IMG/VR virus record: IMGVR_UViG_3300023181_000027
Span: 35,473-99,472 of that record
Reading direction: 5' to 3' (one strand)
DNA: 64,000 nt
Source of the DNA: a virus
Lineage: Duplodnaviria; Heunggongvirae; Uroviricota; Caudoviricetes
The notes under the pieces were generated by a model. The model did no database searches. It was not told where the DNA came from and saw nothing but the letters and a program-made list of their open reading frames with translations. Shown here piece by piece: positions 1 to 64,000 of this stretch (positions are counted from its first letter, which is position 1; the number at the start of each line of letters is the position of its first letter). The position numbers and the translations under genes were made by a program.

Positions 1-576
1 ACCACCATCCATGTACTTATCAATATCTTCAATGATGGTAATAATAGGACGGTGAGGTTCTACCACTCTTAAGTGAGAGTTCGCAAACTCTACAAACCAG
101 AAGAACTCCGTTTGATTAGCTATAGTAAATACTAAACCGCCATTCTTGATAAGCGCCAAGCAAAGTAGATTCTTAATACTGGTTTTACCTGTACCAGGGT
201 GGCCATATAACATCAATCCACGTTTGTGTTTCAGTTTATACTTTTCAAATTTGTCTGCCTTCTCCCAGAAACTAGCCACCTCTTTGATAATCTCATTAAT
301 GTGGTTATTAGGTAAATAATACAGTTCATCCGTTTCTGGATCAACCTTTTGCGCATGAGTTGCACCACGGGAATCTTGGAAAACGGCATACATGCCAGCC
401 TCCATTTTGTCTACAATGTTACTATCGGAACAGCTACTATAAACATCATCAGAGCTTTTAAGCCACTTCATGTTCTCCTCATCTTCATCTTCATCTCTAC
501 GTTCACCCAATCTATGAGGGTTACTTAAATCCAGCAGAAAGCTGAATATACTGTCATTTTGTGCTTCTTCACTCAT
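1..576 (-). CDS. AAA+ family ATPase, N-terminal part (gene runs off the window start)
   Basis: Minus-strand ATG at 574-576 (MSEEAQNDSIF...). The frame is open to position 1. Walker A GLMLYGHPGTGKTS is typical of classic AAA ATPases. Confidence 0.55.
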   Translation of the reverse strand, partial: MSEEAQNDSIFSFLLDLSNPHRLGERRDEDEDEENMKWLKSSDDVYSSCSDSNIVDKMEAGMYAVFQDSRGATHAQKVDPETDELYYLPNNHINEIIKEVASFWEKADKFEKYKLKHKRGLMLYGHPGTGKTSIKNLLCLALIKNGGLVFTIANQTEFFWFVEFANSHLRVVEPHRPIITIIEDIDKYMDGG

Positions 577-586
577 CGTTTGTTTA

Positions 587-1006
587 TTAAAACGGGATCC
601 AACTGTCAAATATTCGTTTCACTTCTGCAATAACTGACTCCTTAGAGTCTAAGCCAAACGTACGGAACTTACTACCATATGTGAGAAACATCTCACACAT
701 TAAGCACACACGCTCTCTCACAAAAGTATCATTCTTACCAGTTGGTTCACCTAGTATAGCTTTCACTATCTCACGGGGACCTGCTAATGGATTCTTCTTC
801 CTTGCGGAAAGTACAAACGCATTGATTAAACTAACCACTGTTAAGAGATCTTCTCCCACAATAGTTGTTCCATCCAAACCAACATTAGAAGTGAGATAAT
901 CTCTCTTCTGTTCATACGTTGGTTGAACGTACCTGGTCTTGTCCCCTTCTAACCCTAACCAATCATGTATTAGGTCGATTTCACCTCTCTCTTCTAATTC
1001 TTCCAT
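587..1006 (-). CDS. hypothetical protein (139 aa)
   Basis: Track ORF, tightly packed with its neighbours. No recognisable motif. Confidence 0.5.
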   Translation of the reverse strand: MEELEERGEIDLIHDWLGLEGDKTRYVQPTYEQKRDYLTSNVGLDGTTIVGEDLLTVVSLINAFVLSARKKNPLAGPREIVKAILGEPTGKNDTFVRERVCLMCEMFLTYGSKFRTFGLDSKESVIAEVKRIFDSWIPF

Positions 1007-1007
1007 A

Positions 1008-2123
1008 TTATATCGATGTAATAGTTTTTAAGTTAATGTCAGTGAAAGTATCAAAGCCATGAACCTTATGGAAGGCTAACCTCTTCAATAGAGTGGTAAA
1101 CTCGAAGTCACCTTTACTCAACCATTGTGGTCCGACAGCAAACACATGTGATAGATAAGGAGCGTTAGTCTCCACGACTAGCATGTTAACATTAAACGTC
1201 CAACTATCATCAAAGCCATACTCGTGTTCAGCATAACTTTTTAAAATGAAGGCGTACATAGCCATTTGTCGATAGTAGTGAAACTTTTGAAAGCTACCTT
1301 CAGCTCTCTTAGTGTACACATTACCATCAAGACCTCCCACTTCAAATGTCGTACCAGCAAAGGTGGCAATTGAAGCACCAGTTGTTTTCAAGTCATTTAG
1401 GGTGAGTATTTTATTCTCTACATCAACAGACCAGTTGTCTATTTTAGCTTTTAGAGAGAACACTATAACTTCATCGTCAAACTTATCAGGATTCGGTGAA
1501 TCCATACTCGCTTGCACTTGCATTGTCATTACATCCTCGTTATAACTTGGGCATCCTGGTTCAAGTAGTTTCATGATCAGTTGATTCTCAGTCACACTTT
1601 TCAAGCAAGCATTAAGTTTTACGTTCTGCTCACTAGTCAATGTAATACAACCGATACACTCACTCACTGCTTTTAAGTGTTCAAGATATACTTTGCCAGC
1701 TTCCAACACATTATCAATACGTTTCTGTGTCAGATTACTGGTATAATAATCACACTCTTTACAAGCTAAGAGTATAGCTTTGTCTGGGCTATATTCTTCA
1801 CTTAGAAGTCTATGGTAACTTTCCATGACTTGTGCAACCTTCCCGGCTGGTTTCTCTACGTCATTAACGTAGTACTTCCCCTTCTCAAGGATCATTTGAT
1901 GTACTGCAGAGCCAAGCTCTAGAGCAGCACCGTTCATACCTCCAGTGTATCCTGTTAGGAACTTGGTTGGCGAACCTCCCTCTTCAGGGTTTATAAGCTT
2001 CAGTAAAGAATTTGACACATAGTCTTTATACTTTGGGCCAAAGTAATCAGCATCGCTTACATTGTCTAATCTAGTTGTTGTTTCTGTCCTGTATTTTAAT
2101 TTGATTTGATTCAGGTTGTACAT
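1008..2123 (-). CDS. putative PD-(D/E)xK family nuclease (RecB/YqaJ/Cas4-like)
   Basis: 371-aa ORF. A D...E-x-K-like segment (WSVDVENKILTLNDLKTTG) is followed by a QxxxY motif (FHYYRQMAMY), as in RecB-fold exonucleases. No significant similarity was computed. Confidence 0.35.
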   Translation of the reverse strand: MYNLNQIKLKYRTETTTRLDNVSDADYFGPKYKDYVSNSLLKLINPEEGGSPTKFLTGYTGGMNGAALELGSAVHQMILEKGKYYVNDVEKPAGKVAQVMESYHRLLSEEYSPDKAILLACKECDYYTSNLTQKRIDNVLEAGKVYLEHLKAVSECIGCITLTSEQNVKLNACLKSVTENQLIMKLLEPGCPSYNEDVMTMQVQASMDSPNPDKFDDEVIVFSLKAKIDNWSVDVENKILTLNDLKTTGASIATFAGTTFEVGGLDGNVYTKRAEGSFQKFHYYRQMAMYAFILKSYAEHEYGFDDSWTFNVNMLVVETNAPYLSHVFAVGPQWLSKGDFEFTTLLKRLAFHKVHGFDTFTDINLKTITSI

Positions 2124-2155
2124 TCATGTTACATAAACATGTTTAAGTGTACAGA

Positions 2156-2311
2156 TTAATCATCATCTTCATCGTAATTGTACGGCATCCAATTAGACTC
2201 GCGATCTATTAGATGTGTTTCTACAAATGAAAGATGATCGTCTTTGCGGTCATTTTTATAGGCATGGTAAGCCTCGGTGGATTGAAGTTCATTGCTAAGA
2301 ACTTGTGTCAT
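2156..2311 (-). CDS. small acidic protein (51 aa), unannotated in the ORF track
   Basis: Hand translation of the minus strand gives MTQVLSNELQSTEAYHAYKNDRKDDHLSFVETHLIDRESNWMPYNYDEDDD*. It fills the 250-nt gap between two genes. Confidence 0.3.
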   Translation of the reverse strand: MTQVLSNELQSTEAYHAYKNDRKDDHLSFVETHLIDRESNWMPYNYDEDDD

Positions 2312-2333
2312 TCTGTAATTAAACATAGTGGTA

Positions 2334-2366
2334 AATTAAAAAAGGGTGACCGTTTCCAGCCACCCT
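2334..2366 (-). terminator. rho-independent terminator-like hairpin
   Basis: In the minus sense, GGGTG...CACCC forms a GC-rich stem followed by TTTTTT. It lies 10 nt downstream of the stop of gene 2376..3515. Confidence 0.5.
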
Positions 2367-2375
2367 AAGTGTGTA

Positions 2376-3515
2376 TTACAATGCTGATAATTCAGCTGTC
2401 TTTGTTTTGATTTTTGCAATCTTCTCTTCGCCAGCAGCAACTGCTTCAGCCAACATTTCTTTCCATTGCTCATTAGATCTCTCTAAATAAGTGGACTCGT
2501 TGTACCTACTTCTGTTTGCAGCAAACAGTGCAGAGTGTGCAAAGTATTCAAGAACACGGATGGCTCCGTCACCGTTGTCTGTAAACGCTCCAATGTGCAT
2601 TGGGTTTACGAAACAGTTTAACAGCAACCTATCGTTACCACCATATCCTTCGATGTATTTCTGACCACCCAAGTGTAAACCTGGAAGACCAGCAGATCCA
2701 TCACTGCAATTAACATTATCCCAAGATGGTAATCTCATTACTTGACCAACTTTAACTCTGTGACCAAGCTCAGAACCAGCGTAGAAGGCATCACCTCTAT
2801 CACCCATGATAGGTGGAATCAGAGAGTAATCTTCTGCTTTCTCAGGCAGGTTAACTGTTGCTTCACCTGTCTCAGCGTCATAAGTTACTTCATAACGGTT
2901 GATTTTCTCACCAGTGGCGGTGTCGAACTTTTTGTAAACGATGTTTACATATTTATAAGTCTGGATTAAACCATTCTTAGTGATACTCACGTCATTGAAA
3001 GTTGACAACTCAGTCGCTTTCGCAGAGGTGTAACCTTCTTTAACAAGCTCAGAGTATTTCTTTTTATCTACGTAAGTAGTTGTGATATACTTAGCGAACA
3101 TTTCGGCTTTCCTTGCGGTCAGCTTAGGGTTCTTAAGCAACCATCCCCACGCTTTGATATACGGTGCAGTAGGCATATTCTTTTCAGTTGCCTCTACAAT
3201 GTAATCAGCAAGTGCTTTTGGTAGCGGTACAGTACTGGTGAAACCATTAGAGTGCAGGAAGAACTTTTGTGACTTGTCGTCAAACTTCAAGTGCTCGCCA
3301 TACGCTTTAAAAGTATCCTCTTCAACTCTAGTTGAGATCACTTCTTTCGCTTGGTCTAAGATAGATTGCGCTTCCTCAACGGTTTCCGCGACATCAAATT
3401 TAGTTTCCAATTCAGTTAATCTCTTTTGAATCTCCTCGTTATAAACGATAGAATACTTTTCATTTCCGATAACACCAGATAATACTGTGTTTAATTTGTT
3501 TACTGTAAGTTGCAT
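2376..3515 (-). CDS. hypothetical protein (379 aa)
   Basis: Track ORF. Gly-rich segments, but no confidently recognisable motif. Confidence 0.5.
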   Translation of the reverse strand: MQLTVNKLNTVLSGVIGNEKYSIVYNEEIQKRLTELETKFDVAETVEEAQSILDQAKEVISTRVEEDTFKAYGEHLKFDDKSQKFFLHSNGFTSTVPLPKALADYIVEATEKNMPTAPYIKAWGWLLKNPKLTARKAEMFAKYITTTYVDKKKYSELVKEGYTSAKATELSTFNDVSITKNGLIQTYKYVNIVYKKFDTATGEKINRYEVTYDAETGEATVNLPEKAEDYSLIPPIMGDRGDAFYAGSELGHRVKVGQVMRLPSWDNVNCSDGSAGLPGLHLGGQKYIEGYGGNDRLLLNCFVNPMHIGAFTDNGDGAIRVLEYFAHSALFAANRSRYNESTYLERSNEQWKEMLAEAVAAGEEKIAKIKTKTAELSAL

Positions 3516-3528
3516 TTATTTATTTATT

Positions 3529-6357
3529 TTATTTCTTATTCAATCCCTCGTACTCATACTCTAGTTGATCTTTCTTGCTTTCTAGTATAACTTTAATTTC
3601 ACTGCTCAGATCGCTATCTAGCACCCTACTATAAGGGTCTTGTAACGGTCCAATATGGTTGAAGATACAACCATATACATCAGCAAATGCGGCCAACTTC
3701 TTCGCTTCTTCAAACATTTCAATATCGATTAATTCGATACCAGTGATGTCCTTGTCAATAGTCTTATCAAACGCTTCATCGATTAAATCCTGAATTGCTT
3801 CGGGGTCTAAAGAAGGGTTTTCAAGAATAATGAGTTGTATCTCATAATGCTTGTTCAAGAAGTCTACATACTTGTTTCCACCTGGCACGGTTTCCTTCGT
3901 AAAGGCTCTACCGTTACCGTGTTGAGTGACAAATTTAGTCAGCTTCTCGAAGCTCTCTCCTATACTAGGATTAAGTTGGTTAAAGTTACGCATAAAATTG
4001 CACTTTCTAGCAATCAATTTTGTAATAATTCTAGAAGTAAATACCTTCCTTATAGCATCATTACCTTTAAGTATACCGTTTTCAACCCCTAATAAATAGT
4101 CTGCAAGCGGTGTTGCCTCTTTAACATACCTTAAGTTAGTTTTAGCTACCTTAAGTATTTTTACTGAGTCATTCCAATAATAGTACTCACCTTTTGTAGC
4201 TGTTCGATCACCATATTGTGTAAGGTTATACAAACAGTTAACAGCGGCCAGATCATCATCACTAGCCAAGACGATTTTACAATTGTCAAAGTCTAACTCA
4301 CCGCCTTTCACCTCGCATCGATCCCAAGCGATCGTATTTTGATAGCTACTAGCATACTTGTTTTTGAGTTTACTTGCTATAAAAGCTTTCTCCTCTCTTC
4401 TCCTTTTAAGTAAGGCCTTGTACTCACGTTTACGTTGTTCCTCGTAATCCTCTTCACTTGTATCTTGCACTTCAGTGTCTTCATCCTCCTCATCGGTATC
4501 AGAAATCTTAAAGCTGTCAGGCACAATAGCTTCAGTGTACAGGCCAACTTGTGCGCTACCCACTCCTTGCATTAAGTAGTTTACAAGTTCAGTCGCTTTC
4601 TCTAACTGTTTCTTAATGTTCTCAATTTTCTTCTCGTCAGTTTCAACAGAGTCCACCTCTGCATTCAGTTTAGTTTTGAACTCCTCTAAGCTCAATTTCT
4701 TCTGTACGAACTCATGAAATATGGGTTCTAGATAACTTAATGACGAAGAAGTACGGAAAACACAGAAACCACCCTCTCTTTCGTGCTGTCCAGCAAGATA
4801 GTGGGTTACACGGTTATTACCCGCTCCAAACTGAAAATACAAAGGTTTGTCAAATCCCAGAACGTTAGTGTTATCAGTTCTGTTTATTTTCTTACTCTGT
4901 TTCCTTGACCAACTGTTACCACGCTCTATTTGAACGTGTTGCATCGCTAACACTGGAGTGAGGAATCCCTTCACATCACTGGTGTATTTGATCTCAGTGT
5001 CTTTAAAGTTTGGTTGTAGTGAAGTTGAGTCTGTAAGTTGAGACATCCTAGCTACCACGTCATTCGAATTTGAATTTGTGGTGTAAAGAATCTTATTACA
5101 GGCTCTCACCCAGTCTACAAGAACAGTTTGCTTCAACTCTTTCTGAATCTTAGCTTCTACTGTACGAGCAACACTCGCATATTTAGCTATGATAGCTTGA
5201 GTGGTTTTCGGAGTGTATCGAACACTCTCCCTTGATGGAACCACATCCAAGTCTTCCATATTGAATTTAATTCCAATATTACCATGCTTAACTTGTAAGT
5301 CAGCCTCATTAAAGTCGATCAATCCATAACTGACATTCTTGATCACAAAGTGTGGTCTTGAATAATAACCGTAATCAGAGAGAACAAGATCATTGTCTTC
5401 ATAAATAGGTGCAGCTTTGAACGGCACGTCTTGTTTGCGGCCATTTACATCAATATCTGTAAAAGTAATATCCGACTTCAGATACATTAGTTGGCTACGT
5501 ACAGCCTCAAAGTATTGATGACGATTATGTTTCTTTACTTCCATGGTGAGCTCAGTACCGTTCTTTTCAGTGGTATCTTTGTAGTACGCTTTATAAGGTA
5601 CCATTCTTGTCCCACTAACCTGAACTTCTATAGTCTCTCCATCAGGTTGAACTTGTGTTTGCATCTCAGTGAACTTCTCTGAAACCAATACACTACTAAA
5701 CTCAACCCACTTGTTAGCCTTGCCATCATCACCCCATTTACCGTATACACAGTCAACTTTATGCGAATAGATATCAAAACAAAACTCTTTCCCATTGTAA
5801 CGAGTTAGTATTCTGTAACTCTCAACACCTGTCGCTAATGGTGATTTAGCACCTAAACCAAATCCTCCAAGCTCATTGGTATTCAACCTCTTAGAACTGT
5901 AACCAAGAGAGAAGAATCCCTCTAATCTTTTACCACCTAACCCTACACCAGGGTCAATGATTTTAAAGATATCACGTTTAGTTTGCTCACTAGTATAATA
6001 CTCCAATTTAACAGTATCTGTATCACTTAACCACTGTAGATCGTAATAATCTGGGTTAAACTCACTGTCCTGGTAAATATCGTCTTCATCTTTTGAGATC
6101 TTATCCTTCACGTCTTCACGTGTCAGATAGAAATCACTTACTTTAGCTTCACCGCTCTTTATCTTTTTCGCCGTTATCTTCTCTTTTACAGCATCAACTG
6201 CGTTACTAACACATTCTCGAACAGCACTTTGTATCGGTTTCTGATACATCAACGCTTGTAAATTGTCTAACATCATTGTACGCGCACTAGCGTGTATACC
6301 TTTGTCGAAACCACTCGTATTGTTCGAGACTGTCTGGTTACTATCTAAAACTGCCAT
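3529..6357 (-). CDS. GHKL (Bergerat-fold) ATPase, Hsp90/MORC-like, 942 aa
   Basis: N-box-like RECVSNAVDAV (compare Hsp90 ELISNASDA), G1-box DPGVGLG and G2-box GGFGLGAKS lie in the N-terminal 250 aa. There is a long acidic linker (DTDEEDEDTEVQDTSEEDYEE). Confidence 0.55.
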   Translation of the reverse strand: MAVLDSNQTVSNNTSGFDKGIHASARTMMLDNLQALMYQKPIQSAVRECVSNAVDAVKEKITAKKIKSGEAKVSDFYLTREDVKDKISKDEDDIYQDSEFNPDYYDLQWLSDTDTVKLEYYTSEQTKRDIFKIIDPGVGLGGKRLEGFFSLGYSSKRLNTNELGGFGLGAKSPLATGVESYRILTRYNGKEFCFDIYSHKVDCVYGKWGDDGKANKWVEFSSVLVSEKFTEMQTQVQPDGETIEVQVSGTRMVPYKAYYKDTTEKNGTELTMEVKKHNRHQYFEAVRSQLMYLKSDITFTDIDVNGRKQDVPFKAAPIYEDNDLVLSDYGYYSRPHFVIKNVSYGLIDFNEADLQVKHGNIGIKFNMEDLDVVPSRESVRYTPKTTQAIIAKYASVARTVEAKIQKELKQTVLVDWVRACNKILYTTNSNSNDVVARMSQLTDSTSLQPNFKDTEIKYTSDVKGFLTPVLAMQHVQIERGNSWSRKQSKKINRTDNTNVLGFDKPLYFQFGAGNNRVTHYLAGQHEREGGFCVFRTSSSLSYLEPIFHEFVQKKLSLEEFKTKLNAEVDSVETDEKKIENIKKQLEKATELVNYLMQGVGSAQVGLYTEAIVPDSFKISDTDEEDEDTEVQDTSEEDYEEQRKREYKALLKRRREEKAFIASKLKNKYASSYQNTIAWDRCEVKGGELDFDNCKIVLASDDDLAAVNCLYNLTQYGDRTATKGEYYYWNDSVKILKVAKTNLRYVKEATPLADYLLGVENGILKGNDAIRKVFTSRIITKLIARKCNFMRNFNQLNPSIGESFEKLTKFVTQHGNGRAFTKETVPGGNKYVDFLNKHYEIQLIILENPSLDPEAIQDLIDEAFDKTIDKDITGIELIDIEMFEEAKKLAAFADVYGCIFNHIGPLQDPYSRVLDSDLSSEIKVILESKKDQLEYEYEGLNKK

Positions 6358-6366
6358 TTCTTATTC

Positions 6367-6696
6367 TTAACTATCACTTAATCCTCTCGCTTCATCTTCC
6401 AATCTGTTAAGTATAATCAGATCCTTCATTAATTCACTAATCGCCTCTGCTTCCATACGTGCAGCATGATCCTGTACCTCACTAAATAACAGCTTTCTTT
6501 CGTGTGATATGAAATTTAACACACGGTGGATTCTACCATCATAGAGTGGCGGTAACATAACCACTTCATTTTTCTTACCATAAGAAGGAAAACCATCTCT
6601 AGTATCAACTACGTCTTTCGGCACAGCTTTACCACGATAACGCTCTTCTTCTAAAGAAGAAAATACAGGCTTATCGCCATCGCTACTTCCACTCAT
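6367..6696 (-). CDS. hypothetical protein (109 aa)
   Basis: Track ORF with a 4-nt overlap with the downstream gene. Confidence 0.45.
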   Translation of the reverse strand: MSGSSDGDKPVFSSLEEERYRGKAVPKDVVDTRDGFPSYGKKNEVVMLPPLYDGRIHRVLNFISHERKLLFSEVQDHAARMEAEAISELMKDLIILNRLEDEARGLSDS

Positions 6697-7520
6697 CGTA
6701 CAATGTTTCTAAGTTTCAACTCCTTAATCCTTCTATAACCGACATCATAGAACTGATTGTGTGTTGCATCCATTAAGAATGTACAGATACCAGCCCTCAT
6801 CGCTTCAGAGAAATTCTCAAATCTGTCATCAATGAAGATGTCAGTTCCAAGTTTCTTAAGTTCTTCAACTTTACTTGCCCCAAAAGGCACGTGAATCACC
6901 GGCCGGCATGGAAGACCATTCTTCTCCAACCATTCTTCAGTCCATTCAACTGGAATACCTCTGCTACTCACATAAGCGTGAGGAATGAAATCAGGCTTTC
7001 TAAGCAGGGGTAACCCTGTCCAGAACTCTTTATCGGCTGATAACTTTTTAAGCTCCTCACCGGTCTTATATTCGCTATCCCAGTAGTTTGCTGCTAACTT
7101 GTGACCAGTGTAAGCTCGGTAACCCCCGGCCCAATCACAAACCACTTCATCAACATCTAAGACCACTTTACGTTGATTCAGATATGGTTTATACCTATCA
7201 TCAAATTGTGGGTTGGAACGATAGTAATCAATTAAGAACATGGCATTTACAGCCACATGGGCCATATGATAGATACCACTTTCTGGGTCGAAGTCTTCAC
7301 AATCCTTATAGGCCATTAAATGCCTTTGTAAACTTGCTTCAACTTCACTCCATGGCATACCTTTACGCCAGTTGTTTGGTGCGTACTTTAACGCGCCCTT
7401 TGTCATAACCTTACCTATTTGCTCAAGGGCATACTCGGGAATCAATTGTAATTGATTCTTACCAGTATTGAACCTATCGCCTCTAGCTAACTCCTGCTGT
7501 TTCTCTCTCTCTTCTGACAT
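6693..7520 (-). CDS. putative nucleotide-processing enzyme: N-terminal all-alpha NTP-pyrophosphohydrolase-like domain fused to a HAD 5'(3')-deoxyribonucleotidase-like domain
   Basis: The C-terminal half has a DxDxV HAD motif (VVLDVDEVVCDW), as in 5'(3')-deoxyribonucleotidases. The N-terminal half (KYAPNNWRKGMPWSEV) resembles phage dNTP pyrophosphohydrolase-like modules. Assignment is by motif only. Confidence 0.4.
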   Translation of the reverse strand: MSEEREKQQELARGDRFNTGKNQLQLIPEYALEQIGKVMTKGALKYAPNNWRKGMPWSEVEASLQRHLMAYKDCEDFDPESGIYHMAHVAVNAMFLIDYYRSNPQFDDRYKPYLNQRKVVLDVDEVVCDWAGGYRAYTGHKLAANYWDSEYKTGEELKKLSADKEFWTGLPLLRKPDFIPHAYVSSRGIPVEWTEEWLEKNGLPCRPVIHVPFGASKVEELKKLGTDIFIDDRFENFSEAMRAGICTFLMDATHNQFYDVGYRRIKELKLRNIVR

Positions 7521-7530
7521 CTTTTTTATT

Positions 7531-7983
7531 TTAACTGAATCCCTCAGTTAGCACTTCATGTACTTTTACAGCTGTTTCTATTGGTAATCTAGAATTACGG
7601 TTTCCCGCAATATTAAACACCTTATAACCTTCAGCAATAAGAGTTTTGATTTGCTCCACTGTAGGGTTTGTAACCAACCTTTTAAAGTGGCTACGGCAAT
7701 AATTCTTTGCTGCAATGCTTCCTGGGCTGCTAACATCCCCGAACAACAAAGTAATATCACTATTCATTATGTTCATCTCGGTACGTGGATTATATTCGCT
7801 ACTGTTGTGCTCCATTAATCCATATATTGTTTTTAATGCCATACAAGGGCCAGTTTCAGTACGATAACCTCTTGGCGCACAGCCTCCTGTTTCAATACCT
7901 AAATCCTTAGCCACTGCCAATCCTATTTGATCGACACCTGTTTGACCTCCGCTGATGATTTTCATCGTGTTCTCACCCAACAT
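7531..7983 (-). CDS. SLOG-family Rossmann protein (YpsA / MoCo-carrier-like)
   Basis: N-terminal motif KIISGGQTGVDQIGLAVAKDLGIETGG matches the GGQTGxD signature of the YpsA/SLOG clade. Confidence 0.5.
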   Translation of the reverse strand: MLGENTMKIISGGQTGVDQIGLAVAKDLGIETGGCAPRGYRTETGPCMALKTIYGLMEHNSSEYNPRTEMNIMNSDITLLFGDVSSPGSIAAKNYCRSHFKRLVTNPTVEQIKTLIAEGYKVFNIAGNRNSRLPIETAVKVHEVLTEGFS

Positions 7984-8055
7984 TCATAACATAAATCGCT
8001 ACCGTCTTTGCCACAGTAACGACAACTTCTACTATTTACAAGTTGATATTTCATT

Positions 8056-8427
8056 TTAATATAACCTTAATCGTTTAGTAATCTTATCGATCTCTTCTGC
8101 ATAACAAGGTCCTATAGCTCCACATGTAACAGTTGGTTCAGTAAATTCGGTACGGCCTTCATCAGTAATTCTACTCAGCGGTAAGCCTAACTCTTTTGCT
8201 TTGTCAATTACCTTGTCTAATTCAGCTAACGATTTACAAGCTAAGACTATTTTTGTAATCCCAGTTTGCTCCCACTCACTTTTTATGTCCATACAGGCGG
8301 ATAGACCATATTTGGCTTCCCAATATAAATCTTCCAAAGCCAACTGACTAGCATGAGCACCTTGAGCAATAGCTTTCCCCATTGACATTTCAATATCCTT
8401 TCGGACAATTATTACTTGTTTTACCAT
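8056..8427 (-). CDS. pth2: peptidyl-tRNA hydrolase, PTH2 family
   Basis: Collinear motifs GKAIAQGAHAS ... WE..GQ.K.V... GLP...ITDEGRTEF...TVTCGAIGP match the archaeal/eukaryotic PTH2 family (compare human PTRH2 ...[20 protein letters not shown]). Confidence 0.8.
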   Translation of the reverse strand: MVKQVIIVRKDIEMSMGKAIAQGAHASQLALEDLYWEAKYGLSACMDIKSEWEQTGITKIVLACKSLAELDKVIDKAKELGLPLSRITDEGRTEFTEPTVTCGAIGPCYAEEIDKITKRLRLY

Positions 8428-8464
8428 CTTGTTTTAAATAGAAAAAGCTAACATTTCTGCTAGC

Positions 8465-8854
8465 TTATAATACGCGTATATACACGCCTGGGTTTTCTTT
8501 ATCATATTGAAAGTCTCCGAATGAGGGTTTTAGGAAATTGGAATTATCATCCTCTATCCAACCAGCTTTTACCATTAGATCTTGTACAGTCTGACAAGGG
8601 TTGATGTAATCAAATCTTCTCCTACTGTCTCGAACAAAGGTGAATTCAACGTTATAAGGCGCTGTCTTACCTTTAATCATGGCTAAGAATTTCTTCTTAT
8701 TTTCTGGATCACTCCATTCATCTTTACTTGCTTTATAATATTTCTGACATGACTTACTAGCCACGCTTCTTCTGCCGGTCCACTGACGTCCATTCTTACT
8801 TGATGCGACGTTGCCTTTGATAAAAATTGCATTCTTCATATCACTAAGATACAA
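8465..8854 (-). CDS. hypothetical protein (129 aa)
   Basis: Track ORF. Confidence 0.45.
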   Translation of the reverse strand: MYLSDMKNAIFIKGNVASSKNGRQWTGRRSVASKSCQKYYKASKDEWSDPENKKKFLAMIKGKTAPYNVEFTFVRDSRRRFDYINPCQTVQDLMVKAGWIEDDNSNFLKPSFGDFQYDKENPGVYIRVL

Positions 8855-8858
8855 AGAA

Positions 8859-9893
8859 TTACCCAGCTTTACAATACTTCAGTTGTCTATCGAACTCACC
8901 AGCTAAGACGAGTTGTTCTAGCTTCTTAATATACTTCTGGGCTTTATCAAAACCATACTTCTTAACAAAGTCGCTTACATCTTTACCATACTTCTTCTTG
9001 TCTACAAAAGATAGACAAATACTAGGATACCTACGTCTAGACTGAAGCATGAACAACTGCCCTGCTCCATCCCAGTCACCGTTAAAGATCACCCTTTTAA
9101 AGCGTTTGGCTAAAGCAGCATATTGTCTGCTAGTAATAATCACACTTTCAGCTTGTGGGGCAATGGCAGCTACACCCATCTCATGTAAGACCATTACGTC
9201 CTTTAATGATTTGGTTACAACTACTATGTCACCACTTTTTGGAAGTTGTTTAACGCCTTGCAACTTGTTAGTGTTGAGTAAGAATCTATACTTCCTTTTA
9301 AGTGGAAAGTACATTTTCCAAAGCTCTCTACCTTCTTCTTTACCGTAGTAATAACCATAAATTGGATTGGCTGTAGTGGCGGTATAGGCAAAATTACCAT
9401 TCAAGAACACGTTCTTTACAGAATGTACATCATACTTCTTTAGTGTGGCTTCTGTGATACCAAAAGCATTCCACCATTTCAGTTGTTCTTCTGGCCAAGG
9501 ACGAATTTCAGCTTGAATCAATGTGCCAGTACGTTCAGTGATCTTCTCACCTTTGTATTCAACAGCGGCAGAGTTCTTACTGTAGTGTGGCTTATTAATG
9601 ATTCCAAAGTCATTAGCAATAATGTTTAGTGCTTTAACATAAGTGACATCAAATTTGGCAATAACGACATCCACGAAGTTAGCGTGAAAGTTAGTTTTCC
9701 AATCCTTAAATATCAACTCACCATTCTTCGCTCTATAGAACGAAGCTGTTGGCTGTTTATCATCTCTGAGTGGGTTGCAATGCATTTCTTTATCAGGAGT
9801 AACCCCAAGATAGAACGACATATACTCTTCCTCACTTTTATTGTTAAGTAATAACTCTTTGGTTATTTTCGTCGGTGTTAGTGAAAATTGCAT
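8859..9893 (-). CDS. DnaG-type DNA primase (zinc-binding plus TOPRIM)
   Basis: Zinc-ribbon-like HCNPLRDDKQPTASF (compare DnaG CPFHxEKTPSF). The TOPRIM-like region has VVVTKSLKDVMVL and the acidic motif FNGDWDGAG. Confidence 0.55.
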   Translation of the reverse strand: MQFSLTPTKITKELLLNNKSEEEYMSFYLGVTPDKEMHCNPLRDDKQPTASFYRAKNGELIFKDWKTNFHANFVDVVIAKFDVTYVKALNIIANDFGIINKPHYSKNSAAVEYKGEKITERTGTLIQAEIRPWPEEQLKWWNAFGITEATLKKYDVHSVKNVFLNGNFAYTATTANPIYGYYYGKEEGRELWKMYFPLKRKYRFLLNTNKLQGVKQLPKSGDIVVVTKSLKDVMVLHEMGVAAIAPQAESVIITSRQYAALAKRFKRVIFNGDWDGAGQLFMLQSRRRYPSICLSFVDKKKYGKDVSDFVKKYGFDKAQKYIKKLEQLVLAGEFDRQLKYCKAG

Positions 9894-9945
9894 GTTGTAT
9901 GTAAAGCAAATAGCATCGACATAATGTCGATGCTATTGTCAATGC

Positions 9946-10608
9946 TTATAGTAAGTCAATGTCCAGATCTAATGCGCCACCAGTGCTTGCAGCTGGAGCG
10001 AAGTTAGTCTGTGGCATAGTTGTTGGAGCAGCTTGTGCTGATGCATCAATCTTTTCCATTTCTTTCGGTGTAAATGCCAATTTAGCACCAATGAAGTTAG
10101 TCCTTGGATAAACTTCACCTTTTTTGCTGATAGACAGCACATATCCTGGGAAACGTGCATTTCCGTCTTTATCGGCGAGTAATTTAATCTGAGTTATTGT
10201 TCCAATAGCCTTTGTGGTATTTGTTACCACAAACTTACGCAGGTCATCCCAGCTTGCAAATGCAAGCTCACCTTTTTTGTTGATACTCTCATCAACAGCA
10301 GGTGCAACTGCAGCAATCAAGTGACGGATTTTGAACATCAAATCCTCAAGAGGAGATGGATTCACGCCACCGAAGTTGTTTGCAGGTCTCACTTCGTCAC
10401 CATTACGTGGTTCGAAGACGGTATCTTCAAATGTACCTTCATCGTTTTTGAATTTCAAACGTAACACAGAAAATGTGTCACCAGAACCATCTTTCTTAAC
10501 GATGGTTTCTGCTACTGCACCATCCCATTGAACGGTGTAGATTTTGTTTCCTTTTAAACGAGTTGATTGTGTTGCGTTGGTTGGGGCTGCGCCTAAATTA
10601 AAGTTCAT
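9946..10608 (-). CDS. hypothetical protein, possible ssDNA-binding protein
   Basis: 220 aa sitting between the primase and helicase genes. It ends in an acidic tail (ALDLDIDLL) like many SSBs. Assigned by context only. Confidence 0.25.
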   Translation of the reverse strand: MNFNLGAAPTNATQSTRLKGNKIYTVQWDGAVAETIVKKDGSGDTFSVLRLKFKNDEGTFEDTVFEPRNGDEVRPANNFGGVNPSPLEDLMFKIRHLIAAVAPAVDESINKKGELAFASWDDLRKFVVTNTTKAIGTITQIKLLADKDGNARFPGYVLSISKKGEVYPRTNFIGAKLAFTPKEMEKIDASAQAAPTTMPQTNFAPAASTGGALDLDIDLL

Positions 10609-10613
10609 AATGC

Positions 10614-11123
10614 TTATTTTTTCTTATTTGTGATTTCAAAACTAAAATCGATCTCTTCACCGTTATCCACGGTAGACAGAAAATCGGAATCATCTAATAG
10701 TACTTGTTGCATCTCTTCTTTAGGTGTATCTATTGTATCATTTGTGAGAAGTAAAAAACCTTCTCCAGTTAAGCGGAAATCCCACTCATTGCCATAGGCT
10801 GCTAGCGTAGTAGCCGGCTGACCAGTACACCTTATAGTTAGGTGTTTGGTTATTTTATTGCCGGCCTTTAATGTTCCAGCACGCTTAGGAGTGACTAACG
10901 CGGGTTCATCGTTTGTAAAGCTTAAGATTAGTTTATCACCAACCTGAACATTTAGCAAGTCCATTGCTTTTTGTGTAAGCTTTAACGAGTTGCCCGCCAT
11001 ATAGATTTTACCCGACTCTTTAGAAGTTGAAGAAGCCCTAACAGTCTTCACTGCAGGGCTTTTATGTACTTCCAAATTAGTTACTTTCTCACTTATCGGA
11101 TCAAAATCGAAACTTATTCTCAT
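10614..11123 (-). CDS. hypothetical protein (169 aa)
   Basis: Track ORF. Confidence 0.45.
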   Translation of the reverse strand: MRISFDFDPISEKVTNLEVHKSPAVKTVRASSTSKESGKIYMAGNSLKLTQKAMDLLNVQVGDKLILSFTNDEPALVTPKRAGTLKAGNKITKHLTIRCTGQPATTLAAYGNEWDFRLTGEGFLLLTNDTIDTPKEEMQQVLLDDSDFLSTVDNGEEIDFSFEITNKKK

Positions 11124-11806
11124 TATCCTTCGTTGTACTCGTTGATTTTCTCAATAACGACTTTAAGGTCATTATCAATACGTTCCTCATCGAAACAACC
11201 CATTGGGGTTTTTGCAGTAGTTGTACCATCGGTTTGGGTGACGAACTTATATTCAATCTTTCCGTCCTCTCCAGAAGCTGCTTCTGCAAAGAACACGTAA
11301 GTACACAGACCTTCAACACCAATAGCGCTGTCAATCAGTTTACCTGACGTTTTGAATTTACGTTTAGGATTTAGAGGATCACCATTGTTTTCCTCGTGAC
11401 CAAAGATAAACACCTTCAAATCGTCTCTCAACGTAGAAGCTGTTTTGAGCATCTGATAGAAGCTTTGAGCAAGTTCTGTAAACTTCTCATAACCTTTCTC
11501 TTTCACTCTATCCATCGCGTCAAATGACATCGTGTAACCGGCATCATCAATAACGATTTGTTTAATCTCTGGGCGTTTCTTATCGATGTAATTCAACACC
11601 TTTATGATATTGGCGAAACTGGAAGTTGAAAGCATATTACCCTCGCCAGTAGCTGAGTTTAATTGCGTGTACTTCCTTTTACTTCCTTTAAATGGAAGTG
11701 GTTTACCAGCTACATTGATGATAAACGTTTCGTTTGGCTCTAAATTCCTAATTGATGTGCTCTTCCCTGAACCACTGTTACCTATTACTAATGCTAAATC
11801 AGACAT
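11123..11806 (-). CDS. P-loop NTPase (RecA/Sak4-like or PhoH-like)
   Basis: Walker A VIGNSGSGKST and Walker B-like QIVIDDAGY. Confidence 0.5.
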   Translation of the reverse strand: MSDLALVIGNSGSGKSTSIRNLEPNETFIINVAGKPLPFKGSKRKYTQLNSATGEGNMLSTSSFANIIKVLNYIDKKRPEIKQIVIDDAGYTMSFDAMDRVKEKGYEKFTELAQSFYQMLKTASTLRDDLKVFIFGHEENNGDPLNPKRKFKTSGKLIDSAIGVEGLCTYVFFAEAASGEDGKIEYKFVTQTDGTTTAKTPMGCFDEERIDNDLKVVIEKINEYNEG

Positions 11807-11906
11807 TTTTTACTTTATTTTCATTTTCAATTCTACTCATTGTCGATCTTAAGGGGTCACAAAGATACATTAAAATCTTTGCATTGTCAATCTAAAATTA
11901 GTAAAA

Positions 11907-13013
11907 CTAAAGTTTGAAAACAAACTTAGCTTTTGGTGGCTCTGCATTCTCTGCTTCCACTTGCTTAGTGCTTTCAGTCAGTTGAAGATACTGTTGCATC
12001 TCTACTTCACTTAAGGCATTAAACTCATCTCCTTTGATTGGAAACTCTCTCCAGTAACCAATACTACCAAAGAAGTTAACACTAACACTCTTATCAGCCT
12101 CACCCAATCTGTTCTTCAACACTTGGATGGCCCGATACTTGTCTTGGAGTATACGTATATTAAAGTTCTTACTCTTCCCGAGTTTTTCACGCCAAGGATG
12201 GAAGATGGCCATAATAACCTCTGCATCCTCACTTGGACCGCCTGAATCTTTAATATCGCTCAATTCAATCTCTTGCATTGCCGCATTCCGTCTATCCATG
12301 CTACTTGCACTTCTATTCAGCTGCAGTAACACTAATGGAGAATAACCACACTCATTTCTTCTACTCATGAGGTAATTACTCGCGAGGTCCATCTCCTCTT
12401 TCTTGTTTCTATTCTTCACTCTCTTCAACAAACCTAAGTGATCGACAACTATTTGTACAAGTTCATCGGTATGTGTAGGCTTATAAAGAGTATGGTTGGG
12501 ATCACTGTCGTCAAATACACCCCACTCATTCGCATATTGCATCATACTTGCATATAATGAATCTGCAGAGGTGGCTTTATCAATAATCTTTAATTGTAAT
12601 AGAATAGCTTCCATCCAAGGAATACAACTCTCAATTAAATCCCTTTCATCCTGTGTGAGTATTTCCTGTTTAGATATAATCCGCTTATATGACATCTCCA
12701 ATCCATACGTTTCGTACAGATGTAGTGACAGCAATTTAGCGAGTAGTATCTCTCCAGTCATCTCTAAAGAATAGTAAACAATCCTATACTTCATATCACC
12801 GAGGTGAGCTGTTAAAGGTTTATAAACATATGAATATAAGGCAAAAGTGGTTTTACCGCTTCCAGTACCACCGCAAATGATAGAATATGTTTGGCGTTGT
12901 ACACCATCCATAATACTTTCCAGCTTAGGTAAACCCATTGTCACACCTTTATTTAACCCTAACATACCACGATCAATGATGTGTAGTAGTCGGCCAATTA
13001 ATGGATTCATCAA
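11907..13013 (-). CDS. DnaB-like replicative DNA helicase (RecA-fold C-terminal domain)
   Basis: H1 motif GGTGSGKTTFAL, an H2-like IVVDHLGLL and an H3-like LLQLNRS match DnaB / T7 gp4-type helicases. Confidence 0.65.
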   Translation of the reverse strand: MMNPLIGRLLHIIDRGMLGLNKGVTMGLPKLESIMDGVQRQTYSIICGGTGSGKTTFALYSYVYKPLTAHLGDMKYRIVYYSLEMTGEILLAKLLSLHLYETYGLEMSYKRIISKQEILTQDERDLIESCIPWMEAILLQLKIIDKATSADSLYASMMQYANEWGVFDDSDPNHTLYKPTHTDELVQIVVDHLGLLKRVKNRNKKEEMDLASNYLMSRRNECGYSPLVLLQLNRSASSMDRRNAAMQEIELSDIKDSGGPSEDAEVIMAIFHPWREKLGKSKNFNIRILQDKYRAIQVLKNRLGEADKSVSVNFFGSIGYWREFPIKGDEFNALSEVEMQQYLQLTESTKQVEAENAEPPKAKFVFKL

Positions 13014-13639
13014 TCAAGATCCTCCATCGTTTCCACTTTAAAGGCAAGTTTATTAATCTCACCAGTACGCTGCATGATTATATGATCCTCCCATTTTCTG
13101 GTTACCACATACTCAACGATACCATACTGAATGAGTTTATGTTCCTTGGCCCATTCTAAACTTTCCAACACCTTCAAGTGGTTTTCAAGTTTATGTTGAA
13201 TAGCTTTTTGATATTTAAGGAAGAAGTCATTCTCATCAACGAAGCCACCTTTACTGACAAAGTTATTAGCGCATAATTGCATTTCACTCCCTTGTATGAA
13301 CATAGGGTATGCACGATGCAACTCTCTACCAGCTTCAAAGCTATTTTTAAAGTAGTTATTAAGGAAGGTCTTACTGAACTCCACTTGATCGTACTCGAAG
13401 TTTTCCCCTGATTTGGGGACTTTATAAGAACTAGCGAACACCTTCTTATCTTTTAACGATTGCAATGTATCTAATGGCACGCAAACTTTGCAGCATTCAT
13501 TGAAGTACTTAGACAAATACTCTGGCTGTCCTTGATCGGCAAGCCAGAGCATCTCAATGAATAGCCACTCTTCTGCGTTCAATTCATGCTTCTGCATGAT
13601 TGTTAGTTTTCTATCAAGATCAAGAGATAGTTTATACAT
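13010..13639 (-). CDS. hypothetical protein (209 aa)
   Basis: Track ORF overlapping its neighbours by 4 nt. Confidence 0.45.
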   Translation of the reverse strand: MYKLSLDLDRKLTIMQKHELNAEEWLFIEMLWLADQGQPEYLSKYFNECCKVCVPLDTLQSLKDKKVFASSYKVPKSGENFEYDQVEFSKTFLNNYFKNSFEAGRELHRAYPMFIQGSEMQLCANNFVSKGGFVDENDFFLKYQKAIQHKLENHLKVLESLEWAKEHKLIQYGIVEYVVTRKWEDHIIMQRTGEINKLAFKVETMEDLD

Positions 13640-14866
13640 TTAAAACCTAAATAAAAAGTTTGTTTCTTTGTGTCTTCTCTCAGTAAACTCACCAGTAGTG
13701 AGAAAGTCGTCTAGTTGCTTTTCGTTAAGCGTAACTACCTTAAGGTCCTTACTACTCTTCTTAAACCACTCTTCTTCCACAGTACCTTTAATTACCAGAT
13801 GCCATACCTCAGCCACCTTATCTCCTTCTTTTCGGATTGAGCGACCAATTCTTTGACGTTTGGTAATTGATGAGCTATCGCCTGAGAGTATAATTATTGT
13901 GTCTACGCCTGTAACGTCAGCTCCCACATTTAAAGCTTGGCATGAATTAAGAGTTCCACTATCAGCATCGTTAAATGACTGTAACATCTTCTCTTTCTTC
14001 TTCTTACTCACTTTCCCATGATATATGTCTCCACAGCAGATTTGCTTAGCGTGATCAACTGATTTTGTAAATGTAATGATCTTTGCATTTTCACGTGCAT
14101 TGATGATCTTATCCGCTATCTCAATCTTCTTTAAGTGGTCATATATAAAGCTCTTTCGGGCTTTCATGGCTTTTATAAACCCCATGGCAGCTATTGTAAC
14201 CTCTCCTGGAGATTTATGTTTATGTTTGGCATAGTGATACCTGTAGCCATTAAGACCACTGACACACTTCATTGCCTCATTAAAATCAAACTCAAAGAAA
14301 GAGAAATAATGTAGGAACTTAGTGTTCCATTTGGCATATTCTGTCAGATCTACATCCAACATGACACGGTATTGCTTATAATCAGCGACCCACTCGTACT
14401 TGATAGCATCATCAAGTGTGATACGATCACATATAGGGGCGTACTGTTGTAACATTACCTCCTTACCATCTAGTCTATCGATAGTACCAGTAAGGCAAAG
14501 TATTAACTTGTATTTAACTTGATGAAAGATTGCTGAGAAGCTCTCAGCAACCATCATATGCACTTCATCGACAATCAACAAATCGCAACTTAACTCACGT
14601 TTGATAGCTGTGTTTACTACATACACGTCCACGTGTTGTATGAGTTCCCTCTCAATAAGCTCTTTTATCCATTGCTCTTTTAAATTGTCGGTTGGTACGA
14701 TGACTATCATCTTAGCATCCGCTTTCTTCGCTAACATTCGAGTGATGATTTTCATCGCCACTCTAGTCTTACCAAATCCAGTAGGATACAAACATGTAGC
14801 CCTTCCACCAGCTTTTTTCCAATGTTCTATCCCTTCATCTTGACGTGCATCACGTGTTAGAGTCAA
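13640..14866 (-). CDS. SF2 DEAD/DEAH-box helicase (UvsW/RAD25-like)
   Basis: Motif I PTGFGKTRVA, motif II LLIVDEVH, motif III LTGT and motif VI QRIGRSIR are all present. Confidence 0.75.
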   Translation of the reverse strand: MTLTRDARQDEGIEHWKKAGGRATCLYPTGFGKTRVAMKIITRMLAKKADAKMIVIVPTDNLKEQWIKELIERELIQHVDVYVVNTAIKRELSCDLLIVDEVHMMVAESFSAIFHQVKYKLILCLTGTIDRLDGKEVMLQQYAPICDRITLDDAIKYEWVADYKQYRVMLDVDLTEYAKWNTKFLHYFSFFEFDFNEAMKCVSGLNGYRYHYAKHKHKSPGEVTIAAMGFIKAMKARKSFIYDHLKKIEIADKIINARENAKIITFTKSVDHAKQICCGDIYHGKVSKKKKEKMLQSFNDADSGTLNSCQALNVGADVTGVDTIIILSGDSSSITKRQRIGRSIRKEGDKVAEVWHLVIKGTVEEEWFKKSSKDLKVVTLNEKQLDDFLTTGEFTERRHKETNFLFRF

Positions 14867-16869
14867 AATAGTGTTTCTTGTATTGGTTCCAACAAAGCTA
14901 TCACTTTATTACATGCGTGGATATAATAACGATAATCAATGTCGTATTGTTTTATTGGTCTCTCTTCATACTCATTAAACAGTTGTACGCCGAAACCTTT
15001 CAACACGTTAGACTTGATTAACACCTGTCCAACCTGTCCAGTCTTTCTATCGTACTTGTCAACTGTCTTACATTTATAAAGATAAGCACCTTTTCTACTC
15101 ACGTAGAATCGATTAATGTGTTGTTGTGGTTTAAGATACCACTCAACTTCATACTGCTTACCAATCTTTTGGAATGTAATGAAATCCCATATTGAACGTG
15201 CACCACGTATGGTGTCTTCAACTGGTATTCCCTTACCGAAGTAATTAATCAGTGCCTTTGCTACAATGAGACTGTCTAAACCTTTCCCTAATCTAGGATT
15301 AGATACAAACAAGCCTTTCTCTTTCACATAGGCGTTCTTCTTAATAGTATTGCTCTCTGGAGTTAGTAGAGGGTATGTGAAGTTAAACTCCACTGCTTTT
15401 TCCGGGGTATCGAAATCTATGGTATCTTTAACATCTGACCAACCTTTCTTAAACGCGACATAATCATTAACCGCCATAATGACAATCTTTTCATACTCCA
15501 CGTATTCTAACTCTAAACGAGTTTCAGTTTGCCATTTGTTGCAGATCTCATAGAACAATTCAACCTTTTCACGTGGGCATTTGACAGTTACACCATCTGT
15601 ATTAGACGATATCACCTCAATTCCAGCCAACTCACATCTTTCGATAAGCATTAACAACATAAGCTGTCCTGCCACACAAATACCAATGTTAGCTTCTGGA
15701 GCATAATAAGGTGAGAACATATTCCTCAAATTCCCTAAGATGCTATTCAACGCCAGTTTATAAGTTGTATCTTTCAATTTGTCTTTTGCGCGTTTGGCAA
15801 CAAGACGGTCTGTACGAAGATCTTCGAGTACTTGCAAGAAGGCCTCTTTAAATCCTGCAGGACCATACTTGTATAGAATTGCCAGTGATGGATACAGCGA
15901 TGCCACATCAGCATCAATAATGACGTACTTTTCATCCTCTGTATGCACTTTAGGAGTGTTTACAGAGTGTACGCCACCAACGCCAAATGAATGACGTAGA
16001 TTATTAATCCTTTGAATGATGCTGGTCTCACCCCAACCTTCAACCCGCTTTAATCCTTCAGAGTCGAGTACCATACCTTGATAAAAGTTTAATACTCTGT
16101 TTGCCTCTGGAGTTTCAAACTTAATGAACTCTGGAATGTAGTCTTTAACAACGATCTCATCTAAGTTAATCCTAGACGAATAAAGTTGCTTTTCATCGTA
16201 AATACCCAGGTTAGCACATATCCTTTTAGTAAATATGTCCACACCTATACCCACACCATCCTTCGATAGGCAGTCAATGCCAAACTCATTTTGAATCTGT
16301 ATTCTCAAAGAGATGTCATTTTTTAATAACGACATCAAATACGAGGTGGAATTCACATCGTTATGACAATAATAGATCAGATTATCATGTTGATCAATTG
16401 GAATGTATCTGTCCCAGTCAATCAACATCTCTTTGACATTATGATAGCACATTGTTATTTGCAGACTCTTTAATCCGACTCTTAGAGCTTTAGAAGCCAT
16501 CATAGTCATCAAGTCCATCTGCGCAAAACTGTTCTGCCATTTATACTTACTCCATGCTTGTGGTTCACCATTGATAATTGTACCTGCTAGTTTATAACAA
16601 GCATCAGCCACCAACAAGTAATTCCTGTCACGTTGAAACTCCCAAAACCTACTGATTAGCATATTCACAATAGGTGTATCAAAATGTATACAGTTGTATC
16701 CTACAAACACATACTGATCATCTTGAAAGAAGTCAACAAGCTCCTTTAACTGAAACTTCCTTGCACTTATCTCAAATGTACGTATTATCTCTTCACCCAC
16801 CACTTTAGCACAACATATGAAGGCATTTGGCGGGGTTTCAACGTCATATACACAGAGTTTCCGCTTCAT
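14863..16869 (-). CDS. family B DNA polymerase (compact, 668 aa) with 3'-5' exonuclease
   Basis: Exo I VYDVETP, Exo II YNCIHFDTPI and Exo III YYCHNDVNS are present. Pol motif A is DADVASLYPSL (DxxSLYPS), with a motif C-like SNTDGV. Confidence 0.7.
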   Translation of the reverse strand: MKRKLCVYDVETPPNAFICCAKVVGEEIIRTFEISARKFQLKELVDFFQDDQYVFVGYNCIHFDTPIVNMLISRFWEFQRDRNYLLVADACYKLAGTIINGEPQAWSKYKWQNSFAQMDLMTMMASKALRVGLKSLQITMCYHNVKEMLIDWDRYIPIDQHDNLIYYCHNDVNSTSYLMSLLKNDISLRIQIQNEFGIDCLSKDGVGIGVDIFTKRICANLGIYDEKQLYSSRINLDEIVVKDYIPEFIKFETPEANRVLNFYQGMVLDSEGLKRVEGWGETSIIQRINNLRHSFGVGGVHSVNTPKVHTEDEKYVIIDADVASLYPSLAILYKYGPAGFKEAFLQVLEDLRTDRLVAKRAKDKLKDTTYKLALNSILGNLRNMFSPYYAPEANIGICVAGQLMLLMLIERCELAGIEVISSNTDGVTVKCPREKVELFYEICNKWQTETRLELEYVEYEKIVIMAVNDYVAFKKGWSDVKDTIDFDTPEKAVEFNFTYPLLTPESNTIKKNAYVKEKGLFVSNPRLGKGLDSLIVAKALINYFGKGIPVEDTIRGARSIWDFITFQKIGKQYEVEWYLKPQQHINRFYVSRKGAYLYKCKTVDKYDRKTGQVGQVLIKSNVLKGFGVQLFNEYEERPIKQYDIDYRYYIHACNKVIALLEPIQETLF

Positions 16870-17721
16870 TTATAGGGTTATTCCTTTTAATTTTGCAACT
16901 TCTTGTAGTTGCCCGATACGTTGCTCCCATTGATCAATGTGGAACATAATATCGTCCTCTAACGATAACAGTATCCTGTAACGTAGAGTACGTAATTGTT
17001 CAACTGTCAATTCATTGTAGTATCTGCTCTTAAGGTTCAACATCGCACGTAGCTGTGTATAAGTTAAACCTTTCGAATCAGTTTTCAATTTCATATGATC
17101 ACCAATGTTCAAACGCTCGCGTATCACTTCGATATAATTACGTTTCTGACCATTCTCATACTCCGTAAGTAATCCCTCATCTTCTTCTGTCAACCTTAAT
17201 CCTTGTTTCAGGATAAATGTGAGCGTGATGTGCGACTTATCAAACTTACCAAGTTTGTGTATACAACCCTCTTGTACTAACTTAATAGGTAGGTTATTGT
17301 ATTGGCTACTAACCGCTACAAAATCACTAAGCGGTACATTACGTAACTGCTCCTGTGTTAACCCACTGTTTAGTATAGGTTGCTTAATTGCCTCAATAAT
17401 AGTGTACCTAGATGTCCCATCTGCCTCACTCTCACGGAGAAATAACTCAACACCACAACGATCCTTCTGAGATTGGATAATCTCAAGTAATGGTCTACGA
17501 CCTGGATTTTTATGATCTTTATTGTAAAGCATGGAGATACAGTGTGAATGAAATCTACGGAGTTGTTCTTCCGTGGCGTCAATTAGTGTTACCACCTCTT
17601 GACTGAAGTTGCCTTCACTGTCTCTTTCTTTCTTACCTTTCCATACATATGACTTAGCGTAAAAATTGCTATCATCAATTGCCTTACTTAACTTCTCTGC
17701 GAACTCTGTATTACCACTCAT
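16870..17721 (-). CDS. hypothetical protein (283 aa)
   Basis: Track ORF. Confidence 0.45.
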   Translation of the reverse strand: MSGNTEFAEKLSKAIDDSNFYAKSYVWKGKKERDSEGNFSQEVVTLIDATEEQLRRFHSHCISMLYNKDHKNPGRRPLLEIIQSQKDRCGVELFLRESEADGTSRYTIIEAIKQPILNSGLTQEQLRNVPLSDFVAVSSQYNNLPIKLVQEGCIHKLGKFDKSHITLTFILKQGLRLTEEDEGLLTEYENGQKRNYIEVIRERLNIGDHMKLKTDSKGLTYTQLRAMLNLKSRYYNELTVEQLRTLRYRILLSLEDDIMFHIDQWEQRIGQLQEVAKLKGITL

Positions 17722-17729
17722 CTGTAATA

Positions 17730-18059
17730 TTATATTTTAAATATGTTTTCTAATTTCTCTTGTACATCTCTCACACACTGTGAGCAAAACTTCAGTTTGC
17801 TCACTTCTATCTTTCTACTAACCCAAGAAATAGATTCAATATTACTAATCTTCGCGTACGACTTCAACGTCAGCTTTTTATGCACTACCTCAACGAGATT
17901 GTCCACTCCTACAGTGGCTGTGCTGGTGATTGGTACGATCAGCCAGTTATATGGTATACCAATAGCATTCGTGAATACATGCACACAAATGTATGGTCTT
18001 TTCTTGGCAGGGTCCGTGTTGTCTTGTTTAAATAACAAGCTTCCGACTTCTGCTTTCAT
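17730..18059 (-). CDS. hypothetical protein (109 aa)
   Basis: Track ORF. Confidence 0.4.
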   Translation of the reverse strand: MKAEVGSLLFKQDNTDPAKKRPYICVHVFTNAIGIPYNWLIVPITSTATVGVDNLVEVVHKKLTLKSYAKISNIESISWVSRKIEVSKLKFCSQCVRDVQEKLENIFKI

Positions 18060-18193
18060 TAATGTTGTTCCTATTACAAATAGGTCAACGGTATTGGTAT
18101 AGTGTTCTGTTGCCGTTTATGTATGGCCTGTATAACACATTTTTATCATGATTTGGTTATTGCTGTTAATTTTTAAACTCCTTATGGGAGTGG

Positions 18194-18529
18194 TTATGAA
18201 ACTTTTAGTTGGTTTGTGTTGGTAACGAAACCGTTCTTCAACACATGTGTAATAGGGACAAAATTTAGAAAGTACGTAGCCGTATATTGGTAGAATTTAT
18301 GCTGTCCTGAAGATGCTTCGAAGTAGGTGTCTACACCCCCCTTTACATCCTTAAACTCAACATATCCATCTTGCATAACTCTAGGTTCATCTCCACGCCA
18401 ATTTGGGCATCTACTACACATGACGAAATCGCCAGTGTTTAGATTCTCAAATACGTAGGTGGTATAACCCTCATCTGCTCCCTGGCCTACCAGTCTTGCT
18501 TTAATACATTTTTCTAATTTTTGCTCCAT
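18194..18529 (-). CDS. hypothetical protein (111 aa)
   Basis: Track ORF. Confidence 0.45.
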   Translation of the reverse strand: MEQKLEKCIKARLVGQGADEGYTTYVFENLNTGDFVMCSRCPNWRGDEPRVMQDGYVEFKDVKGGVDTYFEASSGQHKFYQYTATYFLNFVPITHVLKNGFVTNTNQLKVS

Positions 18530-18543
18530 TGGTTTTTAATAAT

Positions 18544-18816
18544 TTACTTCGCTGATCTACGTAATGTGCCAGCAGAAGTGTAAGATGCCGGCACTCTAGT
18601 AGGTATATCGGCAGTATTGGTAAAACTATGATTGGATATGCCAAGTGATACACTATCGTTATTCCAAGTCAAGTCAGTAGTACCACTACTACCATACAAA
18701 GCACCTTGTGGGCTCCTACTTTTTGTTACAGGTTGTTTCCAGCCCTCTAGTCCTGAGAAATGGTCAATTACAGAATTCTTATCCGTTAACCCAACTAGAG
18801 GGCTACTTAAAAAGGG
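18544..18816 (-). CDS. -1 frame extension ORF, about 90 codons with no start codon of its own; predicted transframe product with 18807..19004
   Basis: Hand translation of the -1 frame from the slippery site gives PFLSSPLVGLTDKNSVIDHFSGLEGWKQPVTKSRSPQGALYGSSGTTDLTWNNDSVSLGISNHSFTNTADIPTRVPASYTSAGTLRRSAK*. There is no in-frame ATG. Confidence 0.45.
   Translation of the reverse strand, partial: PFLSSPLVGLTDKNSVIDHFSGLEGWKQPVTKSRSPQGALYGSSGTTDLTWNNDSVSLGISNHSFTNTADIPTRVPASYTSAGTLRRSAK
18741..18816 (-). other. programmed -1 ribosomal frameshift signal: slippery CCCUUUU, a 5-nt spacer, then an 11-bp stem (AGCCCUCUAGU/ACUAGAGGGCU) with a 42-nt loop
   Basis: In the minus sense, heptamer C_CCU_UUU spans 18816-18810 in X_XXY_YYZ register relative to the upstream ORF. 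Spacer UAAGU follows. Then a perfect 11-bp inverted repeat spans 18804-18794 and 18751-18741. Confidence 0.5.
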
Positions 18817-19004
18817 CGGATAGAGATTACAACGTCATCAATAACATCATCCCATTTTGCATCAATCTTTCTGATGATATCGCGTTCTACGCTCTTCTGA
18901 TCTTTAGCTAACACTCTGTCTTGCAGAATGATTTCAGCCTTCGCGCCTTTCTCAGCGTCTTTTTCATTTGGTACATAAAATACCACATAATCAAATACTT
19001 TCAT
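18807..19004 (-). CDS. small protein (65 aa), 0-frame product of a predicted frameshift gene
   Basis: Track ORF ending ...ISIRPF*. A CCCUUUU slippery heptamer sits at its last two sense codons. Confidence 0.5.
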   Translation of the reverse strand: MKVFDYVVFYVPNEKDAEKGAKAEIILQDRVLAKDQKSVERDIIRKIDAKWDDVIDDVVISIRPF

Positions 19005-19179
19005 TTACTTTTTCTTTAGTTTGGTGTAAACCCAGTAGCCGATAGCTGCAGGGATTAGAAATAGTGCGACAGTTAAAAGGAAACTGACAACCTTGACCAA
19101 TACGATGATCACTTTAAAAATTACGAATAGAAGGATAGCGGCAATCACCGCTATCCCTATGATTTTAGTCCAGTGCATA

Positions 19180-28474: not shown

Positions 28475-29260
28475 TTATTCGATTATGCCTTTTGATTTGG
28501 CAAGTTTTAAGTAATCCGGGAACTCACCAAGTAGACGGCCATATAGCTCTTCGTCACTTAATGTTTCCAGCTCCTTTTGTGTAAGTTCGAAGAAGTTGGC
28601 ATTGTCAATGAACCTGCCACTCATAACATCCAAACGCTTTAAGAAAGCGAAGTTATCACCTGTCGACAAGCCGATAAACTGCCAGAAAATGCCATATTTA
28701 CTGGCTTCAATGATGGCACGCTCAGCTTCTCTTTCATCAAAGTTACTTCCATCAGTGAGGAACATAACGTACGCTGGATACTTCGCTTTAGTACCAGTGA
28801 TGTTAACTTGCGTGGTTTTCTTCTTAAACAAACCTAAGAAACCCGCTTCCTCTTTCGTCTCTGTTGTAGAGCCAAAGATAGATGGGTCATTCTTATACTC
28901 GTTTGTAATCAACGTGATTGCCGGAGCATAGTTAGTACCACCAAATGAATAACGTGGGATCACGTACTTGTTGATATAACCTTCAACGTTATTGATAGTT
29001 ACAGGTTCTGGAACTTTAATACATCCATCATGGAATACATACTGTTCCATCTCACTGTTGTCATCAAACGCCATTGCGATAGGCGTAAGCCTCTCTTGTA
29101 CACGCTGTACGAAACCTCTATTATAGAGATTCCTCATACTGCCAGAAATATCACAGCAGAATTTGACCAGGGCTTTCTGGTCAATGCTTACACCTTTTTT
29201 CTTTGTCAGGTCAAGAACAACCTGTTTGCTTAAATTAAGCTTTCTTTGTAACTCGCTCAT
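28475..29260 (-). CDS. vWA-domain protein, TerY-like
   Basis: MIDAS motif KFCCDISGSMRN and a second motif VMFLTDGSNFDE, about 260 aa as in TerY. Confidence 0.6.
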   Translation of the reverse strand: MSELQRKLNLSKQVVLDLTKKKGVSIDQKALVKFCCDISGSMRNLYNRGFVQRVQERLTPIAMAFDDNSEMEQYVFHDGCIKVPEPVTINNVEGYINKYVIPRYSFGGTNYAPAITLITNEYKNDPSIFGSTTETKEEAGFLGLFKKKTTQVNITGTKAKYPAYVMFLTDGSNFDEREAERAIIEASKYGIFWQFIGLSTGDNFAFLKRLDVMSGRFIDNANFFELTQKELETLSDEELYGRLLGEFPDYLKLAKSKGIIE

Positions 29261-30081
29261 TGCGTTTGATCTAATAGTAAAAAATTCGTCTTATAAAGCT
29301 CATGATGAGCGTAGTTGTTAGCAAGACCTGCTTTCCACAGGTCTGTACGAAAACGTGGAGACATTGCACCTAACACATATCCGAACATCCCCCTTGATAG
29401 AGATAACAGATACTTAGTCAATCTTGTATTCACAATGATATCGTGAGCCAATAACTCCCAAATGGCAGAACCAACTGGTGTAATCTTAGCATGATTCAAT
29501 TGAGATTCTATTCCAGGATCACATTCGCCAGTAAGTTGGGCGTAATAAGCAAAGACTAAGCTTTTAGATAGTATGTTCAAACTGTCAAACATCTTTTCCA
29601 CTCGTCTCTCGTGTGCTCCAGTAATGTAAATGTCATCGATACAAATGACGTGCTTACCCTCAAGTAAAGCTGGTTCGACATGAAATGTCTCTCCTGTTAT
29701 ACTCTTCTCTCTAAGTTCTGCTGACATATTACCATAATCATCATGGTAAGAATGTTGCCTGCTTATTTTAAAGGTCTTTATAGTTATCCACTCTCCTAAC
29801 CTAGTAGAAGAATGTGGAAGTAACAACCTTTGTAAGAAAGCTGCAGTATACTCAGCAAGAGCAGTCGAAGCAACAGGTACTTGATTGTAAGGAGCTCCAG
29901 TGATAAACACTTCCTCTCCCTCTTTCACTGTATCCATAATGTATAAGCCCAATCTCCAGGCAAGTTCTTGAGCGAACTTTACAGTTACTGACATTTTACC
30001 ATATTTAAACTCTGAATACTGCTCCTTATTAAAGTTTACATCGTCGCTACAACTGAATTTATGAATTGCTATCCTTTGCAT
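29257..30081 (-). CDS. phosphoribosyltransferase (PRTase-fold) protein, Ter-associated type
   Basis: PRPP-binding motif HVICIDDIYITGAHE (hydrophobic-DD-hydrophobic-xTG). Confidence 0.55.
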   Translation of the reverse strand: MQRIAIHKFSCSDDVNFNKEQYSEFKYGKMSVTVKFAQELAWRLGLYIMDTVKEGEEVFITGAPYNQVPVASTALAEYTAAFLQRLLLPHSSTRLGEWITIKTFKISRQHSYHDDYGNMSAELREKSITGETFHVEPALLEGKHVICIDDIYITGAHERRVEKMFDSLNILSKSLVFAYYAQLTGECDPGIESQLNHAKITPVGSAIWELLAHDIIVNTRLTKYLLSLSRGMFGYVLGAMSPRFRTDLWKAGLANNYAHHELYKTNFLLLDQTQ

Positions 30082-30751
30082 AATCTTCCAGTTTATCCCT
30101 CAATTCACACCATGATTGAGCGTTTGTTATTTGAAATGCCTCCATACCAGCTTTACGGGCAGGTACGAGATCTGTAATAGGATCATCGCCAATATGTAGT
30201 GTCTCCTTAGCTGCATGCTTATTAAGCATAACCACATTAAAGTATATTAGTGGATCAGGTTTACACATTCCAATCTCATCCGAGAAGAAGCAGTTAATCC
30301 TGCTAGTGTCCACACCATAATTCTTCAATACCTGCAATAACACTTTACCTTTAACAAATTGCGTGTTACTGACAATTGAAAGGGCATCACTTGCTCCAGC
30401 TCTAAAGTTGTTGATGAGATCAACACATTTAGGATAGATTAAGATTGGCGGATGCTCAAGGACCAACTTGTCAAACAGTGACAGATATGCATTATCGCAC
30501 GCATCTGGACCAATTTTTAACCGATCAAGTACCAGCATATGTTTGAACTCATACGGTACTTCCCTGGCATAACGTTTTTGGAATGTATTCACTTGCCAAC
30601 TCACCTGTTTAAAAGCTAAGTCGATTTGATTGATGTCCAAAACATGATCCTCATAAACTGTTTGAATAATCTCCGCACGTGCTGCACTGTACGAAGGGTT
30701 GCTTTTAAATATGGTTCCCCATAAGTCAAAGCTTAAATGTTTGATTGCCAT
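30059..30751 (-). CDS. HAD-superfamily hydrolase/phosphatase
   Basis: HAD motif I LSFDLWGTIF (DxWGT) near the N-terminus, and a C-terminal motif IV IGDDPITD. Confidence 0.55.
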   Translation of the reverse strand: MAIKHLSFDLWGTIFKSNPSYSAARAEIIQTVYEDHVLDINQIDLAFKQVSWQVNTFQKRYAREVPYEFKHMLVLDRLKIGPDACDNAYLSLFDKLVLEHPPILIYPKCVDLINNFRAGASDALSIVSNTQFVKGKVLLQVLKNYGVDTSRINCFFSDEIGMCKPDPLIYFNVVMLNKHAAKETLHIGDDPITDLVPARKAGMEAFQITNAQSWCELRDKLEDYAKDSNS

Positions 30752-30763
30752 AACGGCTACAGC

Positions 30764-31339
30764 TTATTTAAACGCGTCAACGATTTCACGTAAGGTTCCA
30801 TCAACTGGAGTACCCATCGCATTGAATTTCCACCCACCGTCATGACGATAGAGTTCACCGGCAAATACACCGCTCGCTGTTGAAGAGTCTTCACTCAAAT
30901 CGAAACGATACAGCTCATCACCGGTTTCAGCATTAAAAATACGGATATAGGCGCGATTCACTTGACCGAAGTTCTGTCCTTTAACTGCAGCGTCATAAAT
31001 GTTGACTAAGAACACTAAACGTGCGGCTTTAGCAGCAATATCAGCTAAAGTTACAGTCACCACTTCATCATCAGCGTCTGCGCTGTTACCACCTGTAAGG
31101 TCATCACCAGAGTGTTTAATACCAGCAATCTCAAGATTGGCGAAACACACAATGGATTCAGGTTCTTCGCTGATCAGTTTGTTCTTATCGTCAATGACAA
31201 TAACCGTAGCGTCCAGATCGAAAGTTTTGCCACCAGGTGCAGCTTCATCCCATCCTAAACCAAAACCTACCACTTTTAAAGTTGAATTCTCTTTTGTTAA
31301 AGCCAGCTTCTGGCCTTTTACTAAATTTAAACTTGACAT
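30764..31339 (-). CDS. terD: TerD-domain protein
   Basis: FGLGWDE, DLDATVIVID and the acidic Ca-binding-like stretch GDDLTGGNSADADDE match the TerD/TerE/TerZ family at about 190 aa. Confidence 0.75.
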   Translation of the reverse strand: MSSLNLVKGQKLALTKENSTLKVVGFGLGWDEAAPGGKTFDLDATVIVIDDKNKLISEEPESIVCFANLEIAGIKHSGDDLTGGNSADADDEVVTVTLADIAAKAARLVFLVNIYDAAVKGQNFGQVNRAYIRIFNAETGDELYRFDLSEDSSTASGVFAGELYRHDGGWKFNAMGTPVDGTLREIVDAFK

Positions 31340-31352
31340 CTGTTAATATTTA

Positions 31353-31547
31353 TTATTTATAATTAATTATTTCGTGTAATGTTATGATAATTACGATCAA
31401 CTGCAAGCTTCCACATAAGAAGTACACTTGTTCGCTTAAATTGTAATGTTCAATAATACTGTGTAATAAAAAGAGCATAGCCAATCCAGCTATGCTCTTT
31501 AAAAGGATTTTAATCACTCTTACTCTTTTAGATCGCCCATGTTCCAA
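31353..31547 (-). CDS. small membrane protein (64 aa)
   Basis: One hydrophobic helix. Confidence 0.3.
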   Translation of the reverse strand: MEHGRSKRVRVIKILLKSIAGLAMLFLLHSIIEHYNLSEQVYFLCGSLQLIVIIITLHEIINYK

Positions 31548-32467
31548 ATTTGACCTTGACCGCTGCCACCAACATAAACCGGCACCTTACTTCCACCTTT
31601 CTCCCAGGCTTCAATCCATTGTTGTCTCAATAACATCGGTGTCAATACTGCCTGCCTCAAGTTGTTAGCTTTAGCTTCTGCGGCAGCTCTGGTAACCAGT
31701 ACAATACTATCCGCTTTAGCAACCGCTCTTCGAGTATAACCTTCAGCATCGGCAACTTTCTTACGTTGCTCTGCCACCTGAATCTCCTGAACCGCTTTTG
31801 TCTTGTTACGAATGGTTTCTATCAAATCATCTGGTGGAACCATGTTAGTCCTTAATTGACTCAGTGTAAACCATTTACCAACTTTAGTATTGATCTCTTT
31901 AAAGATCTCTATTTCAAAGGCTTGCCTTTTAGTAAAGATAGAATCGATCTTCCAACGGTTGGATACATCATTAATTGCAGTCACAACAGCTGTGTTTAAC
32001 CACTTCTTTTCAATCTCACTTAATGGTTGTTTAAGTTCAGTGTACATCTCACCAACGCTTCCAGGTTTTGCTGAGTAGTTGAATGATGGTGCAATGTCAG
32101 CAGGATAACCTCCATAAGTGGTAACAATCTGTTTTTCATAATGCACTTGTTGCTGTGTAATCGGTACTTCAACAATCCTACTTGTCCAGGTGTTGTAAAT
32201 AACAATACCACTCTTATACTCATAATTACCAACTCCACGGTCATTACCGATTCTACTAACTTTCAAGCCAACGTTCCCATTGTCAATAATCTCTAGGGTG
32301 AATGGTTGTATACCAAAGAGAATAAGTGTAACGATAAAGGCCCCCGCTGGTTTTGCAATCACGCTAGGTGTGTCTCTAGGGTCAATGTTTGTCATACCGT
32401 TAGTCACGGATCTGAATGTTAGATAGGCTGCTACAGCCGCTACTAAGATGTAAAAAATTACGATCAT
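31520..32467 (-). CDS. SPFH/band-7 (stomatin/HflKC-like) membrane protein
   Basis: N-terminal TM helix plus an Ala/Glu-rich coiled-coil tail (QVAEQRKKVADAEGYTRRAVAKADSIVLVTRAAAEAKANN), typical of the SPFH family. Confidence 0.55.
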   Translation of the reverse strand: MIVIFYILVAAVAAYLTFRSVTNGMTNIDPRDTPSVIAKPAGAFIVTLILFGIQPFTLEIIDNGNVGLKVSRIGNDRGVGNYEYKSGIVIYNTWTSRIVEVPITQQQVHYEKQIVTTYGGYPADIAPSFNYSAKPGSVGEMYTELKQPLSEIEKKWLNTAVVTAINDVSNRWKIDSIFTKRQAFEIEIFKEINTKVGKWFTLSQLRTNMVPPDDLIETIRNKTKAVQEIQVAEQRKKVADAEGYTRRAVAKADSIVLVTRAAAEAKANNLRQAVLTPMLLRQQWIEAWEKGGSKVPVYVGGSGQGQIWNMGDLKE

Positions 32468-32475
32468 CTGTTTTG

Positions 32476-32670
32476 TTAATTAAATAAATTGTTTATTACA
32501 CGTATTGCTAGCTTAGTTCCATAATACAAGGTTGCGAGGATGAGTAATATTGCACCTAGTGCATAAAACGTACCGCCTGTAGATACAACTTCTGCCAGTA
32601 TTCCAATAATCCAGATAGCCACTACAAAGATGACTACCAGATATCCAATGTTTAAAAAGTATTTCTTCAT
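32476..32670 (-). CDS. small two-helix membrane protein, possibly an NfeD-like SPFH partner
   Basis: 64 aa with two hydrophobic helices, immediately upstream of the SPFH gene. Confidence 0.35.
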   Translation of the reverse strand: MKKYFLNIGYLVVIFVVAIWIIGILAEVVSTGGTFYALGAILLILATLYYGTKLAIRVINNLFN

Positions 32671-32688
32671 GAGTTTAAATTGATTTAG

Positions 32689-32763
32689 TGGGCCAGGGGA
32701 GATTCGAACTCGCCTACCTTCGGCTTATGAGGCCGCCGCTCTAACCGAGTGAGCTACCGGCCC
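32689..32763 (-). tRNA. tRNA-Met/Ile2 (anticodon CAU), uninterrupted
   Basis: Hand fold gives acceptor GGGCCGG/CUGGCCC, D-arm GCUCACUCGGUUAGAGC, anticodon loop CUCAUAA and T-loop UUCGAAU. Confidence 0.65.
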
Positions 32764-32770
32764 TCCGAGA

Positions 32771-33376
32771 TTAAGAATTAACCATCTTAATGATGATTGC
32801 TTCTCCTTTAACGTTTGCTTTTTTTCTTTTTTTAGGGTGCAGGTGTTTAGTGATACCTTCACTCATTTGCATGATTTGCTTAACAGTCATGTTTGTCTTC
32901 ATACTATTAAACTCTTTTGTGCACGCTACCACATTATCATCAACATACCCGCGATCATTATCAACTCTATCAACAGTCCTACTAAAAGGGCCGTTAGGTG
33001 CTACTGCTTGAGAGACAAACTTTTTACCAGTATAGTGGCAGGTTTTCTTCTTAAGTAGTTGACTGACTTTCTTTAATGATAAGTTAAATTCAATGCCTCT
33101 ACTGCTTGCGGAGCTCTTTAATTGGATAAGCTTTTTAGCAACAGTATAATCATCTATTATATCACTATCGATAGTAAATGAGTTGGTCACTATAGGAGCA
33201 GAGCTAGCTAATGGCGTGTTAATACGGTTCTGTATGTGAGCTGTCATTTGGTTAGCAGTTGGTATAACACCTGTTGCAGCTAAATGATTTCTCATACACT
33301 CATTGAATAATTTATGTGATGCACTCAACTCCGAAGGAGTTAATGCCTGTATTGTAGTCTTTCCCATCTGTTTCAA
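32771..33376 (-). CDS. HNH homing endonuclease (HNH_3 type)
   Basis: C-terminal motif TVDRVDNDRGYVDDNVVACTKEFNSMK matches the HNH_3 family. Confidence 0.55.
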   Translation of the reverse strand: MKQMGKTTIQALTPSELSASHKLFNECMRNHLAATGVIPTANQMTAHIQNRINTPLASSAPIVTNSFTIDSDIIDDYTVAKKLIQLKSSASSRGIEFNLSLKKVSQLLKKKTCHYTGKKFVSQAVAPNGPFSRTVDRVDNDRGYVDDNVVACTKEFNSMKTNMTVKQIMQMSEGITKHLHPKKRKKANVKGEAIIIKMVNS

Positions 33377-33410
33377 AGTTTAGGGAGTGTCTTGTACACT
33401 CCCTAGTTAA

Positions 33411-33704
33411 TTATTGTAACTTTTTCCTCAAGGTTGTGATTTCCTTGTTGATTCTTTTAACGTCTCCCTCAGTTAAAGGAATAGTAATAGCTTTTGCTTT
33501 ATCCCATTCCTCTTGAGTGTAACCCAATTCAAAAGCTTTCATTTTATTGATGATTTTGAATTTATCACTTAAAGTCCGCTCCAGACGTGCAATAGCACCA
33601 AGTCTACGTTCTCTTACTCCACCTTGTTTGTTCTTAGGCTTTCTCTTTGCCATGGCTTCTTTGTAATTTAAAATGTTAATATTTAGGTAAGTGCTTGAAT
33701 ACAA
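33411..33704 (-). CDS. hypothetical basic protein (97 aa)
   Basis: Track ORF. Confidence 0.4.
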   Translation of the reverse strand: MYSSTYLNINILNYKEAMAKRKPKNKQGGVRERRLGAIARLERTLSDKFKIINKMKAFELGYTQEEWDKAKAITIPLTEGDVKRINKEITTLRKKLQ

Positions 33705-33829
33705 TCAAATAATCGCAAAAAGCATCAATACCAGTGATTTCGTGAGTGAATATACCTACTGGGGCAAAATATGTCAATCTCATAAGCTTGCCACGTTCAT
33801 CTACGAAGACGTCCTCGTGATAGATTTGA

Positions 33830-34201
33830 CTATTCATCGTCGTGCATTTCTTTATAAGAGTTGTAGTATTTGATCTCAGTGATAGTGTTACGGTCGAAGT
33901 TAATTTGAAACTCTTGCTTAAAGTAAGAAGAGCACTTAAACTTTGCTAATTTAAAACCCCTTGCTAAGAGTTCTTCAGCATCAGCTTCAGTGAACCACAT
34001 CTTTAAGTGATCAAGTGACCAACCAGCACATTGCCACTGCACACCATTTACATGATAGCGTGAGTGATCAGGCTCCATAGGCATTTCACTTAATCTTTTA
34101 TCAGTTAAAGTATCGACAATTCTATTTGAGCTACCATCCTCATTGTACCAGGCACCTCCGAAATGATCAGGGTGCTGAATTCTATACAGCCACATAAGCA
34201 T
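33830..34201 (-). CDS. hypothetical protein (123 aa)
   Basis: Track ORF. Confidence 0.45.
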   Translation of the reverse strand: MLMWLYRIQHPDHFGGAWYNEDGSSNRIVDTLTDKRLSEMPMEPDHSRYHVNGVQWQCAGWSLDHLKMWFTEADAEELLARGFKLAKFKCSSYFKQEFQINFDRNTITEIKYYNSYKEMHDDE

Positions 34202-34653
34202 TACTTCTGTGGGCGAGCCGCGATTGCTTTCGCCGTGATACCATCGTACACTTTATCAAGCTTGCGTACTATCCATTTACCAAAGTCCCTCAACATATCG
34301 TATATGAAGTACGATAGCATAGAGAAAGGCCAATAGAAGATCCAGCCGGTAATGATTGTTTTACTATACCAGCCTGCCGCTTTACGATCCGCATCATTCT
34401 TAACATGTAAATACCATTTATAAAAGCTCCACAACACTCCAGCGATCAAATAAGCAATACCAATAATAATTGTTATGCCAAGATTGAAATGCAACCCCTG
34501 TACAAAAGCTAAGGCAACTTTAAAGCCTACCACTGAGGCGCCGACAAATGCACCTATTAATAGAAAGCACGTTGCCCACCACGGTGAATCTGTGCCCATT
34601 GCAGCTGTCATAATTATGACCAACGCAAGTAAAAATATGATTGTAAATACCAT
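34201..34653 (-). CDS. membrane protein (150 aa)
   Basis: Three or four TM helices. Confidence 0.45.
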   Translation of the reverse strand: MVFTIIFLLALVIIMTAAMGTDSPWWATCFLLIGAFVGASVVGFKVALAFVQGLHFNLGITIIIGIAYLIAGVLWSFYKWYLHVKNDADRKAAGWYSKTIITGWIFYWPFSMLSYFIYDMLRDFGKWIVRKLDKVYDGITAKAIAARPQK

Positions 34654-34681
34654 CTGTTTATAAGTTTAAACTTTTAAATAG

Positions 34682-35209
34682 TTATCTGCGTGAACGACTG
34701 GAAGACCTGCTACTGCTAAATGAAGAAGTGCTTTTCCTGTAACTTGGAGTTGAACTTCTATATGCTGAACCGCTTGAACTTCCACTTCTATAACTAGATA
34801 GAATACTGGCTTTCTTTGTAGATGAAGTTACAACTCTGGTAGGCGTTACCACTGTCCTCCTTATAACCGTACCATCTCTTCGAGGCCCTGCTGTGTAAGA
34901 GCTCTTTGCTGGTGAGACACTTGTCCTGCGTGGAGTTGCGTAGCGCGCATAATTTGCTTTACTGTATGGCCGATAATACTGACTATTGTTACGGTTAGTA
35001 TGATAGTGATTTCTCACCGCTGTAATACCGCCCTGATTCATCATTTGATTGTATAACAAGGCAGTCATTAAAAACTGTGTCCCGTTATCATCAGTTACTG
35101 TAACCATACGAGGTTCTTCAACGTACTGTACACGTTGGACTGGTTGTTGTGAGCAAGCTGTAATTACAGCGCCTAAGCCTATCATTAAGGCAATTTTCAA
35201 TCTGTTCAT
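34682..35209 (-). CDS. lipoprotein with a Ser/Arg-rich low-complexity C-terminal tail
   Basis: Signal peptide with lipobox ITAC. The tail reads SSSGSAYRSSTPSYRKSTSSFSSSRSSSRSRR. Confidence 0.45.
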   Translation of the reverse strand: MNRLKIALMIGLGAVITACSQQPVQRVQYVEEPRMVTVTDDNGTQFLMTALLYNQMMNQGGITAVRNHYHTNRNNSQYYRPYSKANYARYATPRRTSVSPAKSSYTAGPRRDGTVIRRTVVTPTRVVTSSTKKASILSSYRSGSSSGSAYRSSTPSYRKSTSSFSSSRSSSRSRR

Positions 35210-36669
35210 TATATTACTTTTAATAGTTTACCAATTAACAATTTGGATGGTTTCTTAAGGTCTTTAAGCTCCTGTATCCACTCTTCATACACTTTATGTA
35301 TAGCCTGGCCATACGTTATATCAGTATATTGTTTTGGTATAGGTTCTACAGCAACAGTTGCTTTACCTGGGTAGTCTGTCAAACCTTTAGCGCTTGACAA
35401 AAACGTATCTCTCAGTTGTAGCCAGTCTATACCTTCCTGAGACCTAAAATCATCTATTGTGATTGTTTTGTACGAACCTATACCAGGGACAGTATTCTCG
35501 AACTTACCTTTCATACGTTCGGCTAACATTTCATCAGCCAGTTTATTGAAATCTACACCTGTAGTTGATTCCAAGTCTTTAACTAAACCTGCGAGCATTG
35601 GTCTATCTTTAAATCTCTCATCTATTCGGGCTTGATATAAGCCCGATCTAGCCGCTAGAAACTCCGATTTACTGAGTTTCTGCGCGTCAGAGATATCCTT
35701 GATTAGATCACCATAAACTTTACCTGGAGTTCCCACCTTAACACTGCCATTACTAAAGATTGTAGTTCTTTCACTTGCTGGCGTACCATTACTACCATCT
35801 GTTGTAAATATAGTGATCATTGGCTCACCCTTGCCATTTGATGTCTCAACGTCGAATAGAACTTCCTTTTCACTAGGAAGTTCATTGGGTACGAAATGAA
35901 AAGTGACGCTCTGTTTTAAAATACTAACAACGGTGTTCCTAACTAATGTGCGGTCACCACCATAAATAACCCAACCAATATTCACTCCATTATAACTAAC
36001 TCTACCTGTACAGTAGTTACTATTGGCACCTCTTGCACCACTCCATCTAATATCACCATTGGTCTGTAATCGATCAATATGTCGATCCATTAAACCAATC
36101 TCAAACCAATCGCCAGTAGTGCCAATTTCAGGGTACTTCTCAATTAGTAAATCAAGGTAATACTCACGCGGATCAAAGAATACCATTGACCAATACAATT
36201 GACCAGCCTCTTTTAACTTAATCTTTTTCAGATCGTAAGTGTTGTCCTTATGATACACTTGAGAAGAACTGTTCCAATTAGGATTTGCTCGTTCAAGTCG
36301 ACCACATATTGAATTGTTATGCCGAATAGTACCTTCTATAGTAGGACCCTGAACAATCCACTTTAAGGCACCGCTACGTTCAAGTGCTGTAATTTCATCT
36401 TTGAAATCTATACTGGGTTTATACTGTGCACCCACCATACTTATACCGCGCTCTTGACACACGCGAGCAATCATACTGCGTTTTTCCCGATCTTCCTTCA
36501 CCAGTAAGAAATAATACCAGATATTAAATAAGTGCTGAGGATCCATATCTTCAAGATATTGGACTTTACCATCGTAGCTCTTCCAAGCTGTTTTCTTTTG
36601 TGGCATCTCTAATATTTTAAAATAAATGTAATTGTCTGCTTTCATACTCTCCGAACCAAGTGTAGACAA
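35209..36669 (-). CDS. hypothetical protein (486 aa). The true start may be an internal ATG at 36645 or 36606
   Basis: Long track ORF with a Gly/Thr/Ser-rich middle region. No motif recognised. Confidence 0.5.
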   Translation of the reverse strand: MSTLGSESMKADNYIYFKILEMPQKKTAWKSYDGKVQYLEDMDPQHLFNIWYYFLLVKEDREKRSMIARVCQERGISMVGAQYKPSIDFKDEITALERSGALKWIVQGPTIEGTIRHNNSICGRLERANPNWNSSSQVYHKDNTYDLKKIKLKEAGQLYWSMVFFDPREYYLDLLIEKYPEIGTTGDWFEIGLMDRHIDRLQTNGDIRWSGARGANSNYCTGRVSYNGVNIGWVIYGGDRTLVRNTVVSILKQSVTFHFVPNELPSEKEVLFDVETSNGKGEPMITIFTTDGSNGTPASERTTIFSNGSVKVGTPGKVYGDLIKDISDAQKLSKSEFLAARSGLYQARIDERFKDRPMLAGLVKDLESTTGVDFNKLADEMLAERMKGKFENTVPGIGSYKTITIDDFRSQEGIDWLQLRDTFLSSAKGLTDYPGKATVAVEPIPKQYTDITYGQAIHKVYEEWIQELKDLKKPSKLLIGKLLKVI

Positions 36670-37020
36670 TGGCTAAAGCAAAGACAAAGACTACACTACC
36701 GACCAAGACAAAGCCTAAGGCAAAGTCATTTTTACACGCTTAGTTCTCCTTCAAAGGGAGATACGTGAGTGGTGTAGCGCATAACTGGCTTCTCTACGGG
36801 CTCTGCCGTATAGAAATATCCACAGTCTGGAAGCTACTAGGTTTTTGTTTGTTTGGTAGTGTACGGAGTTTTTTCTTATCAGATTAAGATTCTGTTGCTA
36901 TATAAAGCTATAATTCGTCCTTACGAAGTTGTATAATATAACCGCACGCTCACACTCTTTCAAGTGTGAAACGGTTGGTCATATATAAGATTGGACGAAG
37001 AGTACAGATAAAGATAGAGT

Positions 37021-37040
37021 TACCCACTCATCGGTGGGTA
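37021..37040 (-). terminator. hairpin (7-bp stem UACCCAC/GUGGGUA) downstream of gene 37069..38055, with no U-tract
   Basis: Perfect inverted repeat about 30 nt past the stop codon, inside a 400-nt ORF-free spacer. Confidence 0.25.
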
Positions 37041-37068
37041 AGCATCTATCAAGCAGACATTACATTCA

Positions 37069-38055
37069 TTATTTTTTTACCTGTCTTAATTCGTTGATTT
37101 CCTTCAACCAAGGCTCAACTGCTGCTGGAATAGCAATACGGAGCTGAGAGACATACTTTGTTAAAGCCAATCTCCTTTTCTCGTACTCTTGATTCCATTG
37201 ATCGCGAGACTGGGCAATCACTTTAAGAGCGTTATCGTAAATCACTTTAGCGCTCATATAAGTGGCGTGATTGTCTTGACTCTCTTTTTGCATCAAACCT
37301 CTGATCTCAGTATTTTTAGTATTGAGATCGTTCTTGATTTGAGCTTTTAAATAGTTCAAGCGTTGCTCATACCCGCGGTGTTTCTCTTGCAGTTCAAAAT
37401 AAGCGTTGTCCACTTCTTCATTAGTGTACACAGCACTGTTTGTAATTACAAAAGTTTTGACACCTTTACCATCAGGTAGCTCTTTCAGCTCATTAGGAGA
37501 CATACGAGCGAGTTTCTCCCTTAAGATGGACAATGGTCTACCTTTGTGGATTTTCTGTCCTACACCGGCTGCTAATGACTGTAGCGTGTAATACTCGCAA
37601 CGATCTTGAATTGACCATTCTGCAATAATATCATCTTCAGTGAGTAACTTATGCTTATTACTCGCCAGACTTGGCATTTGCGGTTGCTCAAAGTGAGTAA
37701 CATTATCATCGTCTAAAGCAAATACGTTACTATCAACTCTACCGATGATCTTTAACGCTTCATCCTTGGCTTTAATGCCCTCACGGAGCCAGGCTGTTAT
37801 CGCATTATACTGGCCTTCATAGAGAGAACTTGCAACTAAATCAATCTTCTCATAGTTGGTCATTTGAACACTCTCACCATCAATCTTCAAAGATTGATTG
37901 TAAGGTCCTGTAGTGTTCCATATACCATCCTTACCCTTAAGAAGTTCAGTTACAAGGTTTGTTACGTGATTAGCCTCTGATTGTGTTAGGCCCTTCTCCG
38001 AAAGAAATACATGGTGCTTCTTAGGGATGATTTTGTCGAATAAGTGTTGATTCAT
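37069..38055 (-). CDS. hypothetical protein (328 aa)
   Basis: Track ORF with a coiled-coil-like C-terminal third. Confidence 0.5.
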   Translation of the reverse strand: MNQHLFDKIIPKKHHVFLSEKGLTQSEANHVTNLVTELLKGKDGIWNTTGPYNQSLKIDGESVQMTNYEKIDLVASSLYEGQYNAITAWLREGIKAKDEALKIIGRVDSNVFALDDDNVTHFEQPQMPSLASNKHKLLTEDDIIAEWSIQDRCEYYTLQSLAAGVGQKIHKGRPLSILREKLARMSPNELKELPDGKGVKTFVITNSAVYTNEEVDNAYFELQEKHRGYEQRLNYLKAQIKNDLNTKNTEIRGLMQKESQDNHATYMSAKVIYDNALKVIAQSRDQWNQEYEKRRLALTKYVSQLRIAIPAAVEPWLKEINELRQVKK

Positions 38056-38101
38056 GTTTTTGTTTTTTAAATAGTTTAAGAATGCATCAATGTTTTAATT
38101 G

Positions 38102-38229
38102 TGGCGGAAGCAGGGTACGATCCTGCAATCCCTTCGTCAGCGCTAACTCCGGGATGCTCAGTTTAGATTCTGAGTGTGTACACCTCCTAGCTTATAACTA
38201 GGCGCCTTTAGAGCTACCACCTTTCCGCC
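38102..38229 (-). ncRNA. tRNA-like RNA, about 128 nt (acceptor stem and T-arm recognisable, extra internal hairpins)
   Basis: 5' GGCGGAA pairs with 3' UUCCGCC-A. T-arm is GCAGG-AUCGUAC-CCUGC. The internal hairpins are CCUAG-UUAUAAG-CUAGG and CUCAG...CUGAG. No ORF in this region. Confidence 0.4.
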
Positions 38230-38353
38230 ATGTTTGTGCTATTTATAAGTTTAAACTCAATAAGAATACGAGTAAAAAGGCAAATAATGTAAGTCCGCCG
38301 ATGATCATACCGGCCAATGCGATAGCTTTCATAATTGTTTAAGATTTGGTTTG

Positions 38354-38465
38354 CGGACGAGAGGAGATTCGAACTCCTGACACGGGCATTAAAAGTGCAA
38401 ATTAATGACTTCTAAGTGATAGGATCACTATTTGTTTCCTGCTCTACCAGCTGAGCTACTCGTCC
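38354..38465 (-). tRNA. tRNA gene with an internal insert of about 40 nt (112 nt total) carrying a conserved AGUGAU-CCU-AUCACU triloop hairpin
   Basis: Acceptor GGACGAG/CUCGUCC, a canonical D-arm UAGCUCAGCUGGUAGAGC and T-arm AGGAG-UUCGAAU-CUCCU, but 57 nt lie between the D- and T-arms. The motif is at about 38411-38430. Confidence 0.55.
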
Positions 38466-38471
38466 GTTTTG

Positions 38472-38801
38472 TTATTCTACTCTATTGTTTACTGTTATGA
38501 TCAATCTACGTAATAGACTATCAGACTTCTTCTGTTCTCTTGCGATGTCTACACCAACTTTTTCTATTCTCTTCATAAGTGCTAGCTTTCCAGCGATGTC
38601 TACAACAGGTAGACTATCAAGAGAGTCAGTCTTATTCACTCTAGATTGTATAAGAGAATCTAACCTGACGTTATTGCTATCAATGTTCATAGCGATAGCT
38701 TCAAGGCGGTGATCATCTGTTACTTTGGGCGCATAACAGATAACAAAAGTGAGAAAGATTACGATTATTGATACCAATACTGTACCGATTTTATCTGTCA
38801 T
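38472..38801 (-). CDS. small membrane-anchored protein (109 aa)
   Basis: N-terminal TM helix. Confidence 0.45.
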   Translation of the reverse strand: MTDKIGTVLVSIIVIFLTFVICYAPKVTDDHRLEAIAMNIDSNNVRLDSLIQSRVNKTDSLDSLPVVDIAGKLALMKRIEKVGVDIAREQKKSDSLLRRLIITVNNRVE

Positions 38802-38805
38802 GTGG

Positions 38806-39150
38806 TTAATTGGTTTTAGGTAAATACTCCTTACGGATATGGAAGTAGCTTTTTTTTAATTTGTGCTCGAAGTGGATAGTATCTCCAACCTTATGGTTGT
38901 AGTACCACTCCTCATTTATCATTCTACCATATCCACAACTGCTGATTACTGTAAACATAGTTGGATCTTCAATATCCCTTATTAGAGCGAACATACACAA
39001 CTGTGGCGTACTAAATTTACTCTGCTCCAAAGAACTTTCATTGTTCATACTTACTATCACACCTTTACGATCATGATAAGATTTGTCTTCTTTCTCTGTA
39101 GGTATACAGGATGTCAGAAATAATAATGCTAATAAAATTAAAGTTTTCAT
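38806..39150 (-). CDS. lipoprotein (114 aa)
   Basis: Signal peptide with lipobox LTSC. Confidence 0.45.
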   Translation of the reverse strand: MKTLILLALLFLTSCIPTEKEDKSYHDRKGVIVSMNNESSLEQSKFSTPQLCMFALIRDIEDPTMFTVISSCGYGRMINEEWYYNHKVGDTIHFEHKLKKSYFHIRKEYLPKTN

Positions 39151-39167
39151 ATTTTACGTTTTAAATG

Positions 39168-39278
39168 TGGTAGGGGCGTGCGGAGTTGAACCGCTATTTC
39201 AATTTATCAGATTTGTTTTTAACCAAGTAATTGATTCTAAGTGAGATGCTCACTACTAATTTATATTTAACGCCCCTA
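39168..39278 (-). ncRNA. tRNA-like RNA with encoded CCA, no canonical D-arm, and an internal AGUGAG-CAU-CUCACU hairpin
   Basis: Acceptor AGGGGCG/CGCCCCU-A-CCA. T-arm GCGG-UUCAACU-CCGC. Motif at about 39236-39258. Confidence 0.4.
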
Positions 39279-39279
39279 G

Positions 39280-39393
39280 CGAGGAAGAGTGGACTCGAAC
39301 CACTGACCTTCAGGTTTACCTTGCTTTATGATTGCTAAGTGACATAGTCACTAAAATTGCACCTGACGCTCTGAACCACTGAGCTACTTCCCC
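39280..39393 (-). tRNA. tRNA gene with a 40-nt insert inside the anticodon loop (114 nt), carrying an AGUGAC-UAU-GUCACU hairpin
   Basis: Acceptor GGGGAAG/CUUCCUC, D-arm UAGCUCAGUGGUUCAGAGC, anticodon stem UCAGG/CCUGA enclosing 47 nt, T-arm AGUGG-UUCGAGU-CCACU. Confidence 0.6.
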
Positions 39394-39396
39394 TTC

Positions 39397-39518
39397 TATT
39401 GTTGCGGCGAAGGGAATCGAACCCATATCCACTGCAGGGTAGACGAATCCTTTACCAAGGTGGAATCGAACCACAATCATCCCATCGAGCAGGACTCTAG
39501 CCTTGTTGAGCTACATCC
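39397..39518 (-). ncRNA. tRNA-like region, one or two tRNA-like genes (two T-arm-like GGUUCGAUUCC elements), not resolved by hand
   Basis: D-arm-like UAGCUCAACAAGGCUAGAGU, and T-arms GUGG-UUCGAUU-CCAC and GGG-UUCGAUU-CCC. No ORFs in this region. Confidence 0.35.
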
Positions 39519-39525
39519 GCATTAT

Positions 39526-40071
39526 TTACAATATTAATCCTAACGCCTGCAGACCTTCAGCATGTTTCTCTGTAGTCATATCATAGTAAGTGTCTCCACT
39601 AATCTCCTTGAAGGCTTTAGCGTGAAACACTTCATCGTGATAGATCTCTTTGAAGATAGCCTGTATGTCTTTAGGCGCATTGTCATCCTCCATGATGATC
39701 TTAATTCTTTCCAACCTCATCTCTTCTGCGTGAGCAGCGATACCTGCCACATAAAGACCATCACCTTCTGGAGCAGCAGTTAACGCGGCCGGCCAATATC
39801 TCTCTTCTTTGTTGAGTATTTTGGGTGTCACCCCACGCATAATGAGAAGACTTCCAATCCAGGCTGCGTGACGATCTTCGTCATTTGCAATTCTACTTGC
39901 TAACTTATAAGCTGTTGACGTGGGCTCAAAGTGAACGACAATTAACTCTCTAATTCTGGTGGCAGCAGTAGCTTCCCCATGATATTGATTCTTTAACCAA
40001 CCAATAATCAGGTTGGGATCGTCTTTAATACCGTCCCACCATTGTTGCGGTGTTTTCATCTCTTTTTGCAT
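39526..40071 (-). CDS. ferritin-like di-iron carboxylate protein (MiaE/rubrerythrin-like superfamily)
   Basis: Paired ExxH motifs: DEDRHAAWI and DEVFHAKAF, plus additional Glu sites EATAATRIREL and AHAEEMRLE. Confidence 0.4.
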   Translation of the reverse strand: MQKEMKTPQQWWDGIKDDPNLIIGWLKNQYHGEATAATRIRELIVVHFEPTSTAYKLASRIANDEDRHAAWIGSLLIMRGVTPKILNKEERYWPAALTAAPEGDGLYVAGIAAHAEEMRLERIKIIMEDDNAPKDIQAIFKEIYHDEVFHAKAFKEISGDTYYDMTTEKHAEGLQALGLIL

Positions 40072-40100
40072 TGTTAGTTAGGTTTTAAAATGTTAATTTA

Positions 40101-40236
40101 TGGATGTAGGGAGACTCGAACTCCCGTCCCTGCAGCTACTCATACCTACCACTCAAGTACATCATCGTGTTTCTCCCACACGTGGGAGAGTATGGTCTCA
40201 AACACCGTCCGCTCTCATCCTCTGAGCTATACACCC
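40101..40236 (-). tRNA. tRNA gene with an insert of about 60 nt (136 nt) containing the palindromic hairpin UCUCCCACGUGUGGGAGA
   Basis: Acceptor GGGUGUA/UACAUCC, D-arm UAGCUCAGAGGAUGAGAGC, T-arm GGGAG-UUCGAGU-CUCCC. The intervening region is long. Confidence 0.45.
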
Positions 40237-40324
40237 GAAAGAAACCCTCTTCTCTTAAGTCAAAGTAAAAATTTGATGTGCTCTTAACACGTGTAAGTAT
40301 TCTAAGAGGGTTTATATTGTTATT

Positions 40325-41323
40325 TTAAGCGGCTATTCCTAGCCTACCTATTAATAGAAGCGAAGGTTTCTCCTCACTGCTCGGAATGCTTGGTTTAACC
40401 CCGAAAGCACTGTCCACAGCTTTTATCAAGTCCGCTAAGTTCATAGAACCAGCATTCTTTATGATATCCAACACTTCTTTGTGTGATTTTAAAACTGGCA
40501 TAAATAGTCCTTTTGCTTCATCAGCATAGACCACACTGTGCGGCCATTGTTTAGGTAGAGCTATCTCTTTGCAGAGATTCGGTCTCCCAGAAATGCGTTC
40601 ACTCCGCATATGCTGTCTGTTCTTCCACTCAGCTATTTCCTTATCTCGCCTTGCCAAATCAGCCTCCTTCTTCAACGCTACAAGATCTTCCAGTGGTGTA
40701 GAAAATGTACTACGGCTTTCAATCACGTTATTCCATTGTTTTCTAGCTTCACCCCACTTGATATCTGGTCTGGCGTTAGGATCAGTGATTAGATCTTCAG
40801 TGTTAACCTTTGCGCCAGTACCATTCCAACCTTTCGGAACTTCAATAGGAACTTCAATTTTCACGTCTTTCCAATCAGAAAAAGCTTTAATTGGTAAGAT
40901 GCTATTAAGCGAGTATCTGCTCCATCTAGTAGCGTAAGCTTCACCGTAGTAACGTACCCAATCATTCTTATCAGATAGTACCAGTGAATTTAGCATACTC
41001 CACTCTAACTTATTACTAACTGCAGAGGTTAATGCTATAAAGACACCTGCTTTGGGGTGAGCCTCGCGGAATGTTTTAATAGTATCATATTGCCCTCTTC
41101 CAATATTAAATACAAAATCAGCACCCATGATACTATTGCTCTGTTTAGGTGGAACAATAAATAGAGTATCTGCATCGGTTATAGGCGTGTTAGTAAACTT
41201 AGTACCTTTCGGATATTCAAATACATCAACATCATACTTAGCAAGTTCTTCACGGGCCACTCGAGAAAGTGTTTCATCTGCTATATTTGAGTGGCTCAGA
41301 TATACTTTCCTTTTCCCACTCAT
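40325..41323 (-). CDS. hypothetical protein (332 aa) with a possible TIR/SLOG-like Rossmann N-terminus
   Basis: The N-terminus KVYLSHSNIADE...DVDVFEY resembles TIR-like starts. The assignment is weak. Confidence 0.3.
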   Translation of the reverse strand: MSGKRKVYLSHSNIADETLSRVAREELAKYDVDVFEYPKGTKFTNTPITDADTLFIVPPKQSNSIMGADFVFNIGRGQYDTIKTFREAHPKAGVFIALTSAVSNKLEWSMLNSLVLSDKNDWVRYYGEAYATRWSRYSLNSILPIKAFSDWKDVKIEVPIEVPKGWNGTGAKVNTEDLITDPNARPDIKWGEARKQWNNVIESRSTFSTPLEDLVALKKEADLARRDKEIAEWKNRQHMRSERISGRPNLCKEIALPKQWPHSVVYADEAKGLFMPVLKSHKEVLDIIKNAGSMNLADLIKAVDSAFGVKPSIPSSEEKPSLLLIGRLGIAA

Positions 41324-41327
41324 AATA

Positions 41328-41666
41328 TTAAACGGTTTCTTCGGCTACTTCAGTGAACCAACGTTTGGTAACTCGATCTGCAGCGGCAATTAACACTTCA
41401 ACTTCAAGGATTTCAACCTCGATCTTGTTTAAGTCTGCCACCCATTTCTCAGGCAGGAAGCCGTCGTTTACCACCTTGGTACTCAACTCACTATCAACGT
41501 TGATATCTTCCAATCTCATACGTTTTTCTTCCAGGGCAAGTTTCTTATCTTCCAATGCCTGTACATACTTTGCTTGCGCATTTGAAGTCTGTTTGGAGAC
41601 AATAGTAGTTCTTTCTCCTCTGATACCAGTTCCTGAGGCGTTTAGCCTCGCTTCGAATTTATTCAT
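41328..41666 (-). CDS. coiled-coil protein (112 aa)
   Basis: Track ORF with heptad-rich sequence. Confidence 0.45.
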   Translation of the reverse strand: MNKFEARLNASGTGIRGERTTIVSKQTSNAQAKYVQALEDKKLALEEKRMRLEDINVDSELSTKVVNDGFLPEKWVADLNKIEVEILEVEVLIAAADRVTKRWFTEVAEETV

Positions 41667-41699
41667 TTTGTTTTGTTTTAAAAGGTGAGCTGAGTTTAA

Positions 41700-42422
41700 T
41701 TAGCTCACCTTAGTTAAGATAATTGTACGTATTACTACATCTGGCTTCTGTCCCTCTGCTATTTTAGCATCGTCTTCTGCCATCAGTGGTGAGTAGTGAT
41801 CATGCATATACTGAGCCAATGGTCTGAATTCTGTTTGTCTCATGTGATGTATTTCCTGATCGTATATACTCAGAGTTGTCAACCCTTCAAGAACTGTTTT
41901 ACACTTAAAGTATTCTCGAGCTGCTCTCGCCATAGGACAATCAGCGTGATCTTGCCAGTTTGAACCTTTAAAGTGTTTAGCTTGCAATTGTAATTTAACT
42001 TCCATAGGATGTTTAAGTGGTTCAAGTAAAATAAAAGACTCTTCAAACACAATATTGTCTGGTATCCACGTATGCCCAAACATCTCTGCCATTTGTAGAG
42101 GTGTAAAGTAGTTGAGTGATGGTTTAGAAGTGTAAGGTACATAAAAGTCAAAGGTGGGGTTATCAAAAGCTACATCATATAAGCCTTTCACACCTTTAGT
42201 GATCTGCTCTTTAGTTATAGCAGGATAACCACTCCTTAACTCCTTTGTTATAATACCATACGCTCTTCCCACCCAACCTTCAGCAACACCATAAGGATAA
42301 CCAAAGTTCTCTCTCATTAATAAGGCGATACCTTTACCATGTCTTCCTTGAGGATTGGTACCACCAACAAGAACACCATTAGCTGGGAGTTGCGTGAACT
42401 CCCCTTTAAATGTCTTCCTCAT
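41700..42422 (-). CDS. hypothetical protein, possible macro/Rossmann-like nucleotide-processing domain (start placed at the internal ATG)
   Basis: Gly-rich motif GVLVGGTNPQGRHGKGIALLM. Starting at MRKTF (ATG 42420-42422) limits the overlap with the upstream gene to 17 nt. Confidence 0.35.
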   Translation of the reverse strand: MRKTFKGEFTQLPANGVLVGGTNPQGRHGKGIALLMRENFGYPYGVAEGWVGRAYGIITKELRSGYPAITKEQITKGVKGLYDVAFDNPTFDFYVPYTSKPSLNYFTPLQMAEMFGHTWIPDNIVFEESFILLEPLKHPMEVKLQLQAKHFKGSNWQDHADCPMARAAREYFKCKTVLEGLTTLSIYDQEIHHMRQTEFRPLAQYMHDHYSPLMAEDDAKIAEGQKPDVVIRTIILTKVS

Positions 42423-42900
42423 TGAACTCAGGTGGCAGTTTAGGATTACGTAAATCATGTCCGTGACCTTTCCTTTTAATCCATTCACCTGGCGGATGTC
42501 CTGTACCGTCCCACTTAATGTGCGCTTCAAAAGCCTCTTTAAGTGATGGATAGCAATATCTCCACTCATAGAATTGACCGTTATTGCTGACACCAACCAT
42601 CAATCCCACCGTAAATGCCATGCGTTGAAGACAAACGTTGACCACTGTTCCTTCAACTTCGAGCTTCCGGACAAAGTAGTTGCCTTGTTCTTGCAAGACG
42701 ACATCGAGTGCATGTGGATGATGTTCACCACACTGTAAGTAAAACTTCTCAGAATATGGACGAAAGAACAGCTTGTTAACTTCTGTAGCATCTAAACCCT
42801 GTAGTTGAGCGTTAAAGGCCTCACGCGTTGTTATGTCTTGCATAAATCTTGTATTGATAGGTAAACAAATGGTGTGACTATCAGATCTAATATCACACAA
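42406..42900 (-). CDS. hypothetical protein (164 aa)
   Basis: Track ORF with an acidic C-terminus. Confidence 0.45.
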   Translation of the reverse strand: MCDIRSDSHTICLPINTRFMQDITTREAFNAQLQGLDATEVNKLFFRPYSEKFYLQCGEHHPHALDVVLQEQGNYFVRKLEVEGTVVNVCLQRMAFTVGLMVGVSNNGQFYEWRYCYPSLKEAFEAHIKWDGTGHPPGEWIKRKGHGHDLRNPKLPPEFNEEDI

Positions 42901-43003
42901 AAACTAATTCTTAAAGCTTTGTCAATGCCGGCAAATGGACTTTTAGTCTCATCCCATTCATCAGACTTTCTGAATATGAGATAACAAATCAATGTAAGCA
43001 TAT

Positions 43004-43384
43004 CTAATCGATATAGATTACATCCGGAAAGCCACGTATGAACATCACTTTAGTGACATCACATAACCACATTGTTTGCTCAATTGGTACACCTTTAAAG
43101 TGTTTCAAATGATAATAAGCTCCAGTATGTGGTGGTTGCATCAACTCAACTAAATGCATTGGTTCTGAACCTTCAAACTCTTCATCAGAGAAGGTTATCC
43201 AACAACGATCATGTTTAGTTACATGATTTAAGAAATCATCAGCACCACAAACCATTTCAAGTTCAGATTTCTCACCTTGCCATTCCGGGATTATGGCGTA
43301 CCATTTACCGTCAGGGTCTTTTTCGAATTCTAATTCACGCTTAACCATGTAAATCAATTGCTTTTTGAGGGGCAGTGTAAGCAC
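43004..43384 (-). CDS. hypothetical protein (126 aa)
   Basis: Track ORF. Confidence 0.45.
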   Translation of the reverse strand: MLTLPLKKQLIYMVKRELEFEKDPDGKWYAIIPEWQGEKSELEMVCGADDFLNHVTKHDRCWITFSDEEFEGSEPMHLVELMQPPHTGAYYHLKHFKGVPIEQTMWLCDVTKVMFIRGFPDVIYID

Positions 43385-43817
43385 TACTTGAGAAATACCT
43401 TTTCAATTGTACCGCTGTCATGCTCTCAGGTTTTAAATCTGGTAAGTTAGCATGATTGAACCATCCCCATTGAATGTGCTCTCTATTAGGGAATACTTTC
43501 GTTGGATCCTTAGCCACTGTAGCTTGAAATACCTTGACGATGAACTTATTATCAGATAGCCAATACTTGGTTTCTTCAAATGATGTGAGATGATAACCAA
43601 TCTCCTCATTAAATTCCCGTGCAGCTGATTCAGCATAATCCTCCCAACGAGAGAAGAATCTCTCACTAGAAGGAGTTTCTATGTTTTCACTCATAAAATC
43701 AAGCTTTCCACCAGGGAAACACCATTCTAACGGATACATTGGATGTCCGTCACTTCTTTGCAACAGGAGAACTTCTCCTTTAGGGTTTGTTGTCAATACC
43801 ACTTGTGATCTTTTCAT
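43341..43817 (-). CDS. Nudix hydrolase
   Basis: Nudix box GGKLDFMSENIETPSSERFFSRWEDYAESAAREFNEEIG (Gx5Ex7REUxEExGU). Confidence 0.7.
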   Translation of the reverse strand: MKRSQVVLTTNPKGEVLLLQRSDGHPMYPLEWCFPGGKLDFMSENIETPSSERFFSRWEDYAESAAREFNEEIGYHLTSFEETKYWLSDNKFIVKVFQATVAKDPTKVFPNREHIQWGWFNHANLPDLKPESMTAVQLKRYFSSSAYTAPQKAIDLHG

Positions 43818-43837
43818 AACTGTTTGAGGGTTTGAAA

Positions 43838-44080
43838 TTAATATTCTCCTTTGGTTTCATCGAGTTCTAGGCGGAGTTGCCTGTTTTCACTCTCAACGCG
43901 AGTTTGTCGCTCTTTAAGTTGATCAACCTCCCATTCTAGACGTTGTACTCTATTGACACAATTCGTATCCACAACATATCCCACACTTTTTGCATCAACT
44001 GGCTTAGTACAGCCAATCATGTACATTACACCTATAATGAGTAGGATCAACACCATTGTTTTTGTATGTTTTCCACTCAT
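43838..44080 (-). CDS. small lipoprotein or spanin-like coiled-coil protein
   Basis: N-terminal hydrophobic segment with lipobox MIGC, then the coiled coil QRLEWEVDQLKERQTRVESENRQLRLELDE. Confidence 0.35.
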   Translation of the reverse strand: MSGKHTKTMVLILLIIGVMYMIGCTKPVDAKSVGYVVDTNCVNRVQRLEWEVDQLKERQTRVESENRQLRLELDETKGEY

Positions 44081-44119
44081 CTGTTTATAAGTTAAAACTG
44101 TTAATTAATCTGTTAATTG

Positions 44120-44229
44120 CAGGGGCGGAGAGAATCGAACTCCCATTTACGGCTTGGAATGCTGAATAAATGTTTATAAGTGACAGAATCACTACTATTT
44201 ACGTTGTCCTACCATTAGACTACACCCCT
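44120..44229 (-). tRNA. tRNA gene with an insert of about 35 nt (110 nt) carrying an AGUGAU-UCU-GUCACU hairpin
   Basis: Acceptor AGGGGUG/CGCCCCU, D-arm AGUCUAAUGGUAGGAC, T-arm GGGAG-UUCGAUU-CUCUC. Motif at about 44173-44197. Confidence 0.5.
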
Positions 44230-44282
44230 GTTTATTTTAAGCAAGAACGAGTGATTGTTTAGGCCACCCGTTCAGGCTACCC

Positions 44283-44711
44283 TCAAACTACCTGCTGTCT
44301 TAATGCAGTTAACTTTTCTTGTATTTTTCCCTTCTTTTCTTCCGGCGTTTCAAACAATCCCAATTCTTTCTCAAGAAGTGCAATCTCTCTAGCCAGTTTC
44401 GCTTTCTCCGATTCTACCGCTTTTGTGAAACGGATAAGGTCGACAATATCAGCCAACTCTTCAGCAGTGATATCCGCTACATAGAATTTGGCTTCAGCGC
44501 TTTCTTTCTTAATCCTGGTTGACACTACATTAACAGGCATTTGCTTCAAGCTTGTGAATAGAGCTTTCAAAGTCTCATCTTTTGCTTCATGCAATAACTG
44601 CTGTATGGTTAAGTGATCTGTAAAAGCTTTCTTTATTACTGGAATCACTATATTATTGTTCACACACTTCAGTATGAACTCATTCAATTTAAGACGGTCT
44701 TGTTCGGTCAT
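44283..44711 (-). CDS. hypothetical protein (142 aa)
   Basis: Track ORF. Confidence 0.45.
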   Translation of the reverse strand: MTEQDRLKLNEFILKCVNNNIVIPVIKKAFTDHLTIQQLLHEAKDETLKALFTSLKQMPVNVVSTRIKKESAEAKFYVADITAEELADIVDLIRFTKAVESEKAKLAREIALLEKELGLFETPEEKKGKIQEKLTALRQQVV

Positions 44712-45109
44712 TGTCGTTCTATGTAAATTATTAATTTCTTATTTATATATGAGATGATGAGAGTTCCCGTGACTAATGGGATCAATATCATTGGTACTTG
44801 CACGTACACACTTAAACTTTTAAACCATAAGGTGGCACTTATAGCAAGTGCGCCTTTCATGGCAATTAAAGCAGCAATAGCTAACACACAATATGTTGTA
44901 AGTTGCACTAGAGTAAATGTTTTCACGTTGAGGGTGTGTCTTCTGTTTCTAGTACTATTCATAATGTGTTTGCTAAAGTGTATGTAGGTAATGATAATGT
45001 AAGCGAGTATACATATGATTAAGCTAGTCGTACTTATCAAAATGTCTCTGCCGATAGCTACGCCAACTCCTAGAGTCAGGTATAGAATCTTGTTGTTTAT
45101 ATCGTTCAT
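44708..45109 (-). CDS. membrane protein (133 aa)
   Basis: Three or four TM helices. Confidence 0.45.
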   Translation of the reverse strand: MNDINNKILYLTLGVGVAIGRDILISTTSLIICILAYIIITYIHFSKHIMNSTRNRRHTLNVKTFTLVQLTTYCVLAIAALIAMKGALAISATLWFKSLSVYVQVPMILIPLVTGTLIISYINKKLIIYIERQ

Positions 45110-45110
45110 C

Positions 45111-45255
45111 TTAGTAATCCTATTATAATTCTATAAGCGATGTATGCAAGCATAATTGCAACACCCCATAGCATTAATTCATAAAACCATGATACAAAAT
45201 AGTATAAGAACGCTACTCCCAACATAATTCCAGCTAGTTGTCCTAACTTAGTCAT
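45111..45255 (-). CDS. small membrane protein (47 aa), unannotated in the track
   Basis: Hand translation gives MTKLGQLAGIMLGVAFLYYFVSWFYELMLWGVAIMLAYIAYRIIIGLL*. Its start overlaps the upstream stop as TAATGA. Confidence 0.35.
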
Positions 45256-45578
45256 TACACTGAGATTAGCGCTCTATAATATTTCTTGCCTTGTGTGTTC
45301 ACTTCATCACCGGGGACAAGCAGATCAAATCTACTATCTCTTTGAGATTCAGCTACGTCTTTCGAAACGATATATAATACACTAAGGTCTTCAACCGGAC
45401 GAGGGAGCCCTTGCACCCTGCCCATACGCTTGGAGAGAATTGGAACTCCGTCCACTTCCCTATCTTTAACTGTAGTAACCACGCTAGTAGCCCTTCCTAT
45501 TACGGGAAAGGATTTAACTACTGTACCGCGATCGTTAACTACATTGATAGTTTCTCCTGTTAAGTTAACAATTTCCAT
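45255..45578 (-). CDS. hypothetical protein (107 aa)
   Basis: Track ORF. Confidence 0.45.
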   Translation of the reverse strand: MEIVNLTGETINVVNDRGTVVKSFPVIGRATSVVTTVKDREVDGVPILSKRMGRVQGLPRPVEDLSVLYIVSKDVAESQRDSRFDLLVPGDEVNTQGKKYYRALISV

Positions 45579-45613
45579 TTTATTAGTTTAAATGGTATCT
45601 AATAGATGATTAA

Positions 45614-45964
45614 TTAAATTAGATTAAATAAACTACTTGAAGAACGTTCCTCCTTACCTGTTGCACTGGTTACCACACTCCATTCGCCACGTAGACATTG
45701 AAAGTACACTGTGGAGTAACTCCCATCAATATCATCTTTAAGGTGTAACATCTTAAAGTATAATTGATTGTGAGCTCTTTCAAAAGTGTCTAGTAACTGT
45801 AATATAGGTTTGAGTTTAAAAGCTGATAATATCCGCACATCTTTAAATGTGAATTGGATGAACTTCATGTTCTTTCCAACTATTAGGAATGAAGAGCCAA
45901 AAGCATTGATTAGCTCCGCCTTTATTCCAGGTTCAATCGATATTGTTAGTTTTAATTCTCTCAT
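45614..45964 (-). CDS. hypothetical protein (116 aa)
   Basis: Track ORF. Confidence 0.45.
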   Translation of the reverse strand: MRELKLTISIEPGIKAELINAFGSSFLIVGKNMKFIQFTFKDVRILSAFKLKPILQLLDTFERAHNQLYFKMLHLKDDIDGSYSTVYFQCLRGEWSVVTSATGKEERSSSSLFNLI

Positions 45965-46158
45965 AGTATTTAATCGTTTTTCCCCACAAGCCTAGCCTGC
46001 AGTTTGTTGTACAATTGATTATTTTTCATTCGTTCTTATTTAAGTTTATAATAGTCACCCCACCCAGTGTACGATCTGAGATTTCCAGCTGGTTTTGGCC
46101 GGCGTCCTGACGTTTTAGACGATAAGGCGGTGGAACTCTTTAGAGTTCATTTAGGTTT

Positions 46159-46734
46159 TTAATTTGGTTCTTGTGCGTCTAGCACGATTCTAATGGCATC
46201 ACATTCAAGGGCAAGTTTGGCTTGTTCCTCAACCAGTTCGTTAATGTATAAAGCCACATCGTAATACTCTTTATACTCGCTATCATTTTGCATGATTTCG
46301 GTGTAGTGAGCAATGCTGTTAAGTAACTCTGATACTCTATTATCCTTGGTTGCGCTTCTCAAAAGGTCTATATCGAATAGACACTCAATTGTACCAATCT
46401 TATCATCTCTGATAAGTGAAAGCTTTAACCTCCTTAACAAACAGGCCTGTTTATATTCTTTCTTATGTACAAATTCTGCATAAGCGTTCTCATGCTCAAA
46501 CAGTAGGTTATCTAGTTTCTCTTGTATTCCATTCTTTTTCGTATCGGCATGTGGTCTGTTTCTCAGACTCTCTAACTTACTCTTAATCCACAGCATACGC
46601 GCTTCTTTGTCATTAAGGGCAGAACGGACTCTATCCTCTGATTTCTTGAAGAACGTAGTGATGTCTGAAGAAGTGATCGTATTATCCGCTGGTTGGAGCT
46701 TGTATTCTTCCAACGCTTCTTCAATTCTCCTCAT
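46159..46734 (-). CDS. hypothetical protein (191 aa)
   Basis: Track ORF. Confidence 0.45.
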   Translation of the reverse strand: MRRIEEALEEYKLQPADNTITSSDITTFFKKSEDRVRSALNDKEARMLWIKSKLESLRNRPHADTKKNGIQEKLDNLLFEHENAYAEFVHKKEYKQACLLRRLKLSLIRDDKIGTIECLFDIDLLRSATKDNRVSELLNSIAHYTEIMQNDSEYKEYYDVALYINELVEEQAKLALECDAIRIVLDAQEPN

Positions 46735-46763
46735 TGTAATAATTTTGATTACCCCTAATCTGT

Positions 46764-47240
46764 TTATTGGTATTTAGCAAGCATTAGACGTGCCTTATCC
46801 AGCACCTCTTCTGTTGGTGTCTTGCTCAACACCCGTTCGATCGCTTCATCTATTTGCACCAACTCAGACACCGAGAACTCTTCCTGGAAGATCTTCAGTG
46901 CATATGCCATAGCTTTCCACGCTCGTAATTTATCTTCCTCTTCACCATTAAAGCTTATTCTTACAGCTCTAAATGCCTCTTCAGTTTTAATAACTTCAAA
47001 TTGAAAATACTCTCTAAAGGTAAGGTTGTAAAACCAAACCAATTCCTCAGAACTTCTGAGGCCATCAATAACTATAGAGAAGTTATCAATGGTATATTGT
47101 AAGTGTTTCTGCATTTTCATCATTCCCTCGCGAACACACGCAATAAAGTATAATATGAGAGCATTGTTACGTACTATATCACGTGAGATGCCAGCATCAA
47201 GATCCTTCTTAACACTGGCAGTAAACTCACATAAGTTCAT
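46764..47240 (-). CDS. hypothetical protein (158 aa)
   Basis: Track ORF. Confidence 0.45.
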   Translation of the reverse strand: MNLCEFTASVKKDLDAGISRDIVRNNALILYFIACVREGMMKMQKHLQYTIDNFSIVIDGLRSSEELVWFYNLTFREYFQFEVIKTEEAFRAVRISFNGEEEDKLRAWKAMAYALKIFQEEFSVSELVQIDEAIERVLSKTPTEEVLDKARLMLAKYQ

Positions 47241-47242
47241 GG

Positions 47243-48127
47243 TTACAAGATCTTATAAGGATCCGCTACAGGAATTAATTGCATTTTCAAAATGCTACTT
47301 GTACTGTCTTCACCATGTTCTTTCAAACCGATGGCTACATTCGCGCATCTCACTTCAGTGATTAACGCACAAGCTTCAGTGCCCTCTTCTTTGTAAAACT
47401 CATTGTAGAAGCGGATGGAGATATTACTACCTTCTATCGCAAATCTAACTTGTTTAACATTGCTGATGGTCTGATTCTGATTTAATATAACATCAGTGAG
47501 CAATTTCCTTGACAGACCGCCCATATACATCAGCTGTTTATAAGTAAAGACTGTCCCCATAGCTTCCGTGATGACTAATTTATCAACTTTCGGCACCACT
47601 TGTTGCTTAGGCTTGCTCTGGGGAGTTTTAATCGCCTTTGGTTGCTCAACTGCAGCTTTTACTTGCTTTTGTGGCTCCTCTGATTGCGGCTCTTTTGGAG
47701 CTAACGCCATTGCACGGGTTTTATATTTACCGCGTTTCTTACCAGTTTTGTCATTCTTTTTAGGCTCTTCCACTACAGGAGCACCTTTTACTTCAATTGC
47801 CGGTTTAGGATTGATTGACGCGGTTTCCTTTTTACTGTGGTTTTTCTGGGTGATTGCTTTGATCTTCTCATAGACTTTCTCAGCGAGTTTGAGATCAATT
47901 GCACCGGCACCAAAGTTCCATTGCCACAATCCTTGTTTATTTTCTTCCTTTACAAACTTCAGGATTTCTAATTCCTTTAAAGCCGGTAGGGTTTCATTTT
48001 GTACCTTGTGCTGTTTTAGAAACTGCGTGAGAGATACTTTTACTGGGGTTGGCGAGTTAGTCGCCGTTTTGATGCTGTGTAAGCAAGCGGTTATAGCCGC
48101 CAATCTTTGTGCTGCATTTGCTGCCAT
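47243..48127 (-). CDS. hypothetical protein with a Lys/Pro-rich disordered central region
   Basis: Track ORF. Its middle is low-complexity (KPKQQVVPK, KKNDKTGKKRGKYK). Confidence 0.45.
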   Translation of the reverse strand: MAANAAQRLAAITACLHSIKTATNSPTPVKVSLTQFLKQHKVQNETLPALKELEILKFVKEENKQGLWQWNFGAGAIDLKLAEKVYEKIKAITQKNHSKKETASINPKPAIEVKGAPVVEEPKKNDKTGKKRGKYKTRAMALAPKEPQSEEPQKQVKAAVEQPKAIKTPQSKPKQQVVPKVDKLVITEAMGTVFTYKQLMYMGGLSRKLLTDVILNQNQTISNVKQVRFAIEGSNISIRFYNEFYKEEGTEACALITEVRCANVAIGLKEHGEDSTSSILKMQLIPVADPYKIL

Positions 48128-48455
48128 GATCTAGGTGTTTGAGGTTTAAACATTTAATATCATTATCTACGGCATTTCACCGTAACAGTTTTAACTTTTA
48201 AAGAGTTGGGAGAGAAGCTTCTACTTTGCAGCATTGGTCTGCATTGTTTCCACTCCTTTTTCTCCCAACAGTGCTGATGGAGTGAGGAACCATCTTCCTA
48301 AACAAAACCAACTTGCAGACTTAGGATCTTCTTCCATTTGCGGGCTACAAGCAGCTCCACTTGATAACTTGCCCGTTCCATAGGTCAAAGAACATTAAAA
48401 TCTTACAATCAGATATTCTTGGTCAATACTATCCAGCGTTAGACTGCACTCACTT

Positions 48456-49133
48456 TTAATACCCTTTTCTTTGAAGTAGTTCCATAATAGCTTTTAATTG
48501 TGGGTCATTATCAAAAAGACCACTCAATTCAGAGCTAACGGCAGTTTTCTCTGCCTTTTTCTTACCTAATTCTCCGTCACGCTCTTCGATGATGTGTGAT
48601 TTAATCACTTCCAATACAACTTTAACCATTACTGTCGGTGAAATTCCTTTATCCTGGCCACCTTTATGCATTACCTGCATAGCAATTTCTGCCACTTTGA
48701 TAATATCGAACACGTGATCAACCTGTATATAGGCCACTTTACCTTCCTTATCAGTGGATTTATCAGCTTTCTTCTGAGTGATCTTATCCTGATTTAACAG
48801 GGCCATACCACCTTCATAATTAGCTTCAATTTCGTAATTGTTAAGGTAACAGTACATAGCAACTTTGTATTGCTTTGGAAAGATCATCGCACTGTATTGA
48901 TCACTTGGGCAGAACATTGGAACATGGAGCTTATCAACTTTTATGGTTGCTCTGCCTCCACCTTTCGGTAAAGTTATGAGTGCTCTGCCATCGGTAACTT
49001 CCTCAACAATAACAACCTGACCATACAACTGCTCTGTCATACCAATCATCTTTTCTCTGTTTTTAGGTATTGCAACATATATGCCACCTTTAGCTACATT
49101 GAGAGCTTGTTTTAGAATTATTGTACCTTTCAT
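48456..49133 (-). CDS. hypothetical protein (225 aa)
   Basis: Track ORF preceded by the AAACCCCC upstream element. Confidence 0.45.
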   Translation of the reverse strand: MKGTIILKQALNVAKGGIYVAIPKNREKMIGMTEQLYGQVVIVEEVTDGRALITLPKGGGRATIKVDKLHVPMFCPSDQYSAMIFPKQYKVAMYCYLNNYEIEANYEGGMALLNQDKITQKKADKSTDKEGKVAYIQVDHVFDIIKVAEIAMQVMHKGGQDKGISPTVMVKVVLEVIKSHIIEERDGELGKKKAEKTAVSSELSGLFDNDPQLKAIMELLQRKGY

Positions 49134-49170
49134 TAGTTTGGGGGTTTATAATTAATGGTAATTCAATATT

Positions 49171-49395
49171 TTACTTGATAACAGTACCAACTTCATAGTC
49201 ACTATCTGGTTTCTGTAAGCTAACAAGAGCTCCTTGGAAACCGAAGTCATTTTGACTGACATACACTCTATCACCTACATTAAAGGCTTTATCTGTGTAG
49301 ACTACGGAATTGTTACGTAATTTAACTTTACTTTTGACATTACTAATACAACTAACCAGAAGCATCGGTAATAAGAATAATAACAGCTTTTTCAT
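49171..49395 (-). CDS. small lipoprotein (74 aa)
   Basis: MKKLLLFLLPMLLVSC signal peptide and lipobox. Confidence 0.5.
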   Translation of the reverse strand: MKKLLLFLLPMLLVSCISNVKSKVKLRNNSVVYTDKAFNVGDRVYVSQNDFGFQGALVSLQKPDSDYEVGTVIK

Positions 49396-49488
49396 TTTGT
49401 TACGGGGTTTTAATTAACAGTTTAAAAAAGAAGAGTGACCGGCATCCACCAGGTCACTCTACGGGCTAATAGTTGTTACATTATGAGG

Positions 49489-49573
49489 CGCGAGTGAATG
49501 GATTCGAACCACCGACCTGTGTCCATCTGCTAAGCATGGGGAACCACCGCTCTACCGACTGAGCTACACTCGC
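49489..49573 (-). tRNA. tRNA (85 nt, probably a long-variable-arm type), with a CUUAGCA loop
   Basis: Acceptor GCGAGUG/CACUCGC, D-arm UAGCUCAGUCGGUAGAGC, T-loop UUCGAAU. The anticodon assignment is uncertain (possibly UAG). Confidence 0.5.
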
Positions 49574-49579
49574 ATGAGA

Positions 49580-50080
49580 TTACCAACCTGGATCTCTATG
49601 CTTAACAAGGTAATTATATAACTCCTCGCCACTCATGAATTTACCAACTTGGTAATTTGGGTCTTTGAAACGTTCAGCGGATGGATTGGTCACTGTAAGT
49701 ATGTGGTTATTGTGACGTAGGGTCCACAAGCTATAACCAGCTTTATCACTGTAGGTTTCCATCATACGCCAAGAGAATGCTTTTACATAGTCTCCTGTTG
49801 TGTTACCACGTTTATCATAACCAGCATTTGGATCATACGTTTCATCGTCTCCATCAACTCTATTAATGTTTGTAGGTATCCCAACAGTGAGGAGTCCAAC
49901 CTTTAACATGGAATCCACTTTCAATTGGTATTTGTTTTTCACTTTAACAGGCACACTCACTGGAACCACTACAATAGGCTCTACAGTTTTAGCTGGCTCT
50001 GGGTAAAATACTGTTTTGTCACAACTCATTAAGAATAGTGGTGTTAGTAACAGCAAGACTAAGTTGGCTAACTTTTTCAT
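49580..50080 (-). CDS. lipoprotein (166 aa)
   Basis: MKKLANLVLLLLTPLFLMSC signal peptide and lipobox. Confidence 0.5.
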   Translation of the reverse strand: MKKLANLVLLLLTPLFLMSCDKTVFYPEPAKTVEPIVVVPVSVPVKVKNKYQLKVDSMLKVGLLTVGIPTNINRVDGDDETYDPNAGYDKRGNTTGDYVKAFSWRMMETYSDKAGYSLWTLRHNNHILTVTNPSAERFKDPNYQVGKFMSGEELYNYLVKHRDPGW

Positions 50081-50122
50081 TTTGATTTGGGGGTTTTAAT
50101 ATTATGATTGTTTGTCTTTTCA

Positions 50123-50518
50123 TTAACTGGCGTAGGCGTTTAGCATTTGTACAAGAATGTCGAGATCAGTGGAGATAGCAGCACCTGCAGCACCTCTCTG
50201 TGCAGCTAATTGACTAACTGCATAAAGTGACTTTTGCTGGTGTACATCAAAACCATCAAGTAACCCATAGAATATGGTACGCTTGTCTTTACGGTAACAA
50301 GAGTCTATAACTTCAGCAATACTAAAGAAACCGATTATCTCTTTGCTAATCACATATAAATGCACGTTACATAGGTCTTTCTGTCGCTCTTCTTCTGCTT
50401 GTGCTTCTGGTGTCCAGTCAGCTACTACAGGATTGAAATAGTCCACTTTTAATTGAGGGATAAGTTGGTCTCTCCAAGTACTGTTGTTGCAAGTACCACC
50501 TAAAAAGATTTTAGTCAT
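50123..50518 (-). CDS. nucleoside 2-deoxyribosyltransferase-like protein, paralog of 21256..21735
   Basis: N-terminal KIFLGGTCNNSTWRDQLIPQL matches the (I/V)(F/Y)LxG...(T/D)WR signature of NDT-like proteins. Confidence 0.45.
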   Translation of the reverse strand: MTKIFLGGTCNNSTWRDQLIPQLKVDYFNPVVADWTPEAQAEEERQKDLCNVHLYVISKEIIGFFSIAEVIDSCYRKDKRTIFYGLLDGFDVHQQKSLYAVSQLAAQRGAAGAAISTDLDILVQMLNAYAS

Positions 50519-50534
50519 GATTGTATATTTAAGA

Positions 50535-50969
50535 TTAAGATTTCCACTTCATAAGTAATGCGTGCATTAGAAACTCATTAGGATCTTGCATTACCACTTT
50601 AAATGACATATCAACATAGATCAACTCAGTTTCTTGTTTATCCAGATCGGTCATTTGATCAAAGATTTCACCAATATCAGGGCATACGAGATGTGAGGTG
50701 GATTTAACGTAGAATGGTATCTCTCTAATCACTTCTGGGCACCCACCTATCCACTCACCTAATTTGCCACCAGCATATAAGTAAGAAAACTCACGTGGTG
50801 TGTCTTTCACTTTACTCATCACTCGATTACCAAATGTGTAGAAACCGTACTTTGTGCCACCACCTTTCCAACCTAGTTGAACTGGTGTAATCCTCTTTAA
50901 TAGCTCGCGGCATTCCTCATCAGAGGTACGGCCATAATTCTTTAATAAACGTTCGATGTTTGTCATCAT
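50535..50969 (-). CDS. hypothetical protein (144 aa)
   Basis: Track ORF. Confidence 0.45.
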   Translation of the reverse strand: MMTNIERLLKNYGRTSDEECRELLKRITPVQLGWKGGGTKYGFYTFGNRVMSKVKDTPREFSYLYAGGKLGEWIGGCPEVIREIPFYVKSTSHLVCPDIGEIFDQMTDLDKQETELIYVDMSFKVVMQDPNEFLMHALLMKWKS

Positions 50970-51363
50970 TGTGGTTTAGCGGTAAGTAAAAAAAGAGTAA
51001 TACACCTCTAATGCATCACTCTTCGATCAATAAAACAATAACAAATTTAGCACCCTCTACATTTCATCGCCGGGTAAGCAGCAATATAGCAGTTAGGGTC
51101 AAGCCTGACACTCTTACGCCCGAAGGCTATTCGCATAACTCTAAAGGGATTATAAAAACCCTCACGCTTGTCAAAGGCGTATATACGGTTAGGATTACTC
51201 CATTACTCGGTGTCAATTCACCGATAACATCTTTAACTGCTCTCCACCGTTTTACTGGTGGGTCATGACAGTTCAGGATCAATGTTTAGCCTGGTTTTCC
51301 TAGGACACTCTTGTGTACACGTTCTTCACGAACTCTAGAATAGCACTCACACCGGTGTGAGTT

Positions 51364-51473
51364 GGGAGAAGGACGGGATTCGAACTCGCGACCACGGCAA
51401 CCAAAAGCTTATTAAAGGCTTCTAAGTGATAAAATCACTGTGTTACGTGCTCTGAACCAGCTGAGCTACCTTC
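51364..51473 (-). tRNA. tRNA gene with an insert of about 35 nt (110 nt) carrying an AGUGAU-UUU-AUCACU hairpin
   Basis: Acceptor GGAGAAG/CUUCUCC, D-arm UAGCUCAGCUGGUUCAGAGC, T-loop UUCGAAU. Motif at about 51419-51441, identical in context (AGUGAU...AUCACUUAGAAG) to the 38354..38465 gene. Confidence 0.5.
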
Positions 51474-51488
51474 TCCGTGTGTTGTAAT

Positions 51489-51523
51489 GTAAAAAAGGTG
51501 ACGTTCCTCCGAACAATCACCTT
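51489..51523 (-). terminator. rho-independent terminator
   Basis: In the minus sense, AGGUGA-(15-nt loop)-UCACCU is followed by UUUUUU. It sits downstream of queD and upstream of the tRNA. Confidence 0.5.
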
Positions 51524-51712
51524 CTAAATTAAAAAAATTGTCTAACAATGAAAATCCTTATTTAAAAACAAGAGCGTGGCAGGATTTTAGGCATGAACAG
51601 GTAAATGGTGATTGTAGCACCCCCCTTGTATTTAGCGCCTCTAGGAAGCCCCCGCGACCGTACGCTTAGCCGGTCCTTTGCCGCATGCCACCCTGCACAC
51701 GCTCTAACTCGT

Positions 51713-52099
51713 TTATGCGACCATACTCATATAAATGTGGTCTTTAACGAATATGTTTGTGAGTTTCGCCATAGCGGACTCTCTACCCATTTCGTCTATA
51801 GGTGTAATCACTACTTTGACAGCCATTGGATCTACTCTTTTCCTCTCCAATGTTGTTAATATTGTCTTCATGATAACCTGATGCATTTCCTCGCAACTAC
51901 CTGCATGTTTTATGTTACGAATGGCATCATCAACATCTTGATGATCGATCAGAAAGCCTCTGCTATCTAAACGAATTGTTGGGTCAAATACAATCTTGCA
52001 GGTGTAGTTGTAGCCATGATGGCCAACCCCTTTACATTGATTGCTTGTTGCTTTGTGTGGTTTAAAGTGGCCCACTCTTTCCATGACGAAGAACTCCAT
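51713..52099 (-). CDS. queD: 6-pyruvoyl-tetrahydropterin synthase family protein (QueD/PTPS-like)
   Basis: Zn-binding signature CKGVGHHGYNY (CxxxHGH.Y), and the size (128 aa) fits PTPS/QueD. Confidence 0.6.
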   Translation of the reverse strand: MEFFVMERVGHFKPHKATSNQCKGVGHHGYNYTCKIVFDPTIRLDSRGFLIDHQDVDDAIRNIKHAGSCEEMHQVIMKTILTTLERKRVDPMAVKVVITPIDEMGRESAMAKLTNIFVKDHIYMSMVA

Positions 52100-52121
52100 A
52101 ATATAGATCTTTTAAAAACAG

Positions 52122-52376
52122 TTACAAAGAGATACTTTTCTTTCCCCATTGAATGTTGTTCCATAATCTTTCATATACGAGATAAACTATGGTAAGAATG
52201 AGGTGAATTAAGATGGCACTGCCTATGCCAGTAAAGCAGGCAGTAATTGATGTGGTGATCAACTTGAAGAAGATGGTTTTAACTACACTACGTTTTACAG
52301 TGTCTAATTGTTGTGTGTTGTTCATTGTTTCGCGGGGTTTAAATGTTTTTACTTCGCTCTTGCGTAGAGAATCCAA
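52122..52376 (-). CDS. small membrane protein (84 aa)
   Basis: Two hydrophobic helices. Confidence 0.4.
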   Translation of the reverse strand: MDSLRKSEVKTFKPRETMNNTQQLDTVKRSVVKTIFFKLITTSITACFTGIGSAILIHLILTIVYLVYERLWNNIQWGKKSISL

Positions 52377-52680
52377 TTCAAGTCATCAGCATCTTCAATT
52401 GTCGCTATATAAGTTGACTCGGTATTCTTATCATACACTGTATTACCAATCTTTGTTTCGGTGTAGTATATAATATAATCCACACCATCAATAGTTACTA
52501 TTTCCATTTTTGTAAGTTTACAGATTAAAGAGACGAGAGGCTAATAGATTGTTATTCTTGTCTGTCTAGCTTATTAGCTGTTCATGTGCCGAAACATGGA
52601 GATTCACCATGCACTCTCGTACGCACCTTAGTGCTCTCTTTTAATGAAGCTATGTGTAACTACACCACTTAGCTTATTTG

Positions 52681-52750
52681 TGGACCCGAAGGGTTTCGAA
52701 CCCTTGTCCGGTTGTGCTGCAAAGCAGCTTTCTACACGCTTATCCTTTTT
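52681..52750 (-). ncRNA. tRNA-like fragment or minihelix (T-arm AAGGG-UUCGAAA-CCCUU plus a GCUGC-UUU-GCAGC triloop hairpin)
   Basis: Canonical T-arm and an acceptor-like 3' end, but no matching 5' acceptor strand nearby. It abuts the 1.2-kb ORF-free structured region. Confidence 0.3.
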
Positions 52751-53605
52751 TATGTCACTGTTAGGATCAGTCTTACCCTATTTCACGTTCGGATTTGTTA
52801 CATCTTTAATGTGAGGTAACTCCCACGTTTTAAGTTTTAATTTAGGCAAGCTAAGCTGTTTCTCACTTCGCTTCATCACAGACTTTACTGTTCGTGGGTT
52901 CATTTAATCTGACTAGTTCATAGATTTTCACCTACGACCGCACCTCCCGCCCTTAACATGCTATTTTCCGTTCCCCGCATAGCTGCGCGTTGGTTAAACC
53001 AGCTCGTAAGCCAGGTTTGCTTCAATGTGTGCGAGCACATCATCGATACCAGTTGTAGAAAGCTCTACGTTGTTTGTGTTGCCACTTATTGTTTTTACAC
53101 CTTACTTTGTACGGGTTGGGTGCCATGCCGTGCGTGCTTACTACTCAACTATCACCCCGTCAAATCCATACGGGCCCATGTTGTTTGTTTAATTTAAAGC
53201 CACCACTTCACCAGTTCCGTAAGATGAAGTGGTAGCCTAAGGTTGGAATGAGTTTAATAAACCCACCTGTCCCACGCATCCTGGTTTAGTCTCCAGAGCC
53301 TTGGAATGTTGTTGGTTTAGAACACTAACATAGGTCCATTCTAGTACCTAGATTTATTGCTAACAGAGCGTACACACTGCGTGTGCTTCAGTGTATTTCT
53401 ACACTTCATTCGAAAGCACGGATTTCTGCCCGCACTTGCCACAGATTAATAGCAAAAGCATTCATAAGGATTGTGCACATCCTCCCAATATTGTTGAATG
53501 ACCAGTATACGAGTTTAAGGAGATACGTAATTAGCTCCGTTTCAATGTGTTTAAGGGTTAACTGGTTCCATTATAGCCCACACTTTTTAGTTGTTCATGT
53601 TTTGA

Positions 53606-53905
53606 TTATTGTAACTCCCAAAGCTCATCACTGATTTTATCTTGCTCGGCTTGAGTATGACGTATTTTAAACTTAACAGTGCACTTTCTACGTGCATTGA
53701 TTTGTTTCACCAACTTCTCTCTTGTTAGAGTGTAGGTGTTGAGTGCAACAGCATGTTCCTGACATGGAACAAAACCGTTAAATGTAGCCTCTTTCACTTC
53801 TGGGCTACGTAAGAGATGTGGAATTGCTTGATTACCAAATGCTTTAATACAGCATTCAGGGTAGCCAAGAAACTCTCCATATACACGATTGTACGTTGTT
53901 TCCAT
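53606..53905 (-). CDS. hypothetical protein (99 aa)
   Basis: Track ORF. Confidence 0.4.
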   Translation of the reverse strand: METTYNRVYGEFLGYPECCIKAFGNQAIPHLLRSPEVKEATFNGFVPCQEHAVALNTYTLTREKLVKQINARRKCTVKFKIRHTQAEQDKISDELWELQ

Positions 53906-53908
53906 AGT

Positions 53909-54157
53909 TTAATAGGTTGTGATTACTTTAACAGTTAATTTAGGATGCTTTGTGCGATGATATTTAACTGTACCAGCTCTACTCTTTAACACTTTAGTAA
54001 TGAATTCGTGCGCTTGCCACTGCGTGATAGACATTGGTGTATCCATCATTAACATAAATCTAATGTTATTATAGAGTTCATCATCTTTTATAGGTGAGGT
54101 GGAAACAAGATCTTTTGTGCCATCTTCATTGATGATTGCGTATTGGAACTTCTTCAT
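53909..54157 (-). CDS. hypothetical protein (82 aa)
   Basis: Track ORF. CTGTTTATAAGTAAAGTC lies just upstream. Confidence 0.4.
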   Translation of the reverse strand: MKKFQYAIINEDGTKDLVSTSPIKDDELYNNIRFMLMMDTPMSITQWQAHEFITKVLKSRAGTVKYHRTKHPKLTVKVITTY

Positions 54158-54348
54158 ACTGACTTTACTTATAAACAGTGGGCAAAGTTACACATTATTA
54201 CCCAGAATGTGTAGAGAATGATTACAATTACCACCCATCCAAATAAGCCAAATAGCCAATTCACTGGTGGTTCGTCTTCTTTACCTTTTTGAAAGAGTAA
54301 GGAGTTCTTGGCAAATGTGCGGAGTGAGGGTTTCTGTGTCATCGTTAT

Positions 54349-54564
54349 TTAGTTTATCTCGTGAAGGAATGCCAACTCCATCTTCTTACAAACTGCCTTC
54401 GCCACAACACCGTGGTATATGCATTTGCCATTGACGAAGTGAGCTAGCCCTGGACTGTTCTTTTTTATGTCGGCTAACATCTGCTCAGCTTCTTCTGGAT
54501 CCCAATAATTGGTCCAGCTTTCACCTTCCATGAATAAAGTTACGACCTTTAACTTGTGTGCCAT
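54349..54564 (-). CDS. hypothetical protein (71 aa)
   Basis: Track ORF. Confidence 0.35.
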   Translation of the reverse strand: MAHKLKVVTLFMEGESWTNYWDPEEAEQMLADIKKNSPGLAHFVNGKCIYHGVVAKAVCKKMELAFLHEIN

Positions 54565-54621
54565 TGATGGAATGATAAGAACGATTGGATGCTAGCACAT
54601 CCAATCGTTGATTTGTTTCGT

Positions 54622-54843
54622 TTAACTTTCGCTTTCAGCTTTGTTAGCTTTGGCACCTTTGGCATCGAAATCTGGATGATCAGAGTTCTTATGATAGACT
54701 GGTTTCCCGTCTTTCATTTCGGCTTTATCAACGTGCTCACTTCCTGTATTACTCGCGTGTGGTGCTGAAGAGTGATACTGTCTGTCGTTGTCTCTAGGTC
54801 CATTCACATTGGTGGTGTTGCCACTTTTCGCTTCGTTTTTCAT
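54622..54843 (-). CDS. small hydrophilic stress-protein-like protein (73 aa)
   Basis: Highly charged and Gly/Lys/Asp-rich. Confidence 0.35.
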   Translation of the reverse strand: MKNEAKSGNTTNVNGPRDNDRQYHSSAPHASNTGSEHVDKAEMKDGKPVYHKNSDHPDFDAKGAKANKAESES

Positions 54844-54887
54844 AGCTTTTGGTATTTAGTTAAACAATATGGCCTGCAAAATGCAGG

Positions 54888-54975
54888 TTGTGACGGGTAT
54901 GGGAATCGAACCCAAGTCAGTGAGTCTCTGCATCCCTGCATTAACCCCTAGTAATGGCACCCTTTCGTGCAACTA
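54888..54975 (-). ncRNA. tRNA-like element (T-arm UUGGG-UUCGAUU-CCCAU), with the 5' half not resolved
   Basis: A T-arm and a 3' acceptor-like strand are recognisable. This 160-nt stretch has no ORF. Confidence 0.3.
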
Positions 54976-55006
54976 TCCGCATTATACTGAACCCGCCATG
55001 TGTTGT

Positions 55007-55468
55007 TTAAAATGTAAAATTCTCCGGCAGCTGAGCTTCTGCACCTGCATGCTTCAGTCTGTTTTCAATCTCTGGTGTCCATTCAATGTAATTGAATATT
55101 GGTAGTTCTTTGATTGATTGCTCTTTACCATCTAATAAGACGACTACAGAGTTACCAATTGTACGATTACCAGTATCTTCTACAAGAATTTGTCTGTGTT
55201 TTGGTACACGTAAGGATTGAAACTCCTCTCTAAACTCTGCTGTTACATCATCCCACTTGTTGTTCAACCACAATACTCTTAGTTTGAGTAGGGCTTCAGC
55301 GGCGAAGTCAGCTTTGTAATCTAAGGGTATATCGTTTACACTCTTTTCAATGGTTTGCTTAACTAATTCATAGAAGTCAGCAGTAAGCACATAGATCAAA
55401 TACTTTTTCATGTTTATATTGAAGGTTTTGGTTACTGTTTTGATAAAACGGGTGAGTGTGCTTACCAC
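55007..55468 (-). CDS. hypothetical protein (153 aa)
   Basis: Track ORF. Confidence 0.45.
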   Translation of the reverse strand: MVSTLTRFIKTVTKTFNINMKKYLIYVLTADFYELVKQTIEKSVNDIPLDYKADFAAEALLKLRVLWLNNKWDDVTAEFREEFQSLRVPKHRQILVEDTGNRTIGNSVVVLLDGKEQSIKELPIFNYIEWTPEIENRLKHAGAEAQLPENFTF

Positions 55469-55632
55469 TCACCCGTTTTACTGTTTATGTATAATAGAAG
55501 ACAATTTGGTGATATTTGTTTATACGTGAGGATGCATGACAACATCTAGTGTTAGTTTACTGTCGTTCTGTTGAAACGTGTGTGGGTTTCACACACTCGA
55601 CATAACACCCGTACTATCCCTAGTCCGACTAT

Positions 55633-55890
55633 TCATTTTTTGACTACTGCTTTCAGTATGGCTAGCATTTGTGGTGCTATTGGTATCATTTTATCTGCGA
55701 ACTCTTTGTTCTCTCTATGCTCTGTTCGTAGGAAGTGATATTCCTCTTTAAGCTTGGAGAGTTGTTCATCAGTGAGATTGAAGCGGTAGATGGTGTGGAC
55801 TTTACCACGTTGATCGATACACTTTAGCCAACTATATGGGCCATTACCAATAGTGGCGAAGCATTTGAGTGCTCTAGTAGAAAATGCCAT
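55633..55890 (-). CDS. hypothetical protein (85 aa)
   Basis: Track ORF. Confidence 0.4.
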   Translation of the reverse strand: MAFSTRALKCFATIGNGPYSWLKCIDQRGKVHTIYRFNLTDEQLSKLKEEYHFLRTEHRENKEFADKMIPIAPQMLAILKAVVKK

Positions 55891-55947
55891 TTTTATTTGG
55901 TTTAGTGTGGAAAAAGTTGTATTTTTTACTATTAATAAAGACTTTAC

Positions 55948-56235
55948 TTATAAACAGTTGATATCTGTACTCTTCTTGTATTCTTCTAGTAATGCAAATA
56001 GTCTAGCGTGATCGCTGTTAGTGTGATCATAGATCACCTCCTTGCAGTAATTCTTCGCTATTGGTACTCTCTGTCCTTGTGGTGTTAATATCCACCAGAC
56101 ATTCTTGTTACCTTTAACATCTGTATTCTCCATCTCTAGGAATACTATGCCAACACAATCAAACAATCTTGATTCGTAAGCGTCTTTGTTCGAATGGAAC
56201 TTTACGATAGCTCCCACTGATGTTTGTTCGCTCAT
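55948..56235 (-). CDS. hypothetical protein (95 aa)
   Basis: Track ORF. Confidence 0.4.
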   Translation of the reverse strand: MSEQTSVGAIVKFHSNKDAYESRLFDCVGIVFLEMENTDVKGNKNVWWILTPQGQRVPIAKNYCKEVIYDHTNSDHARLFALLEEYKKSTDINCL

Positions 56236-56525
56236 CTGTTTACAAGTTAAGTTGGATAATTAGTAAGTACAATAGGTGAGCGCCCACGTTAGTTCTTCAG
56301 TCAACCAATCCAGGTATGTTTAAGCTCACCCATATGTACGTTTATTTAGTTAAGGGTAAAAAACTAAAGGGTAGACAGCAGCTATTACAAGGTCTCTCAG
56401 TTCTTGTTTTTCACTACTGTCTGGTTTTTGTTTTGAATGTGATGAATACAGCACGTATGCAAGTGCGATGTCAGAGCGACATCTTACTGTGTGAGTAACC
56501 AAACAAACTGTATGCACTAGATAGG

Positions 56526-56975
56526 CTACGTGCTGTATTCTTCATTGTCGGCTGCATGTAATAGCTTGTGAGCTTGATTACATGTGAGATAGCCAGTACG
56601 GTATTTGGTGTTGTAAAGGGCAATATATGCTTCCTCCCATTCTTTGATTGGCATCTTTACATTAAGCCATTCAATATAGAATACTCCACCATTGTGCACG
56701 TGATAGGTGCCTTTTTGTTCTTGTTTGCCGTTATTAATTGGCATATGATCATAACTTCCACCTGCTTCTTTATGTGTTAGAAATAGGTGAGTGTCCTTCC
56801 CTCTGGCTGCTTCAGCCCCCTCAAACATTACTGTGTAAGATTTAAAGAAGCTACTAAACCAGAAGACTGCTGACCACATTACGCCTGGTAATGGCACTGC
56901 CTTTGCTAACTCTCTAAGAATTGCAGGGTCTACTGGCTTGATTACCATTAGTTCAGAAGATCTGTAGTATACCAA
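56526..56975 (-). CDS. hypothetical protein (149 aa)
   Basis: Track ORF. Confidence 0.45.
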   Translation of the reverse strand: MVYYRSSELMVIKPVDPAILRELAKAVPLPGVMWSAVFWFSSFFKSYTVMFEGAEAARGKDTHLFLTHKEAGGSYDHMPINNGKQEQKGTYHVHNGGVFYIEWLNVKMPIKEWEEAYIALYNTKYRTGYLTCNQAHKLLHAADNEEYST

Positions 56976-57298
56976 CCATGTTTCACTATTCTGTTTAATA
57001 GAGTGGTGAATGAATTGGTGATTCTATTTATTAGTTCTTCTGTGTCACCAACCACACGGTGATCTTCACACTCTACACCTATCATCAACTTAATACCTTG
57101 GGCATTTAGTGAATCTAACATTGGAACTTGTGCGGTAGTGAGAGCTTCGATAAGTAGATGCTCTGTGCGTGGACCAATCCATCTCGCTGCGAGTAACATT
57201 GATTCAATCTCACGAGTGGTTAACTTGGTTCTTTGATAATGATGGATTGGCATACTCCTTACTTGTGGAATTAGTGCCACTTTTTTTGACTTTTTCAT
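56948..57298 (-). CDS. hypothetical protein (116 aa)
   Basis: Track ORF with AAAACCCCGCACAAG immediately upstream of the ATG. Confidence 0.45.
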   Translation of the reverse strand: MKKSKKVALIPQVRSMPIHHYQRTKLTTREIESMLLAARWIGPRTEHLLIEALTTAQVPMLDSLNAQGIKLMIGVECEDHRVVGDTEELINRITNSFTTLLNRIVKHGWYTTDLLN

Positions 57299-57405
57299 CT
57301 TGTGCGGGGTTTTTAGATGTTATGTTTGTACTAAGCAGAGCCATACTCTCTAGATGGACTCACTCGATGAGGAATCGCTTACACTAGCTAGAAGGCTCTG
57401 CTTTG

Positions 57406-57771
57406 TTAATTTGCTCGTATTGTTTTTGGATCTACTCTTAGTTCGAGTGGATATGGCATGTCACTGTGTTTGATGTAGTTCTCACCAAAGCCAATGTATG
57501 CTTCTATTCTCTGACTGATTGTAGGTTGTAATCTCTCTAAACACAATTGCTCTGCTTCGTCAACTAACAAGTCTGGTAACTCGTAAGATTTACTATACTT
57601 AGTTTTCAATGATTTCATCTCCCATCTTGTTCTGAGTATAAGGAGTTTCATCTCACTGTTTGCTAATATGTAGAATGCTCTTGTTTGTTTATTGACTCTT
57701 TTACAGCTTTCTGCAATAGTCATCCCTCTCTCAACGAAGAAAAGGATGACTTTTAGTTGTAGGCTGTTCAT
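57406..57771 (-). CDS. hypothetical protein (121 aa)
   Basis: Track ORF. Confidence 0.45.
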   Translation of the reverse strand: MNSLQLKVILFFVERGMTIAESCKRVNKQTRAFYILANSEMKLLILRTRWEMKSLKTKYSKSYELPDLLVDEAEQLCLERLQPTISQRIEAYIGFGENYIKHSDMPYPLELRVDPKTIRAN

Positions 57772-57774
57772 AGA

Positions 57775-58233
57775 TTAGTCTTTGGTGACAGAGATTGCTG
57801 GCTCTTCAGTTTGTAATTTAGCGTATTGCTCATTAAAAGTGATGAGTTGTAAAGAGGATGGTTTATCCAATTTGGTATGTTTCACCCATCTGGTGGTTGT
57901 ATTATTACCACTCACATGCTCAATCTCCACGTTATTCTCTGCGTATTGATTGATGCTTTTCACTTTGGCTGCACCTAATGCTCCATAACCTGGATTAACA
58001 TACACTTCTTCTGTACAGTATACAAGTTCATCAATTTCAAAGTCAATACCGACATTGAAACCGTTCATTGCATTATACACGTGTGAGATTGTATTTTTAT
58101 CCAGAGCTGAGGCAATGATGGCTTCAGTTAGAAGTTCGGCATGTGGGAATGTGTGGTCAAACTTGTTGCGTAGGTTGCTGGCTATAGCATCAACACTTAC
58201 TTCGATTTTGATTGTTTGATTGAACTTTTTCAT
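57775..58233 (-). CDS. hypothetical protein (152 aa)
   Basis: Track ORF with TTAAAAGCCCCCAAA upstream of the ATG. Confidence 0.45.
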   Translation of the reverse strand: MKKFNQTIKIEVSVDAIASNLRNKFDHTFPHAELLTEAIIASALDKNTISHVYNAMNGFNVGIDFEIDELVYCTEEVYVNPGYGALGAAKVKSINQYAENNVEIEHVSGNNTTTRWVKHTKLDKPSSLQLITFNEQYAKLQTEEPAISVTKD

Positions 58234-58266
58234 TTTGGGGGCTTTTAATATTGTTAAACAGTTGGT

Positions 58267-58485
58267 TTATTTTGCATTTAGTGCTTCCACTTCCTTGCAC
58301 ATGGATTGCCAGTTTTCTTCACTGTAGTCTGTGCCAATGATGGCTGCACCTGTCTTACCGAATCTAATTAGTTCGATATGGTGCTCGGTTTTGTTTTTAC
58401 CAATATAACCATTGGTGTAGTTTACCAGATTTTGCACGTGTGCCATGTCCTCGACAATTGGCCACATTAAGATGATCTTTCTCAT
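58267..58485 (-). CDS. hypothetical protein (72 aa)
   Basis: Track ORF with AAACCCCGCACA upstream. Confidence 0.4.
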   Translation of the reverse strand: MRKIILMWPIVEDMAHVQNLVNYTNGYIGKNKTEHHIELIRFGKTGAAIIGTDYSEENWQSMCKEVEALNAK

Positions 58486-58506
58486 TGTGCGGGGTTTACA
58501 ATGTTT

Positions 58507-58794
58507 TTATTCGTTATTTTCGAGTGTGTTTAAAGCCTGCTCGTTCGCTATGTCTTCATTGGTCCAGACATCCAAAATGCCATCTTCGTATGTGATATAA
58601 TCACCTGGATGCGCTATTTTCTCACCATTTGCTGTTCCAACGAGTATGACACTCTCTGTTGCACGATTTTCTCTCATGATCCATCCTGGTTCATTGTAAT
58701 TGAAGTTGTTCAATGCTACAACCACCCAATTCGGCACCTCTTCAAGTTGTGAGCCATTCCATAGAACAGCTTCTAATCCATTTGGTAAGTTCAT
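58507..58794 (-). CDS. hypothetical protein (95 aa)
   Basis: Track ORF. Confidence 0.4.
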   Translation of the reverse strand: MNLPNGLEAVLWNGSQLEEVPNWVVVALNNFNYNEPGWIMRENRATESVILVGTANGEKIAHPGDYITYEDGILDVWTNEDIANEQALNTLENNE

Positions 58795-59084
58795 GGCTGT
58801 TCACTTAATTGTTTCTTCAATAAGGCTATTTCCAATGAGTCTTTAGTGAGGTTGATCACTTGTATGTCTGCATCTTCAATTGAAATGATAGCATAATGCA
58901 TGTTGTCGAATGTGTGAACACTTTGACTAATTGTCACCTCTCCTGCAGTGTTAACAAATTCAGCTCTCGCTATCTTCTGTTGTACTGGCAGCTCACTCAC
59001 TTCTTTCTCAAAACGGGTGGATTCATCGTTGCTATAGCATGATGACAATAGTGCGATACACACTAGTAGTAATAGATTCTTCAT
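58791..59084 (-). CDS. small lipoprotein (97 aa)
   Basis: MKNLLLLVCIALLSSC signal peptide and lipobox, with AAAGCCCCCAAAAAG upstream. Confidence 0.45.
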   Translation of the reverse strand: MKNLLLLVCIALLSSCYSNDESTRFEKEVSELPVQQKIARAEFVNTAGEVTISQSVHTFDNMHYAIISIEDADIQVINLTKDSLEIALLKKQLSEQP

Positions 59085-59358
59085 CTTTTTGGGGGCTTTA
59101 TGAAATTGTCAATAATTGGTTAATTATGTTGTCATTCTCACAAGAGTGAAAGTGTGAGATTATGGAGTTGGCAAAATAGTGGGCATGAGTGTTGGCATGG
59201 TTGAACTTCGATTTTGCAAAATTGAAATAATGGAGAATAGTGTGGGTTGAAACCAGCGCTACGCGCTACAACACACGCTGTCATTTCATTTTGAAATACT
59301 TTGAAAGTAAAACAGTGGCACCAGCATTACCTGTATGCCAACTGTTTAAATCTTCACA

Positions 59359-59601
59359 CTATAGAGTGTTGTGTGTCTTGTACAACGCGCCATTAATCCT
59401 CCAACACATATAATACATGTTGTTTTCATCCATTCTTGTTTGACCTACAAACTCGGTTTCGAATGAATCGGCAAGCACATTATATTCTTCATTAGTAATT
59501 AATTTGCAATCTTCTAACTTTACCATGATAATATTGTTTAACAGTTGGAGCTTCGCTATGGATCTAAACCTCTTTCGAGACCAACACAATTGTGTTTGCA
59601 C
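59359..59601 (-). CDS. hypothetical protein (80 aa)
   Basis: Track ORF. Confidence 0.35.
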   Translation of the reverse strand: MQTQLCWSRKRFRSIAKLQLLNNIIMVKLEDCKLITNEEYNVLADSFETEFVGQTRMDENNMYYMCWRINGALYKTHNTL

Positions 59602-59640
59602 TGTTATACATTGATACTATGGGAGAAGTGTTATACATGG

Positions 59641-59678
59641 ATAAATAATAAAACTAATAGAGGGACAAAGTCCCTCTA
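59641..59678 (-). terminator. rho-independent terminator
   Basis: Perfect 9-bp stem UAGAGGGAC-UUU-GUCCCUCUA followed in the minus sense by a U-rich tract (UUAGUUUUAUUAUUUAU), 10 nt after the stop of 59688..60227. Confidence 0.55.
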
Positions 59679-59687
59679 TTAATAGCA

Positions 59688-60227
59688 TTACGGTTTAGCG
59701 TCAGCGATAACCGAGAATGTGTAAACGCGAGCAGCACGCATTTCAGTCTCACCTTGTACAGCATTAGCTTTACGAGATGGTCTTGGAAGCGGATTGCTTT
59801 CGTCTGCATAAGCAGCAGTACATTCGATGGTAGTACCAACCAGTGATTTCCACTGTTTACCGGTCATTTTCGAGCAGCTTACCTCAGTGCCATCACTGAA
59901 AGTGATCACTGATTTAGGCGACTGGAACAGAGCCGGAATAGCCAGCTTACGAGCACCGCCTTCGAAGATCAAGAACAGAGACGAAGGATATTCGCCTTTG
60001 GCAGCCAATTTAACTGGCTCTTTGATGCCAACAATGCGGATCTCTTGATCGTCAGTACGCTTTTGGATGCCTTGACCTGCAACCTCATCAAATGCAATCT
60101 TTTCAACAGTGCCGACGAAGCCCTGGATGATTGCTGCTGTACCAATGCCTAAAGCATTAAGTGTTTGATCGCTGTTCAACAGCGCATCTAATACCTCTTG
60201 GGTATTTGCATTTTCAAATGTTTTCAT
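59688..60227 (-). CDS. hypothetical protein (179 aa), first gene of the leftward transcription block
   Basis: Track ORF adjacent to the divergent control region. Confidence 0.5.
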   Translation of the reverse strand: MKTFENANTQEVLDALLNSDQTLNALGIGTAAIIQGFVGTVEKIAFDEVAGQGIQKRTDDQEIRIVGIKEPVKLAAKGEYPSSLFLIFEGGARKLAIPALFQSPKSVITFSDGTEVSCSKMTGKQWKSLVGTTIECTAAYADESNPLPRPSRKANAVQGETEMRAARVYTFSVIADAKP

Positions 60228-60239
60228 TTTACTTTGGAT

Positions 60240-60632
60240 TTAATATGGGTTTTATGTCGAGACCAAGAAGGGGGGTTAAGTCGGACCTGGTTTTCCCCCC
60301 GAACCACACAGACAATTTTCAATTAAGGAACTACTTCTATATCCATTTAACTTTTAAATAGCTGATGGGAGGGGTGGGTAGAAATAGCCGAGTTCAAAAT
60401 TTTATATTTTATAATTTTTGCTTTTCACTTACATACTTAATAAGATAAGAAGAGGGAGTACGTAAAGGGTTGATTCATAACGAGTTAACCCTTTCACTTT
60501 AGTACACCAGACGTGTAGTTAGTCTAATAGACGGGAATAAAGTCTATTGAACGTGAATGTTGTAATACAAATACTACATTTTGTACTTTCAATAATTATT
60601 GTTATATTTGTATTACAATAAAATTATAATCA
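60240..60632. promoter_or_regulatory. divergent AT-rich intergenic control region with a 14-bp inverted repeat (TTGTAATACAAATA / TATTTGTATTACAA)
   Basis: The strand switch occurs here, with minus genes to the left and plus genes to the right. The inverted repeat spans 60561-60574 and 60605-60618. GC content is very low and there are several TATAAT-like boxes. Confidence 0.5.
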
Positions 60633-61082
60633 ATGGCAAAACATTTAGTCCAGTCGACTGAGACACAACATGTAGATGAAGAAACCGGCCAGCTTATCGT
60701 GACGACAATAGAGAAAGTACATACTATTAAGGTGAATGAAGAAGGATTCTTCATGACGTATATTTCTATGCTACGTCCATTCTATCAGCTTGAGCATTTA
60801 GCAGATGTGAAGTTGATAGTAAAGCTTTGTGAACTTGCAGAGTTCAATACAGGTAAGGTGTCAATATCTACAGCAAAGAGAAAAGAGTTATGTGATGAAC
60901 TCAACATCTCTACATCCAACTTCTCAAAGTATATTAAGAGGTTGAAAGATAAGGAGTTAATAAGTGGAGGGCAGGGGGAGTGGACAGTCTCGCCAGCTTT
61001 GTTCTGGAAAGGCGATAGGAAAACACGAGCTGCTTTGTTAAAGAACAACACATTAACGTTAACAATTAAACTGGAGGAATGA
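60633..61082 (+). CDS. putative DNA-binding regulator or replication-initiator-like protein (winged-helix candidate)
   Basis: 149 aa, first gene after the divergent region. A basic helix-turn-like segment reads ISTSNFSKYIKRLKDKELIS. Assigned by context. Confidence 0.35.
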   Translation: MAKHLVQSTETQHVDEETGQLIVTTIEKVHTIKVNEEGFFMTYISMLRPFYQLEHLADVKLIVKLCELAEFNTGKVSISTAKRKELCDELNISTSNFSKYIKRLKDKELISGGQGEWTVSPALFWKGDRKTRAALLKNNTLTLTIKLEE

Positions 61083-61291
61083 TGGAAGTATTCTTTGATA
61101 TGCAAGTGCACTTTAATAAAAGGAAAGGCGCATACACGAGGACAGTGTATAAGGTGGACGGTAGGTATTATGTATTAGAGTTTACGAAAGGGGAAATTGC
61201 ATTCTTCTTACGTAGCGGTAATAAGAAGTATTCAGCTACCCACATCCTTCCTATGGAGCTCTTACGAGAACTTTCAAAAAGTCAAATTTAA
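61079..61291 (+). CDS. hypothetical protein (70 aa)
   Basis: Track ORF, translationally coupled (ATGA overlap). Confidence 0.4.
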   Translation: MMEVFFDMQVHFNKRKGAYTRTVYKVDGRYYVLEFTKGEIAFFLRSGNKKYSATHILPMELLRELSKSQI

Positions 61292-61352
61292 CCACACTCT
61301 TTACAAGTTAAAACTGTATCTTTGTCTTACTATTAAACCAACTAAGTAAAAC

Positions 61353-61994
61353 ATGTCTAAAATCATCGCAATTATTTTAATCACTGTATTTCTAGGTGTA
61401 CTGGGTGGAAGCGCTTACCTATTAAAACAAAACAAGATACTACAAACAAGAGTGAGTGATCTCACAATTAACATTAAATCTGCTGAGCATGGTGTGACAC
61501 AGTATCGAGATAAATACGATAACGTGTATTCACGTGTGATTGAGCAACGCAAAACTCTAGCGGAGTTAACGGCATCTAAAGATTCTACTATAACACAGCT
61601 GATGCAGAGATTGTTTGCGGCAGGTATTAAATTAAAAGATATCAAAGGTGTAAGTATAGAGACTACAAAGATTGAAAGAGATACTGTAATTAAATGGAAG
61701 CAAGGTGAGATTAATAAATATTACGACTTCTCCAAGTTACCACATATAGTTAATACTGTGGCACTTACAGACTCCACTGCAACCAACAAACTACAAGTGA
61801 ACGACACTGTATCTACAATTCCACAAGTGAAGAGGGAATTCATTGAACCAAGAAAGAGTTTCTTCCTGGCAAGATGGTTCCAGAAGAAACAAGATGTTGT
61901 CTATATTGATATCAATCACACCAATCCATTCCTGAACGTGACTGGCAACACACAAATTACTATATTGGATAGTGATGGTAAAGCCAAGAAGTAA
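61353..61994 (+). CDS. membrane-anchored protein (213 aa)
   Basis: N-terminal TM helix IIAIILITVFLGVLGGSAYLL, followed by a hydrophilic domain. Confidence 0.45.
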   Translation: MSKIIAIILITVFLGVLGGSAYLLKQNKILQTRVSDLTINIKSAEHGVTQYRDKYDNVYSRVIEQRKTLAELTASKDSTITQLMQRLFAAGIKLKDIKGVSIETTKIERDTVIKWKQGEINKYYDFSKLPHIVNTVALTDSTATNKLQVNDTVSTIPQVKREFIEPRKSFFLARWFQKKQDVVYIDINHTNPFLNVTGNTQITILDSDGKAKK

Positions 61995-62037
61995 GAAATA
62001 AGAAAGCCGCCCACAATTAAGTGAAGCGGCTTTTCTA

Positions 62038-63621
62038 TTATAATACTGGTTCTGGTCTCGTACGTGGAGGGGCTGGTATCATTCCCTCCCAACTTGAAGG
62101 GGTGGTATCATGTTCACCCCATTCTAAACCATCTTGTTGGTTTTCATAAAGATCATCCAACCTCATATTGTTAGTTGCTTGAGTTTCACGCAGATACTGT
62201 AAGCGATCTTCAATCATACCTGGTTTATTTGGTTGCCATCTACGTAGATCTTTACTAATTTTAAGTTGATCTACCATCCATTGATTGCCGGTAGATTTTG
62301 CATTCTTCAACTCTCGGTTCAATTGCATAATATCTTTAGTTCCTTGTGTAATATCCTTACCCACCATCTTATAGCGGGTGTTGATATCTCTAACCATAGC
62401 AAGGTTAGGTTGTTTATAACCGTCTACGATCACTTCATTCATAGGGAAGTTTAATCCACTCCGCTTATTCATGTTTATAATACCTGCATCCATTACTGGT
62501 TTATAGTTATGGAGGAATTCTTTCTGTAAAGACAAACCTTCTAAAGAGTTGGCATCCATCTTCTGGAGGAAGTGTGTGTTAAGTTGATTCTGCTGGAAGT
62601 CAATGTTATAACGAGATTGCATTTTTGTCTCTGGCCACATCTTACTCATTCTCTTTGATTCATTAATGTTGTTTAGTATAGCATCAACAGCAGGTTTCTC
62701 CTCTGCTATCATTGACTTTGGAATAGCTTCAAACACTCTCTTACCATTTACACCACTCATATTAGTGTCTTGTAATTTACCAGTACGAATAGGAGTCCAC
62801 TCTTTGCTAGCAGTACTGGCTTTCTGCCACATTAAAGGTGAAGAGTTAAAAGATAAACTAGTTTCAGTTTGATAAGCACCAGGTTTAATTTTAACTTCAC
62901 TATTCAACTTGGCTAAAGCTTTCTCCGGACTCATATTAAAGTAGTTGTGCGCTGTAACATCATTAGCAAAGTTCTTAGCAAGTGTACCAGAGTTTGCAGC
63001 GTTCTTCACACGTGAGACTAAACCAAGATCTTTAGTTGCTCTGAAGGTTTCCATAGCGGTACTACGATAAGGTTGTGTGGCCTCACTTAATGCAACACCA
63101 GTTTCACTAGCCAACTTAGCACCCCGTACAGCTGGAACTACGGCAGCAAGTCCATTGACAACATCACCACCCATATTCAATACAGCACTCTTAAGCTTTT
63201 CATCACTATTTACACCATCAAAGTATTTGTCAGGACGTAGGAGTTTAAGCACACTCTTTACAGGTGAAGTCAGTAAACCAACAAGTGGGCTGTCGTTTGT
63301 TTTATGCTCCAACTTAGTCAGGCTACTAAGCCACTCCTCTCTTCCACTTTTATTGTACGTAGAGATTGTGCCTTGATCTCTCACCATATTTTCATTTTGT
63401 ACTATACCCGCCATACCTAGCTTAGCAGCTATTTTGTTACGTGGTGCGAGAGTCACTCGTGTATTATCTATTTGTGCGGGTGCACTCTCTGGACGTTTAC
63501 CTTTCATTTTAATAAAGTCCTTCAAGGTTAATTTACCACCCTCCTGAAACTGTTCTCTCTGATTATCAACGGAGAGATCGAGTTCTTCTAGTGAGATGAC
63601 TTTCTTATTTGATACTTTCAT
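62038..63621 (-). CDS. hypothetical protein (527 aa)
   Basis: Long track ORF. No motif recognised. Confidence 0.5.
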   Translation of the reverse strand: MKVSNKKVISLEELDLSVDNQREQFQEGGKLTLKDFIKMKGKRPESAPAQIDNTRVTLAPRNKIAAKLGMAGIVQNENMVRDQGTISTYNKSGREEWLSSLTKLEHKTNDSPLVGLLTSPVKSVLKLLRPDKYFDGVNSDEKLKSAVLNMGGDVVNGLAAVVPAVRGAKLASETGVALSEATQPYRSTAMETFRATKDLGLVSRVKNAANSGTLAKNFANDVTAHNYFNMSPEKALAKLNSEVKIKPGAYQTETSLSFNSSPLMWQKASTASKEWTPIRTGKLQDTNMSGVNGKRVFEAIPKSMIAEEKPAVDAILNNINESKRMSKMWPETKMQSRYNIDFQQNQLNTHFLQKMDANSLEGLSLQKEFLHNYKPVMDAGIINMNKRSGLNFPMNEVIVDGYKQPNLAMVRDINTRYKMVGKDITQGTKDIMQLNRELKNAKSTGNQWMVDQLKISKDLRRWQPNKPGMIEDRLQYLRETQATNNMRLDDLYENQQDGLEWGEHDTTPSSWEGMIPAPPRTRPEPVL

Positions 63622-63762
63622 GTATTTTCTCTATATTTGTATGTTCATTATTGTATACAATTCTATGTGGTGCTATGTATTCTTTTGCCTACAGTATGAC
63701 CAAAGACAAAGATAATCAATTGTTAAGAGATATACAAAGGCAAAGTCAAAAACCAATAACAA

Positions 63763-64000
63763 ATGCTCGCACAAATAATAACTGCCATCAAAGACATTAC
63801 AGGAGCACGCTTCTATATCTTGGTGCTCACACTGTTTCTCGGGTTCTTAGTATACACGTTCAAAGACTCTCTCAAACAAAACGCTTTCTCCCCAAGAGAG
63901 CTACAAACAATAAGTAATGAAAAAGGTTTACAAGCTACGTTAGAAAACTTAAAGAAAGAAGATCCACTCATACGTGGTTATATCTTCTTTGTATATCAAC
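63763..64000 (+). CDS. membrane-anchored protein, 5' part (runs off the window end)
   Basis: Hand translation gives MLAQIITAIKDITGARFYILVLTLFLGFLVYTFKDSLKQNAFSPRELQTISNEKGLQATLENLKKEDPLIRGYIFFVYQ... This is more protein-like than the overlapping track ORF 63609..63917. Confidence 0.3.
   Translation, partial: MLAQIITAIKDITGARFYILVLTLFLGFLVYTFKDSLKQNAFSPRELQTISNEKGLQATLENLKKEDPLIRGYIFFVYQ

Follow-up and report, generated by a model that had tools for sequence, protein, structure and literature searches.

A very probable, divergent rIIA-rIIB gene pair inserted in a crAss-like replication backbone

What would a phage do with a 942-residue ATPase of the GHKL type? The question is posed by a gene in the window, as we call the whole 64,000-nucleotide stretch of viral DNA that was analyzed, and it had been left by a preliminary description with several possible answers, among them a three-gene system. 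Our analyses led to more familiar ground: the protein is very probably a divergent RIIA, with its partner, rIIB, encoded downstream, i.e., it adds a new member to a family that is already known, though mechanistically unsolved, and is no orphan novelty. Since a gene pair of this accessory kind is already known, it does not amount to a new system. The best explanation overall, that the gene is the rIIA of an rIIA-rIIB pair with an accessory role, was judged to be probable, a judgment weighted towards the identity of the pair. The rIIA and rIIB genes are among the most famous of molecular genetics and their mechanism is still unsolved; we know of no biochemical mechanism that has been established for RII proteins, those of T4 included.

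The ATPase and its conserved core

The reading frame and motifs of the preliminary description stood up well to scrutiny. The gene is a single ORF on the minus strand, its N-box, G1 and G2 motifs lie where they had been placed (Table 1) and are invariant across 48 homologs, and the catalytic acidic residue of the Bergerat fold is present as E48, which is likewise invariant in all 48. The N-box (ExxxNxxD), G1 (DxGxG) and G2 (GxxGxG) signatures are intact at residues 48-55, 135-139 and 164-169, respectively. Among the 48 homologs, the mean identity of which was 31%, the invariant residues included E48, N52, D55, D135, G137, G139, G164, G167, G169, K171, R376 and E377, and this invariance of the GHKL motif residues is far beyond chance. 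No transmembrane helix was predicted in the protein (maximum KD19 of 0.89) and its AF2 model had a mean pLDDT of 82.5, and as judged from sequence and model the 942-aa protein would be a soluble Bergerat-fold ATPase.

The two halves of the protein have had different histories of conservation. Identity to the reference was 45-63% in the N-terminal half versus 16-31% beyond residue 400, which indicates a C-terminal half that is apparently fast-evolving, in agreement with PMC7824862, in which the C-terminal domain of rIIA orthologs is described as "highly variable". The long acidic linker seen earlier was confirmed, with 15 D/E among residues 611-640 and a pLDDT of <50 at residues 623-633, and the C-terminal half outside the linker was confidently folded in the model. 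In Pfam and NCBIfam scans the protein matched HATPase_c_3 alone and below threshold (20.5 bits versus a cut-off of 25); T4 rIIA likewise fell under the cut-off of this model, at 22.1 bits.

Table 1. Features of the rII locus and its flanking genes in the window.
Feature	Residues	Window positions	Strand	Remarks
Classical AAA ATPase gene, Walker A GHPGTGKT		1-576	minus	N-terminal 192 of 327 aa, at window edge; outside rII unit
PD-(D/E)xK exonuclease gene (ExoVIII/DUF3799-like)		1008-2123	minus	Backbone recombination module; outside rII unit
Predicted terminator-like hairpin		2343-2366	minus	Consensus scan; 10 bp stem, 6 GC pairs, then TTTTTAATTT
rIIB-like gene		2376-3515	minus	379 aa; 13 nt downstream of rIIA-like gene
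rIIA-like gene		3529-6357	minus	One 942-aa ORF; GHKL (Hsp90-like) ATPase
Variable C-terminal half	401-942	3532-5157	minus	Low conservation
Acidic disordered linker	611-640	4438-4527	minus	In C-terminal half of rIIA-like protein
PSRE block		5227-5238	minus	Invariant; second domain of rIIA-like protein
Conserved N-terminal half	8-400	5158-6336	minus	Bergerat ATPase domain and second, "middle/transducer-like" domain
G2, GGFGLGAKS	164-172	5842-5868	minus	
G1, DPGVGLG	135-141	5935-5955	minus	
N-box, RECVSNAVDA	47-56	6190-6219	minus	

Kinship with RIIA and RIIB

The best PHROG for the protein was phrog_612, annotated "RIIA" (E = 7e-22, over residues 258-677), of which T4 rIIA is a full-length member. 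An hhalign comparison of the family profile (A1, 48 homologs) with T4 rIIA gave a probability of 98% (E = 3e-13, 278 columns), pairing residues 8-359 with T4 residues 9-302 and extending past the ATPase core into a common IKF...PSRE block, and when the HMM of the same profile was run against control ORFs its sole match was T4 rIIA, at 37.8 bits. T4 rIIA as a phmmer query directly matched five of the related loci, and BLASTP of the window protein against T4 rIIA was weak (best E = 2e-4). The relationship was supported by Foldseek searches of BFVD, in which the model matched the RIIA of KVP40, pf16, 44RR2.8t, Bmoc, Weasels2, RB43 and other phages across 850-1,050 aligned columns (E from 1e-15 to 1e-19, best 1.7e-19), with TM scores of 0.3-0.5 that are low because of domain orientation. 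Alignments of such length include the C-terminal half, the homology of which to RIIA rests on these low-TM matches and on the coverage of phrog_612 to residue 677.

The product of the partner gene matched T4 rIIB by BLASTP (E = 5e-6), fell into the families of T4 rIIB (PHROG 609 and 36818) and, as profile A2, aligned by hhalign with the C-terminal domain of T4 rIIB (97.8%, E = 6.8e-13, 153 columns; T4 residues 151-304); the A2 HMM also detected T4 rIIB, at 50.5 bits. Phmmer and profile searches of PDB sequences with the protein yielded nothing significant. The AF2 model of the rIIB-like protein (pLDDT 88.3) matched RIIB proteins from many phages, N4-like ones among them, as well as the natural RIIA-RIIB fusion of RB43, which was matched by the models of both proteins. 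In 31 of the 33 related viral loci rIIB lies directly downstream of rIIA, the remaining two contigs stopping at rIIA, and the same arrangement was found in the loci L042 and L043, in the latter of which the pair is retained within a different backbone. The predicted terminator-like hairpin lies ~10 nt past the rIIB stop codon and likely marks the 3' end of an rIIA-rIIB transcription unit.

An N-terminal HTH has been the ground for calling T4 rIIB a transcription factor (PMC7824862), and HTH_7, HTH_28 and related models do match its residues 7-50. No HTH was found in the window protein or in any of 35 family members, and the N-terminus of the model consists of three beta-strands followed by long helices. 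As RIIB N-termini differ widely in length, it is doubtful that an HTH is a defining feature of RIIB, and it would appear to be dispensable for the family.

Several features are shared with the T4 pair ("protector from prophage-induced early lysis"; phrog_612/phrog_609): a single strand on which rIIA precedes rIIB, a GHKL ATPase at the N-terminus of RIIA in which the N-box, G1 and G2 motifs agree, the IKF...PSRE block in the second domain, a C-terminal RIIB domain with a common GLH motif, the lack of a predicted transmembrane helix in either RIIA or RIIB, and an accessory distribution that is not universal in the lineage. The differences are also considerable. Identity to T4 rIIA is only ~22% across the aligned region, and the window protein, at 942 aa versus 725 aa in T4, has a conserved insert specific to its clade at residues 68-115 (with invariant S98, Y104 and L110) and a variable beta-hairpin at ~201-260 in addition to the acidic linker; RIIB is 379 aa versus 312 aa in T4, with an insert at ~197-256, and is without the N-terminal HTH. 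The genes lie in a crAss-like replication module here and in the topoisomerase/denB region in T4. Likeness of fold over the full length of both proteins was found with N4-like podoviruses, jumbo phages and actinophages (KVP40, pf16, Bmoc, Weasels2, Roseovarius phage 1 and the RB43 fusion), and the pairing of rIIA- and rIIB-like genes has been described as widespread yet poorly understood (PMC8594841; PMC7824862).

Unlike those phages, the clade to which the window proteins belong could not be detected by tblastn in any of 50,697 deposited phage genomes (GenBank records; RIIA at E<=1e-5, RIIB at E<=1e-3) and is known only from metagenomes, as "hypothetical protein". At E<=10, nearly all of the weak tblastn matches listed for RIIA (25 of 1,145 records) were on genes annotated rIIA, and megablast of window positions 1-8000 against the same number of GenBank phages produced no match. 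The preliminary description had considered large GHKL proteins to be rare in phages, a view that is contradicted by the 12,285 representative clusters matched by the family profile at E<=1e-3, the 647 matched at E<=1e-30 and the dozens of RIIA models in BFVD. The rII family gains a large unannotated clade of at least 647 clusters (50% identity, E<=1e-30) known from metagenomes only, and several hundred "hypothetical proteins" can be given a name.

Genomic setting and possible roles

The rIIA and rIIB genes are part of a ~4.5 kb insertion in a replication/recombination backbone that is otherwise collinear: the gut phage MT835492.1 is collinear with the window across 11 genes, and in its genome a dGTPase-like gene abuts the exonuclease. 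An rII HMM scan of whole genomes found no rII genes in MT835492.1 or in the crAss-like cr10_1. The DNA polymerase of the window is 38% identical to that of cr10_1, and all of the primase matches (124 of 124) were to crAss-like or Bacteroidota phages. No structural hallmark genes are present within the 64-kb window, and the hallmark proteins of cr10_1 gave only marginal matches to MT835492.1; the flanking sequence covered showed RNR genes and small ORFs only. Based on these sequences, the carrier phage, like the clade as a whole, has a crAss-like replication module, lineage being compared by this module alone, and probably infects Bacteroidota. No relevant literature on rII genes was found for crAss-like phages or Crassvirales.

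The pair acts like a cassette that can be inserted into a conserved backbone, and this supports an accessory, anti-defense role. The rIIA and rIIB genes of T4-like phages protect against RexAB (PMC8594841; PMC10312443), and RIIB is a trigger of a CARD-gasdermin defense (PMC10312443) and of Tmn (PMC13001434). As in T4, the pair could be an accessory early function that sustains infection against the abortive infection systems of a host or prophage, and those countered would be of the RexAB type, acting on the membrane or on cell energy. Arguing by analogy, we would give such an anti-abortive-infection role in this phage an even chance. It would come at a cost, with RIIB itself being sensed by other defenses (CARD-gasdermin systems and Tmn). 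An anti-defense function had been proposed in the preliminary description, and for the rII pair it is plausible; as the function of a system with the nuclease and AAA+ ATPase it is not supported. With regard to mechanism, ATP binding would close the lid and an N-terminal strap and so clamp two RIIA protomers together, as in other dimerizing GHKL ATPases, with the gamma-phosphate sensed by K364 or R376 of the second domain. These details of an ATP clamp are tentative. The specificity for a target would come from the variable C-terminal half of RIIA together with RIIB.

It is unlikely, if conceivable, that in this clade of Bacteroidota phages the pair has diverged from T4 in what it does. RIIA and RIIB might then be an Hsp90-like ATP-driven machine that would protect or remodel replication-recombination intermediates, or the membrane attachment of the replisome, against Bacteroidota-specific defenses, with RIIB perhaps the natural trigger of the Pedobacter CARD-protease defense. 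That Pedobacter system has, to our knowledge, so far been tested with the RIIB of coliphage T6 only. The pair, with its HTH-less RIIB, is inserted in the replication/recombination module beside the exonuclease slot.

Decidedly unlikely is a pair that is at heart a core replisome or membrane-anchoring factor, with RIIA an Hsp90-like ATP-driven chaperone that would assemble or tether the replication-recombination machinery along with RIIB, and anti-defense not primary. The pair is certainly embedded in a replication/recombination module, with primase upstream in 32 of the 33 loci, directly so in about half, and has Sak4-like, RusA-like and exonuclease genes as neighbors; the Hsp90-like fold, middle domain included, is consistent with a chaperone, and T4 RIIB is described as a membrane-anchoring component of the replisome in literature cited in PMC13001434. 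However, MT835492.1 and cr10_1 possess a collinear or homologous module and have no rII genes, so the module works without them, and the apparently fast-evolving C-terminal half resembles an arms-race protein more than a core factor. It also counts against a core role that the growth of T4 rII mutants is normal when the host is non-restrictive.

The preferred reading, an accessory rIIA-rIIB pair, had also to be weighed against the proposal that the GHKL ATPase, the PD-(D/E)xK nuclease and the AAA+ ATPase form a three-component system for anti-defense or DNA processing, a proposal that the co-occurrence data have largely refuted and that we regard as very improbable. The three genes are close together on the same strand and their order is retained in L042, a 69%-identical relative; some exonuclease gene lies <=5 kb from the rII pair in 26 of the 33 loci, and in L043 a PDDEXK_1 gene precedes rIIA. 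Such a trio nevertheless omits the true partner of the ATPase, rIIB, which is separated from the nuclease by the predicted terminator-like hairpin. The nuclease, which had been called adjacent to the ATPase, is set apart from it by the rIIB-like gene and a 56-aa ORF, and the AAA gene, which had been called upstream, is downstream in the direction of transcription (576 to 1).

Both of these genes belong to the crAss-like replication/recombination backbone. The nuclease matches PHROG 412 and DUF3799 and has homologs in cr10_1, cr118_1, cr50_1 and MT835492.1; the full-length AAA gene, found on a contig of the same sample, carries PF00004, with an ortholog in L042 and a homolog, gp_19741, in cr10_1. 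Homologs of the nuclease in cr10_1 and MT835492.1, and of the AAA gene in cr10_1, consequently occur in genomes without rII. Across the 33 related loci the exonuclease slot was held by the nuclease family in 12 (a count from transitive clustering, with 4 detected directly by phmmer) and by an unrelated exonuclease family in 14, with no overlap, and the AAA gene was near the pair in only one. In PADLOC none of RIIA, RIIB and the nuclease had a significant match, RIIA giving only a sub-threshold one to BrxA (E = 0.0026), and the AAA fragment resembled IetA-type AAA ATPases generically only.

Fold comparisons with other GHKL ATPases

The closest solved folds to the model of the rIIA-like protein were those of TRAP1, Hsc82 and GRP94 (E ~6e-9, ~600 columns), and the Hsp90 family ranked ahead of MORC, SMCHD1 and GyrB/ParE. 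The Hsp90-like character attributed to the protein from its N-box, which is similar to that of Hsp90 (SNAVDA versus SNASDA), was thus borne out at the fold level, as its N-terminal half is most like Hsp90/TRAP1, and the match spans the ATPase and middle domains. In sequence there is no significant relationship: phmmer and profile searches of PDB sequences returned nothing significant (E>=0.017 for the profile), and NCBIfam gave no HSP90 match for the window protein. The TM scores of the fold matches were low. The dimerization domain of Hsp90 is, as far as tested, unrelated to the C-terminal half of the rIIA-like protein, which, unlike the Hsp90 family, has a dedicated partner in RIIB.

MORC3, MORC4 and SMCHD1 were also among the fold matches (E ~1e-6), MORC4 was marginal in the PDB-sequence profile search (E = 0.023), and the sub-threshold HATPase_c_3 was the best Pfam model, all of which could point to a MORC/paraMORC-like, DNA-clamping GHKL ATPase for DNA compaction or silencing, e.g., in host takeover or superinfection exclusion. 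We find this exceedingly improbable, since the matches to the Hsp90 family were longer and stronger, no DNA-binding domain was detected in the protein, and the relationship to RIIA, with its PSRE block and rIIB partner, fits the data better. There is next to no likelihood that the protein serves a phage type II topoisomerase as its ATPase subunit, in the manner of T4 gp39: GyrB, ParE and TopoVI-B were among the GHKL fold matches, but GyrB/ParE ranked below Hsp90, MORC and RIIA, the sole TOPRIM-type gene among those scanned was a DnaG-like primase, with no TOPRIM or GyrA-like partner, and the homology was to T4 rIIA and not to gp39, a distinct T4 gene. The refuting outcome named in the preliminary description, a topoisomerase II ATPase alongside a TOPRIM partner gene, was not what the scans gave.

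The catalytic loop in the middle domain of Hsp90 carries an SRE motif, to which the invariant PSRE block of the RIIA-like proteins may correspond; an hhalign comparison with Escherichia coli HtpG aligned the G1-G2 region alone, with a probability of 24%. Together with the GHKL motifs, K364 and the conserved N-terminal strap, the PSRE block makes up an invariant core that offers a definition of the minimal RIIA engine.

Relationship of the GHKL ATPase to T4 rIIA and to Hsp90

Pfam recognized in the 942-aa GHKL ATPase of the window (RIIA) a sub-threshold HATPase_c_3 domain alone (20.5 vs 25 bits), a cut-off below which T4 rIIA likewise falls (22.1 bits). The protein matched four PHROG families annotated as "RIIA", the top one, phrog_612 (E=7e-22), including T4 rIIA as a full-length member. 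Pairwise BLASTP with T4 rIIA (sequence taken from AF158101) produced three weak HSPs, collinear in both proteins, and a profile of 48 sequences matched it with 98% probability (E=3e-13, 278 columns), pairing residues 8-359 with T4 residues 9-302, from the ATPase core through to a common "IKF...PSRE" block. T4 rIIA was also the sole match of the RIIA-family HMM (37.8 bits) among the ORFs of two T4 regions and the whole genome of the crAss-like phage cr10_1.

In a Foldseek comparison of the predicted model (mean pLDDT 82.5) with BFVD, the best named matches were RIIA of KVP40, pf16, 44RR2.8t, Streptomyces phage Bmoc and Rhodococcus phage Weasels2, among others (850-1,050 aligned columns); a natural RIIA-RIIB fusion in RB43 was matched by the models of both proteins (in BFVD for RIIA). 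In the PDB the Hsp90 family ranked first (TRAP1, Hsc82 and GRP94; E about 6e-9, about 600 columns across the N and middle domains), above MORC3/4, SMCHD1, GyrB/ParE and TopoVI-B. The "Hsp90-like" label of the preliminary description therefore holds at the level of the fold, although no significant relationship between RIIA and Hsp90 was found by sequence.

The Bergerat motifs reported earlier are in place (RECVSNAVDA, residues 47-56; DPGVGLG, 135-141; GGFGLGAKS, 164-172), and 48 aligned homologs with a mean identity of 31% show no variation at E48, N52, D55, D135, G137, G139, G164, G167, G169 or K171. This invariance, which extends to the catalytic Glu, shows the Bergerat signature to be real and selected for. 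Identity to the reference is 45-63% across the conserved residues 1-400 and 16-31% across the variable residues 401-942. Clade-specific features include a conserved insert at residues 68-115, in which S98, Y104 and L110 are invariant, a beta-hairpin of variable sequence (about residues 201-260), and the acidic linker that had been described, which has 15 D/E within residues 611-640 and is predicted to be disordered. In addition, G16 and K19 are near-invariant within a disordered N-terminus and, in the second domain, R376/E377 are invariant and K364 near-invariant. These residues may correspond to the strap and the gamma-phosphate sensor of GHKL ATPases that dimerise. No TM helix was predicted in RIIA or in its partner, RIIB.

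In IMG/VR loci L022-L024, L028-L031 and L034, the RIIA homolog is split into at least two ORFs, or is a tblastn match of ~3.6 kb with 720-770-aa ORFs, and one database homolog (P0062, 1,139 aa) has a GIY-YIG domain (PF01541) fused to its GHKL domain. Possible explanations are recoded stop codons and the insertion of introns or homing endonucleases.

RIIB and the distribution of the pair

The preliminary description overlooked the gene directly downstream, whose product matches PHROGs 609 and 36818 ("RIIB"), the families into which T4 rIIB falls. BLASTP aligned it with T4 rIIB across the C-terminal "GLH" domain (E=5e-6), a profile of 35 sequences matched T4 rIIB at 97.8% (E=6.8e-13), and the RIIB-family HMM had T4 rIIB as its sole match (50.5 bits). 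The fold matches of its predicted model (pLDDT 88.3) included RIIB of myoviruses and N4-like podoviruses. Whereas T4 rIIB has an HTH at residues 7-50, none was detectable in any of the 35 family members.

Of 33 IMG/VR loci encoding a RIIA homolog, 31 have an rIIB homolog as the next gene downstream on that strand, and the other two contigs stop at rIIA. The pair is retained in a 69%-identical relative (L042) and, as a 26%-identical homolog, on a different backbone (L043). The RIIA profile, searched against 1.84 billion representatives, matched 12,285 clusters at E<=1e-3, with the stricter cut-offs of E<=1e-10 and E<=1e-30 leaving 4,427 and 647, numbers that contradict the supposed rarity of large GHKL proteins in phages. 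RIIA-family members among the matches listed were unnamed or "hypothetical protein", tblastn found no deposited phage genome with a detectable member of this clade, and the literature searched yielded no mention of rII in crAss-like phages. The pair represents a divergent clade, new to a family that is known but mechanistically unsolved, and not a new kind of system.

A cassette within a crAss-like replication module

Comparison of replication-module genes placed the DNA polymerase closest to those of crAss-like phages (38% identity), and all 124 primase matches were to crAss-like or Bacteroidota-infecting phages. SD-like cores precede just 3 of 40 genes (starts 587-42596), the leaders being A/T-rich. 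Few such cores are expected for Bacteroidota hosts, and their rarity points to a host of that type, in agreement with the primase matches.

Features of the window
Feature	Coordinates	Strand	Remarks
AAA ATPase gene	1-576	minus	
Exonuclease gene	1008-2123		ExoVIII/DUF3799-like
s56	2156-2326	minus	56-aa ORF bordering rII pair within inserted segment
Terminator-like hairpin	2366-2343	minus	3' of rIIB stop codon
rIIB-like gene	2376-3515	minus	379 aa; 13 nt downstream of RIIA gene
RIIA gene	3529-6357	minus	942 aa; single ORF
p109	6367-6696	minus	small ORF bordering rII pair within inserted segment
Accessory genes (n=3)	6693-8427	minus	between primase and rIIA
DNA polymerase gene	14863-16869	minus	
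NAD+ salvage pair	19180-22589	minus	
Large ORF	25161-27059	minus	632 aa; no Pfam/PHROG match
Ter-like cluster	27473-32467	minus	
SPFH/Band-7 gene	31520-32467	minus	after Ter-like cluster genes
Large ORF	35209-36669	minus	486 aa; no Pfam/PHROG match
Large ORF	62038-63621	minus	527 aa; no Pfam/PHROG match

The proposal that the ATPase, nuclease and AAA+ genes formed a trio was not supported. The nuclease, said to be next to the ATPase, is separated from it by the 379-aa gene and the 56-aa ORF, and the AAA gene, placed upstream, is in fact downstream. By transitive clustering, the nuclease family occurs near the rII pair in 12 of the 33 loci. The AAA gene recurs in one of the 33. An unrelated exonuclease family, phrog_107, occupies the nuclease slot in 14 other loci with zero overlap, and most of the seven contigs with neither family are truncated. 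Furthermore, cr10_1 has homologs of the nuclease, AAA gene (gp_19741), primase and polymerase, and no rII genes; nuclease and AAA genes belong to the backbone and are not rII partners. The AAA gene is full length on a same-sample contig (L047 2045-3028), encoding a 327-aa PF00004 protein whose N-terminal region resembles IetA (E=8e-10), the AAA protein of the defence system IetAS.

Primase, Sak4-like and RusA-like genes also recur nearby and, with the exonucleases, place the pair inside a replication and recombination module. That it might be a core replisome chaperone is a view weakened because collinear replication modules exist without it. The most telling comparison is the gut phage MT835492.1 (121.6 kb), collinear with the window across 11 replication-module genes, yet matched by neither rII HMM anywhere in its genome, its dGTP-diphosphohydrolase-like gene abutting the exonuclease. 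Consequently, p109-rIIA-rIIB-s56 is a cassette, about 4.5 kb long, that can be present in or absent from the conserved backbone. The MT835492.1 module lacks a homolog of the polymerase, which is nevertheless 38% identical to the cr10_1 enzyme; this suggests polymerase replacement within the conserved module.

None of the related loci has a homolog of p109, which L042 also lacks, and s56 has none among the 33 IMG/VR loci; a 55-aa ORF lies at the corresponding position in L042. In T4 (167103-168903), a small ORF, denB.1, and then the nuclease gene denB (endonuclease IV) come after rIIB, an order resembling rIIB, s56 and exonuclease (1008-3515) here; annotation assigns the two nucleases to different enzyme types, and the likeness is probably a coincidence. 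Of the accessory genes, one encodes a PTH2 peptidyl-tRNA hydrolase and another a circularly permuted YpsA/SLOG protein; the product of the third joins a dATP/dGTP diphosphohydrolase N-domain to an NT5C-like domain. This MazZ-like enzyme might be a hint that the phage DNA contains a modified purine; no PurZ-like gene was found among the ORFs scanned.

Possible role of the pair and other genes of the window

In the pair, a GHKL ATPase of Hsp90-like fold, whose catalytic motifs are intact and whose C-terminal half evolves fast, is accompanied by an obligate downstream partner, and the two genes behave as a cassette. In T4-like phages, rIIA/B guard against the RexAB abortive-infection system (PMC8594841; PMC10312443), and RIIB is sensed by CARD-gasdermin systems, one of them from Pedobacter (PMC10312443), and by Tmn (PMC13001434). 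In the mechanism proposed here, ATP would drive dimeric clamping of RIIA, specificity would come from its variable C-terminal half and RIIB, and together the two proteins may neutralise an abortive-infection response that the natural host directs at the membrane or at cell energy.

Elsewhere in the window, a nicotinamide phosphoribosyltransferase (phrog_448, E=9e-180) and a PRPP-synthetase-like protein (Pribosyltran and Pribosyl_synth domains) form an NAD+ salvage pair that fits phage counter-measures to NAD+-depleting defences. The Ter-like stress-response cluster encodes a membrane protein (phrog_7180), a vWA-TerF-like protein (E=9e-54) and a ComF-like PRTase_3 protein (E=2e-38).

What the first reader, a model, noticed from the sequence alone, without database searches (positions are those of the whole stretch)
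18544..19004. Textbook -1 programmed ribosomal frameshift site linking a 65-aa ORF to a 90-codon start-less extension
The last two sense codons of ORF 18807..19004 (CCU UUU, preceded by C) form the slippery heptamer C_CCU_UUU in the correct X_XXY_YYZ register. Exactly 5 nt downstream begins a perfect 11-bp stem (AGCCCUCUAGU ... ACUAGAGGGCU) with a 42-nt loop that could pseudoknot. The -1 frame stays open for about 90 codons to a stop at 18544 and has no ATG of its own. Its Gly/Ser/Thr-rich sequence looks protein-like. This is the architecture of the lambda G/GT frameshift, but it sits in a non-structural region next to NAMPT, so its function is unknown.
Basis: seen in the sequence. Interest (0 to 1): 0.7.

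Follow-up and report, generated by a model that had tools for sequence, protein, structure and literature searches.

The report
Conserved -1 frameshift in phage gene
A small gene of an uncultured crAss-like phage ends in a ribosome "slip" signal that most likely lets some ribosomes shift back one base and add an 88-residue tail; the same signal is kept in more than 30 distantly related phages, so it is probably real and appears undescribed, but it is a standard type of mechanism.

Summary

- **The gene.** ORF 18807..19004(-) belongs to a real family of at least 160 small phage proteins. Most are 63-80 aa and nearly all end in ...[VI]RPF-stop. The family has no Pfam, PHROG or NCBIfam match.
- **The downstream frame.** I examined 35 loci, with 20-71% protein identity and GC of 0.30-0.61. 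In 33 of them the -1 frame after the Phe codon stays open for 44-188 codons. The +1 frame has a median of about 9 codons. The -1 frame ends just before the next gene wherever I checked.
- **The slip site.** It is held at synonymous positions. Pro is CCT in 32 of 32 cases (background about 31%). Arg is CGC in 28 of 35 (background about 14%). This gives C_CCU_UUY, or at least U_UUY, followed directly by a stop codon in 30 of 35.
- **The helix.** A helix starts 3-7 nt downstream (median 9 bp, against 6 bp at control positions). It is kept by compensatory changes and by entirely different sequences.
- **The extension.** It is a variable Ser/Thr/Gly/Asn-rich linker plus a conserved C-terminal motif, [YF]x[AS][AGSL]x1-2[LIVM].
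- **A natural fusion.** One relative (L187) carries the two parts fused in frame.

The function is unknown, no pseudoknot is supported, and nothing has been tested experimentally.

The parts
18807..19004 (-). 0-frame gene (ORF65): 65 aa, MKVF...ISIRPF, stop TAA at 18809..18807. It gives the short product.
   Evidence: It belongs to a family of at least 160 proteins, of which 112 of 119 retrieved end in F and 107 in RPF. AlphaFold2 with 110 sequences gives pLDDT 94 and a beta-beta-alpha-alpha-beta fold. Coding score is +0.33 per codon.
18810..18816 (-). Slippery heptamer C_CCU_UUU (0-frame codons CCU UUU, preceded by the C of CGC).
   Evidence: Among the 35 loci, Pro is CCT in 32/32, Arg is CGC in 28/35 and Phe is TTT or TTC in 35/35. 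Background usage is CCT about 31% and CGC about 14%. H_HH.U_UU.Y heptamers are listed among the most efficient in E. coli (PMC4066793).
18807..18809 (-). 0-frame stop codon UAA directly after the heptamer. It is part of the conserved cassette U_UUY_UAR.
   Evidence: A stop directly follows the Phe codon in 30/35 loci (TAG 17, TAA 11, TGA 2).
18793..18805 (-). 5' arm of the stimulatory helix (core 11 nt AGCCCUCUAGU at 18804..18794; 13 pairs with flanking G-U/A-U). It starts 4-5 nt after the heptamer.
   Evidence: (I9).
18740..18752 (-). 3' arm of the stimulatory helix (core ACUAGAGGGCU at 18751..18741).
   Evidence: There is a compensatory G-C to A-U change against L188. L012 has CUUUAG/CUAAAG and L186 has CUGUUG/CAACAG.
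18762..18791 (-). Inner hairpin inside the 40-nt loop of the main helix (predicted only).
   Evidence: It is not conserved as such in relatives, whose loops range from 6 to 86 nt.
18544..18810 (-). -1-frame extension: 88 sense codons (LSSPLVGLTDK...RVPASYTSAGTLRRSAK) plus stop TAA at 18546..18544. Together with ORF65 it gives a predicted 153-aa trans-frame product.
   Evidence: The -1 frame is open for 44 or more codons in 33/35 loci. The alignment to the L188 extension has z = 9.5 in this frame, against 2.9 and 4.4 in the other two frames. A C-terminal motif is present in 23/32 extensions, against about 1 expected.
18194..18529 (-). Next gene downstream (111 aa), starting 14 nt after the extension's stop. 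It marks the end of the recoded unit and is not part of it.
   Evidence: The same neighbour follows the extension in L008, L013, L014 and L188.

Best explanation
Proposed mechanism: the mRNA of the 65-aa gene carries a -1 programmed ribosomal frameshift cassette at its very end.

Ribosomes pause with tRNA-Pro on CCU and tRNA-Phe on UUU, or with tRNA-Phe in the P site and the UAA stop in the A site. The pause is caused by a stable 11-13-bp helix that begins 4-5 nt downstream. Some ribosomes slip back one base (CCU UUU to CCC UUU), read UUA (Leu) instead of UAA, and continue for 88 codons.

**The products.** Two proteins result. One is the 65-aa folded domain alone. The other is a 153-aa form in which that domain carries a Ser/Thr/Gly/Asn-rich, probably flexible linker. 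The linker ends in a short conserved motif, YTSAGTL here and [YF]x[AS][AGSL]x1-2[LIVM] in the family.

**Shown (all computational):**
- the sequence anatomy;
- conservation of the slip site at synonymous positions;
- conservation of a helix at the correct spacing, through compensatory and wholesale sequence change;
- conservation of a start-less open -1 frame and of its C-terminal motif;
- one natural in-frame fusion.

**Inferred:**
- that slipping actually happens, and at what efficiency;
- which of the two slip modes dominates;
- that the tail works as a tethered docking peptide.

The function is unknown. The gene lies among nucleotide-metabolism, replication and recombination genes in most loci, not among virion genes.
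For: 1. **Anatomy in the window.**

2. **Open -1 frame in relatives.** The relatives comprise:
   - 12 loci from public assemblies. Ten were chosen by protein and two (L119, L178) by a DNA pattern that includes the slip site.
   - 21 IMG/VR loci chosen by a protein profile.
   - The in-frame fusion L187.

   With the window this makes 35 loci. The -1 frame is open for 44-188 codons in 33 of them. Over the 34 loci with complete sequence, the +1 frame has a median of 9.5 codons. Where I checked, the -1 ORF ends a few nt before the next gene. The summed log10 p against shuffles is below -57.

3. **No conserved start.** There is no ATG in the -1 ORF in 12 of 33 loci, and the first start-like codon is usually 10 or more codons in.

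4. **Synonymous-site constraint.** CCT is used in 32/32 cases and CGC in 28/35, against backgrounds of 0.31 and 0.14.

5. **The motifs are good slip sites.** C_CC.U_UU.U and C_CC.U_UU.C belong to the class listed as most efficient in E. coli. U_UU.C and U_UU.U are the next best tetramers after A_AA.G (PMC4066793). The tetramers cover the relatives that keep only U_UUU (L009, L186, L188).

6. **Helix at spacer 3-7 nt.**
   - Median length is 9 bp, against 6 bp at 990 control positions.
   - Mann-Whitney p = 1.4e-11.
   - Fisher combined p = 1.3e-13.
   - Compensatory pairs are seen.

7. **Protein-level conservation in the -1 frame.** See, and the C-terminal motif.

8. **Natural in-frame fusion.** P0052/L187 (136 aa) ends in ...TSFTASNLTL.

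9. **The sequence is reproducible.** It is identical in two assemblies.
Against: - No experiment or proteomic evidence exists. The efficiency is unknown.
- The extension's coding score in the window is only borderline, and the extension evolves fast. Pairwise BLASTP similarity between extensions is mostly weak.
- The Arg-Pro-Phe C-terminus is conserved as protein, so part of the heptamer would be present anyway.
- The first residues of the extension (LSxPLV) overlap the 5' arm of the helix. Their conservation therefore cannot be assigned to the protein rather than the RNA.
- A few relatives have a usable start codon at the junction. L183 has TGATG, L184 has GTGA and L206 has UUG. Coupled re-initiation is possible there.
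- The C-terminal motif was defined after looking at the data.
Confidence: 0.85

Rival explanations
1. The downstream ORF is a separate gene. It is translated by termination-reinitiation (coupling) or from a non-canonical start codon, and no fusion protein is made.
For: Gene callers did call internal-start pieces of it in some relatives: 81 aa from GTG in L009, 128 aa in L014, 61 aa from ATG in L183 (TGATG) and 81 aa from GTG in L184 (GTGA).
Against: - Most loci have no ATG/GTG/TTG within 10 codons of the junction, and 12 of 33 have no ATG at all. The window has none before codon 37.
- Coupling would not explain the fixed CGC CCT TTY codon choice.
- It would not explain the fixed -1 phase in 33/35 loci.
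- It would not explain the in-frame fusion L187.
Confidence: 0.06
2. The split is a frameshift mutation or a homopolymer sequencing error (T5 instead of T6) in a single 153-aa gene, so the ORF is a pseudogene or an artefact.
For: Adding one T to the T5 run would fuse the frames. One relative is fused in frame (L187). Another (L204) looks as if it has one T too few.
Against: - The window sequence is identical in two independent assemblies.
- The same -1 layout is found in 33 loci from different samples and GC contents, including loci with TTC, where there is no T run (L014, L178, L194, L195, L202, L210).
- 112 of 119 family proteins end exactly at F.
Confidence: 0.02
3. RNA polymerase slippage on the T run (transcriptional realignment), not ribosomal slippage, puts a fraction of mRNAs in the fused frame.
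For: The window has a run of five U, and the outcome (one extra U) would give the same protein.
Against: - From general knowledge, productive transcriptional slippage usually needs runs of about 7-9 A or T. Here the run is 5.
- In six relatives the run is only 3 (CCU UUC) with the -1 ORF still conserved.
- A helix 3-7 nt downstream is the signature of ribosomal PRF, not of polymerase slippage.
Confidence: 0.03
4. The 277-nt interval is a structured non-coding RNA or regulatory leader of the next gene, and its open frame is incidental.
For: The whole interval folds better than shuffles (z = -3.6). There is no Rfam match, but that does not exclude a new RNA.
Against: - The open -1 frame is conserved across highly diverged sequences, with lengths of 44-188 codons.
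- Similarity is best in that frame.
- The C-terminal peptide motif is conserved.
- Rfam gives nothing better than E = 5.
- No tRNA, no terminator or promoter pattern inside the interval and no repeats pointing to a template region were found.
Confidence: 0.02

Closest known systems
Phage lambda G/GT tail assembly chaperone frameshift (and its counterparts in other long-tailed phages)
   Same: A -1 slip on an X_XXY_YYZ heptamer at the extreme 3' end of a short upstream ORF. It yields a short product and a C-terminally extended product from a start-less overlapping ORF, and it is conserved across phages whose sequences have diverged (own knowledge).
   Different: - No homology: there are no Pfam or PHROG hits.
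- The gene lies among NAMPT, replication and recombination genes, not between the major tail and tape-measure genes.
- The upstream protein is half the size.
- A conserved downstream helix is present here, whereas lambda G/GT is generally described as needing none (own knowledge).
Phage T7 gene 10A/10B (capsid) -1 frameshift
   Same: The slip site lies close to the stop codon of the upstream frame. The heptamer is of the N_NNU_UUY type. The result is a minor, C-terminally extended isoform (own knowledge).
   Different: This is not a capsid protein. Relative to the domain, the extension is longer (88 aa on a 65-aa domain). The stimulator here is a nearby helix.
IS3/IS911-family orfAB and E. coli dnaX -1 frameshifts
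   Same: They are bacterial -1 PRF with a heptamer plus a downstream stem-loop, three-way junction or pseudoknot at about 5-7 nt. Sharma et al. 2014 used this system to rank motifs (PMC4066793).
   Different: The heptamer differs (A_AAA_AAG there). No upstream Shine-Dalgarno-like stimulator was looked for or seen here. dnaX frameshifting truncates the protein, whereas this one extends it.
West Nile / Japanese encephalitis virus NS1' frameshift
   Same: From my own knowledge, the slippery heptamer C_CCU_UUU is identical and a structured stimulator lies a few nt downstream. A full-text search places that string in the WNV frameshifting literature, but I did not read the passage.
   Different: That case is a eukaryotic RNA virus with a pseudoknot stimulator. 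No stop codon abuts the heptamer, and there is no evolutionary relationship.

Membership tests
-1 programmed ribosomal frameshift cassette (mechanistic class) | Slippery X_XXY_YYZ heptamer (or Z_ZZN tetramer) in the 0-frame register | tested here: met
   C_CCU_UUU lies at 18816..18810. C_CCU_UUY is present in 28/35 loci and U_UUY in 35/35. The motif class is rated efficient in E. coli.
-1 programmed ribosomal frameshift cassette (mechanistic class) | Stimulatory RNA structure starting about 4-9 nt downstream | tested here: met
   In the window, an 11-13-bp helix follows a 4-5-nt spacer. Across 33 loci the median is 9 bp against 6 bp at controls, p = 1.4e-11. Compensatory changes are seen. This is prediction only.
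-1 programmed ribosomal frameshift cassette (mechanistic class) | Overlapping -1 ORF that lacks its own initiation signal and is conserved in relatives | tested here: met
   The -1 frame is open for 88 codons in the window and for 44 or more in 33/35 loci. No conserved start codon is present.
-1 programmed ribosomal frameshift cassette (mechanistic class) | Trans-frame protein actually made | not testable with these tools
   This needs reporters, ribosome profiling or mass spectrometry. The only indirect support is the natural in-frame fusion L187.
Lambda G/GT-type tail assembly chaperones | Sequence or profile homology to tail assembly chaperone families | tested here: not met
Lambda G/GT-type tail assembly chaperones | Position between the major tail protein and tape-measure genes | tested here: not met
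   The neighbours are NAMPT, a 57-aa membrane protein, and 111-aa, 109-aa and 283-aa proteins of unknown function, followed by DNA polymerase. In other loci they are PDDEXK_1, AAA_24, helicase, RecA-like and ribonucleotide-reductase-like genes.
Rfam-described frameshift elements or other RNA families | Match to a curated covariance model | tested here: not met
   The best matches have E of 5 or more and lie far below the gathering scores.

The most novel reading that the evidence does not exclude
The cassette is a distinct, stop-codon-coupled kind of -1 frameshift. In 30 of 35 loci the slip tetramer U_UUY abuts the stop, so release-factor action and P-site slippage compete on the same ribosome. 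The short-to-long isoform ratio could then report the host's termination capacity or translational state.

The long isoform would be a small folded domain tethered by a disordered linker to a conserved docking peptide. That layout resembles SSB with its C-terminal tip. It could recruit the domain to a host or phage replication or recombination machine in many uncultured phages, including crAss-like phages and a 735-kb megaphage.
Probability: 0.2. Interest if true: 0.75.

Novelty: new member of a known kind. Interest (0 to 1): 0.62.

Why it matters
- **A missed protein.** Gene callers truncate or miss the long isoform in every member of this family, so an apparently unannotated protein exists in many uncultured phages. 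These include crAss-like gut phages and a 735-kb megaphage.
- **A rare kind of case.** Few well-supported phage frameshifts lie outside the virion-assembly genes. This one comes with a large natural set of slip-site and helix variants that could be used to study the rules of bacterial -1 PRF. It would also extend that study to Bacteroidota hosts, where translation signals differ from those of E. coli.
- **Annotation.** The "277-nt intergenic gap" in these genomes is coding sequence.
- **A lead on function.** The domain-linker-motif layout of the long form gives a concrete handle, such as pull-downs with the C-terminal peptide, on a gene of unknown function.

Tried and rejected
**Searches that found nothing**
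- Rfam at permissive E-values over 18000..19500 gave nothing meaningful.
- The tRNA scan found no tRNA in the interval.
- The promoter and terminator scan found no site inside 18530..18806.
- A search for repeats or a DGR-like template found only the stem.
- DNA similarity to GenBank phages found only NAMPT fragments.
- tblastn of ORF65 and of the extension alone against GenBank phages found nothing significant.
- Among GenBank phage records, only the 735-kb record LR756501/LR756503 carries the family.
- A word-indexed protein search with the single fusion sequence gave 0 hits. The full HMMER scan and a profile search were needed.
- IMG/VR gave nothing with the single ORF65 protein or with the exact stem pattern.
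- Degenerate DNA patterns returned 48 loci from IMG/VR and 120 from metagenome contigs. Almost all were chance matches. Filtering with a family HMM left only L119 and L178.
- The genome-contig scan for prophage copies found none.

- Alignments A1 and A3 were too divergent for the search for related loci.
- afdb50 was unavailable.
- The single-sequence model of the 153-aa product has low confidence (pLDDT 45) and is uninformative about the tail.

**Ideas rejected**
- Pseudoknot: only a 5-bp candidate (UUUCU/GGAAA) exists. It has no room for a connecting loop and is not conserved in L188, so I rejected it as unsupported.
Full report
**1. What is in the window**

Read on the minus strand, ORF 18807..19004 encodes MKVFDYVVFYVPNEKDAEKGAKAEIILQDRVLAKDQKSVERDIIRKIDAKWDDVIDDVVISIRPF and stops at TAA.

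- Its last codons are CGC CCT TTT, so C_CCT_TTT (18816..18810) sits in X_XXY_YYZ register.
- Five nucleotides later (TAAGT) a perfect 11-bp inverted repeat begins: 18804..18794 pairs with 18751..18741, with 42 nt between the arms.
- RNAfold extends it to 13 pairs around a 40-nt loop that holds an inner hairpin.
- The -1 frame is open from 18834 to the TAA at 18546..18544. That is 88 codons beyond the Phe codon.
- The -1 frame has no ATG, and its first start-like codon (TTG) is at codon 37.
- The +1 frame closes after one codon.
- The next gene starts 14 nt after the extension's stop.

**2. Context**

All genes in this part of the window are on the minus strand and tightly packed. The DNA polymerase at 14863..16869 is 35-38% identical to those of crAss-like phages. 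The upstream 623-aa gene is a NAMPT, judged from the Pfam marks on the identical gene in L213 and on the homologous genes in L014 and L188. The window is a distant crAss-like phage.

The 511-nt stretch around the site is identical in two independent assemblies: Logan SRR7968062 and ENA ERZ27228488, the latter a 134,778-bp contig.

**3. Evidence within the genome alone is suggestive but not decisive**

- A helix that long at that position occurs in 0.4% of shuffles.
- On the minus strand, only two other stop-free runs of 90 or more codons lie wholly inside a gene in a non-gene frame.
- A 3-periodic Markov model trained on the window's long genes scores the extension at +0.057 per codon. This lies at the 6th percentile of real-gene windows and above nearly all spurious open runs.
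- The whole interval folds better than shuffles (z = -3.6), which could also have suggested a non-coding RNA.
- Rfam, tRNA, promoter/terminator and repeat scans found nothing relevant.

**4. ORF65 is a real, widespread and undescribed family**

- A full HMMER scan with the hypothetical 153-aa product found 30 proteins. All but one were hits to residues 1-65 only, and almost all ended where ORF65 ends. The exception, P0011, is a 1439-aa repeat protein that matched the low-complexity part.
- A profile search raised this to 160 proteins.
- Of 119 retrieved, 112 end in F and 107 end in RPF. The median length is 70 aa.
- AlphaFold2 with 110 sequences gives a confident small beta-beta-alpha-alpha-beta domain (pLDDT 94).
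- There is no match in Pfam, PHROGs, NCBIfam or PDB sequences.
- Among GenBank phage records, only the 735-kb metagenomic record LR756501/LR756503 carries a member.

**5. The decisive evidence comes from relatives**

I obtained DNA for 34 relatives.
- Twelve came from public assemblies. Ten were chosen by protein identity look-up and two (L119, L178) by a DNA pattern that includes the slip site.
- Twenty-one came from IMG/VR through a protein profile.
- The last is L187.

Their ORF65 homologues are 20-71% identical to the window's, and locus GC ranges from 0.30 to 0.61.

Results:
- The -1 frame after the Phe codon is open for 44-188 codons in 33 of the 35 loci, counting the window. Over the 34 loci with complete sequence, the medians are 69.5 codons for the -1 frame and 9.5 for the +1 frame.
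- The summed log10 p against shuffles is below -57, even with each locus floored at 1/301.
- The -1 ORF stops a few nucleotides before the next gene wherever I checked.
- There is no ATG in the -1 ORF in 12 of 33 loci, and the first start-like codon usually lies 10 or more codons in.

**6. The slip site is conserved at the nucleotide level beyond what the protein requires**

- Pro is CCT in 32 of 32 loci that have Pro. Arg is CGC in 28 of 35. Phe is TTT (29) or TTC (6).
- In neighbouring genes of the same loci, CCT makes up about 31% of Pro codons and CGC about 14% of Arg codons.
- The result is C_CCU_UUY in 28 loci, N_CCU_UUU in four and U_UUU alone in three (L009, L186, L188). The tetramer U_UUY is present in all 35.
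- A stop codon follows directly in 30 loci (TAG 17, TAA 11, TGA 2).
- Sharma et al. 2014 list H_HH.U_UU.Y heptamers among the most efficient in E. coli. They rank U_UU.C and U_UU.U as the best tetramers after A_AA.G when a stimulator is present (PMC4066793).

**7. The helix is conserved as structure**

- In 33 loci, the longest helix whose 5' arm starts 3-9 nt after the Phe codon has a median of 9 bp, against 6 bp at 990 control positions in the same loci.
- Helices of 9 bp or more occur at 52% of sites against 9% of controls. Mann-Whitney p = 1.4e-11 and Fisher combined p = 1.3e-13.
- Within the crAss-like group the 5' arm is homologous and shows compensatory changes:

| Locus | 5' arm / 3' arm |
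|---|---|
| window | CUCUAG / CUAGAG |
| L012, L014 | CUUUAG / CUAAAG |
| L009 | CCCCUU / AAGGGG |
| L186 | CUGUUG / CAACAG |

- At the position before CCC, the window has G-C, L188 has A-U and L014 has C-G.
- In the IMG/VR loci the arms are unrelated sequences, for example GGGUCACUG/CAGUGACCC and CCCCAAGCACG/UGUGCUUGGGG. Loops range from 6 to 86 nt.
- No pseudoknot is supported. The only candidate pairing in the window is 5 bp, is sterically awkward and is absent from L188.

**8. The extension behaves as protein**

- Against the closest relative (L188, where ORF65 is 71% identical), the extensions align at 31 identities over 70 aligned codons. The z-score is 9.5 in the -1 frame, against 2.9 and 4.4 in the other two frames.
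- Across the family the middle is highly variable and rich in Ser, Thr, Gly, Asn and Ala.
- A motif, [YF]x[AS][AGSL]x1-2[LIVM], sits 7-22 residues from the C-terminus in 23 of 32 extensions. About 1 is expected and the maximum in 1000 shuffles was 5. I defined the motif after seeing the data, so the enrichment is overstated to some degree.
- In the 735-kb phage the extension is 188 codons long and holds collagen-like G-x-x repeats.
- One relative, P0052/L187, has the two parts fused in frame. The sequence runs CGC CCT TTT GAC... with 64 further codons ending ...TSFTASNLTL, and the -1 frame is closed. I read this as evidence that the fused protein is a functional product.
- One locus (L204) has one T fewer, which puts the extension-like ORF (NSSPLMW...) in the +1 frame. 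This is most simply an indel or homopolymer error in that contig.

**9. Mechanism and rivals**

The best explanation is a classical -1 PRF. Ribosomes stalled by the helix slip back on C_CCU_UUU, either as a tandem slip or as a P-site slip of tRNA-Phe on U_UUU with the stop codon in the A site. Both routes give ...IRPF-LSSPLVG.... The products are a 65-aa protein and a 153-aa protein.

The rivals fit the comparative data poorly. They are coupled re-initiation, a pseudogene or sequencing error, transcriptional slippage, and a non-coding RNA (see Rival explanations). I put the PRF reading at about 0.85. The remaining doubt is mainly that nothing has been measured.

**10. Function**

The function is unknown. 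Neighbours are mostly nucleotide-metabolism, replication and recombination genes:
- NAMPT and DNA polymerase in the window;
- PDDEXK_1 and AAA_24 in L187;
- helicase, RecA-like, exonuclease and ribonucleotide-reductase-like ORFs elsewhere.

The assignments are my reading of ORF translations and were not searched.

The layout of a folded domain, a variable low-complexity linker and a conserved C-terminal peptide suggests a tethered docking motif. This is inference only. The single-sequence model of the long form is uninformative.

**11. Comparison, novelty and scores**

- **What it works like.** It works like lambda G/GT, T7 10A/10B, and IS3 and dnaX -1 PRF. It uses the same heptamer as the flavivirus NS1' site (my own knowledge; only locates the string in that literature).
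- **Family membership.** It is not a member of any of those gene families. The homology and context tests were not met.
- **Prior description.** Searches of the held literature turned up no description of this case. The family is absent from the curated libraries and from the GenBank phage collection searched, apart from one metagenomic record.
- **Verdict.** It is a new member of a known kind: a well-supported, apparently undescribed, widely conserved phage frameshift outside the virion genes. Interest is 0.62.

Noticed in passing
window 49487-49573 (-) and 54892-54980 (-); also 32688-32763 (-): ARAGORN reports two tRNA-like genes with undetermined anticodons ('cc' and 'aggg', 87-89 nt), plus a normal tRNA-Met. 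Odd tRNAs in a crAss-like phage could be intron-containing or suppressor tRNAs.
   Followed up: no
L211 (LR756501.1 259365-262565, reverse complement), positions about 1701-2265: The 735-kb 'uncultured phage' carries an ORF65 homologue with CGC CCT TTT TAA. Its -1 extension is 188 codons long and contains collagen-like G-x-x repeats (GTSGTSGTSGSSGTSGTDG...).
   Followed up: partly
L187 2501-2911 (Logan SRR13425445 contig; protein P0052): This is a natural in-frame fusion of the ORF65 domain with an extension-like tail (136 aa). CGC CCT TTT is still present and the -1 frame is closed. It sits just after PDDEXK_1 and AAA_24 (Sak4-like) genes.
   Followed up: yes
L204 around 1701-1720 (IMGVR_UViG_3300034062_004313): The sequence is CCT TTT AAA TAG, with one T fewer than the family pattern. 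The extension-like ORF (NSSPLMW...) is open for 64 codons in the +1 frame, not the -1 frame. This is either a homopolymer indel or error, or a different shift.
   Followed up: partly
window 17730-18059 (-): The homologues of this 109-aa ORF in L009 and L013 carry a weak PemK_toxin Pfam mark. The window protein itself gave only a sub-threshold zinc-finger match and a faint mazE-like PHROG hit.
   Followed up: no
window 19005-19178 (-): A 57-aa ORF, mostly hydrophobic and likely a membrane protein, lies between NAMPT and ORF65. It abuts ORF65's start (TAAATG). Similar 58-61-aa genes occupy the same place in L014 and L188.
   Followed up: no
window 36646-37068, 38056-38471, 39151-39525, 52100-53605: These are other unusually long gaps between minus-strand genes in an otherwise tightly packed genome. 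I did not examine them for further recoding sites, small genes or RNAs.
   Followed up: no
L183 3186-3192 and L184 2383-2392: In two relatives the junction also offers a coupled restart: TGATG in L183, and GTGA two codons after the heptamer in L184. Frameshifting and re-initiation might coexist there.
   Followed up: partly

What the first reader, a model, noticed from the sequence alone, without database searches (positions are those of the whole stretch)
38354..51473. Family of tRNA genes each interrupted by a 35-45-nt insert sharing an AGTGAN-NNN-NTCACT(TAG) triloop hairpin whose loops read like anticodons
At least five minus-strand tRNA or tRNA-like genes have perfect acceptor, D- and T-arms but are 110-114 nt long: 38354-38465, 39168-39278, 39280-39393, 44120-44229 and 51364-51473. 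Each insert contains the same 6-bp hairpin AGUGAN/NUCACU, followed by UAG or UAU. The triloop is the only variable part, reading CCU, CAU, UAU, UCU and UUU. These are exactly the anticodons phages typically supply for rare A-rich codons (Arg AGG and AGA, Ile AUA, Met/Ile, Lys AAA). In 39280-39393 a clean anticodon stem UCAGG/CCUGA flanks the whole 47-nt insert, so the insert sits in the anticodon loop. At 40-60 nt the inserts are too short for group I introns and have no obvious bulge-helix-bulge, so this does not match a described bacterial or phage tRNA intron class. Alternatives are a new kind of mini-intron or processing cassette, Y-RNA-like tRNA mimics, or decoys for anticodon nucleases.
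Basis: seen in the sequence. Interest (0 to 1): 0.85.

Follow-up and report, generated by a model that had tools for sequence, protein, structure and literature searches.

The report
Phage tRNAs carrying Ro60-partner insert
Five phage tRNA-type genes each carry the same ~39-base hairpin insert, and this kind of insert travels across many phages with a gene for a Ro60-like RNA-binding protein, pointing to an undescribed protein-RNA partnership built on transfer RNAs.

Summary
Five minus-strand tRNA-type genes share one ~39-nt element: an A-rich 8 nt, a 6-bp/3-nt hairpin, and a tail beginning UAGAA or UAUAA.

The triloop is not an anticodon. In the two cleanest genes the element lies in the 5' strand of the anticodon stem (28/29, 29/30), not in the loop. 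Deleting exactly 39 nt gives perfect tRNA-Lys(UUU) and tRNA-Gly(UCC).

It is neither a bulge-helix-bulge nor a group I intron. Oversize tRNAs with an insert at the same positions are common in large phages.

The main new result is linkage. The window encodes a Ro60-like TROVE+vWA protein (25161-27059). Across IMG/VR, window-type inserts occur in 22/31 loci carrying that protein family, 44 copies, all on the gene's strand. Controls gave 1/120 (p=3e-18). A sister insert class is tied to DUF2828/DUF7788 genes (13/19 vs 0/101). A close relative has neither the inserts (in the 21 kb seen) nor the protein gene at its syntenic site.

Best reading: the insert is the docking module of a phage Ro60-like protein. 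It probably acts as a protein-dependent intervening sequence. A retained, Y-RNA-like role is the main rival. Nothing here shows RNA processing.

The parts
38354..38465 (-). tRNA-Lys(UUU) gene interrupted between nt 28 and 29 (5' strand of the anticodon stem)
   Evidence: A single 39-nt deletion gives stem GGGCA/UGCCC and loop CUUUUAA. This is the unique best solution. The spliced sequence folds as a perfect cloverleaf at minimum free energy. Shuffles give such a solution in 0.3-0.8% of trials.
38399..38437 (-). 39-nt module: AAACAAAU + hairpin AGUGAU-CCU-AUCACU + UAGAAGUCAUUAAUUU
39168..39278 (-). Degenerate tRNA-Ile(GAU)-like RNA gene with acceptor stem, T arm and encoded CCA. It has no canonical D arm; the module lies in the D-loop region.
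   Evidence: Sequence and fold. Counterparts occur next to Ro-like genes: L196:9088-9198, L209:10803 and L225:9153.
39224..39262 (-). 39-nt module: AAAUUAGU + AGUGAG-CAU-CUCACU + UAGAAUCAAUUACUUG
39280..39393 (-). tRNA-type gene with an intact anticodon stem UCAGG/CCUGA and the module inside the loop. No deletion gives U33.
   Evidence: Rfam tRNA 54.5 bits with a 46-nt insertion. Deletion scan. The 8+15+16 rule leaves the 8-nt loop UAGGUAAA.
39322..39360 (-). 39-nt module: GCAAUUUU + AGUGAC-UAU-GUCACU + UAGCAAUCAUAAAGCA
44120..44229 (-). tRNA-Gly(UCC) gene interrupted between nt 29 and 30
   Evidence: A 39-nt deletion gives stem ACGGC/GCCGU and loop AUUCCAA. This is the unique best solution. 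The product folds as a perfect cloverleaf. Rfam 44.6 bits.
44163..44201 (-). 39-nt module: UAAAUAGU + AGUGAU-UCU-GUCACU + UAUAAACAUUUAUUCA
51364..51475 (-). tRNA(UUG)-like gene. The junction ACG^...^GC gives a perfect stem ACGGC/GCCGU but an 8-nt loop UUUUGGUU. The T stem has one mismatch.
   Evidence: Compare L075, which has ACGGC UUUUGGU GCCGU.
51409..51445 (-). 37-nt module: UAACAC + AGUGAU-UUU-AUCACU + UAGAAGCCUUUAAUAA
25161..27059 (-). 632-aa Ro60-like protein (TROVE-type ring domain plus vWA domain with an intact MIDAS motif), the presumed protein partner of the modules
   Evidence: No Pfam or PDB sequence hit. AF2 model has pLDDT 86.5. The top Foldseek PDB hits are full-length: a TROVE domain (9kop, E 1e-6) and D. 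radiodurans Ro/Rsr (2nvo, E 2e-6). hhalign to a DUF2828/DUF7788 protein gives 97.6% probability. Modules co-occur with this family in 22/31 loci against 1/120 controls. The gene is absent from the syntenic site of the uninterrupted relative L192.

Best explanation
The five genes are phage tRNA genes, or decayed derivatives of them. Each has acquired one copy of a ~39-nt RNA module: a hairpin whose 3' strand ends in ACU, followed directly by UA(G/U)AA and an A/U-rich tail.

The module sits where the cloverleaf can still fold around it as an extra arm. In 38354, 44120 and 51364 this is between nt 28/29 or 29/30 of the anticodon stem. In 39280 it is in the anticodon loop. In 39168 it is in the D-loop region.

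The module is the cognate RNA element of the phage's own Ro60-like TROVE+vWA protein (25161-27059). The ring protein is inferred to dock on the helix plus the adjacent single-stranded motif, as Ro60 does on Y RNAs. The transcripts would then exist as tRNA-scaffolded ribonucleoproteins.

I think it most likely, at about 50%, that the module behaves as a protein-dependent intervening sequence. The Ro-like protein would act like a maturase or recognition factor. Cleavage at both sides of the extra arm would leave a nicked anticodon stem. That nick would be sealed by a host or phage RNA ligase (RtcB or Rnl2 type), releasing working tRNA-Lys and tRNA-Gly. The less canonical copies would be by-products of the element's spread.

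**Shown:** the element and its positions, hairpin covariation, the protein's fold, and the genomic linkage.

**Inferred:** binding, cleavage and ligation.
For: **Position and tRNA integrity**
- The same 39-nt deletion, in the same register (8+15+16), gives perfect canonical anticodon arms in two genes. A perfect stem results in a third.
- Among IMG/VR oversize tRNAs with a unique single-deletion solution, 25 of 32 have the insert at 28/29 or 29/30.
- In neighbouring arrays, the anticodons of interrupted tRNAs mostly fill slots not covered by ordinary tRNAs (11 of 13 loci).

**RNA-level structure**
- The closing pair covaries among the five copies, and its U.G pair is valid only on the sense strand.
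- The hairpin of the sister class covaries strongly: 89% of cells paired against 68% in shuffles, 33 double changes, 0/500 shuffles as high.

**Protein partner**
- The window ORF is Ro60/TROVE+vWA-like by fold.
- It is homologous to DUF2828/DUF7788 proteins.

**Linkage**
- Window-type modules occur in 22/31 loci carrying the same protein family. There are 44 copies, all on the gene's strand. Controls gave 1/120 and 1/53 (Fisher p=3e-18).
- In L196 an interrupted tRNA-His lies 35 nt upstream of the gene.
- The sister class, with a CNGCA motif, lies 0.1-1.5 kb from a same-strand DUF2828 gene in 13/19 loci against 0/101 (p=3e-13).

**Presence or absence in relatives**
- The syntenic relative L192 has ordinary tRNAs in the region seen, and it lacks the Ro-like gene exactly at its syntenic site.
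- L059 and L071 also have uninterrupted tRNAs.

**Precedent**
- Ro60 genes are flanked, within 4 kb and on the same strand, by tRNA-like Y RNAs that carry a short recognition motif (PMC4201824).
- TROVE proteins with a tRNA-like partner have been noted in jumbo phages (PMC7824862).
Against: - There are no expression, binding or splice-junction data.
- No endonuclease or RNA ligase was detected among 87 window ORFs at E<4e-5. None recurs next to the modules elsewhere.
- In the window the protein gene lies 11-26 kb from the modules, not adjacent to them.
- Three of the five window copies would not give a canonical tRNA. Two give 8-nt or U33-less loops, and one lacks a D arm and has a weak anticodon stem.
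- Only 11 of 44 related genes resolve by one deletion in the anticodon arm.
- The tail motif ACUUAUAA also occurs on the coding strand just before start codons. This holds in the window and in a relative whose fetched region lacks the protein gene. It may therefore be a promoter-like or translation-start-like signal rather than, or as well as, a protein site.
- The covariance model of the sister class does not detect the window's modules (best 12.3 bits, E=4.3).
Confidence: 0.5

Rival explanations
1. The module is never removed. The 110-114-nt RNAs are the functional species. They are Y-RNA-like non-coding RNAs in which a tRNA body serves as a handle or mimic, and the inserted module tethers the Ro60-like protein. 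The complex would act in RNA surveillance or repair, or as a decoy or tether for tRNA-directed host enzymes.
For: - The linkage to the Ro-like gene is the same as for the best explanation.
- The known Ro60 partners YrlA and Yrn1 are stable tRNA mimics encoded beside the gene.
- Bacillus phage Thrax3 has a DUF2828 gene beside a tRNA array that contains a sub-threshold YrlA match (37.5 bits).
- Three of five window copies, and many relatives, cannot become canonical tRNAs by a single deletion in the anticodon arm.
- The D-armless, CCA-encoding form recurs in distant phages.
- No splicing enzymes were found.
Against: - Canonical 7-nt anticodon loops with U33 and a purine at 37, and many different anticodons, are kept beyond the insertion point.
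- Interrupted tRNAs mostly complement the ordinary tRNAs beside them rather than duplicating them.
- A relative keeps an ordinary tRNA-Lys(UUU), whereas the only tRNA-Lys gene seen in this window is the interrupted one.
- The topology differs from YrlA: the RNA ends are at the acceptor stem and the anticodon arm is complete.
- The Rfam YrlA model finds nothing in window 30000-58000, which contains all five genes, at E up to 1, and nothing anywhere in the window at its gathering score.
Confidence: 0.3
2. The element acts mainly at the DNA level. It would be a small mobile palindromic cassette, or an internal promoter and regulatory site, that has landed in tRNA genes. Under this view the link to the Ro-like gene is hitch-hiking.
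For: - The tail ACTTATAA matches a motif that recurs on the coding strand directly before start codons in the window (44092, 34665, 38250, 27071) and in relative L192.
- TTACAGCAA likewise recurs upstream of DUF2828 ORFs.
- In L198 the motif lies about 10 nt upstream of a tRNA.
- The five window copies are near-identical, as expected after a recent spread.
Against: - Every copy lies inside a tRNA-type gene in the sense orientation. Copies sit at structurally equivalent sites (28/29, 29/30, or the D loop before G18G19) in tRNAs of unrelated sequence.
- There is no target-site duplication.
- The hairpin sequence is free while its pairing covaries, and one pair is U.G.
- A sigma-70-type scan does not flag these sites and shows no enrichment.
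- No transposase or RAYT-like family appeared among the window ORFs.
Confidence: 0.1
3. One reading: the triloops are functional anticodons or anticodon mimics (Arg, Met/Ile, Lys). The RNAs would be unusual decoders, or decoys for anticodon nucleases.
For: All five triloops read YNU. Phages commonly carry Arg(UCU/CCU), Ile, Met and Lys tRNAs, and the relatives have Lys UUU, Arg UCU and Met CAU.
Against: - The bases flanking the triloop form a covarying pair, including G-C and C-G, so the loop is 3 nt with no U33/R37 geometry.
- The true anticodon arms lie elsewhere and differ from the triloops: UUU against CCU, and UCC against UCU.
- Homologous modules in other phages have loops of other sizes and sequences.
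Confidence: 0.03

Closest known systems
Bacterial and phage Ro60 (Rsr) with Y RNAs (YrlA, YrlB, Yrn1)
   Same: - A TROVE+vWA ring protein is encoded in the same genome and on the same strand as tRNA-like RNA genes.
- In related phages (L196 and the IMG/VR loci) the RNA genes lie within a few kb of the protein gene.
- A short conserved motif next to a helix is the likely recognition site.
- Several partner RNAs occur per locus.
   Different: - The protein is very divergent. It has no Pfam TROVE hit, and its relatives are annotated DUF2828/DUF7788.
- The RNA is a normally oriented, complete tRNA with the module inserted in the anticodon stem or D loop. YrlA is instead a permuted tRNA-like domain joined to a terminal Ro-binding stem.
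- The motif is ACUUA(N)AA, or CNGCA in the sister class, rather than GNCGAA.
- The Rfam YrlA model does not match.
- In this window the protein gene is 11-26 kb away.
Archaeal non-canonical tRNA introns (bulge-helix-bulge, cut by EndA, joined by RtcB)
   Same: These are short (tens of nt), protein-dependent intervening sequences. They occur at non-canonical positions that include 29/30 and the D loop. They spread among tRNA genes of one genome.
   Different: No bulge-helix-bulge can be drawn at either inferred splice site. No EndA-type gene was detected in the window. The carrier is a bacteriophage: it has a tmRNA and typical phage genes.
'Enigmatic' tRNA introns of Lak megaphages (Devoto et al., 10.1101/356790)
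   Same: Both are oversize tRNA genes in large phages, with short inserts that Rfam does not classify and whose mechanism is unknown.
   Different: The Lak sequences were not compared here. No protein partner or insertion-site rule was reported in that paper.
Group I introns in bacterial and phage tRNA genes
   Same: They interrupt tRNA genes in the anticodon region of bacterial-type genomes.
   Different: Group I introns exceed 200 nt, have a catalytic core, and sit in the anticodon loop. These inserts are 37-39 nt, mostly in the stem, and give no Intron_gpI hit.

Membership tests
Bulge-helix-bulge (archaeal/eukaryal) tRNA introns | Two 3-nt bulges separated by a 4-bp helix, with both splice sites inside the bulges | tested here: not met
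   Using the splice sites fixed, the four exon nucleotides at -6 to -3 (AGCA in 38354, ACAA in 44120) cannot pair with intron -6 to -3 (UAAU, UAUU). This was read directly from the sequence.
Bulge-helix-bulge (archaeal/eukaryal) tRNA introns | A splicing endonuclease (EndA/Sen) is available | tested here: inconclusive
   No such family appeared among the 25 listed Pfam families for 87 window ORFs. Families not listed have E>4e-5. The other 70 kb of the contig and the host genome were not seen.
Group I tRNA introns | Catalytic core of more than 200 nt (P3-P9), located in the anticodon loop | tested here: not met
   The inserts are 37-39 nt. There is no Intron_gpI match in the window at the gathering score, or at E up to 1 in 30000-58000.
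Ro60-Y RNA module | A TROVE+vWA (Ro60-type) protein is encoded in the genome | tested here: met
   An AF2 model of 25161-27059 matches a TROVE domain (9kop) and D. radiodurans Rsr (2nvo) over its full length, at E about 1e-6. The MIDAS residues are invariant.
Ro60-Y RNA module | The partner RNA gene lies within about 4 kb of the protein gene on the same strand | tested here: inconclusive
   In the window the strand is the same, but the distance is 11-26 kb. In 22/31 related loci and in L196 the modules lie within 6 kb, often under 1 kb, and all on the same strand.
Ro60-Y RNA module | The RNA has a tRNA-like domain | tested here: met
   Rfam tRNA hits of 37.7-54.5 bits. Cloverleaf folds.
Ro60-Y RNA module | YrlA/Y RNA sequence-structure signature (GNCGAA motif, terminal Ro-binding stem, Rfam RF02553) | tested here: not met
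   No YrlA match in window 30000-58000 at E up to 1. The motif differs and the RNA ends lie at the acceptor stem.
Ro60-Y RNA module | Physical binding of the RNA by the protein | not testable with these tools
   This needs immunoprecipitation or gel-shift assays.
Phage tRNA inserts with a CNGCA motif (class defined here; model R1) | Insert at 28/29 or 29/30 of the anticodon stem, consisting of a covarying hairpin followed by a conserved single-stranded motif and an A/U-rich tail | tested here: met
   38354 and 44120, compared with the 25 of 32 IMG/VR cases at these positions.
Phage tRNA inserts with a CNGCA motif (class defined here; model R1) | Invariant C-N-G-C-A motif and a significant score with the class covariance model | tested here: not met
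   The window has UAGAA, UAUAA or UAGCA instead. The best R1 score is 12.3 bits, E=4.3.
Window-type module (hairpin ending ACU + UA(C/U/G)(A/C)A) linked to A4-type Ro-like genes (class defined here) | Motif A-C-U-U-A-n-n-A at the 3' foot of a hairpin, inside a tRNA-type gene, in a genome encoding an A4-family protein | tested here: met
   The motif is invariant in all five window copies and in two L196 copies. There are 44 further copies in 22/31 A4 loci.
Lak-phage 'enigmatic' tRNA introns | Sequence or positional identity with the inserts of Devoto et al. | not tested
   Only the text of the paper was read. Its Table S6 sequences were not compared.

The most novel reading that the evidence does not exclude
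Bacteriophages carry a protein-dependent tRNA splicing system that has not been described. A Ro60-like TROVE+vWA protein would recognise a hairpin-plus-motif module inserted in the anticodon stem or D loop of phage tRNAs. It would license precise excision and re-ligation. These would be the first non-self-splicing tRNA introns in the bacterial world. The intron and its 'maturase' gene would spread together as a selfish pair. This would also give a first function to the DUF2828 family, which is present in about 700 sequenced phages.
Probability: 0.3. Interest if true: 0.92.

Novelty: new variant of a known kind. Interest (0 to 1): 0.78.

Why it matters
If the partnership is real, it gives a concrete RNA ligand and a testable role to a large orphan phage protein family. 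DUF2828/DUF7788 and its divergent relatives matched about 700 GenBank phage records, including Felix O1-like, Listeria, Staphylococcus and mycobacterial phages.

It would explain the 'enigmatic' oversize tRNAs of large phages, which standard tRNA finders miss. That in turn changes estimates of phage decoding capacity.

It also links Ro60/Y-RNA biology directly to genuine tRNAs. Two outcomes are possible. One is a new route of tRNA maturation in bacteria-infecting viruses. The other is an evolutionary intermediate showing how tRNA-like Y RNAs arose. Either outcome can be tested with simple RNA and binding experiments.

Tried and rejected
- **Triloop as anticodon.** Rejected on closing-pair covariation and on the true anticodon arms.
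- **ARAGORN with introns allowed, and ARAGORN run on all single deletions.** Too permissive and inconsistent to assign anticodons. Replaced by a strict stem/U33/R37 scan.
- **Bulge-helix-bulge.** Not formable at either inferred splice site.
- **Self-cleaving ribozymes, group I introns and YrlA.** No Rfam match on the inserts at E up to 1.
- **Exact-motif scans.** IMG/VR gave 53 hits and JGI metagenomes gave 10. None was in a tRNA context. L070 is an unrelated bulge-helix-bulge-like intron.
- **Close relatives by DNA or protein.** Nothing in GenBank phages. Nothing in IMG/VR with the 332-aa neighbouring protein.
- **Pairing between the two ends of the insert.** A stem with 6 of 8 pairs can be drawn in three window copies, but it is not conserved in the wider class.
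- **Sigma-70 promoter and intrinsic terminator scan.** No enrichment, and the module sites are not called as promoters.
- **First ORF clustering.** It seemed to place the window's 632-aa ORF in a family next to interrupted tRNAs. The link was one weak blastp hit and tblastn found nothing. It was accepted only after hhalign and the structure search.
- **DUF2828 in the literature.** No functional study was found in the library.

Full report
**1. The observation**

The window is positions 62536-126535 of a 134,778-bp metagenomic contig (ENA ERZ27228488, k141_348780). It is a phage. It carries DNA polymerase, primase-helicase, Sak4, NAMPT, Ter proteins, PTH2 and a tmRNA. Nearly all genes are on the minus strand. 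It has no close relative in GenBank phages.

Each carries AGUGAN-NNN-NUCACU followed by UAG or UAU. Ten specified bases are expected about 0.1 times in 64 kb. The palindrome occurs six times, five of them in these genes.

Rfam's tRNA model scores three of the genes above its gathering threshold, with 46-50 extra nucleotides in the anticodon arm. A T-arm/acceptor scan adds 38354. Default ARAGORN misses all five.

Some details need correcting:
- 39168-39278 has no proper D arm and ends in an encoded CCA.
- 51364 has a T-stem mismatch.
- The pair closing the triloop covaries (U-A, G-C, C-G, U.G, U-A). The U.G pair is possible only on the sense strand, which argues for a hairpin in the transcript.

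**2. Where the insert sits**

I scanned every single deletion for a 5-bp Watson-Crick anticodon stem, U33 and a purine at position 37. This gave one best solution in 38354 and one in 44120.

| Gene | Deletion | Stem | Loop | Identity | Position |
|---|---|---|---|---|---|
| 38354 | 39 nt | GGGCA/UGCCC | CUUUUAA | tRNA-Lys(UUU) | 28/29 |
| 44120 | 39 nt | ACGGC/GCCGU | AUUCCAA | tRNA-Gly(UCC) | 29/30 |

In both cases the deleted piece is 8 nt, the 15-nt hairpin, then 16 nt. Shuffled sequences give any perfect solution in 0.3-4% of trials per gene. The deleted forms fold as perfect cloverleaves at minimum free energy.

So the insert interrupts the 5' strand of the anticodon stem, and the triloops (CCU, UCU) are not the anticodons.

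The other three genes are less clean:
- 51364 uses the same junction (ACG^...^GC). It gives a perfect stem but an 8-nt loop, UUUUGGUU.
- 39280 keeps its stem intact with the insert in the loop. It cannot yield U33.
- 39168 has the insert in the D-loop region of a degenerate tRNA-Ile(GAU)-like RNA.

A bulge-helix-bulge cannot be drawn at the inferred splice sites. No ribozyme or intron family in Rfam matches.

**3. Relatives without inserts**

Three relatives have ordinary tRNAs at comparable places: Lys UUU, Arg UCU, Met, Glu and Phe. The relatives are L059, L071 and L192, found through neighbouring proteins (30-85% amino-acid identity, conserved gene order). The inserts are therefore a lineage-specific gain.

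Exact-motif scans of IMG/VR and JGI metagenomes found no further tRNA-borne copies of the AGUGA hairpin.

**4. A wider class of interrupted phage tRNAs**

- Among the oversize tRNAs in these loci with a unique clean single-deletion solution, 25 of 32 have the insert at 28/29 or 29/30.
- Eighteen of them align with an invariant C-N-G-C-A lying 2-5 nt after a variable hairpin.
- That hairpin covaries strongly: 89% of cells paired against 68% in shuffles, with 0/500 shuffles as high.
- A covariance model of this class finds 26 members in the 120 loci. It does not detect the window's inserts (12.3 bits, E=4.3). The window family has the same architecture but a different sequence.
- Rfam has no family for these inserts.

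Five other searches found nothing on mechanism.

**5. The protein partner**

Clustering ORFs around the CNGCA-class tRNAs showed one shared family, Pfam DUF2828+DUF7788 (vWA).

- It lies on the same strand, usually 0.1-1.5 kb downstream, in 13 of 19 loci with such inserts. It is in 0 of 101 loci without them (Fisher p=3e-13).
- The window's 632-aa ORF at 25161-27059 has no Pfam, PHROG or PDB sequence match.
- A profile of 62 homologues aligns to a DUF2828 protein over 409 columns with 97.6% probability.
- Its AlphaFold model (pLDDT 86.5) has as top PDB matches, over its full length, a TROVE domain (9kop) and Deinococcus Ro/Rsr (2nvo). vWA domains follow.
- The MIDAS residues are invariant.

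It is therefore a Ro60-like protein. Some GenBank DUF2828 proteins are already annotated 'Ro-like RNA binding protein'. In Bacillus phage Thrax3 the gene sits at the end of a tRNA array that holds a sub-threshold YrlA match.

**6. Linkage of the window-type module to this protein**

- In L196 (protein 33% identical to the window's), the gene-free kilobase directly upstream of the Ro-like gene holds two relevant genes. One is a tRNA-His(GUG) with a 43-nt insert at 29/30: UAAAAUUU, AGUAACUAUAUAGUUACU, UAUAAU... The other is a D-armless, CCA-encoding tRNA-like gene, the counterpart of window 39168.
- Aligning these with the five window modules leaves A-C-U-U-A-n-n-A invariant at the 3' foot of the hairpin. 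The loops and stems vary.
- Fetching all IMG/VR loci with this protein family gave 31 loci. Modules defined as a hairpin ending in ACU, then UA(C/U/G)(A/C)A, with a T arm within 130 nt, occur in 22 of them.
- There are 44 copies, every one on the strand of the protein gene. Controls gave 1 of 120 tRNA-rich loci and 1 of 53 random viral loci (p=3e-18).
- In the syntenic relative L192, the region seen has ordinary tRNAs. The homologues of the two genes that flank the Ro-like gene are only 34 nt apart there, so the protein gene is missing from that site.

**7. How it probably works**

*Shown:*
- a conserved RNA module with a covarying hairpin;
- defined insertion points that leave the cloverleaf foldable;
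- a Ro60-like protein in the same genome;
- very strong genomic linkage in two independent module and protein subfamilies.

*From published knowledge:* Ro60 proteins bind a helix plus an adjacent motif of Y RNAs. Bacterial and phage Y RNAs are tRNA-like and are encoded beside the Ro60 gene on the same strand (PMC4201824). TROVE proteins with a tRNA-like partner are thought to form RNA-repair platforms (PMC7824862).

*Inferred:* the module is the docking site of the phage Ro-like protein.

Whether the module is then cut out is open. In favour of excision:
- Canonical anticodon loops of many specificities are preserved beyond the insert.
- Interrupted tRNAs usually complement the ordinary ones beside them (11 of 13 loci).
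- The only tRNA-Lys gene seen in this window is the interrupted one, whereas a relative keeps an ordinary copy.
- Module and protein gene appear and disappear together, like an intron and its maturase.

After cuts at both feet of the extra arm, the exons would remain paired as a nicked anticodon stem. That is a natural substrate for a nick-sealing ligase.

Against excision:
- No nuclease or ligase was found.
- Three of the five window copies, and many relatives, would not become canonical tRNAs by one deletion in the anticodon arm. By eye, several of those carry the module in the D loop just before G18G19, for example L225:9153 and L215:9363.

I put excision at about 0.5 and a retained Y-RNA-like role at about 0.3.

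**8. A caveat on the motif**

ACTTATAA(ACAG) also recurs on the coding strand immediately before start codons. In the window this includes the Ro-like ORF itself, at 27071. It also occurs in L192. TTACAGCAA recurs upstream of DUF2828 ORFs, there enclosed by a long stem.

The motif could be a promoter-like or translation-start-like signal. It could equally be a protein site shared with mRNAs, and the stem-enclosed copies could be a second, YrlB-like RNA. A sigma-70-type scan is uninformative.

**9. Verdict**

It is best filed as a new variant of the Ro60/Y-RNA theme that overlaps with the unexplained tRNA 'introns' of large phages.

Noticed in passing
window 52678-53177 (-): A phage-encoded tmRNA (Rfam 78.8 bits) that is about 500 nt long. 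The model is 374 positions, and the extra length comes from large insertions after the tag region. The inserts were not examined for modules.
   Followed up: no
window 39403-39520, 40101-40236, 49487-49573, 54892-54980 (all -): Four more oversize or odd tRNA-type genes without the AGUGA hairpin. 39403 (118 nt) contains a second, nested T-arm-like hairpin. 40101 (136 nt) has a CUCCCA-CGUG-UGGGAG hairpin. 49487 (85 nt) has about 12 extra nt. ARAGORN gives 54892 a 4-base 'anticodon'. None resolves to a canonical tRNA by one deletion.
   Followed up: partly
window minus strand at 44092, 38250, 34665, 27071 (also 47545, 24909, 15765, 2960); L192:1557, 3751, 9988, 11696: The motif (TTTA)ACTTATAA(ACAG) recurs on the coding strand, often ending 0-10 nt before an ATG. 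This includes the start of the Ro-like ORF. It resembles the tail of the tRNA modules. It may be a phage promoter, a translation-start signal or a protein-binding site.
   Followed up: partly
L078:450-574, L092:290-416, L132:1230-1363, L168:5400-5535: Upstream of DUF2828 ORFs, the sequence (GG)CAC-UUACAGCAA is closed about 50 nt later by the complementary GUGCC. This suggests a separate small stem-closed RNA, or a leader, carrying the same motif as the tRNA inserts. It could be a YrlB-like second partner RNA.
   Followed up: no
window 51364-51475 and 39280-39393: Applying the common junction rule leaves 8-nt anticodon loops (UUUUGGUU and UAGGUAAA). Loops of this size are typical of frameshift-suppressor tRNAs. 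This may instead be decay, or a sign that these copies do not decode.
   Followed up: partly
L225:9153, L215:9363, L209:10803, L218:9544 and others: In many relatives the module lies in the D loop, immediately 5' of G18G19, of otherwise canonical tRNAs (Ile GAU, Asn GUU). This is a second preferred insertion site. My anticodon-arm solver did not model it.
   Followed up: partly
window 39526-40071 (-): A rubrerythrin-like gene lies among the tRNA-type genes. It is 55-66% identical to cellular rubrerythrins, so it is probably an auxiliary metabolic gene and hints at an anaerobic host.
   Followed up: no
L070:3031-3129: A JGI contig (Ga0265297_10002017, 43.5 kb) has a tRNA(UUG) with a 44-nt insert. 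The anticodon pairs with the insert in the archaeal bulge-helix-bulge manner. It is unrelated to this family and was hit only by chance on the AGUGA...UCACU pattern.
   Followed up: no
L195:588-691 (Bacillus phage vB_BanS-Thrax3, ON548419.1): An unannotated sub-threshold YrlA-like match (37.5 bits, E=3e-5) lies inside the tRNA array, 2.3 kb upstream of the DUF2828 gene on the same strand. A further 455-nt unannotated gap lies directly before the gene.
   Followed up: no
window 27476-31339 (-) and one ORF not located: A tellurite-resistance-like cluster is present (TerC, vWA-TerF-like, PRTase, HAD hydrolase, TerD). Elsewhere in the window one ORF matches the archaeal/eukaryal-type peptidyl-tRNA hydrolase PTH2.
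   Followed up: no

Follow-up and report, generated by a model that had tools for sequence, protein, structure and literature searches.

The stretch of DNA analysed here (the window) comprises 64,000 nucleotides, corresponding to positions 35,473 to 99,472 of the IMG/VR record IMGVR_UViG_3300023181_000027 of a virus of the Caudoviricetes. It belongs to a contig of 134,778 bp assembled from a metagenome (k141_348780 in ENA ERZ27228488). Nearly all open reading frames of the window lie on the minus strand, where they are tightly packed and end in standard stop codons. The proteins recognised among their products include an RIIA-like protein, a nicotinamide phosphoribosyltransferase, Ter proteins, PTH2, DnaB, primase and NUDIX, and the DNA polymerase is 38% identical to those of crAss-like phages. 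The region between 32 and 55 kb contains a tmRNA gene (c52678–53177), one plain tRNA-Met gene and no fewer than seven tRNA-like genes whose length is abnormal; all of these lie on the minus strand. A stretch of the same region at c39399–39520 resembles tRNA debris and contains two T-arm-like hairpins. The subject of this study is a tRNA-like gene of 136 nt, which occupies a gap of 253 nt between the minus-strand open reading frames at 39526–40071 and 40325–41323. Its parts are listed in Table 1.

The gene was missed by ARAGORN at default settings, whereas the same program called a tRNA with exactly the ends given in Table 1 as soon as introns were allowed. A local search with the Rfam tRNA model (RF00005) yielded 36.8 bits (E = 1.9e-6), compared to a gathering score of 29, and aligned the acceptor, D and T arms of the gene while leaving 79 nt unaligned at the place where the anticodon arm was expected. 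In an Rfam scan of the whole window at the gathering threshold and with default filters, the gene was not listed. The stems are flawless, with 7 of 7 pairs in the acceptor, 4 of 4 in the D and 5 of 5 in the T stem, and the tertiary elements U8-A14, G15-C48 and G18G19/UUCGA are readable from the sequence, while CCA is not encoded at the 3′ end. The feature agrees with a tRNA in its RF00005 score and in its acceptor, D and T arms including a UUCRA loop, but not in its length of 136 nt, which falls outside the usual range of about 70–95 nt. The original prediction of a 136-nt tRNA with canonical acceptor, D- and T-arms is borne out in this respect, as all of these pairs are present and the coordinates were reproduced exactly by ARAGORN.

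Table 1. Parts of the 136-nt tRNA-like gene in the window (positions of the window; sequences are written 5′ to 3′ as RNA of the minus strand).
Feature	Position	Strand	Basis and remarks
Whole tRNA-like gene	40101..40236	(-)	ARAGORN with introns allowed; Rfam tRNA model, 36.8 bits in local search
Acceptor stem, 5′ strand GGGUGUA	40230..40236	(-)	Pairs with UACAUCC (40102-40108), 7/7, G3·U70; match to Rfam model
D arm GCUC-AGAGGAUGA-GAGC	40211..40227	(-)	4-bp stem; Rfam model and minimum-free-energy fold
Candidate anticodon arm ACGGU-GUUUGAG-ACCAU (gene positions 29-45)	40192..40208	(-)	Anticodon UUG at 40199-40201
Extra variable-region sequence, 66 nt (gene positions 46-111)	40126..40191	(-)	Between anticodon arm and T stem
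7-bp hairpin UCUCCCA-CGUG-UGGGAGA (gene positions 48-65)	40172..40189	(-)	Folding and sequence search
3′ part of the insert, 46 nt, without convincing structure	40126..40171	(-)	Whole-gene fold compared with shuffles
T arm GGGAG-UUCGAGU-CUCCC	40109..40125	(-)	Rfam model and fold
Acceptor stem, 3′ strand UACAUCC, and discriminator A	40101..40108	(-)	Read from sequence; match to Rfam model

To locate the anticodon arm, the 85-nt middle region of the gene was scanned for hairpins, and ACGGU-GUUUGAG-ACCAU is the sole one with a 5-bp stem whose 7-nt loop has a U as its second and a purine as its sixth base. Its start lies 2 nt past the D stem, and an arm of equal quality occurred at that offset in 2.1% of shuffles. 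When every possible segment was deleted from the gene by brute force and the products were scored by ARAGORN, the top solutions all retained this UUG arm. The candidate arm has U33 and A37, but it also shows flaws, namely a C·A mismatch (4 of 5 pairs), G32/G38 and a spacer of 2 nt instead of 1 nt, which amounts to an extra base at position 26. Because the UUG anticodon arm directly follows the D arm, the 66 surplus nucleotides fall into the variable region. Relative to a class I tRNA the surplus is 62–66 nt, which makes the insert of about 60 nt first described a fair estimate, and it shrinks to about 42–46 nt once the hairpin is taken to be a variable arm.

A phage-like contig of 133,865 bp (L014) carries an uninterrupted 72-nt tRNA-Gln(UUG) gene 14 nt upstream of a gene for a rubrerythrin-like protein, which is 56% identical to the corresponding protein of the window. 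The 136-nt gene sits in the same place, 30 nt upstream of the rubrerythrin-like gene of the window. The genes of the window prefer CAA as glutamine codon (284 CAA vs. 155 CAG), and a UUG tRNA agrees with the common rationale for tRNAs in phages. In their exons, however, the 136-nt gene and the tRNA-Gln(UUG) gene of L014 are not alike, the acceptor end having G1-C72, G3·U70 and A73 in the 136-nt gene and U1-A72 in the uninterrupted Gln tRNAs of L014 and L015. Under textbook identity rules, G3·U70 and A73 would point to alanine as the amino acid charged, and AlaRS could act on such a tRNA regardless of its anticodon.

The hairpin within the surplus sequence consists of seven Watson-Crick pairs and a 4-nt loop. 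When the 85-nt middle region was shuffled with its dinucleotides preserved, perfect hairpins of at least 7 bp were present in 1.8% of the sequences, and hairpins of at least 6 bp starting 0–3 nt after the anticodon arm in 0.6% of shuffles, compared to a distance of 2 nt from the anticodon stem in the actual gene. The original prediction described a 7-bp hairpin around a CACGUG palindrome; the seven pairs and the CACGUG are indeed there, but the CACGUG lies one base off centre and the structure is a near-palindrome, as its 18-mer differs from its own reverse complement by 2 mismatches. The strands of the hairpin (CUCCC/GGGAG) are identical to those of the T stem (GGGAG/CUCCC) with their order swapped. 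As DNA, CACGTG was dismissed as a special site, since it is not distinctive in the window (14 occurrences of CACGTGT vs. 5.7 expected), and scans for promoters and terminators gave background levels.

Folding of the whole gene resulted in a stability no better than that of shuffled sequences (z = −0.48). The insert contains the sequence AAACAC (40167–40172, its first base being the last base of the hairpin), which complements GUGUUU of the anticodon arm, as well as GAUGUA (40158–40163), which complements the 3′ acceptor strand. The overall complementarity between insert and tRNA body is marginal (P = 0.04 for 5-mers, P = 0.14 for 6-mers), and with P values of this size it was rejected as a possible guide. 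A local Rfam search with E values up to 10 returned no significant non-tRNA family for the gene or its insert. Regarding tmRNA, the same local scan reported only the permuted tmRNA model at 9.9 bits (E = 5); the gene has G3·U70, but its D stem is normal and an anticodon arm is present too.

We also considered the gene as an ordinary tRNA with a long variable arm, in which case there would be no insert to explain. Deletion of the 42 nt that follow the hairpin leads to a 94-nt tRNA of class II shape, which reached the top ARAGORN score of 122.3. Because 45 of 150 shuffled inserts (30%) attained this score by the same optimisation, it was discarded as evidence for a variable arm. Even with the hairpin taken as the arm, 42–46 nt are left unexplained, and the gene is thus no ordinary long-variable-arm tRNA.

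Several other tRNA-like genes of the window are interrupted by inserts with the motif AGUGA-N5-UCACUUA. Five exact copies of this motif are located on the minus strand and none of them in the 136-nt gene, in agreement with the original prediction that its insert lacks the AGUGA/UCACU motif. The AGUGA inserts are found in the tRNA genes t38, t39, t44 and t51 and in a tRNA-like RNA at c39165–39278. They share the genome and the strand with the 66-nt insert and are of a similar size class (35–40 nt vs. 42–66 nt), and each of them contains one short hairpin and interrupts a tRNA-shaped gene. They differ from it in location, being placed in the anticodon stem/loop or the D region, whereas the insert studied here is in the variable region. 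Moreover, the AGUGA hairpin exists in five copies and shows covariation in the related locus L258, whereas the 7-bp hairpin of the UUG gene is unique. Local alignments of the 66-nt insert with four AGUGA inserts were not significant (P = 0.68–0.99), so that neither motif nor alignment places it in the AGUGA family. A search of IMG/VR with the AGUGA pattern returned four chance matches, none of them in a tRNA.

The single-deletion search combined with ARAGORN scoring was informative for two of these neighbours, as t38 turned into a tRNA-Lys(UUU) and t44 into a tRNA-Gly(UCC) only after exactly 39 nt were removed. In both, the insert interrupts the anticodon stem on its 5′ strand, at 28/29 in t38 and 29/30 in t44. 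Because both genes regenerate perfect tRNAs only upon this removal, some excision activity probably exists in the system. The same search for a clean class I tRNA came upon no clean junction in the 136-nt gene. To call its 66-nt insert an intron is an assumption, and the hairpin taken as the hallmark of the insert may be the extra arm of the tRNA itself. It is the geometry alone which suggests an arm rather than an intron hallmark. Regarding the anatomy, we consider it likely that the feature is a phage tRNA(UUG) gene with an insert in the variable region that is unrelated to the AGUGA inserts.

An identical copy of the gene is present in a 10,357-bp contig from another sample (L003; SRR7968062), which matches the window at 100% over its 10,357 bp. 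Because this identity is found in a contig of another sequencing run, the gene is not an assembly artefact. The two sequences show no variation and say nothing about selection. Apart from this copy, the insert is an orphan according to the sequence searches. It is single-copy within the window, and no similarity to it was detected in 263 kb of the window and related loci. A search of IMG/VR with a pattern for the tRNA body and with the hairpin 20-mer found no further copy of the insert, and a metagenome search with the D-arm 21-mer found no match; an intron-less allele of the gene did not appear in the IMG/VR or metagenome searches either. The hairpin 18-mer had at least 120 matches each in the metagenome and genome collections, in contexts unrelated to the locus. 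Among the matches listed, 146 of 245 were flanked by CCC...GGG within longer GC-rich repeats and about 34 belonged to conserved actinobacterial sequence, while none of the 245 was inside a tRNA.

The related loci were obtained only through the rubrerythrin-like protein, and searches with the neighbouring proteins of 332, 486 and 298 aa revealed no relatives beyond the same phage. The sole collinear relative (L006) contains an interrupted tRNA-like gene of 125 nt in the same position, whose insert has no significant similarity to the 66-nt insert (P = 0.60), and the closest relative by neighbouring protein (L004, 85% identity) has no tRNA at this position. GenBank phages gave no DNA match. The neighbouring protein matches those of Ralstonia phage RsoM2USA and Acidovorax phage ACP17 at 42–44% identity, and ACP17 has no tRNA beside the respective gene. 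Further copies of the hairpin element, which had been proposed to be looked for in this genome and in related phages, are therefore limited to the identical one in L003, as the public matches of the 18-mer are unrelated. The further copies to be expected of a mobile element, be it MITE- or REP-like or homing, were not found. At least two independent insertion elements, or two intron subfamilies, targeting tRNA genes, as originally suggested, find support only insofar as the insert differs from the AGUGA inserts in sequence and position, but an insert that is single-copy and absent from IMG/VR lends no support to the terms "element" or "subfamily".

To our knowledge, tRNA genes of bacteria and their viruses are interrupted only by self-splicing group I introns. 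These introns are some 200 nt or longer, are located in the anticodon loop and are detected by Rfam models. The insert described here resembles them in interrupting a tRNA gene, but it is 66 nt long, lies outside the loop and has no Rfam match; neither group I introns nor self-cleaving ribozymes were matched at the gathering threshold in the window or with E values up to 10 in the local search. Archaea possess short non-canonical introns which are cut by EndA and spliced by proteins and which may lie outside position 37/38, including the stems and the variable region. These bulge-helix-bulge introns have in common with the present insert that they are short and can be located outside 37/38, whereas the insert belongs to a bacterial virus and lacks the motif, and among the proteins of the window none was recognised as EndA-like. 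A scan for bulge-helix-bulge structures (two 3-nt bulges and a 4-bp helix) gave 0 hits in the 136-nt gene, compared to a mean of 3.6 in shuffled sequences.

Class II tRNAs are those for Leu, Ser, Tyr and Sec, and UUG is the anticodon of none of them. The gene resembles class II tRNAs in the stem-loop that emerges from the variable pocket 2 nt after the anticodon stem, while it differs from them in its UUG anticodon and in its variable region of 66 nt, of which 46 nt separate the hairpin from the T stem. The variable region of class II tRNAs is typically somewhat over 10 nt (PMC7609411). An experimental parallel is provided by engineered tRNAs carrying hairpin aptamers grafted on the tip of the variable arm, which still translate in E. 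coli (Mukai 2020, PMC7590224). In these tRNAs a foreign hairpin on the variable arm is compatible with translation, as may be the case here, but they were designed on an allo-tRNA chassis, with the hairpin in place of the arm's tip, whereas in the present gene 46 nt of unstructured RNA follow the hairpin.

The nearest natural precedent is represented by the "enigmatic" tRNA introns of Lak megaphages (Devoto et al. 2019, PMC6784885). As far as the published description goes, by which alone the two systems are compared here, both concern phage tRNA genes whose length is beyond bacterial tRNA finders and which come to light only when introns are allowed, and in both the short inserts differ from group I introns and lack a known mechanism of removal. 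The Lak lineage as described there has a GC content of 26%, genetic code 15 and a size of 540 kb, compared to 39% GC, standard stop codons and a contig of 135 kb in our case, and the positions of the Lak inserts come from a tRNA scan in eukaryote mode, whereas the insert studied here is in the variable region. Our literature search found no other description of short non-group I inserts in phage tRNA genes. Such inserts are otherwise reported only from Lak megaphages, to which the window adds a different and rare phage lineage with many genes of this kind. The inserts of the window are also heterogeneous, as a conserved hairpin is common to four tRNA genes and one tRNA-like RNA, while the UUG gene has an unrelated insert at another site. 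As a single unreplicated example, the UUG gene is of value mainly as a constraint on models of phage tRNA processing.

As an explanation of the whole locus we tentatively prefer, with confidence somewhat short of even, that it encodes a tRNA(UUG) with an insert of 62–66 nt in its variable region, of which at least the hairpin is kept as an arm. That the insert is kept and not excised is far less certain than its anatomy. The 136-nt gene would be transcribed together with its minus-strand neighbours, and because the acceptor/T-arm half is intact, the host should be able to make the 5′ and 3′ ends by its RNase P, 3′-end processing and CCA-adding enzymes. At least the hairpin would then persist as an oversized variable arm of the mature tRNA instead of being an intron, and we prefer this reading, at low confidence, because tRNAs naturally tolerate an extra arm at one site only, the variable pocket. 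Whatever factor recognises the AGUGA hairpins in the neighbouring tRNAs would presumably not act on this insert. Its origin as a lineage-specific, single-copy insertion in the variable region of a tRNA(UUG) gene is part of this explanation and equally tentative. We know of no natural tRNA with a variable region of 66 nt, and if the insert of the UUG gene is kept, this would be the largest natural tRNA variable region known to us. Several observations count against the preferred explanation. The 46 nt after the hairpin are without detectable structure (z = −0.48) and would be open to nucleases, and the excision activity that probably acts on t38 and t44 could act on the 136-nt gene too. The weak anticodon arm, the non-class II anticodon UUG and the acceptor unlike those of the Gln tRNAs in L014 and L015 also speak against it.

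The insert would have to be removed from the RNA if it were a true intron, either as the full 62–66 nt or as the 42–46 nt after the hairpin, with a protein endonuclease making the cuts and an RNA ligase from phage or host joining the halves. We regard this as rather unlikely, in spite of t38 and t44, whose perfection only after removal of 39 nt argues for excision and ligation within the system. Protein-spliced introns often carry a complement to one side of the anticodon loop, and such a complement is available in the AAACAC of the insert, which could pair with GUGUUU on the loop side; the base before the T stem is a C and could form G15-C48 after removal. RNA-repair-type genes also occur in phages sharing the neighbour gene, Thg1-like in L016 and PNK3P-like in L259. 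Against an intron stands the failure to define a splice junction, since no single deletion betters the arms and many of them score alike. The gene has neither a bulge-helix-bulge nor an AGUGA hairpin nor a ribozyme or group I match, its complementarity to the tRNA body is marginal, and no intron-less allele came up in IMG/VR or the metagenome searches. Nor did Pfam or PHROGs recognise an RNA ligase, polynucleotide kinase, RtcB or EndA in 86 open reading frames of the window, which is the part of the contig covered by the search (about 70 kb lie outside it) and in whose tRNA region most open reading frames are without a family. If the inserts are removed, phage or host must have an undescribed pathway for cutting and ligating tRNAs, and an intron in the UUG gene would imply a second mode of recognition alongside the AGUGA-hairpin inserts. 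A more specific form of this idea, a second class of protein-dependent phage tRNA introns that are neither group I nor bulge-helix-bulge, reside in the variable region and share one cut-and-ligate pathway with the AGUGA inserts, appears unlikely to us; if true, bacterial viruses would possess tRNA splicing in which inserts are recognised in more than one way. ARAGORN itself drew a canonical anticodon-loop intron, in which 44 nt leave after loop position 39/40, GUGGU serves as 3′ strand of the stem and a variable arm of 22 nt remains. In this drawing ACCAU (41–45) pairs perfectly with GUGGU (85–89) and encloses 39 nt, the insert length of t38 and t44, but the resulting stem has a G·G mismatch and two G·U pairs, the score is 104.8 compared to 114–122 for solutions with a contiguous arm, and the proposed variable arm is poorly paired. 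We rejected it in view of the poor stem and the better contiguous arm, and consider it extremely improbable.

Two further explanations do without a functional decoding tRNA. The gene may be disabled or decaying, with its variable region bearing a tolerated insertion or the scar of a recombination event, an outcome we hold to be quite unlikely. The imperfect anticodon arm (C·A, G32/G38, extra base at 26), the orphan nature of the insert, the debris-like stretch nearby (c39399–39520) and the lack of a tRNA at this position in L004, with its neighbour protein of 85% identity, would all agree with decay. Uniform decay is not expected to leave flawless acceptor, D and T stems together with the tertiary bases, nor a perfect and well-placed hairpin, and the same sequence recurs in two samples, although this is uninformative on selection. 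Alternatively, the RNA may be tRNA-shaped without decoding, its top half serving as a scaffold for processing and stability or as a decoy for host nucleases directed at tRNAs, and its insert as payload. This is very unlikely in our judgement, as the gene has a normal D arm, a plausible anticodon arm and a codon-appropriate anticodon, L014 has an ordinary tRNA-Gln at the same genomic position, and the insert is without conserved or significantly stable structure beyond the hairpin. What favours a non-decoding RNA is that G3·U70 and A73 would permit charging by AlaRS whatever the anticodon, and that this phage group has several RNAs which combine an acceptor stem and a T arm with an aberrant lower half. 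One of them is the RNA of about 110 nt at c39165–39278, which is kept in L258 with 5 compensatory pairs, and L258 holds three more of this kind. Next to the tmRNA encoded in the window itself, L001 contains an 81-nt tmRNA-like RNA which comprises the tRNA-like domain only.

The interrupted tRNA genes t38 and t44 were analyzed by a deletion search, in which taking out exactly 39 nt at position 28/29 of the anticodon stem of t38 resulted in a perfect tRNA-Lys(UUU), and taking out exactly 39 nt at position 29/30 of that of t44 resulted in a perfect tRNA-Gly(UCC). The isotypes assigned by ARAGORN (Gln and Asn) are wrong. Both inserts share the same layout of 7 nt, an 18-nt hairpin unit and 14 nt and these AGUGA-type inserts are located in the anticodon stem and do not represent anticodon-loop introns. 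The t38 gene and its paralogue t51 are 77% identical, and the inserts of both contain the sequence UUAGAAG, a complement of the Lys anticodon loop (CUUUUAA/CUUUUGG). Pairing of this kind between intron and anticodon is a typical feature of protein-spliced tRNA introns.

Locations of unusual tRNA-like and associated genes in the window (c, minus strand) and in other phage contigs (L numbers)
Feature	Location	Strand	Remarks
t38	window c38353-38465	minus	interrupted tRNA gene, AGUGA-type insert
t44	window c44119-44229	minus	interrupted tRNA gene, AGUGA-type insert
t51	window c51364-51475	minus	paralogue of t38
tRNA-like RNA, ~110 nt	window c39165-39278	minus	holds fifth AGUGA hairpin
Homologue of this RNA	L258:17-133
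tRNA-like stretch	window c39399-39520	minus	between rubrerythrin-like gene and t39
tRNA, 85-87 nt	window c49487-49573	minus	Rfam, 50.9 bits
tmRNA, ~500 nt	window c52678-53177	minus	Rfam, 78.8 bits
Long-variable-arm tRNA	window c54892-54980	minus	ARAGORN
Long-variable-arm tRNA	L006:12561-12653		ARAGORN
Over-long or remodelled tRNA-like genes	L014:3081-3222, L014:5761-5872, L015:18410-18538, L258:780-1100
Thg1-like gene	L016:632-1504		near rubrerythrin-like gene
PNK3P-like kinase/phosphatase gene	L259:11762-12552		near rubrerythrin-like gene

The 136-nt tRNA-like gene at 40101-40236 carries an acceptor stem with G1-C72, G3.U70 and A73, and the textbook identity set for alanine consists of G3.U70 together with A73 and G1-C72. 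In contrast to its G1-C72 pair, the uninterrupted Gln tRNAs of contigs L014 and L015 contain U1-A72. If the gene were expressed and its product charged by AlaRS, CAA would be misread by the UUG anticodon. As seen from metagenome and genome matches to the hairpin 18-mer of this gene's insert (loci L017-L256), TCTCCCACGTGTGGGAGA forms the centre of a repeat that is widespread among GC-rich bacteria. The repeat typically has CCCC...GGGG flanks, with sequences such as YYGGGGKGAGGGC coming next, and some assemblies of Anaerolineae, Latescibacterota and Gemmatimonas contain many copies per genome. No tie of this repeat to tRNA was apparent among the matches listed.

The RNA with the fifth AGUGA hairpin shows a 7-bp acceptor stem, a 4-bp T arm, a 3' end of N-ACCA and a conserved CUGAUAA loop, while no D arm was recognisable in it. 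Its structure is kept in the homologue on L258 with five compensatory pairs, three in the acceptor stem and two in the hairpin, the latter changing from AGUGAG/CUCACU to AGUGGU/ACCACU.

The tRNA-like stretch next to t39 starts with a tRNA-like 5' end (GCGGAUG UA GCUC...) and contains two hairpins that resemble T arms, GUGG-UUCGAUU-CCAC and GGG-UUCGAUU-CCC. The match of this stretch to the tmRNA model was only weak (12.9 bits). An 81-nt RNA from a distant 200-kb phage contig (L001:1430-1510) matches only the tRNA-like domain of tmRNA (56 bits). Long-variable-arm tRNAs, drawn by ARAGORN with 8-nt anticodon loops and the four-base "anticodons" AGGG and AAUG, are present in the window phage and its collinear relative L006. 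The anticodon region of the 85-87-nt tRNA comprises 23 nt vs. 11 expected by the Rfam model, and no anticodon was assignable by ARAGORN; a surplus of 12 nt may be located within the anticodon stem, in its 3' strand.

Because over-long tRNA-like genes (112-142 nt) and RNAs consisting of acceptor and T-arm only were also present in other phage contigs sharing the rubrerythrin-like gene, the interruption or remodelling of tRNA-like genes recurs among these phages. The inserts within the L014, L015 and L258 set are unrelated. Two further contigs contain a Thg1-like gene, Thg1 being an enzyme of 3'-5' nucleotide addition and tRNA repair, or a PNK3P-like gene; neither was recognised within the 64-kb window. 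The phage itself codes, in the ORF set at 587-35209, for a PTH2-type peptidyl-tRNA hydrolase, a nicotinamide phosphoribosyltransferase, a ribose-phosphate pyrophosphokinase and a TerD/TerC/TerF-like set, and the 38-62 kb ORF set contains a QueD-like PTPS.
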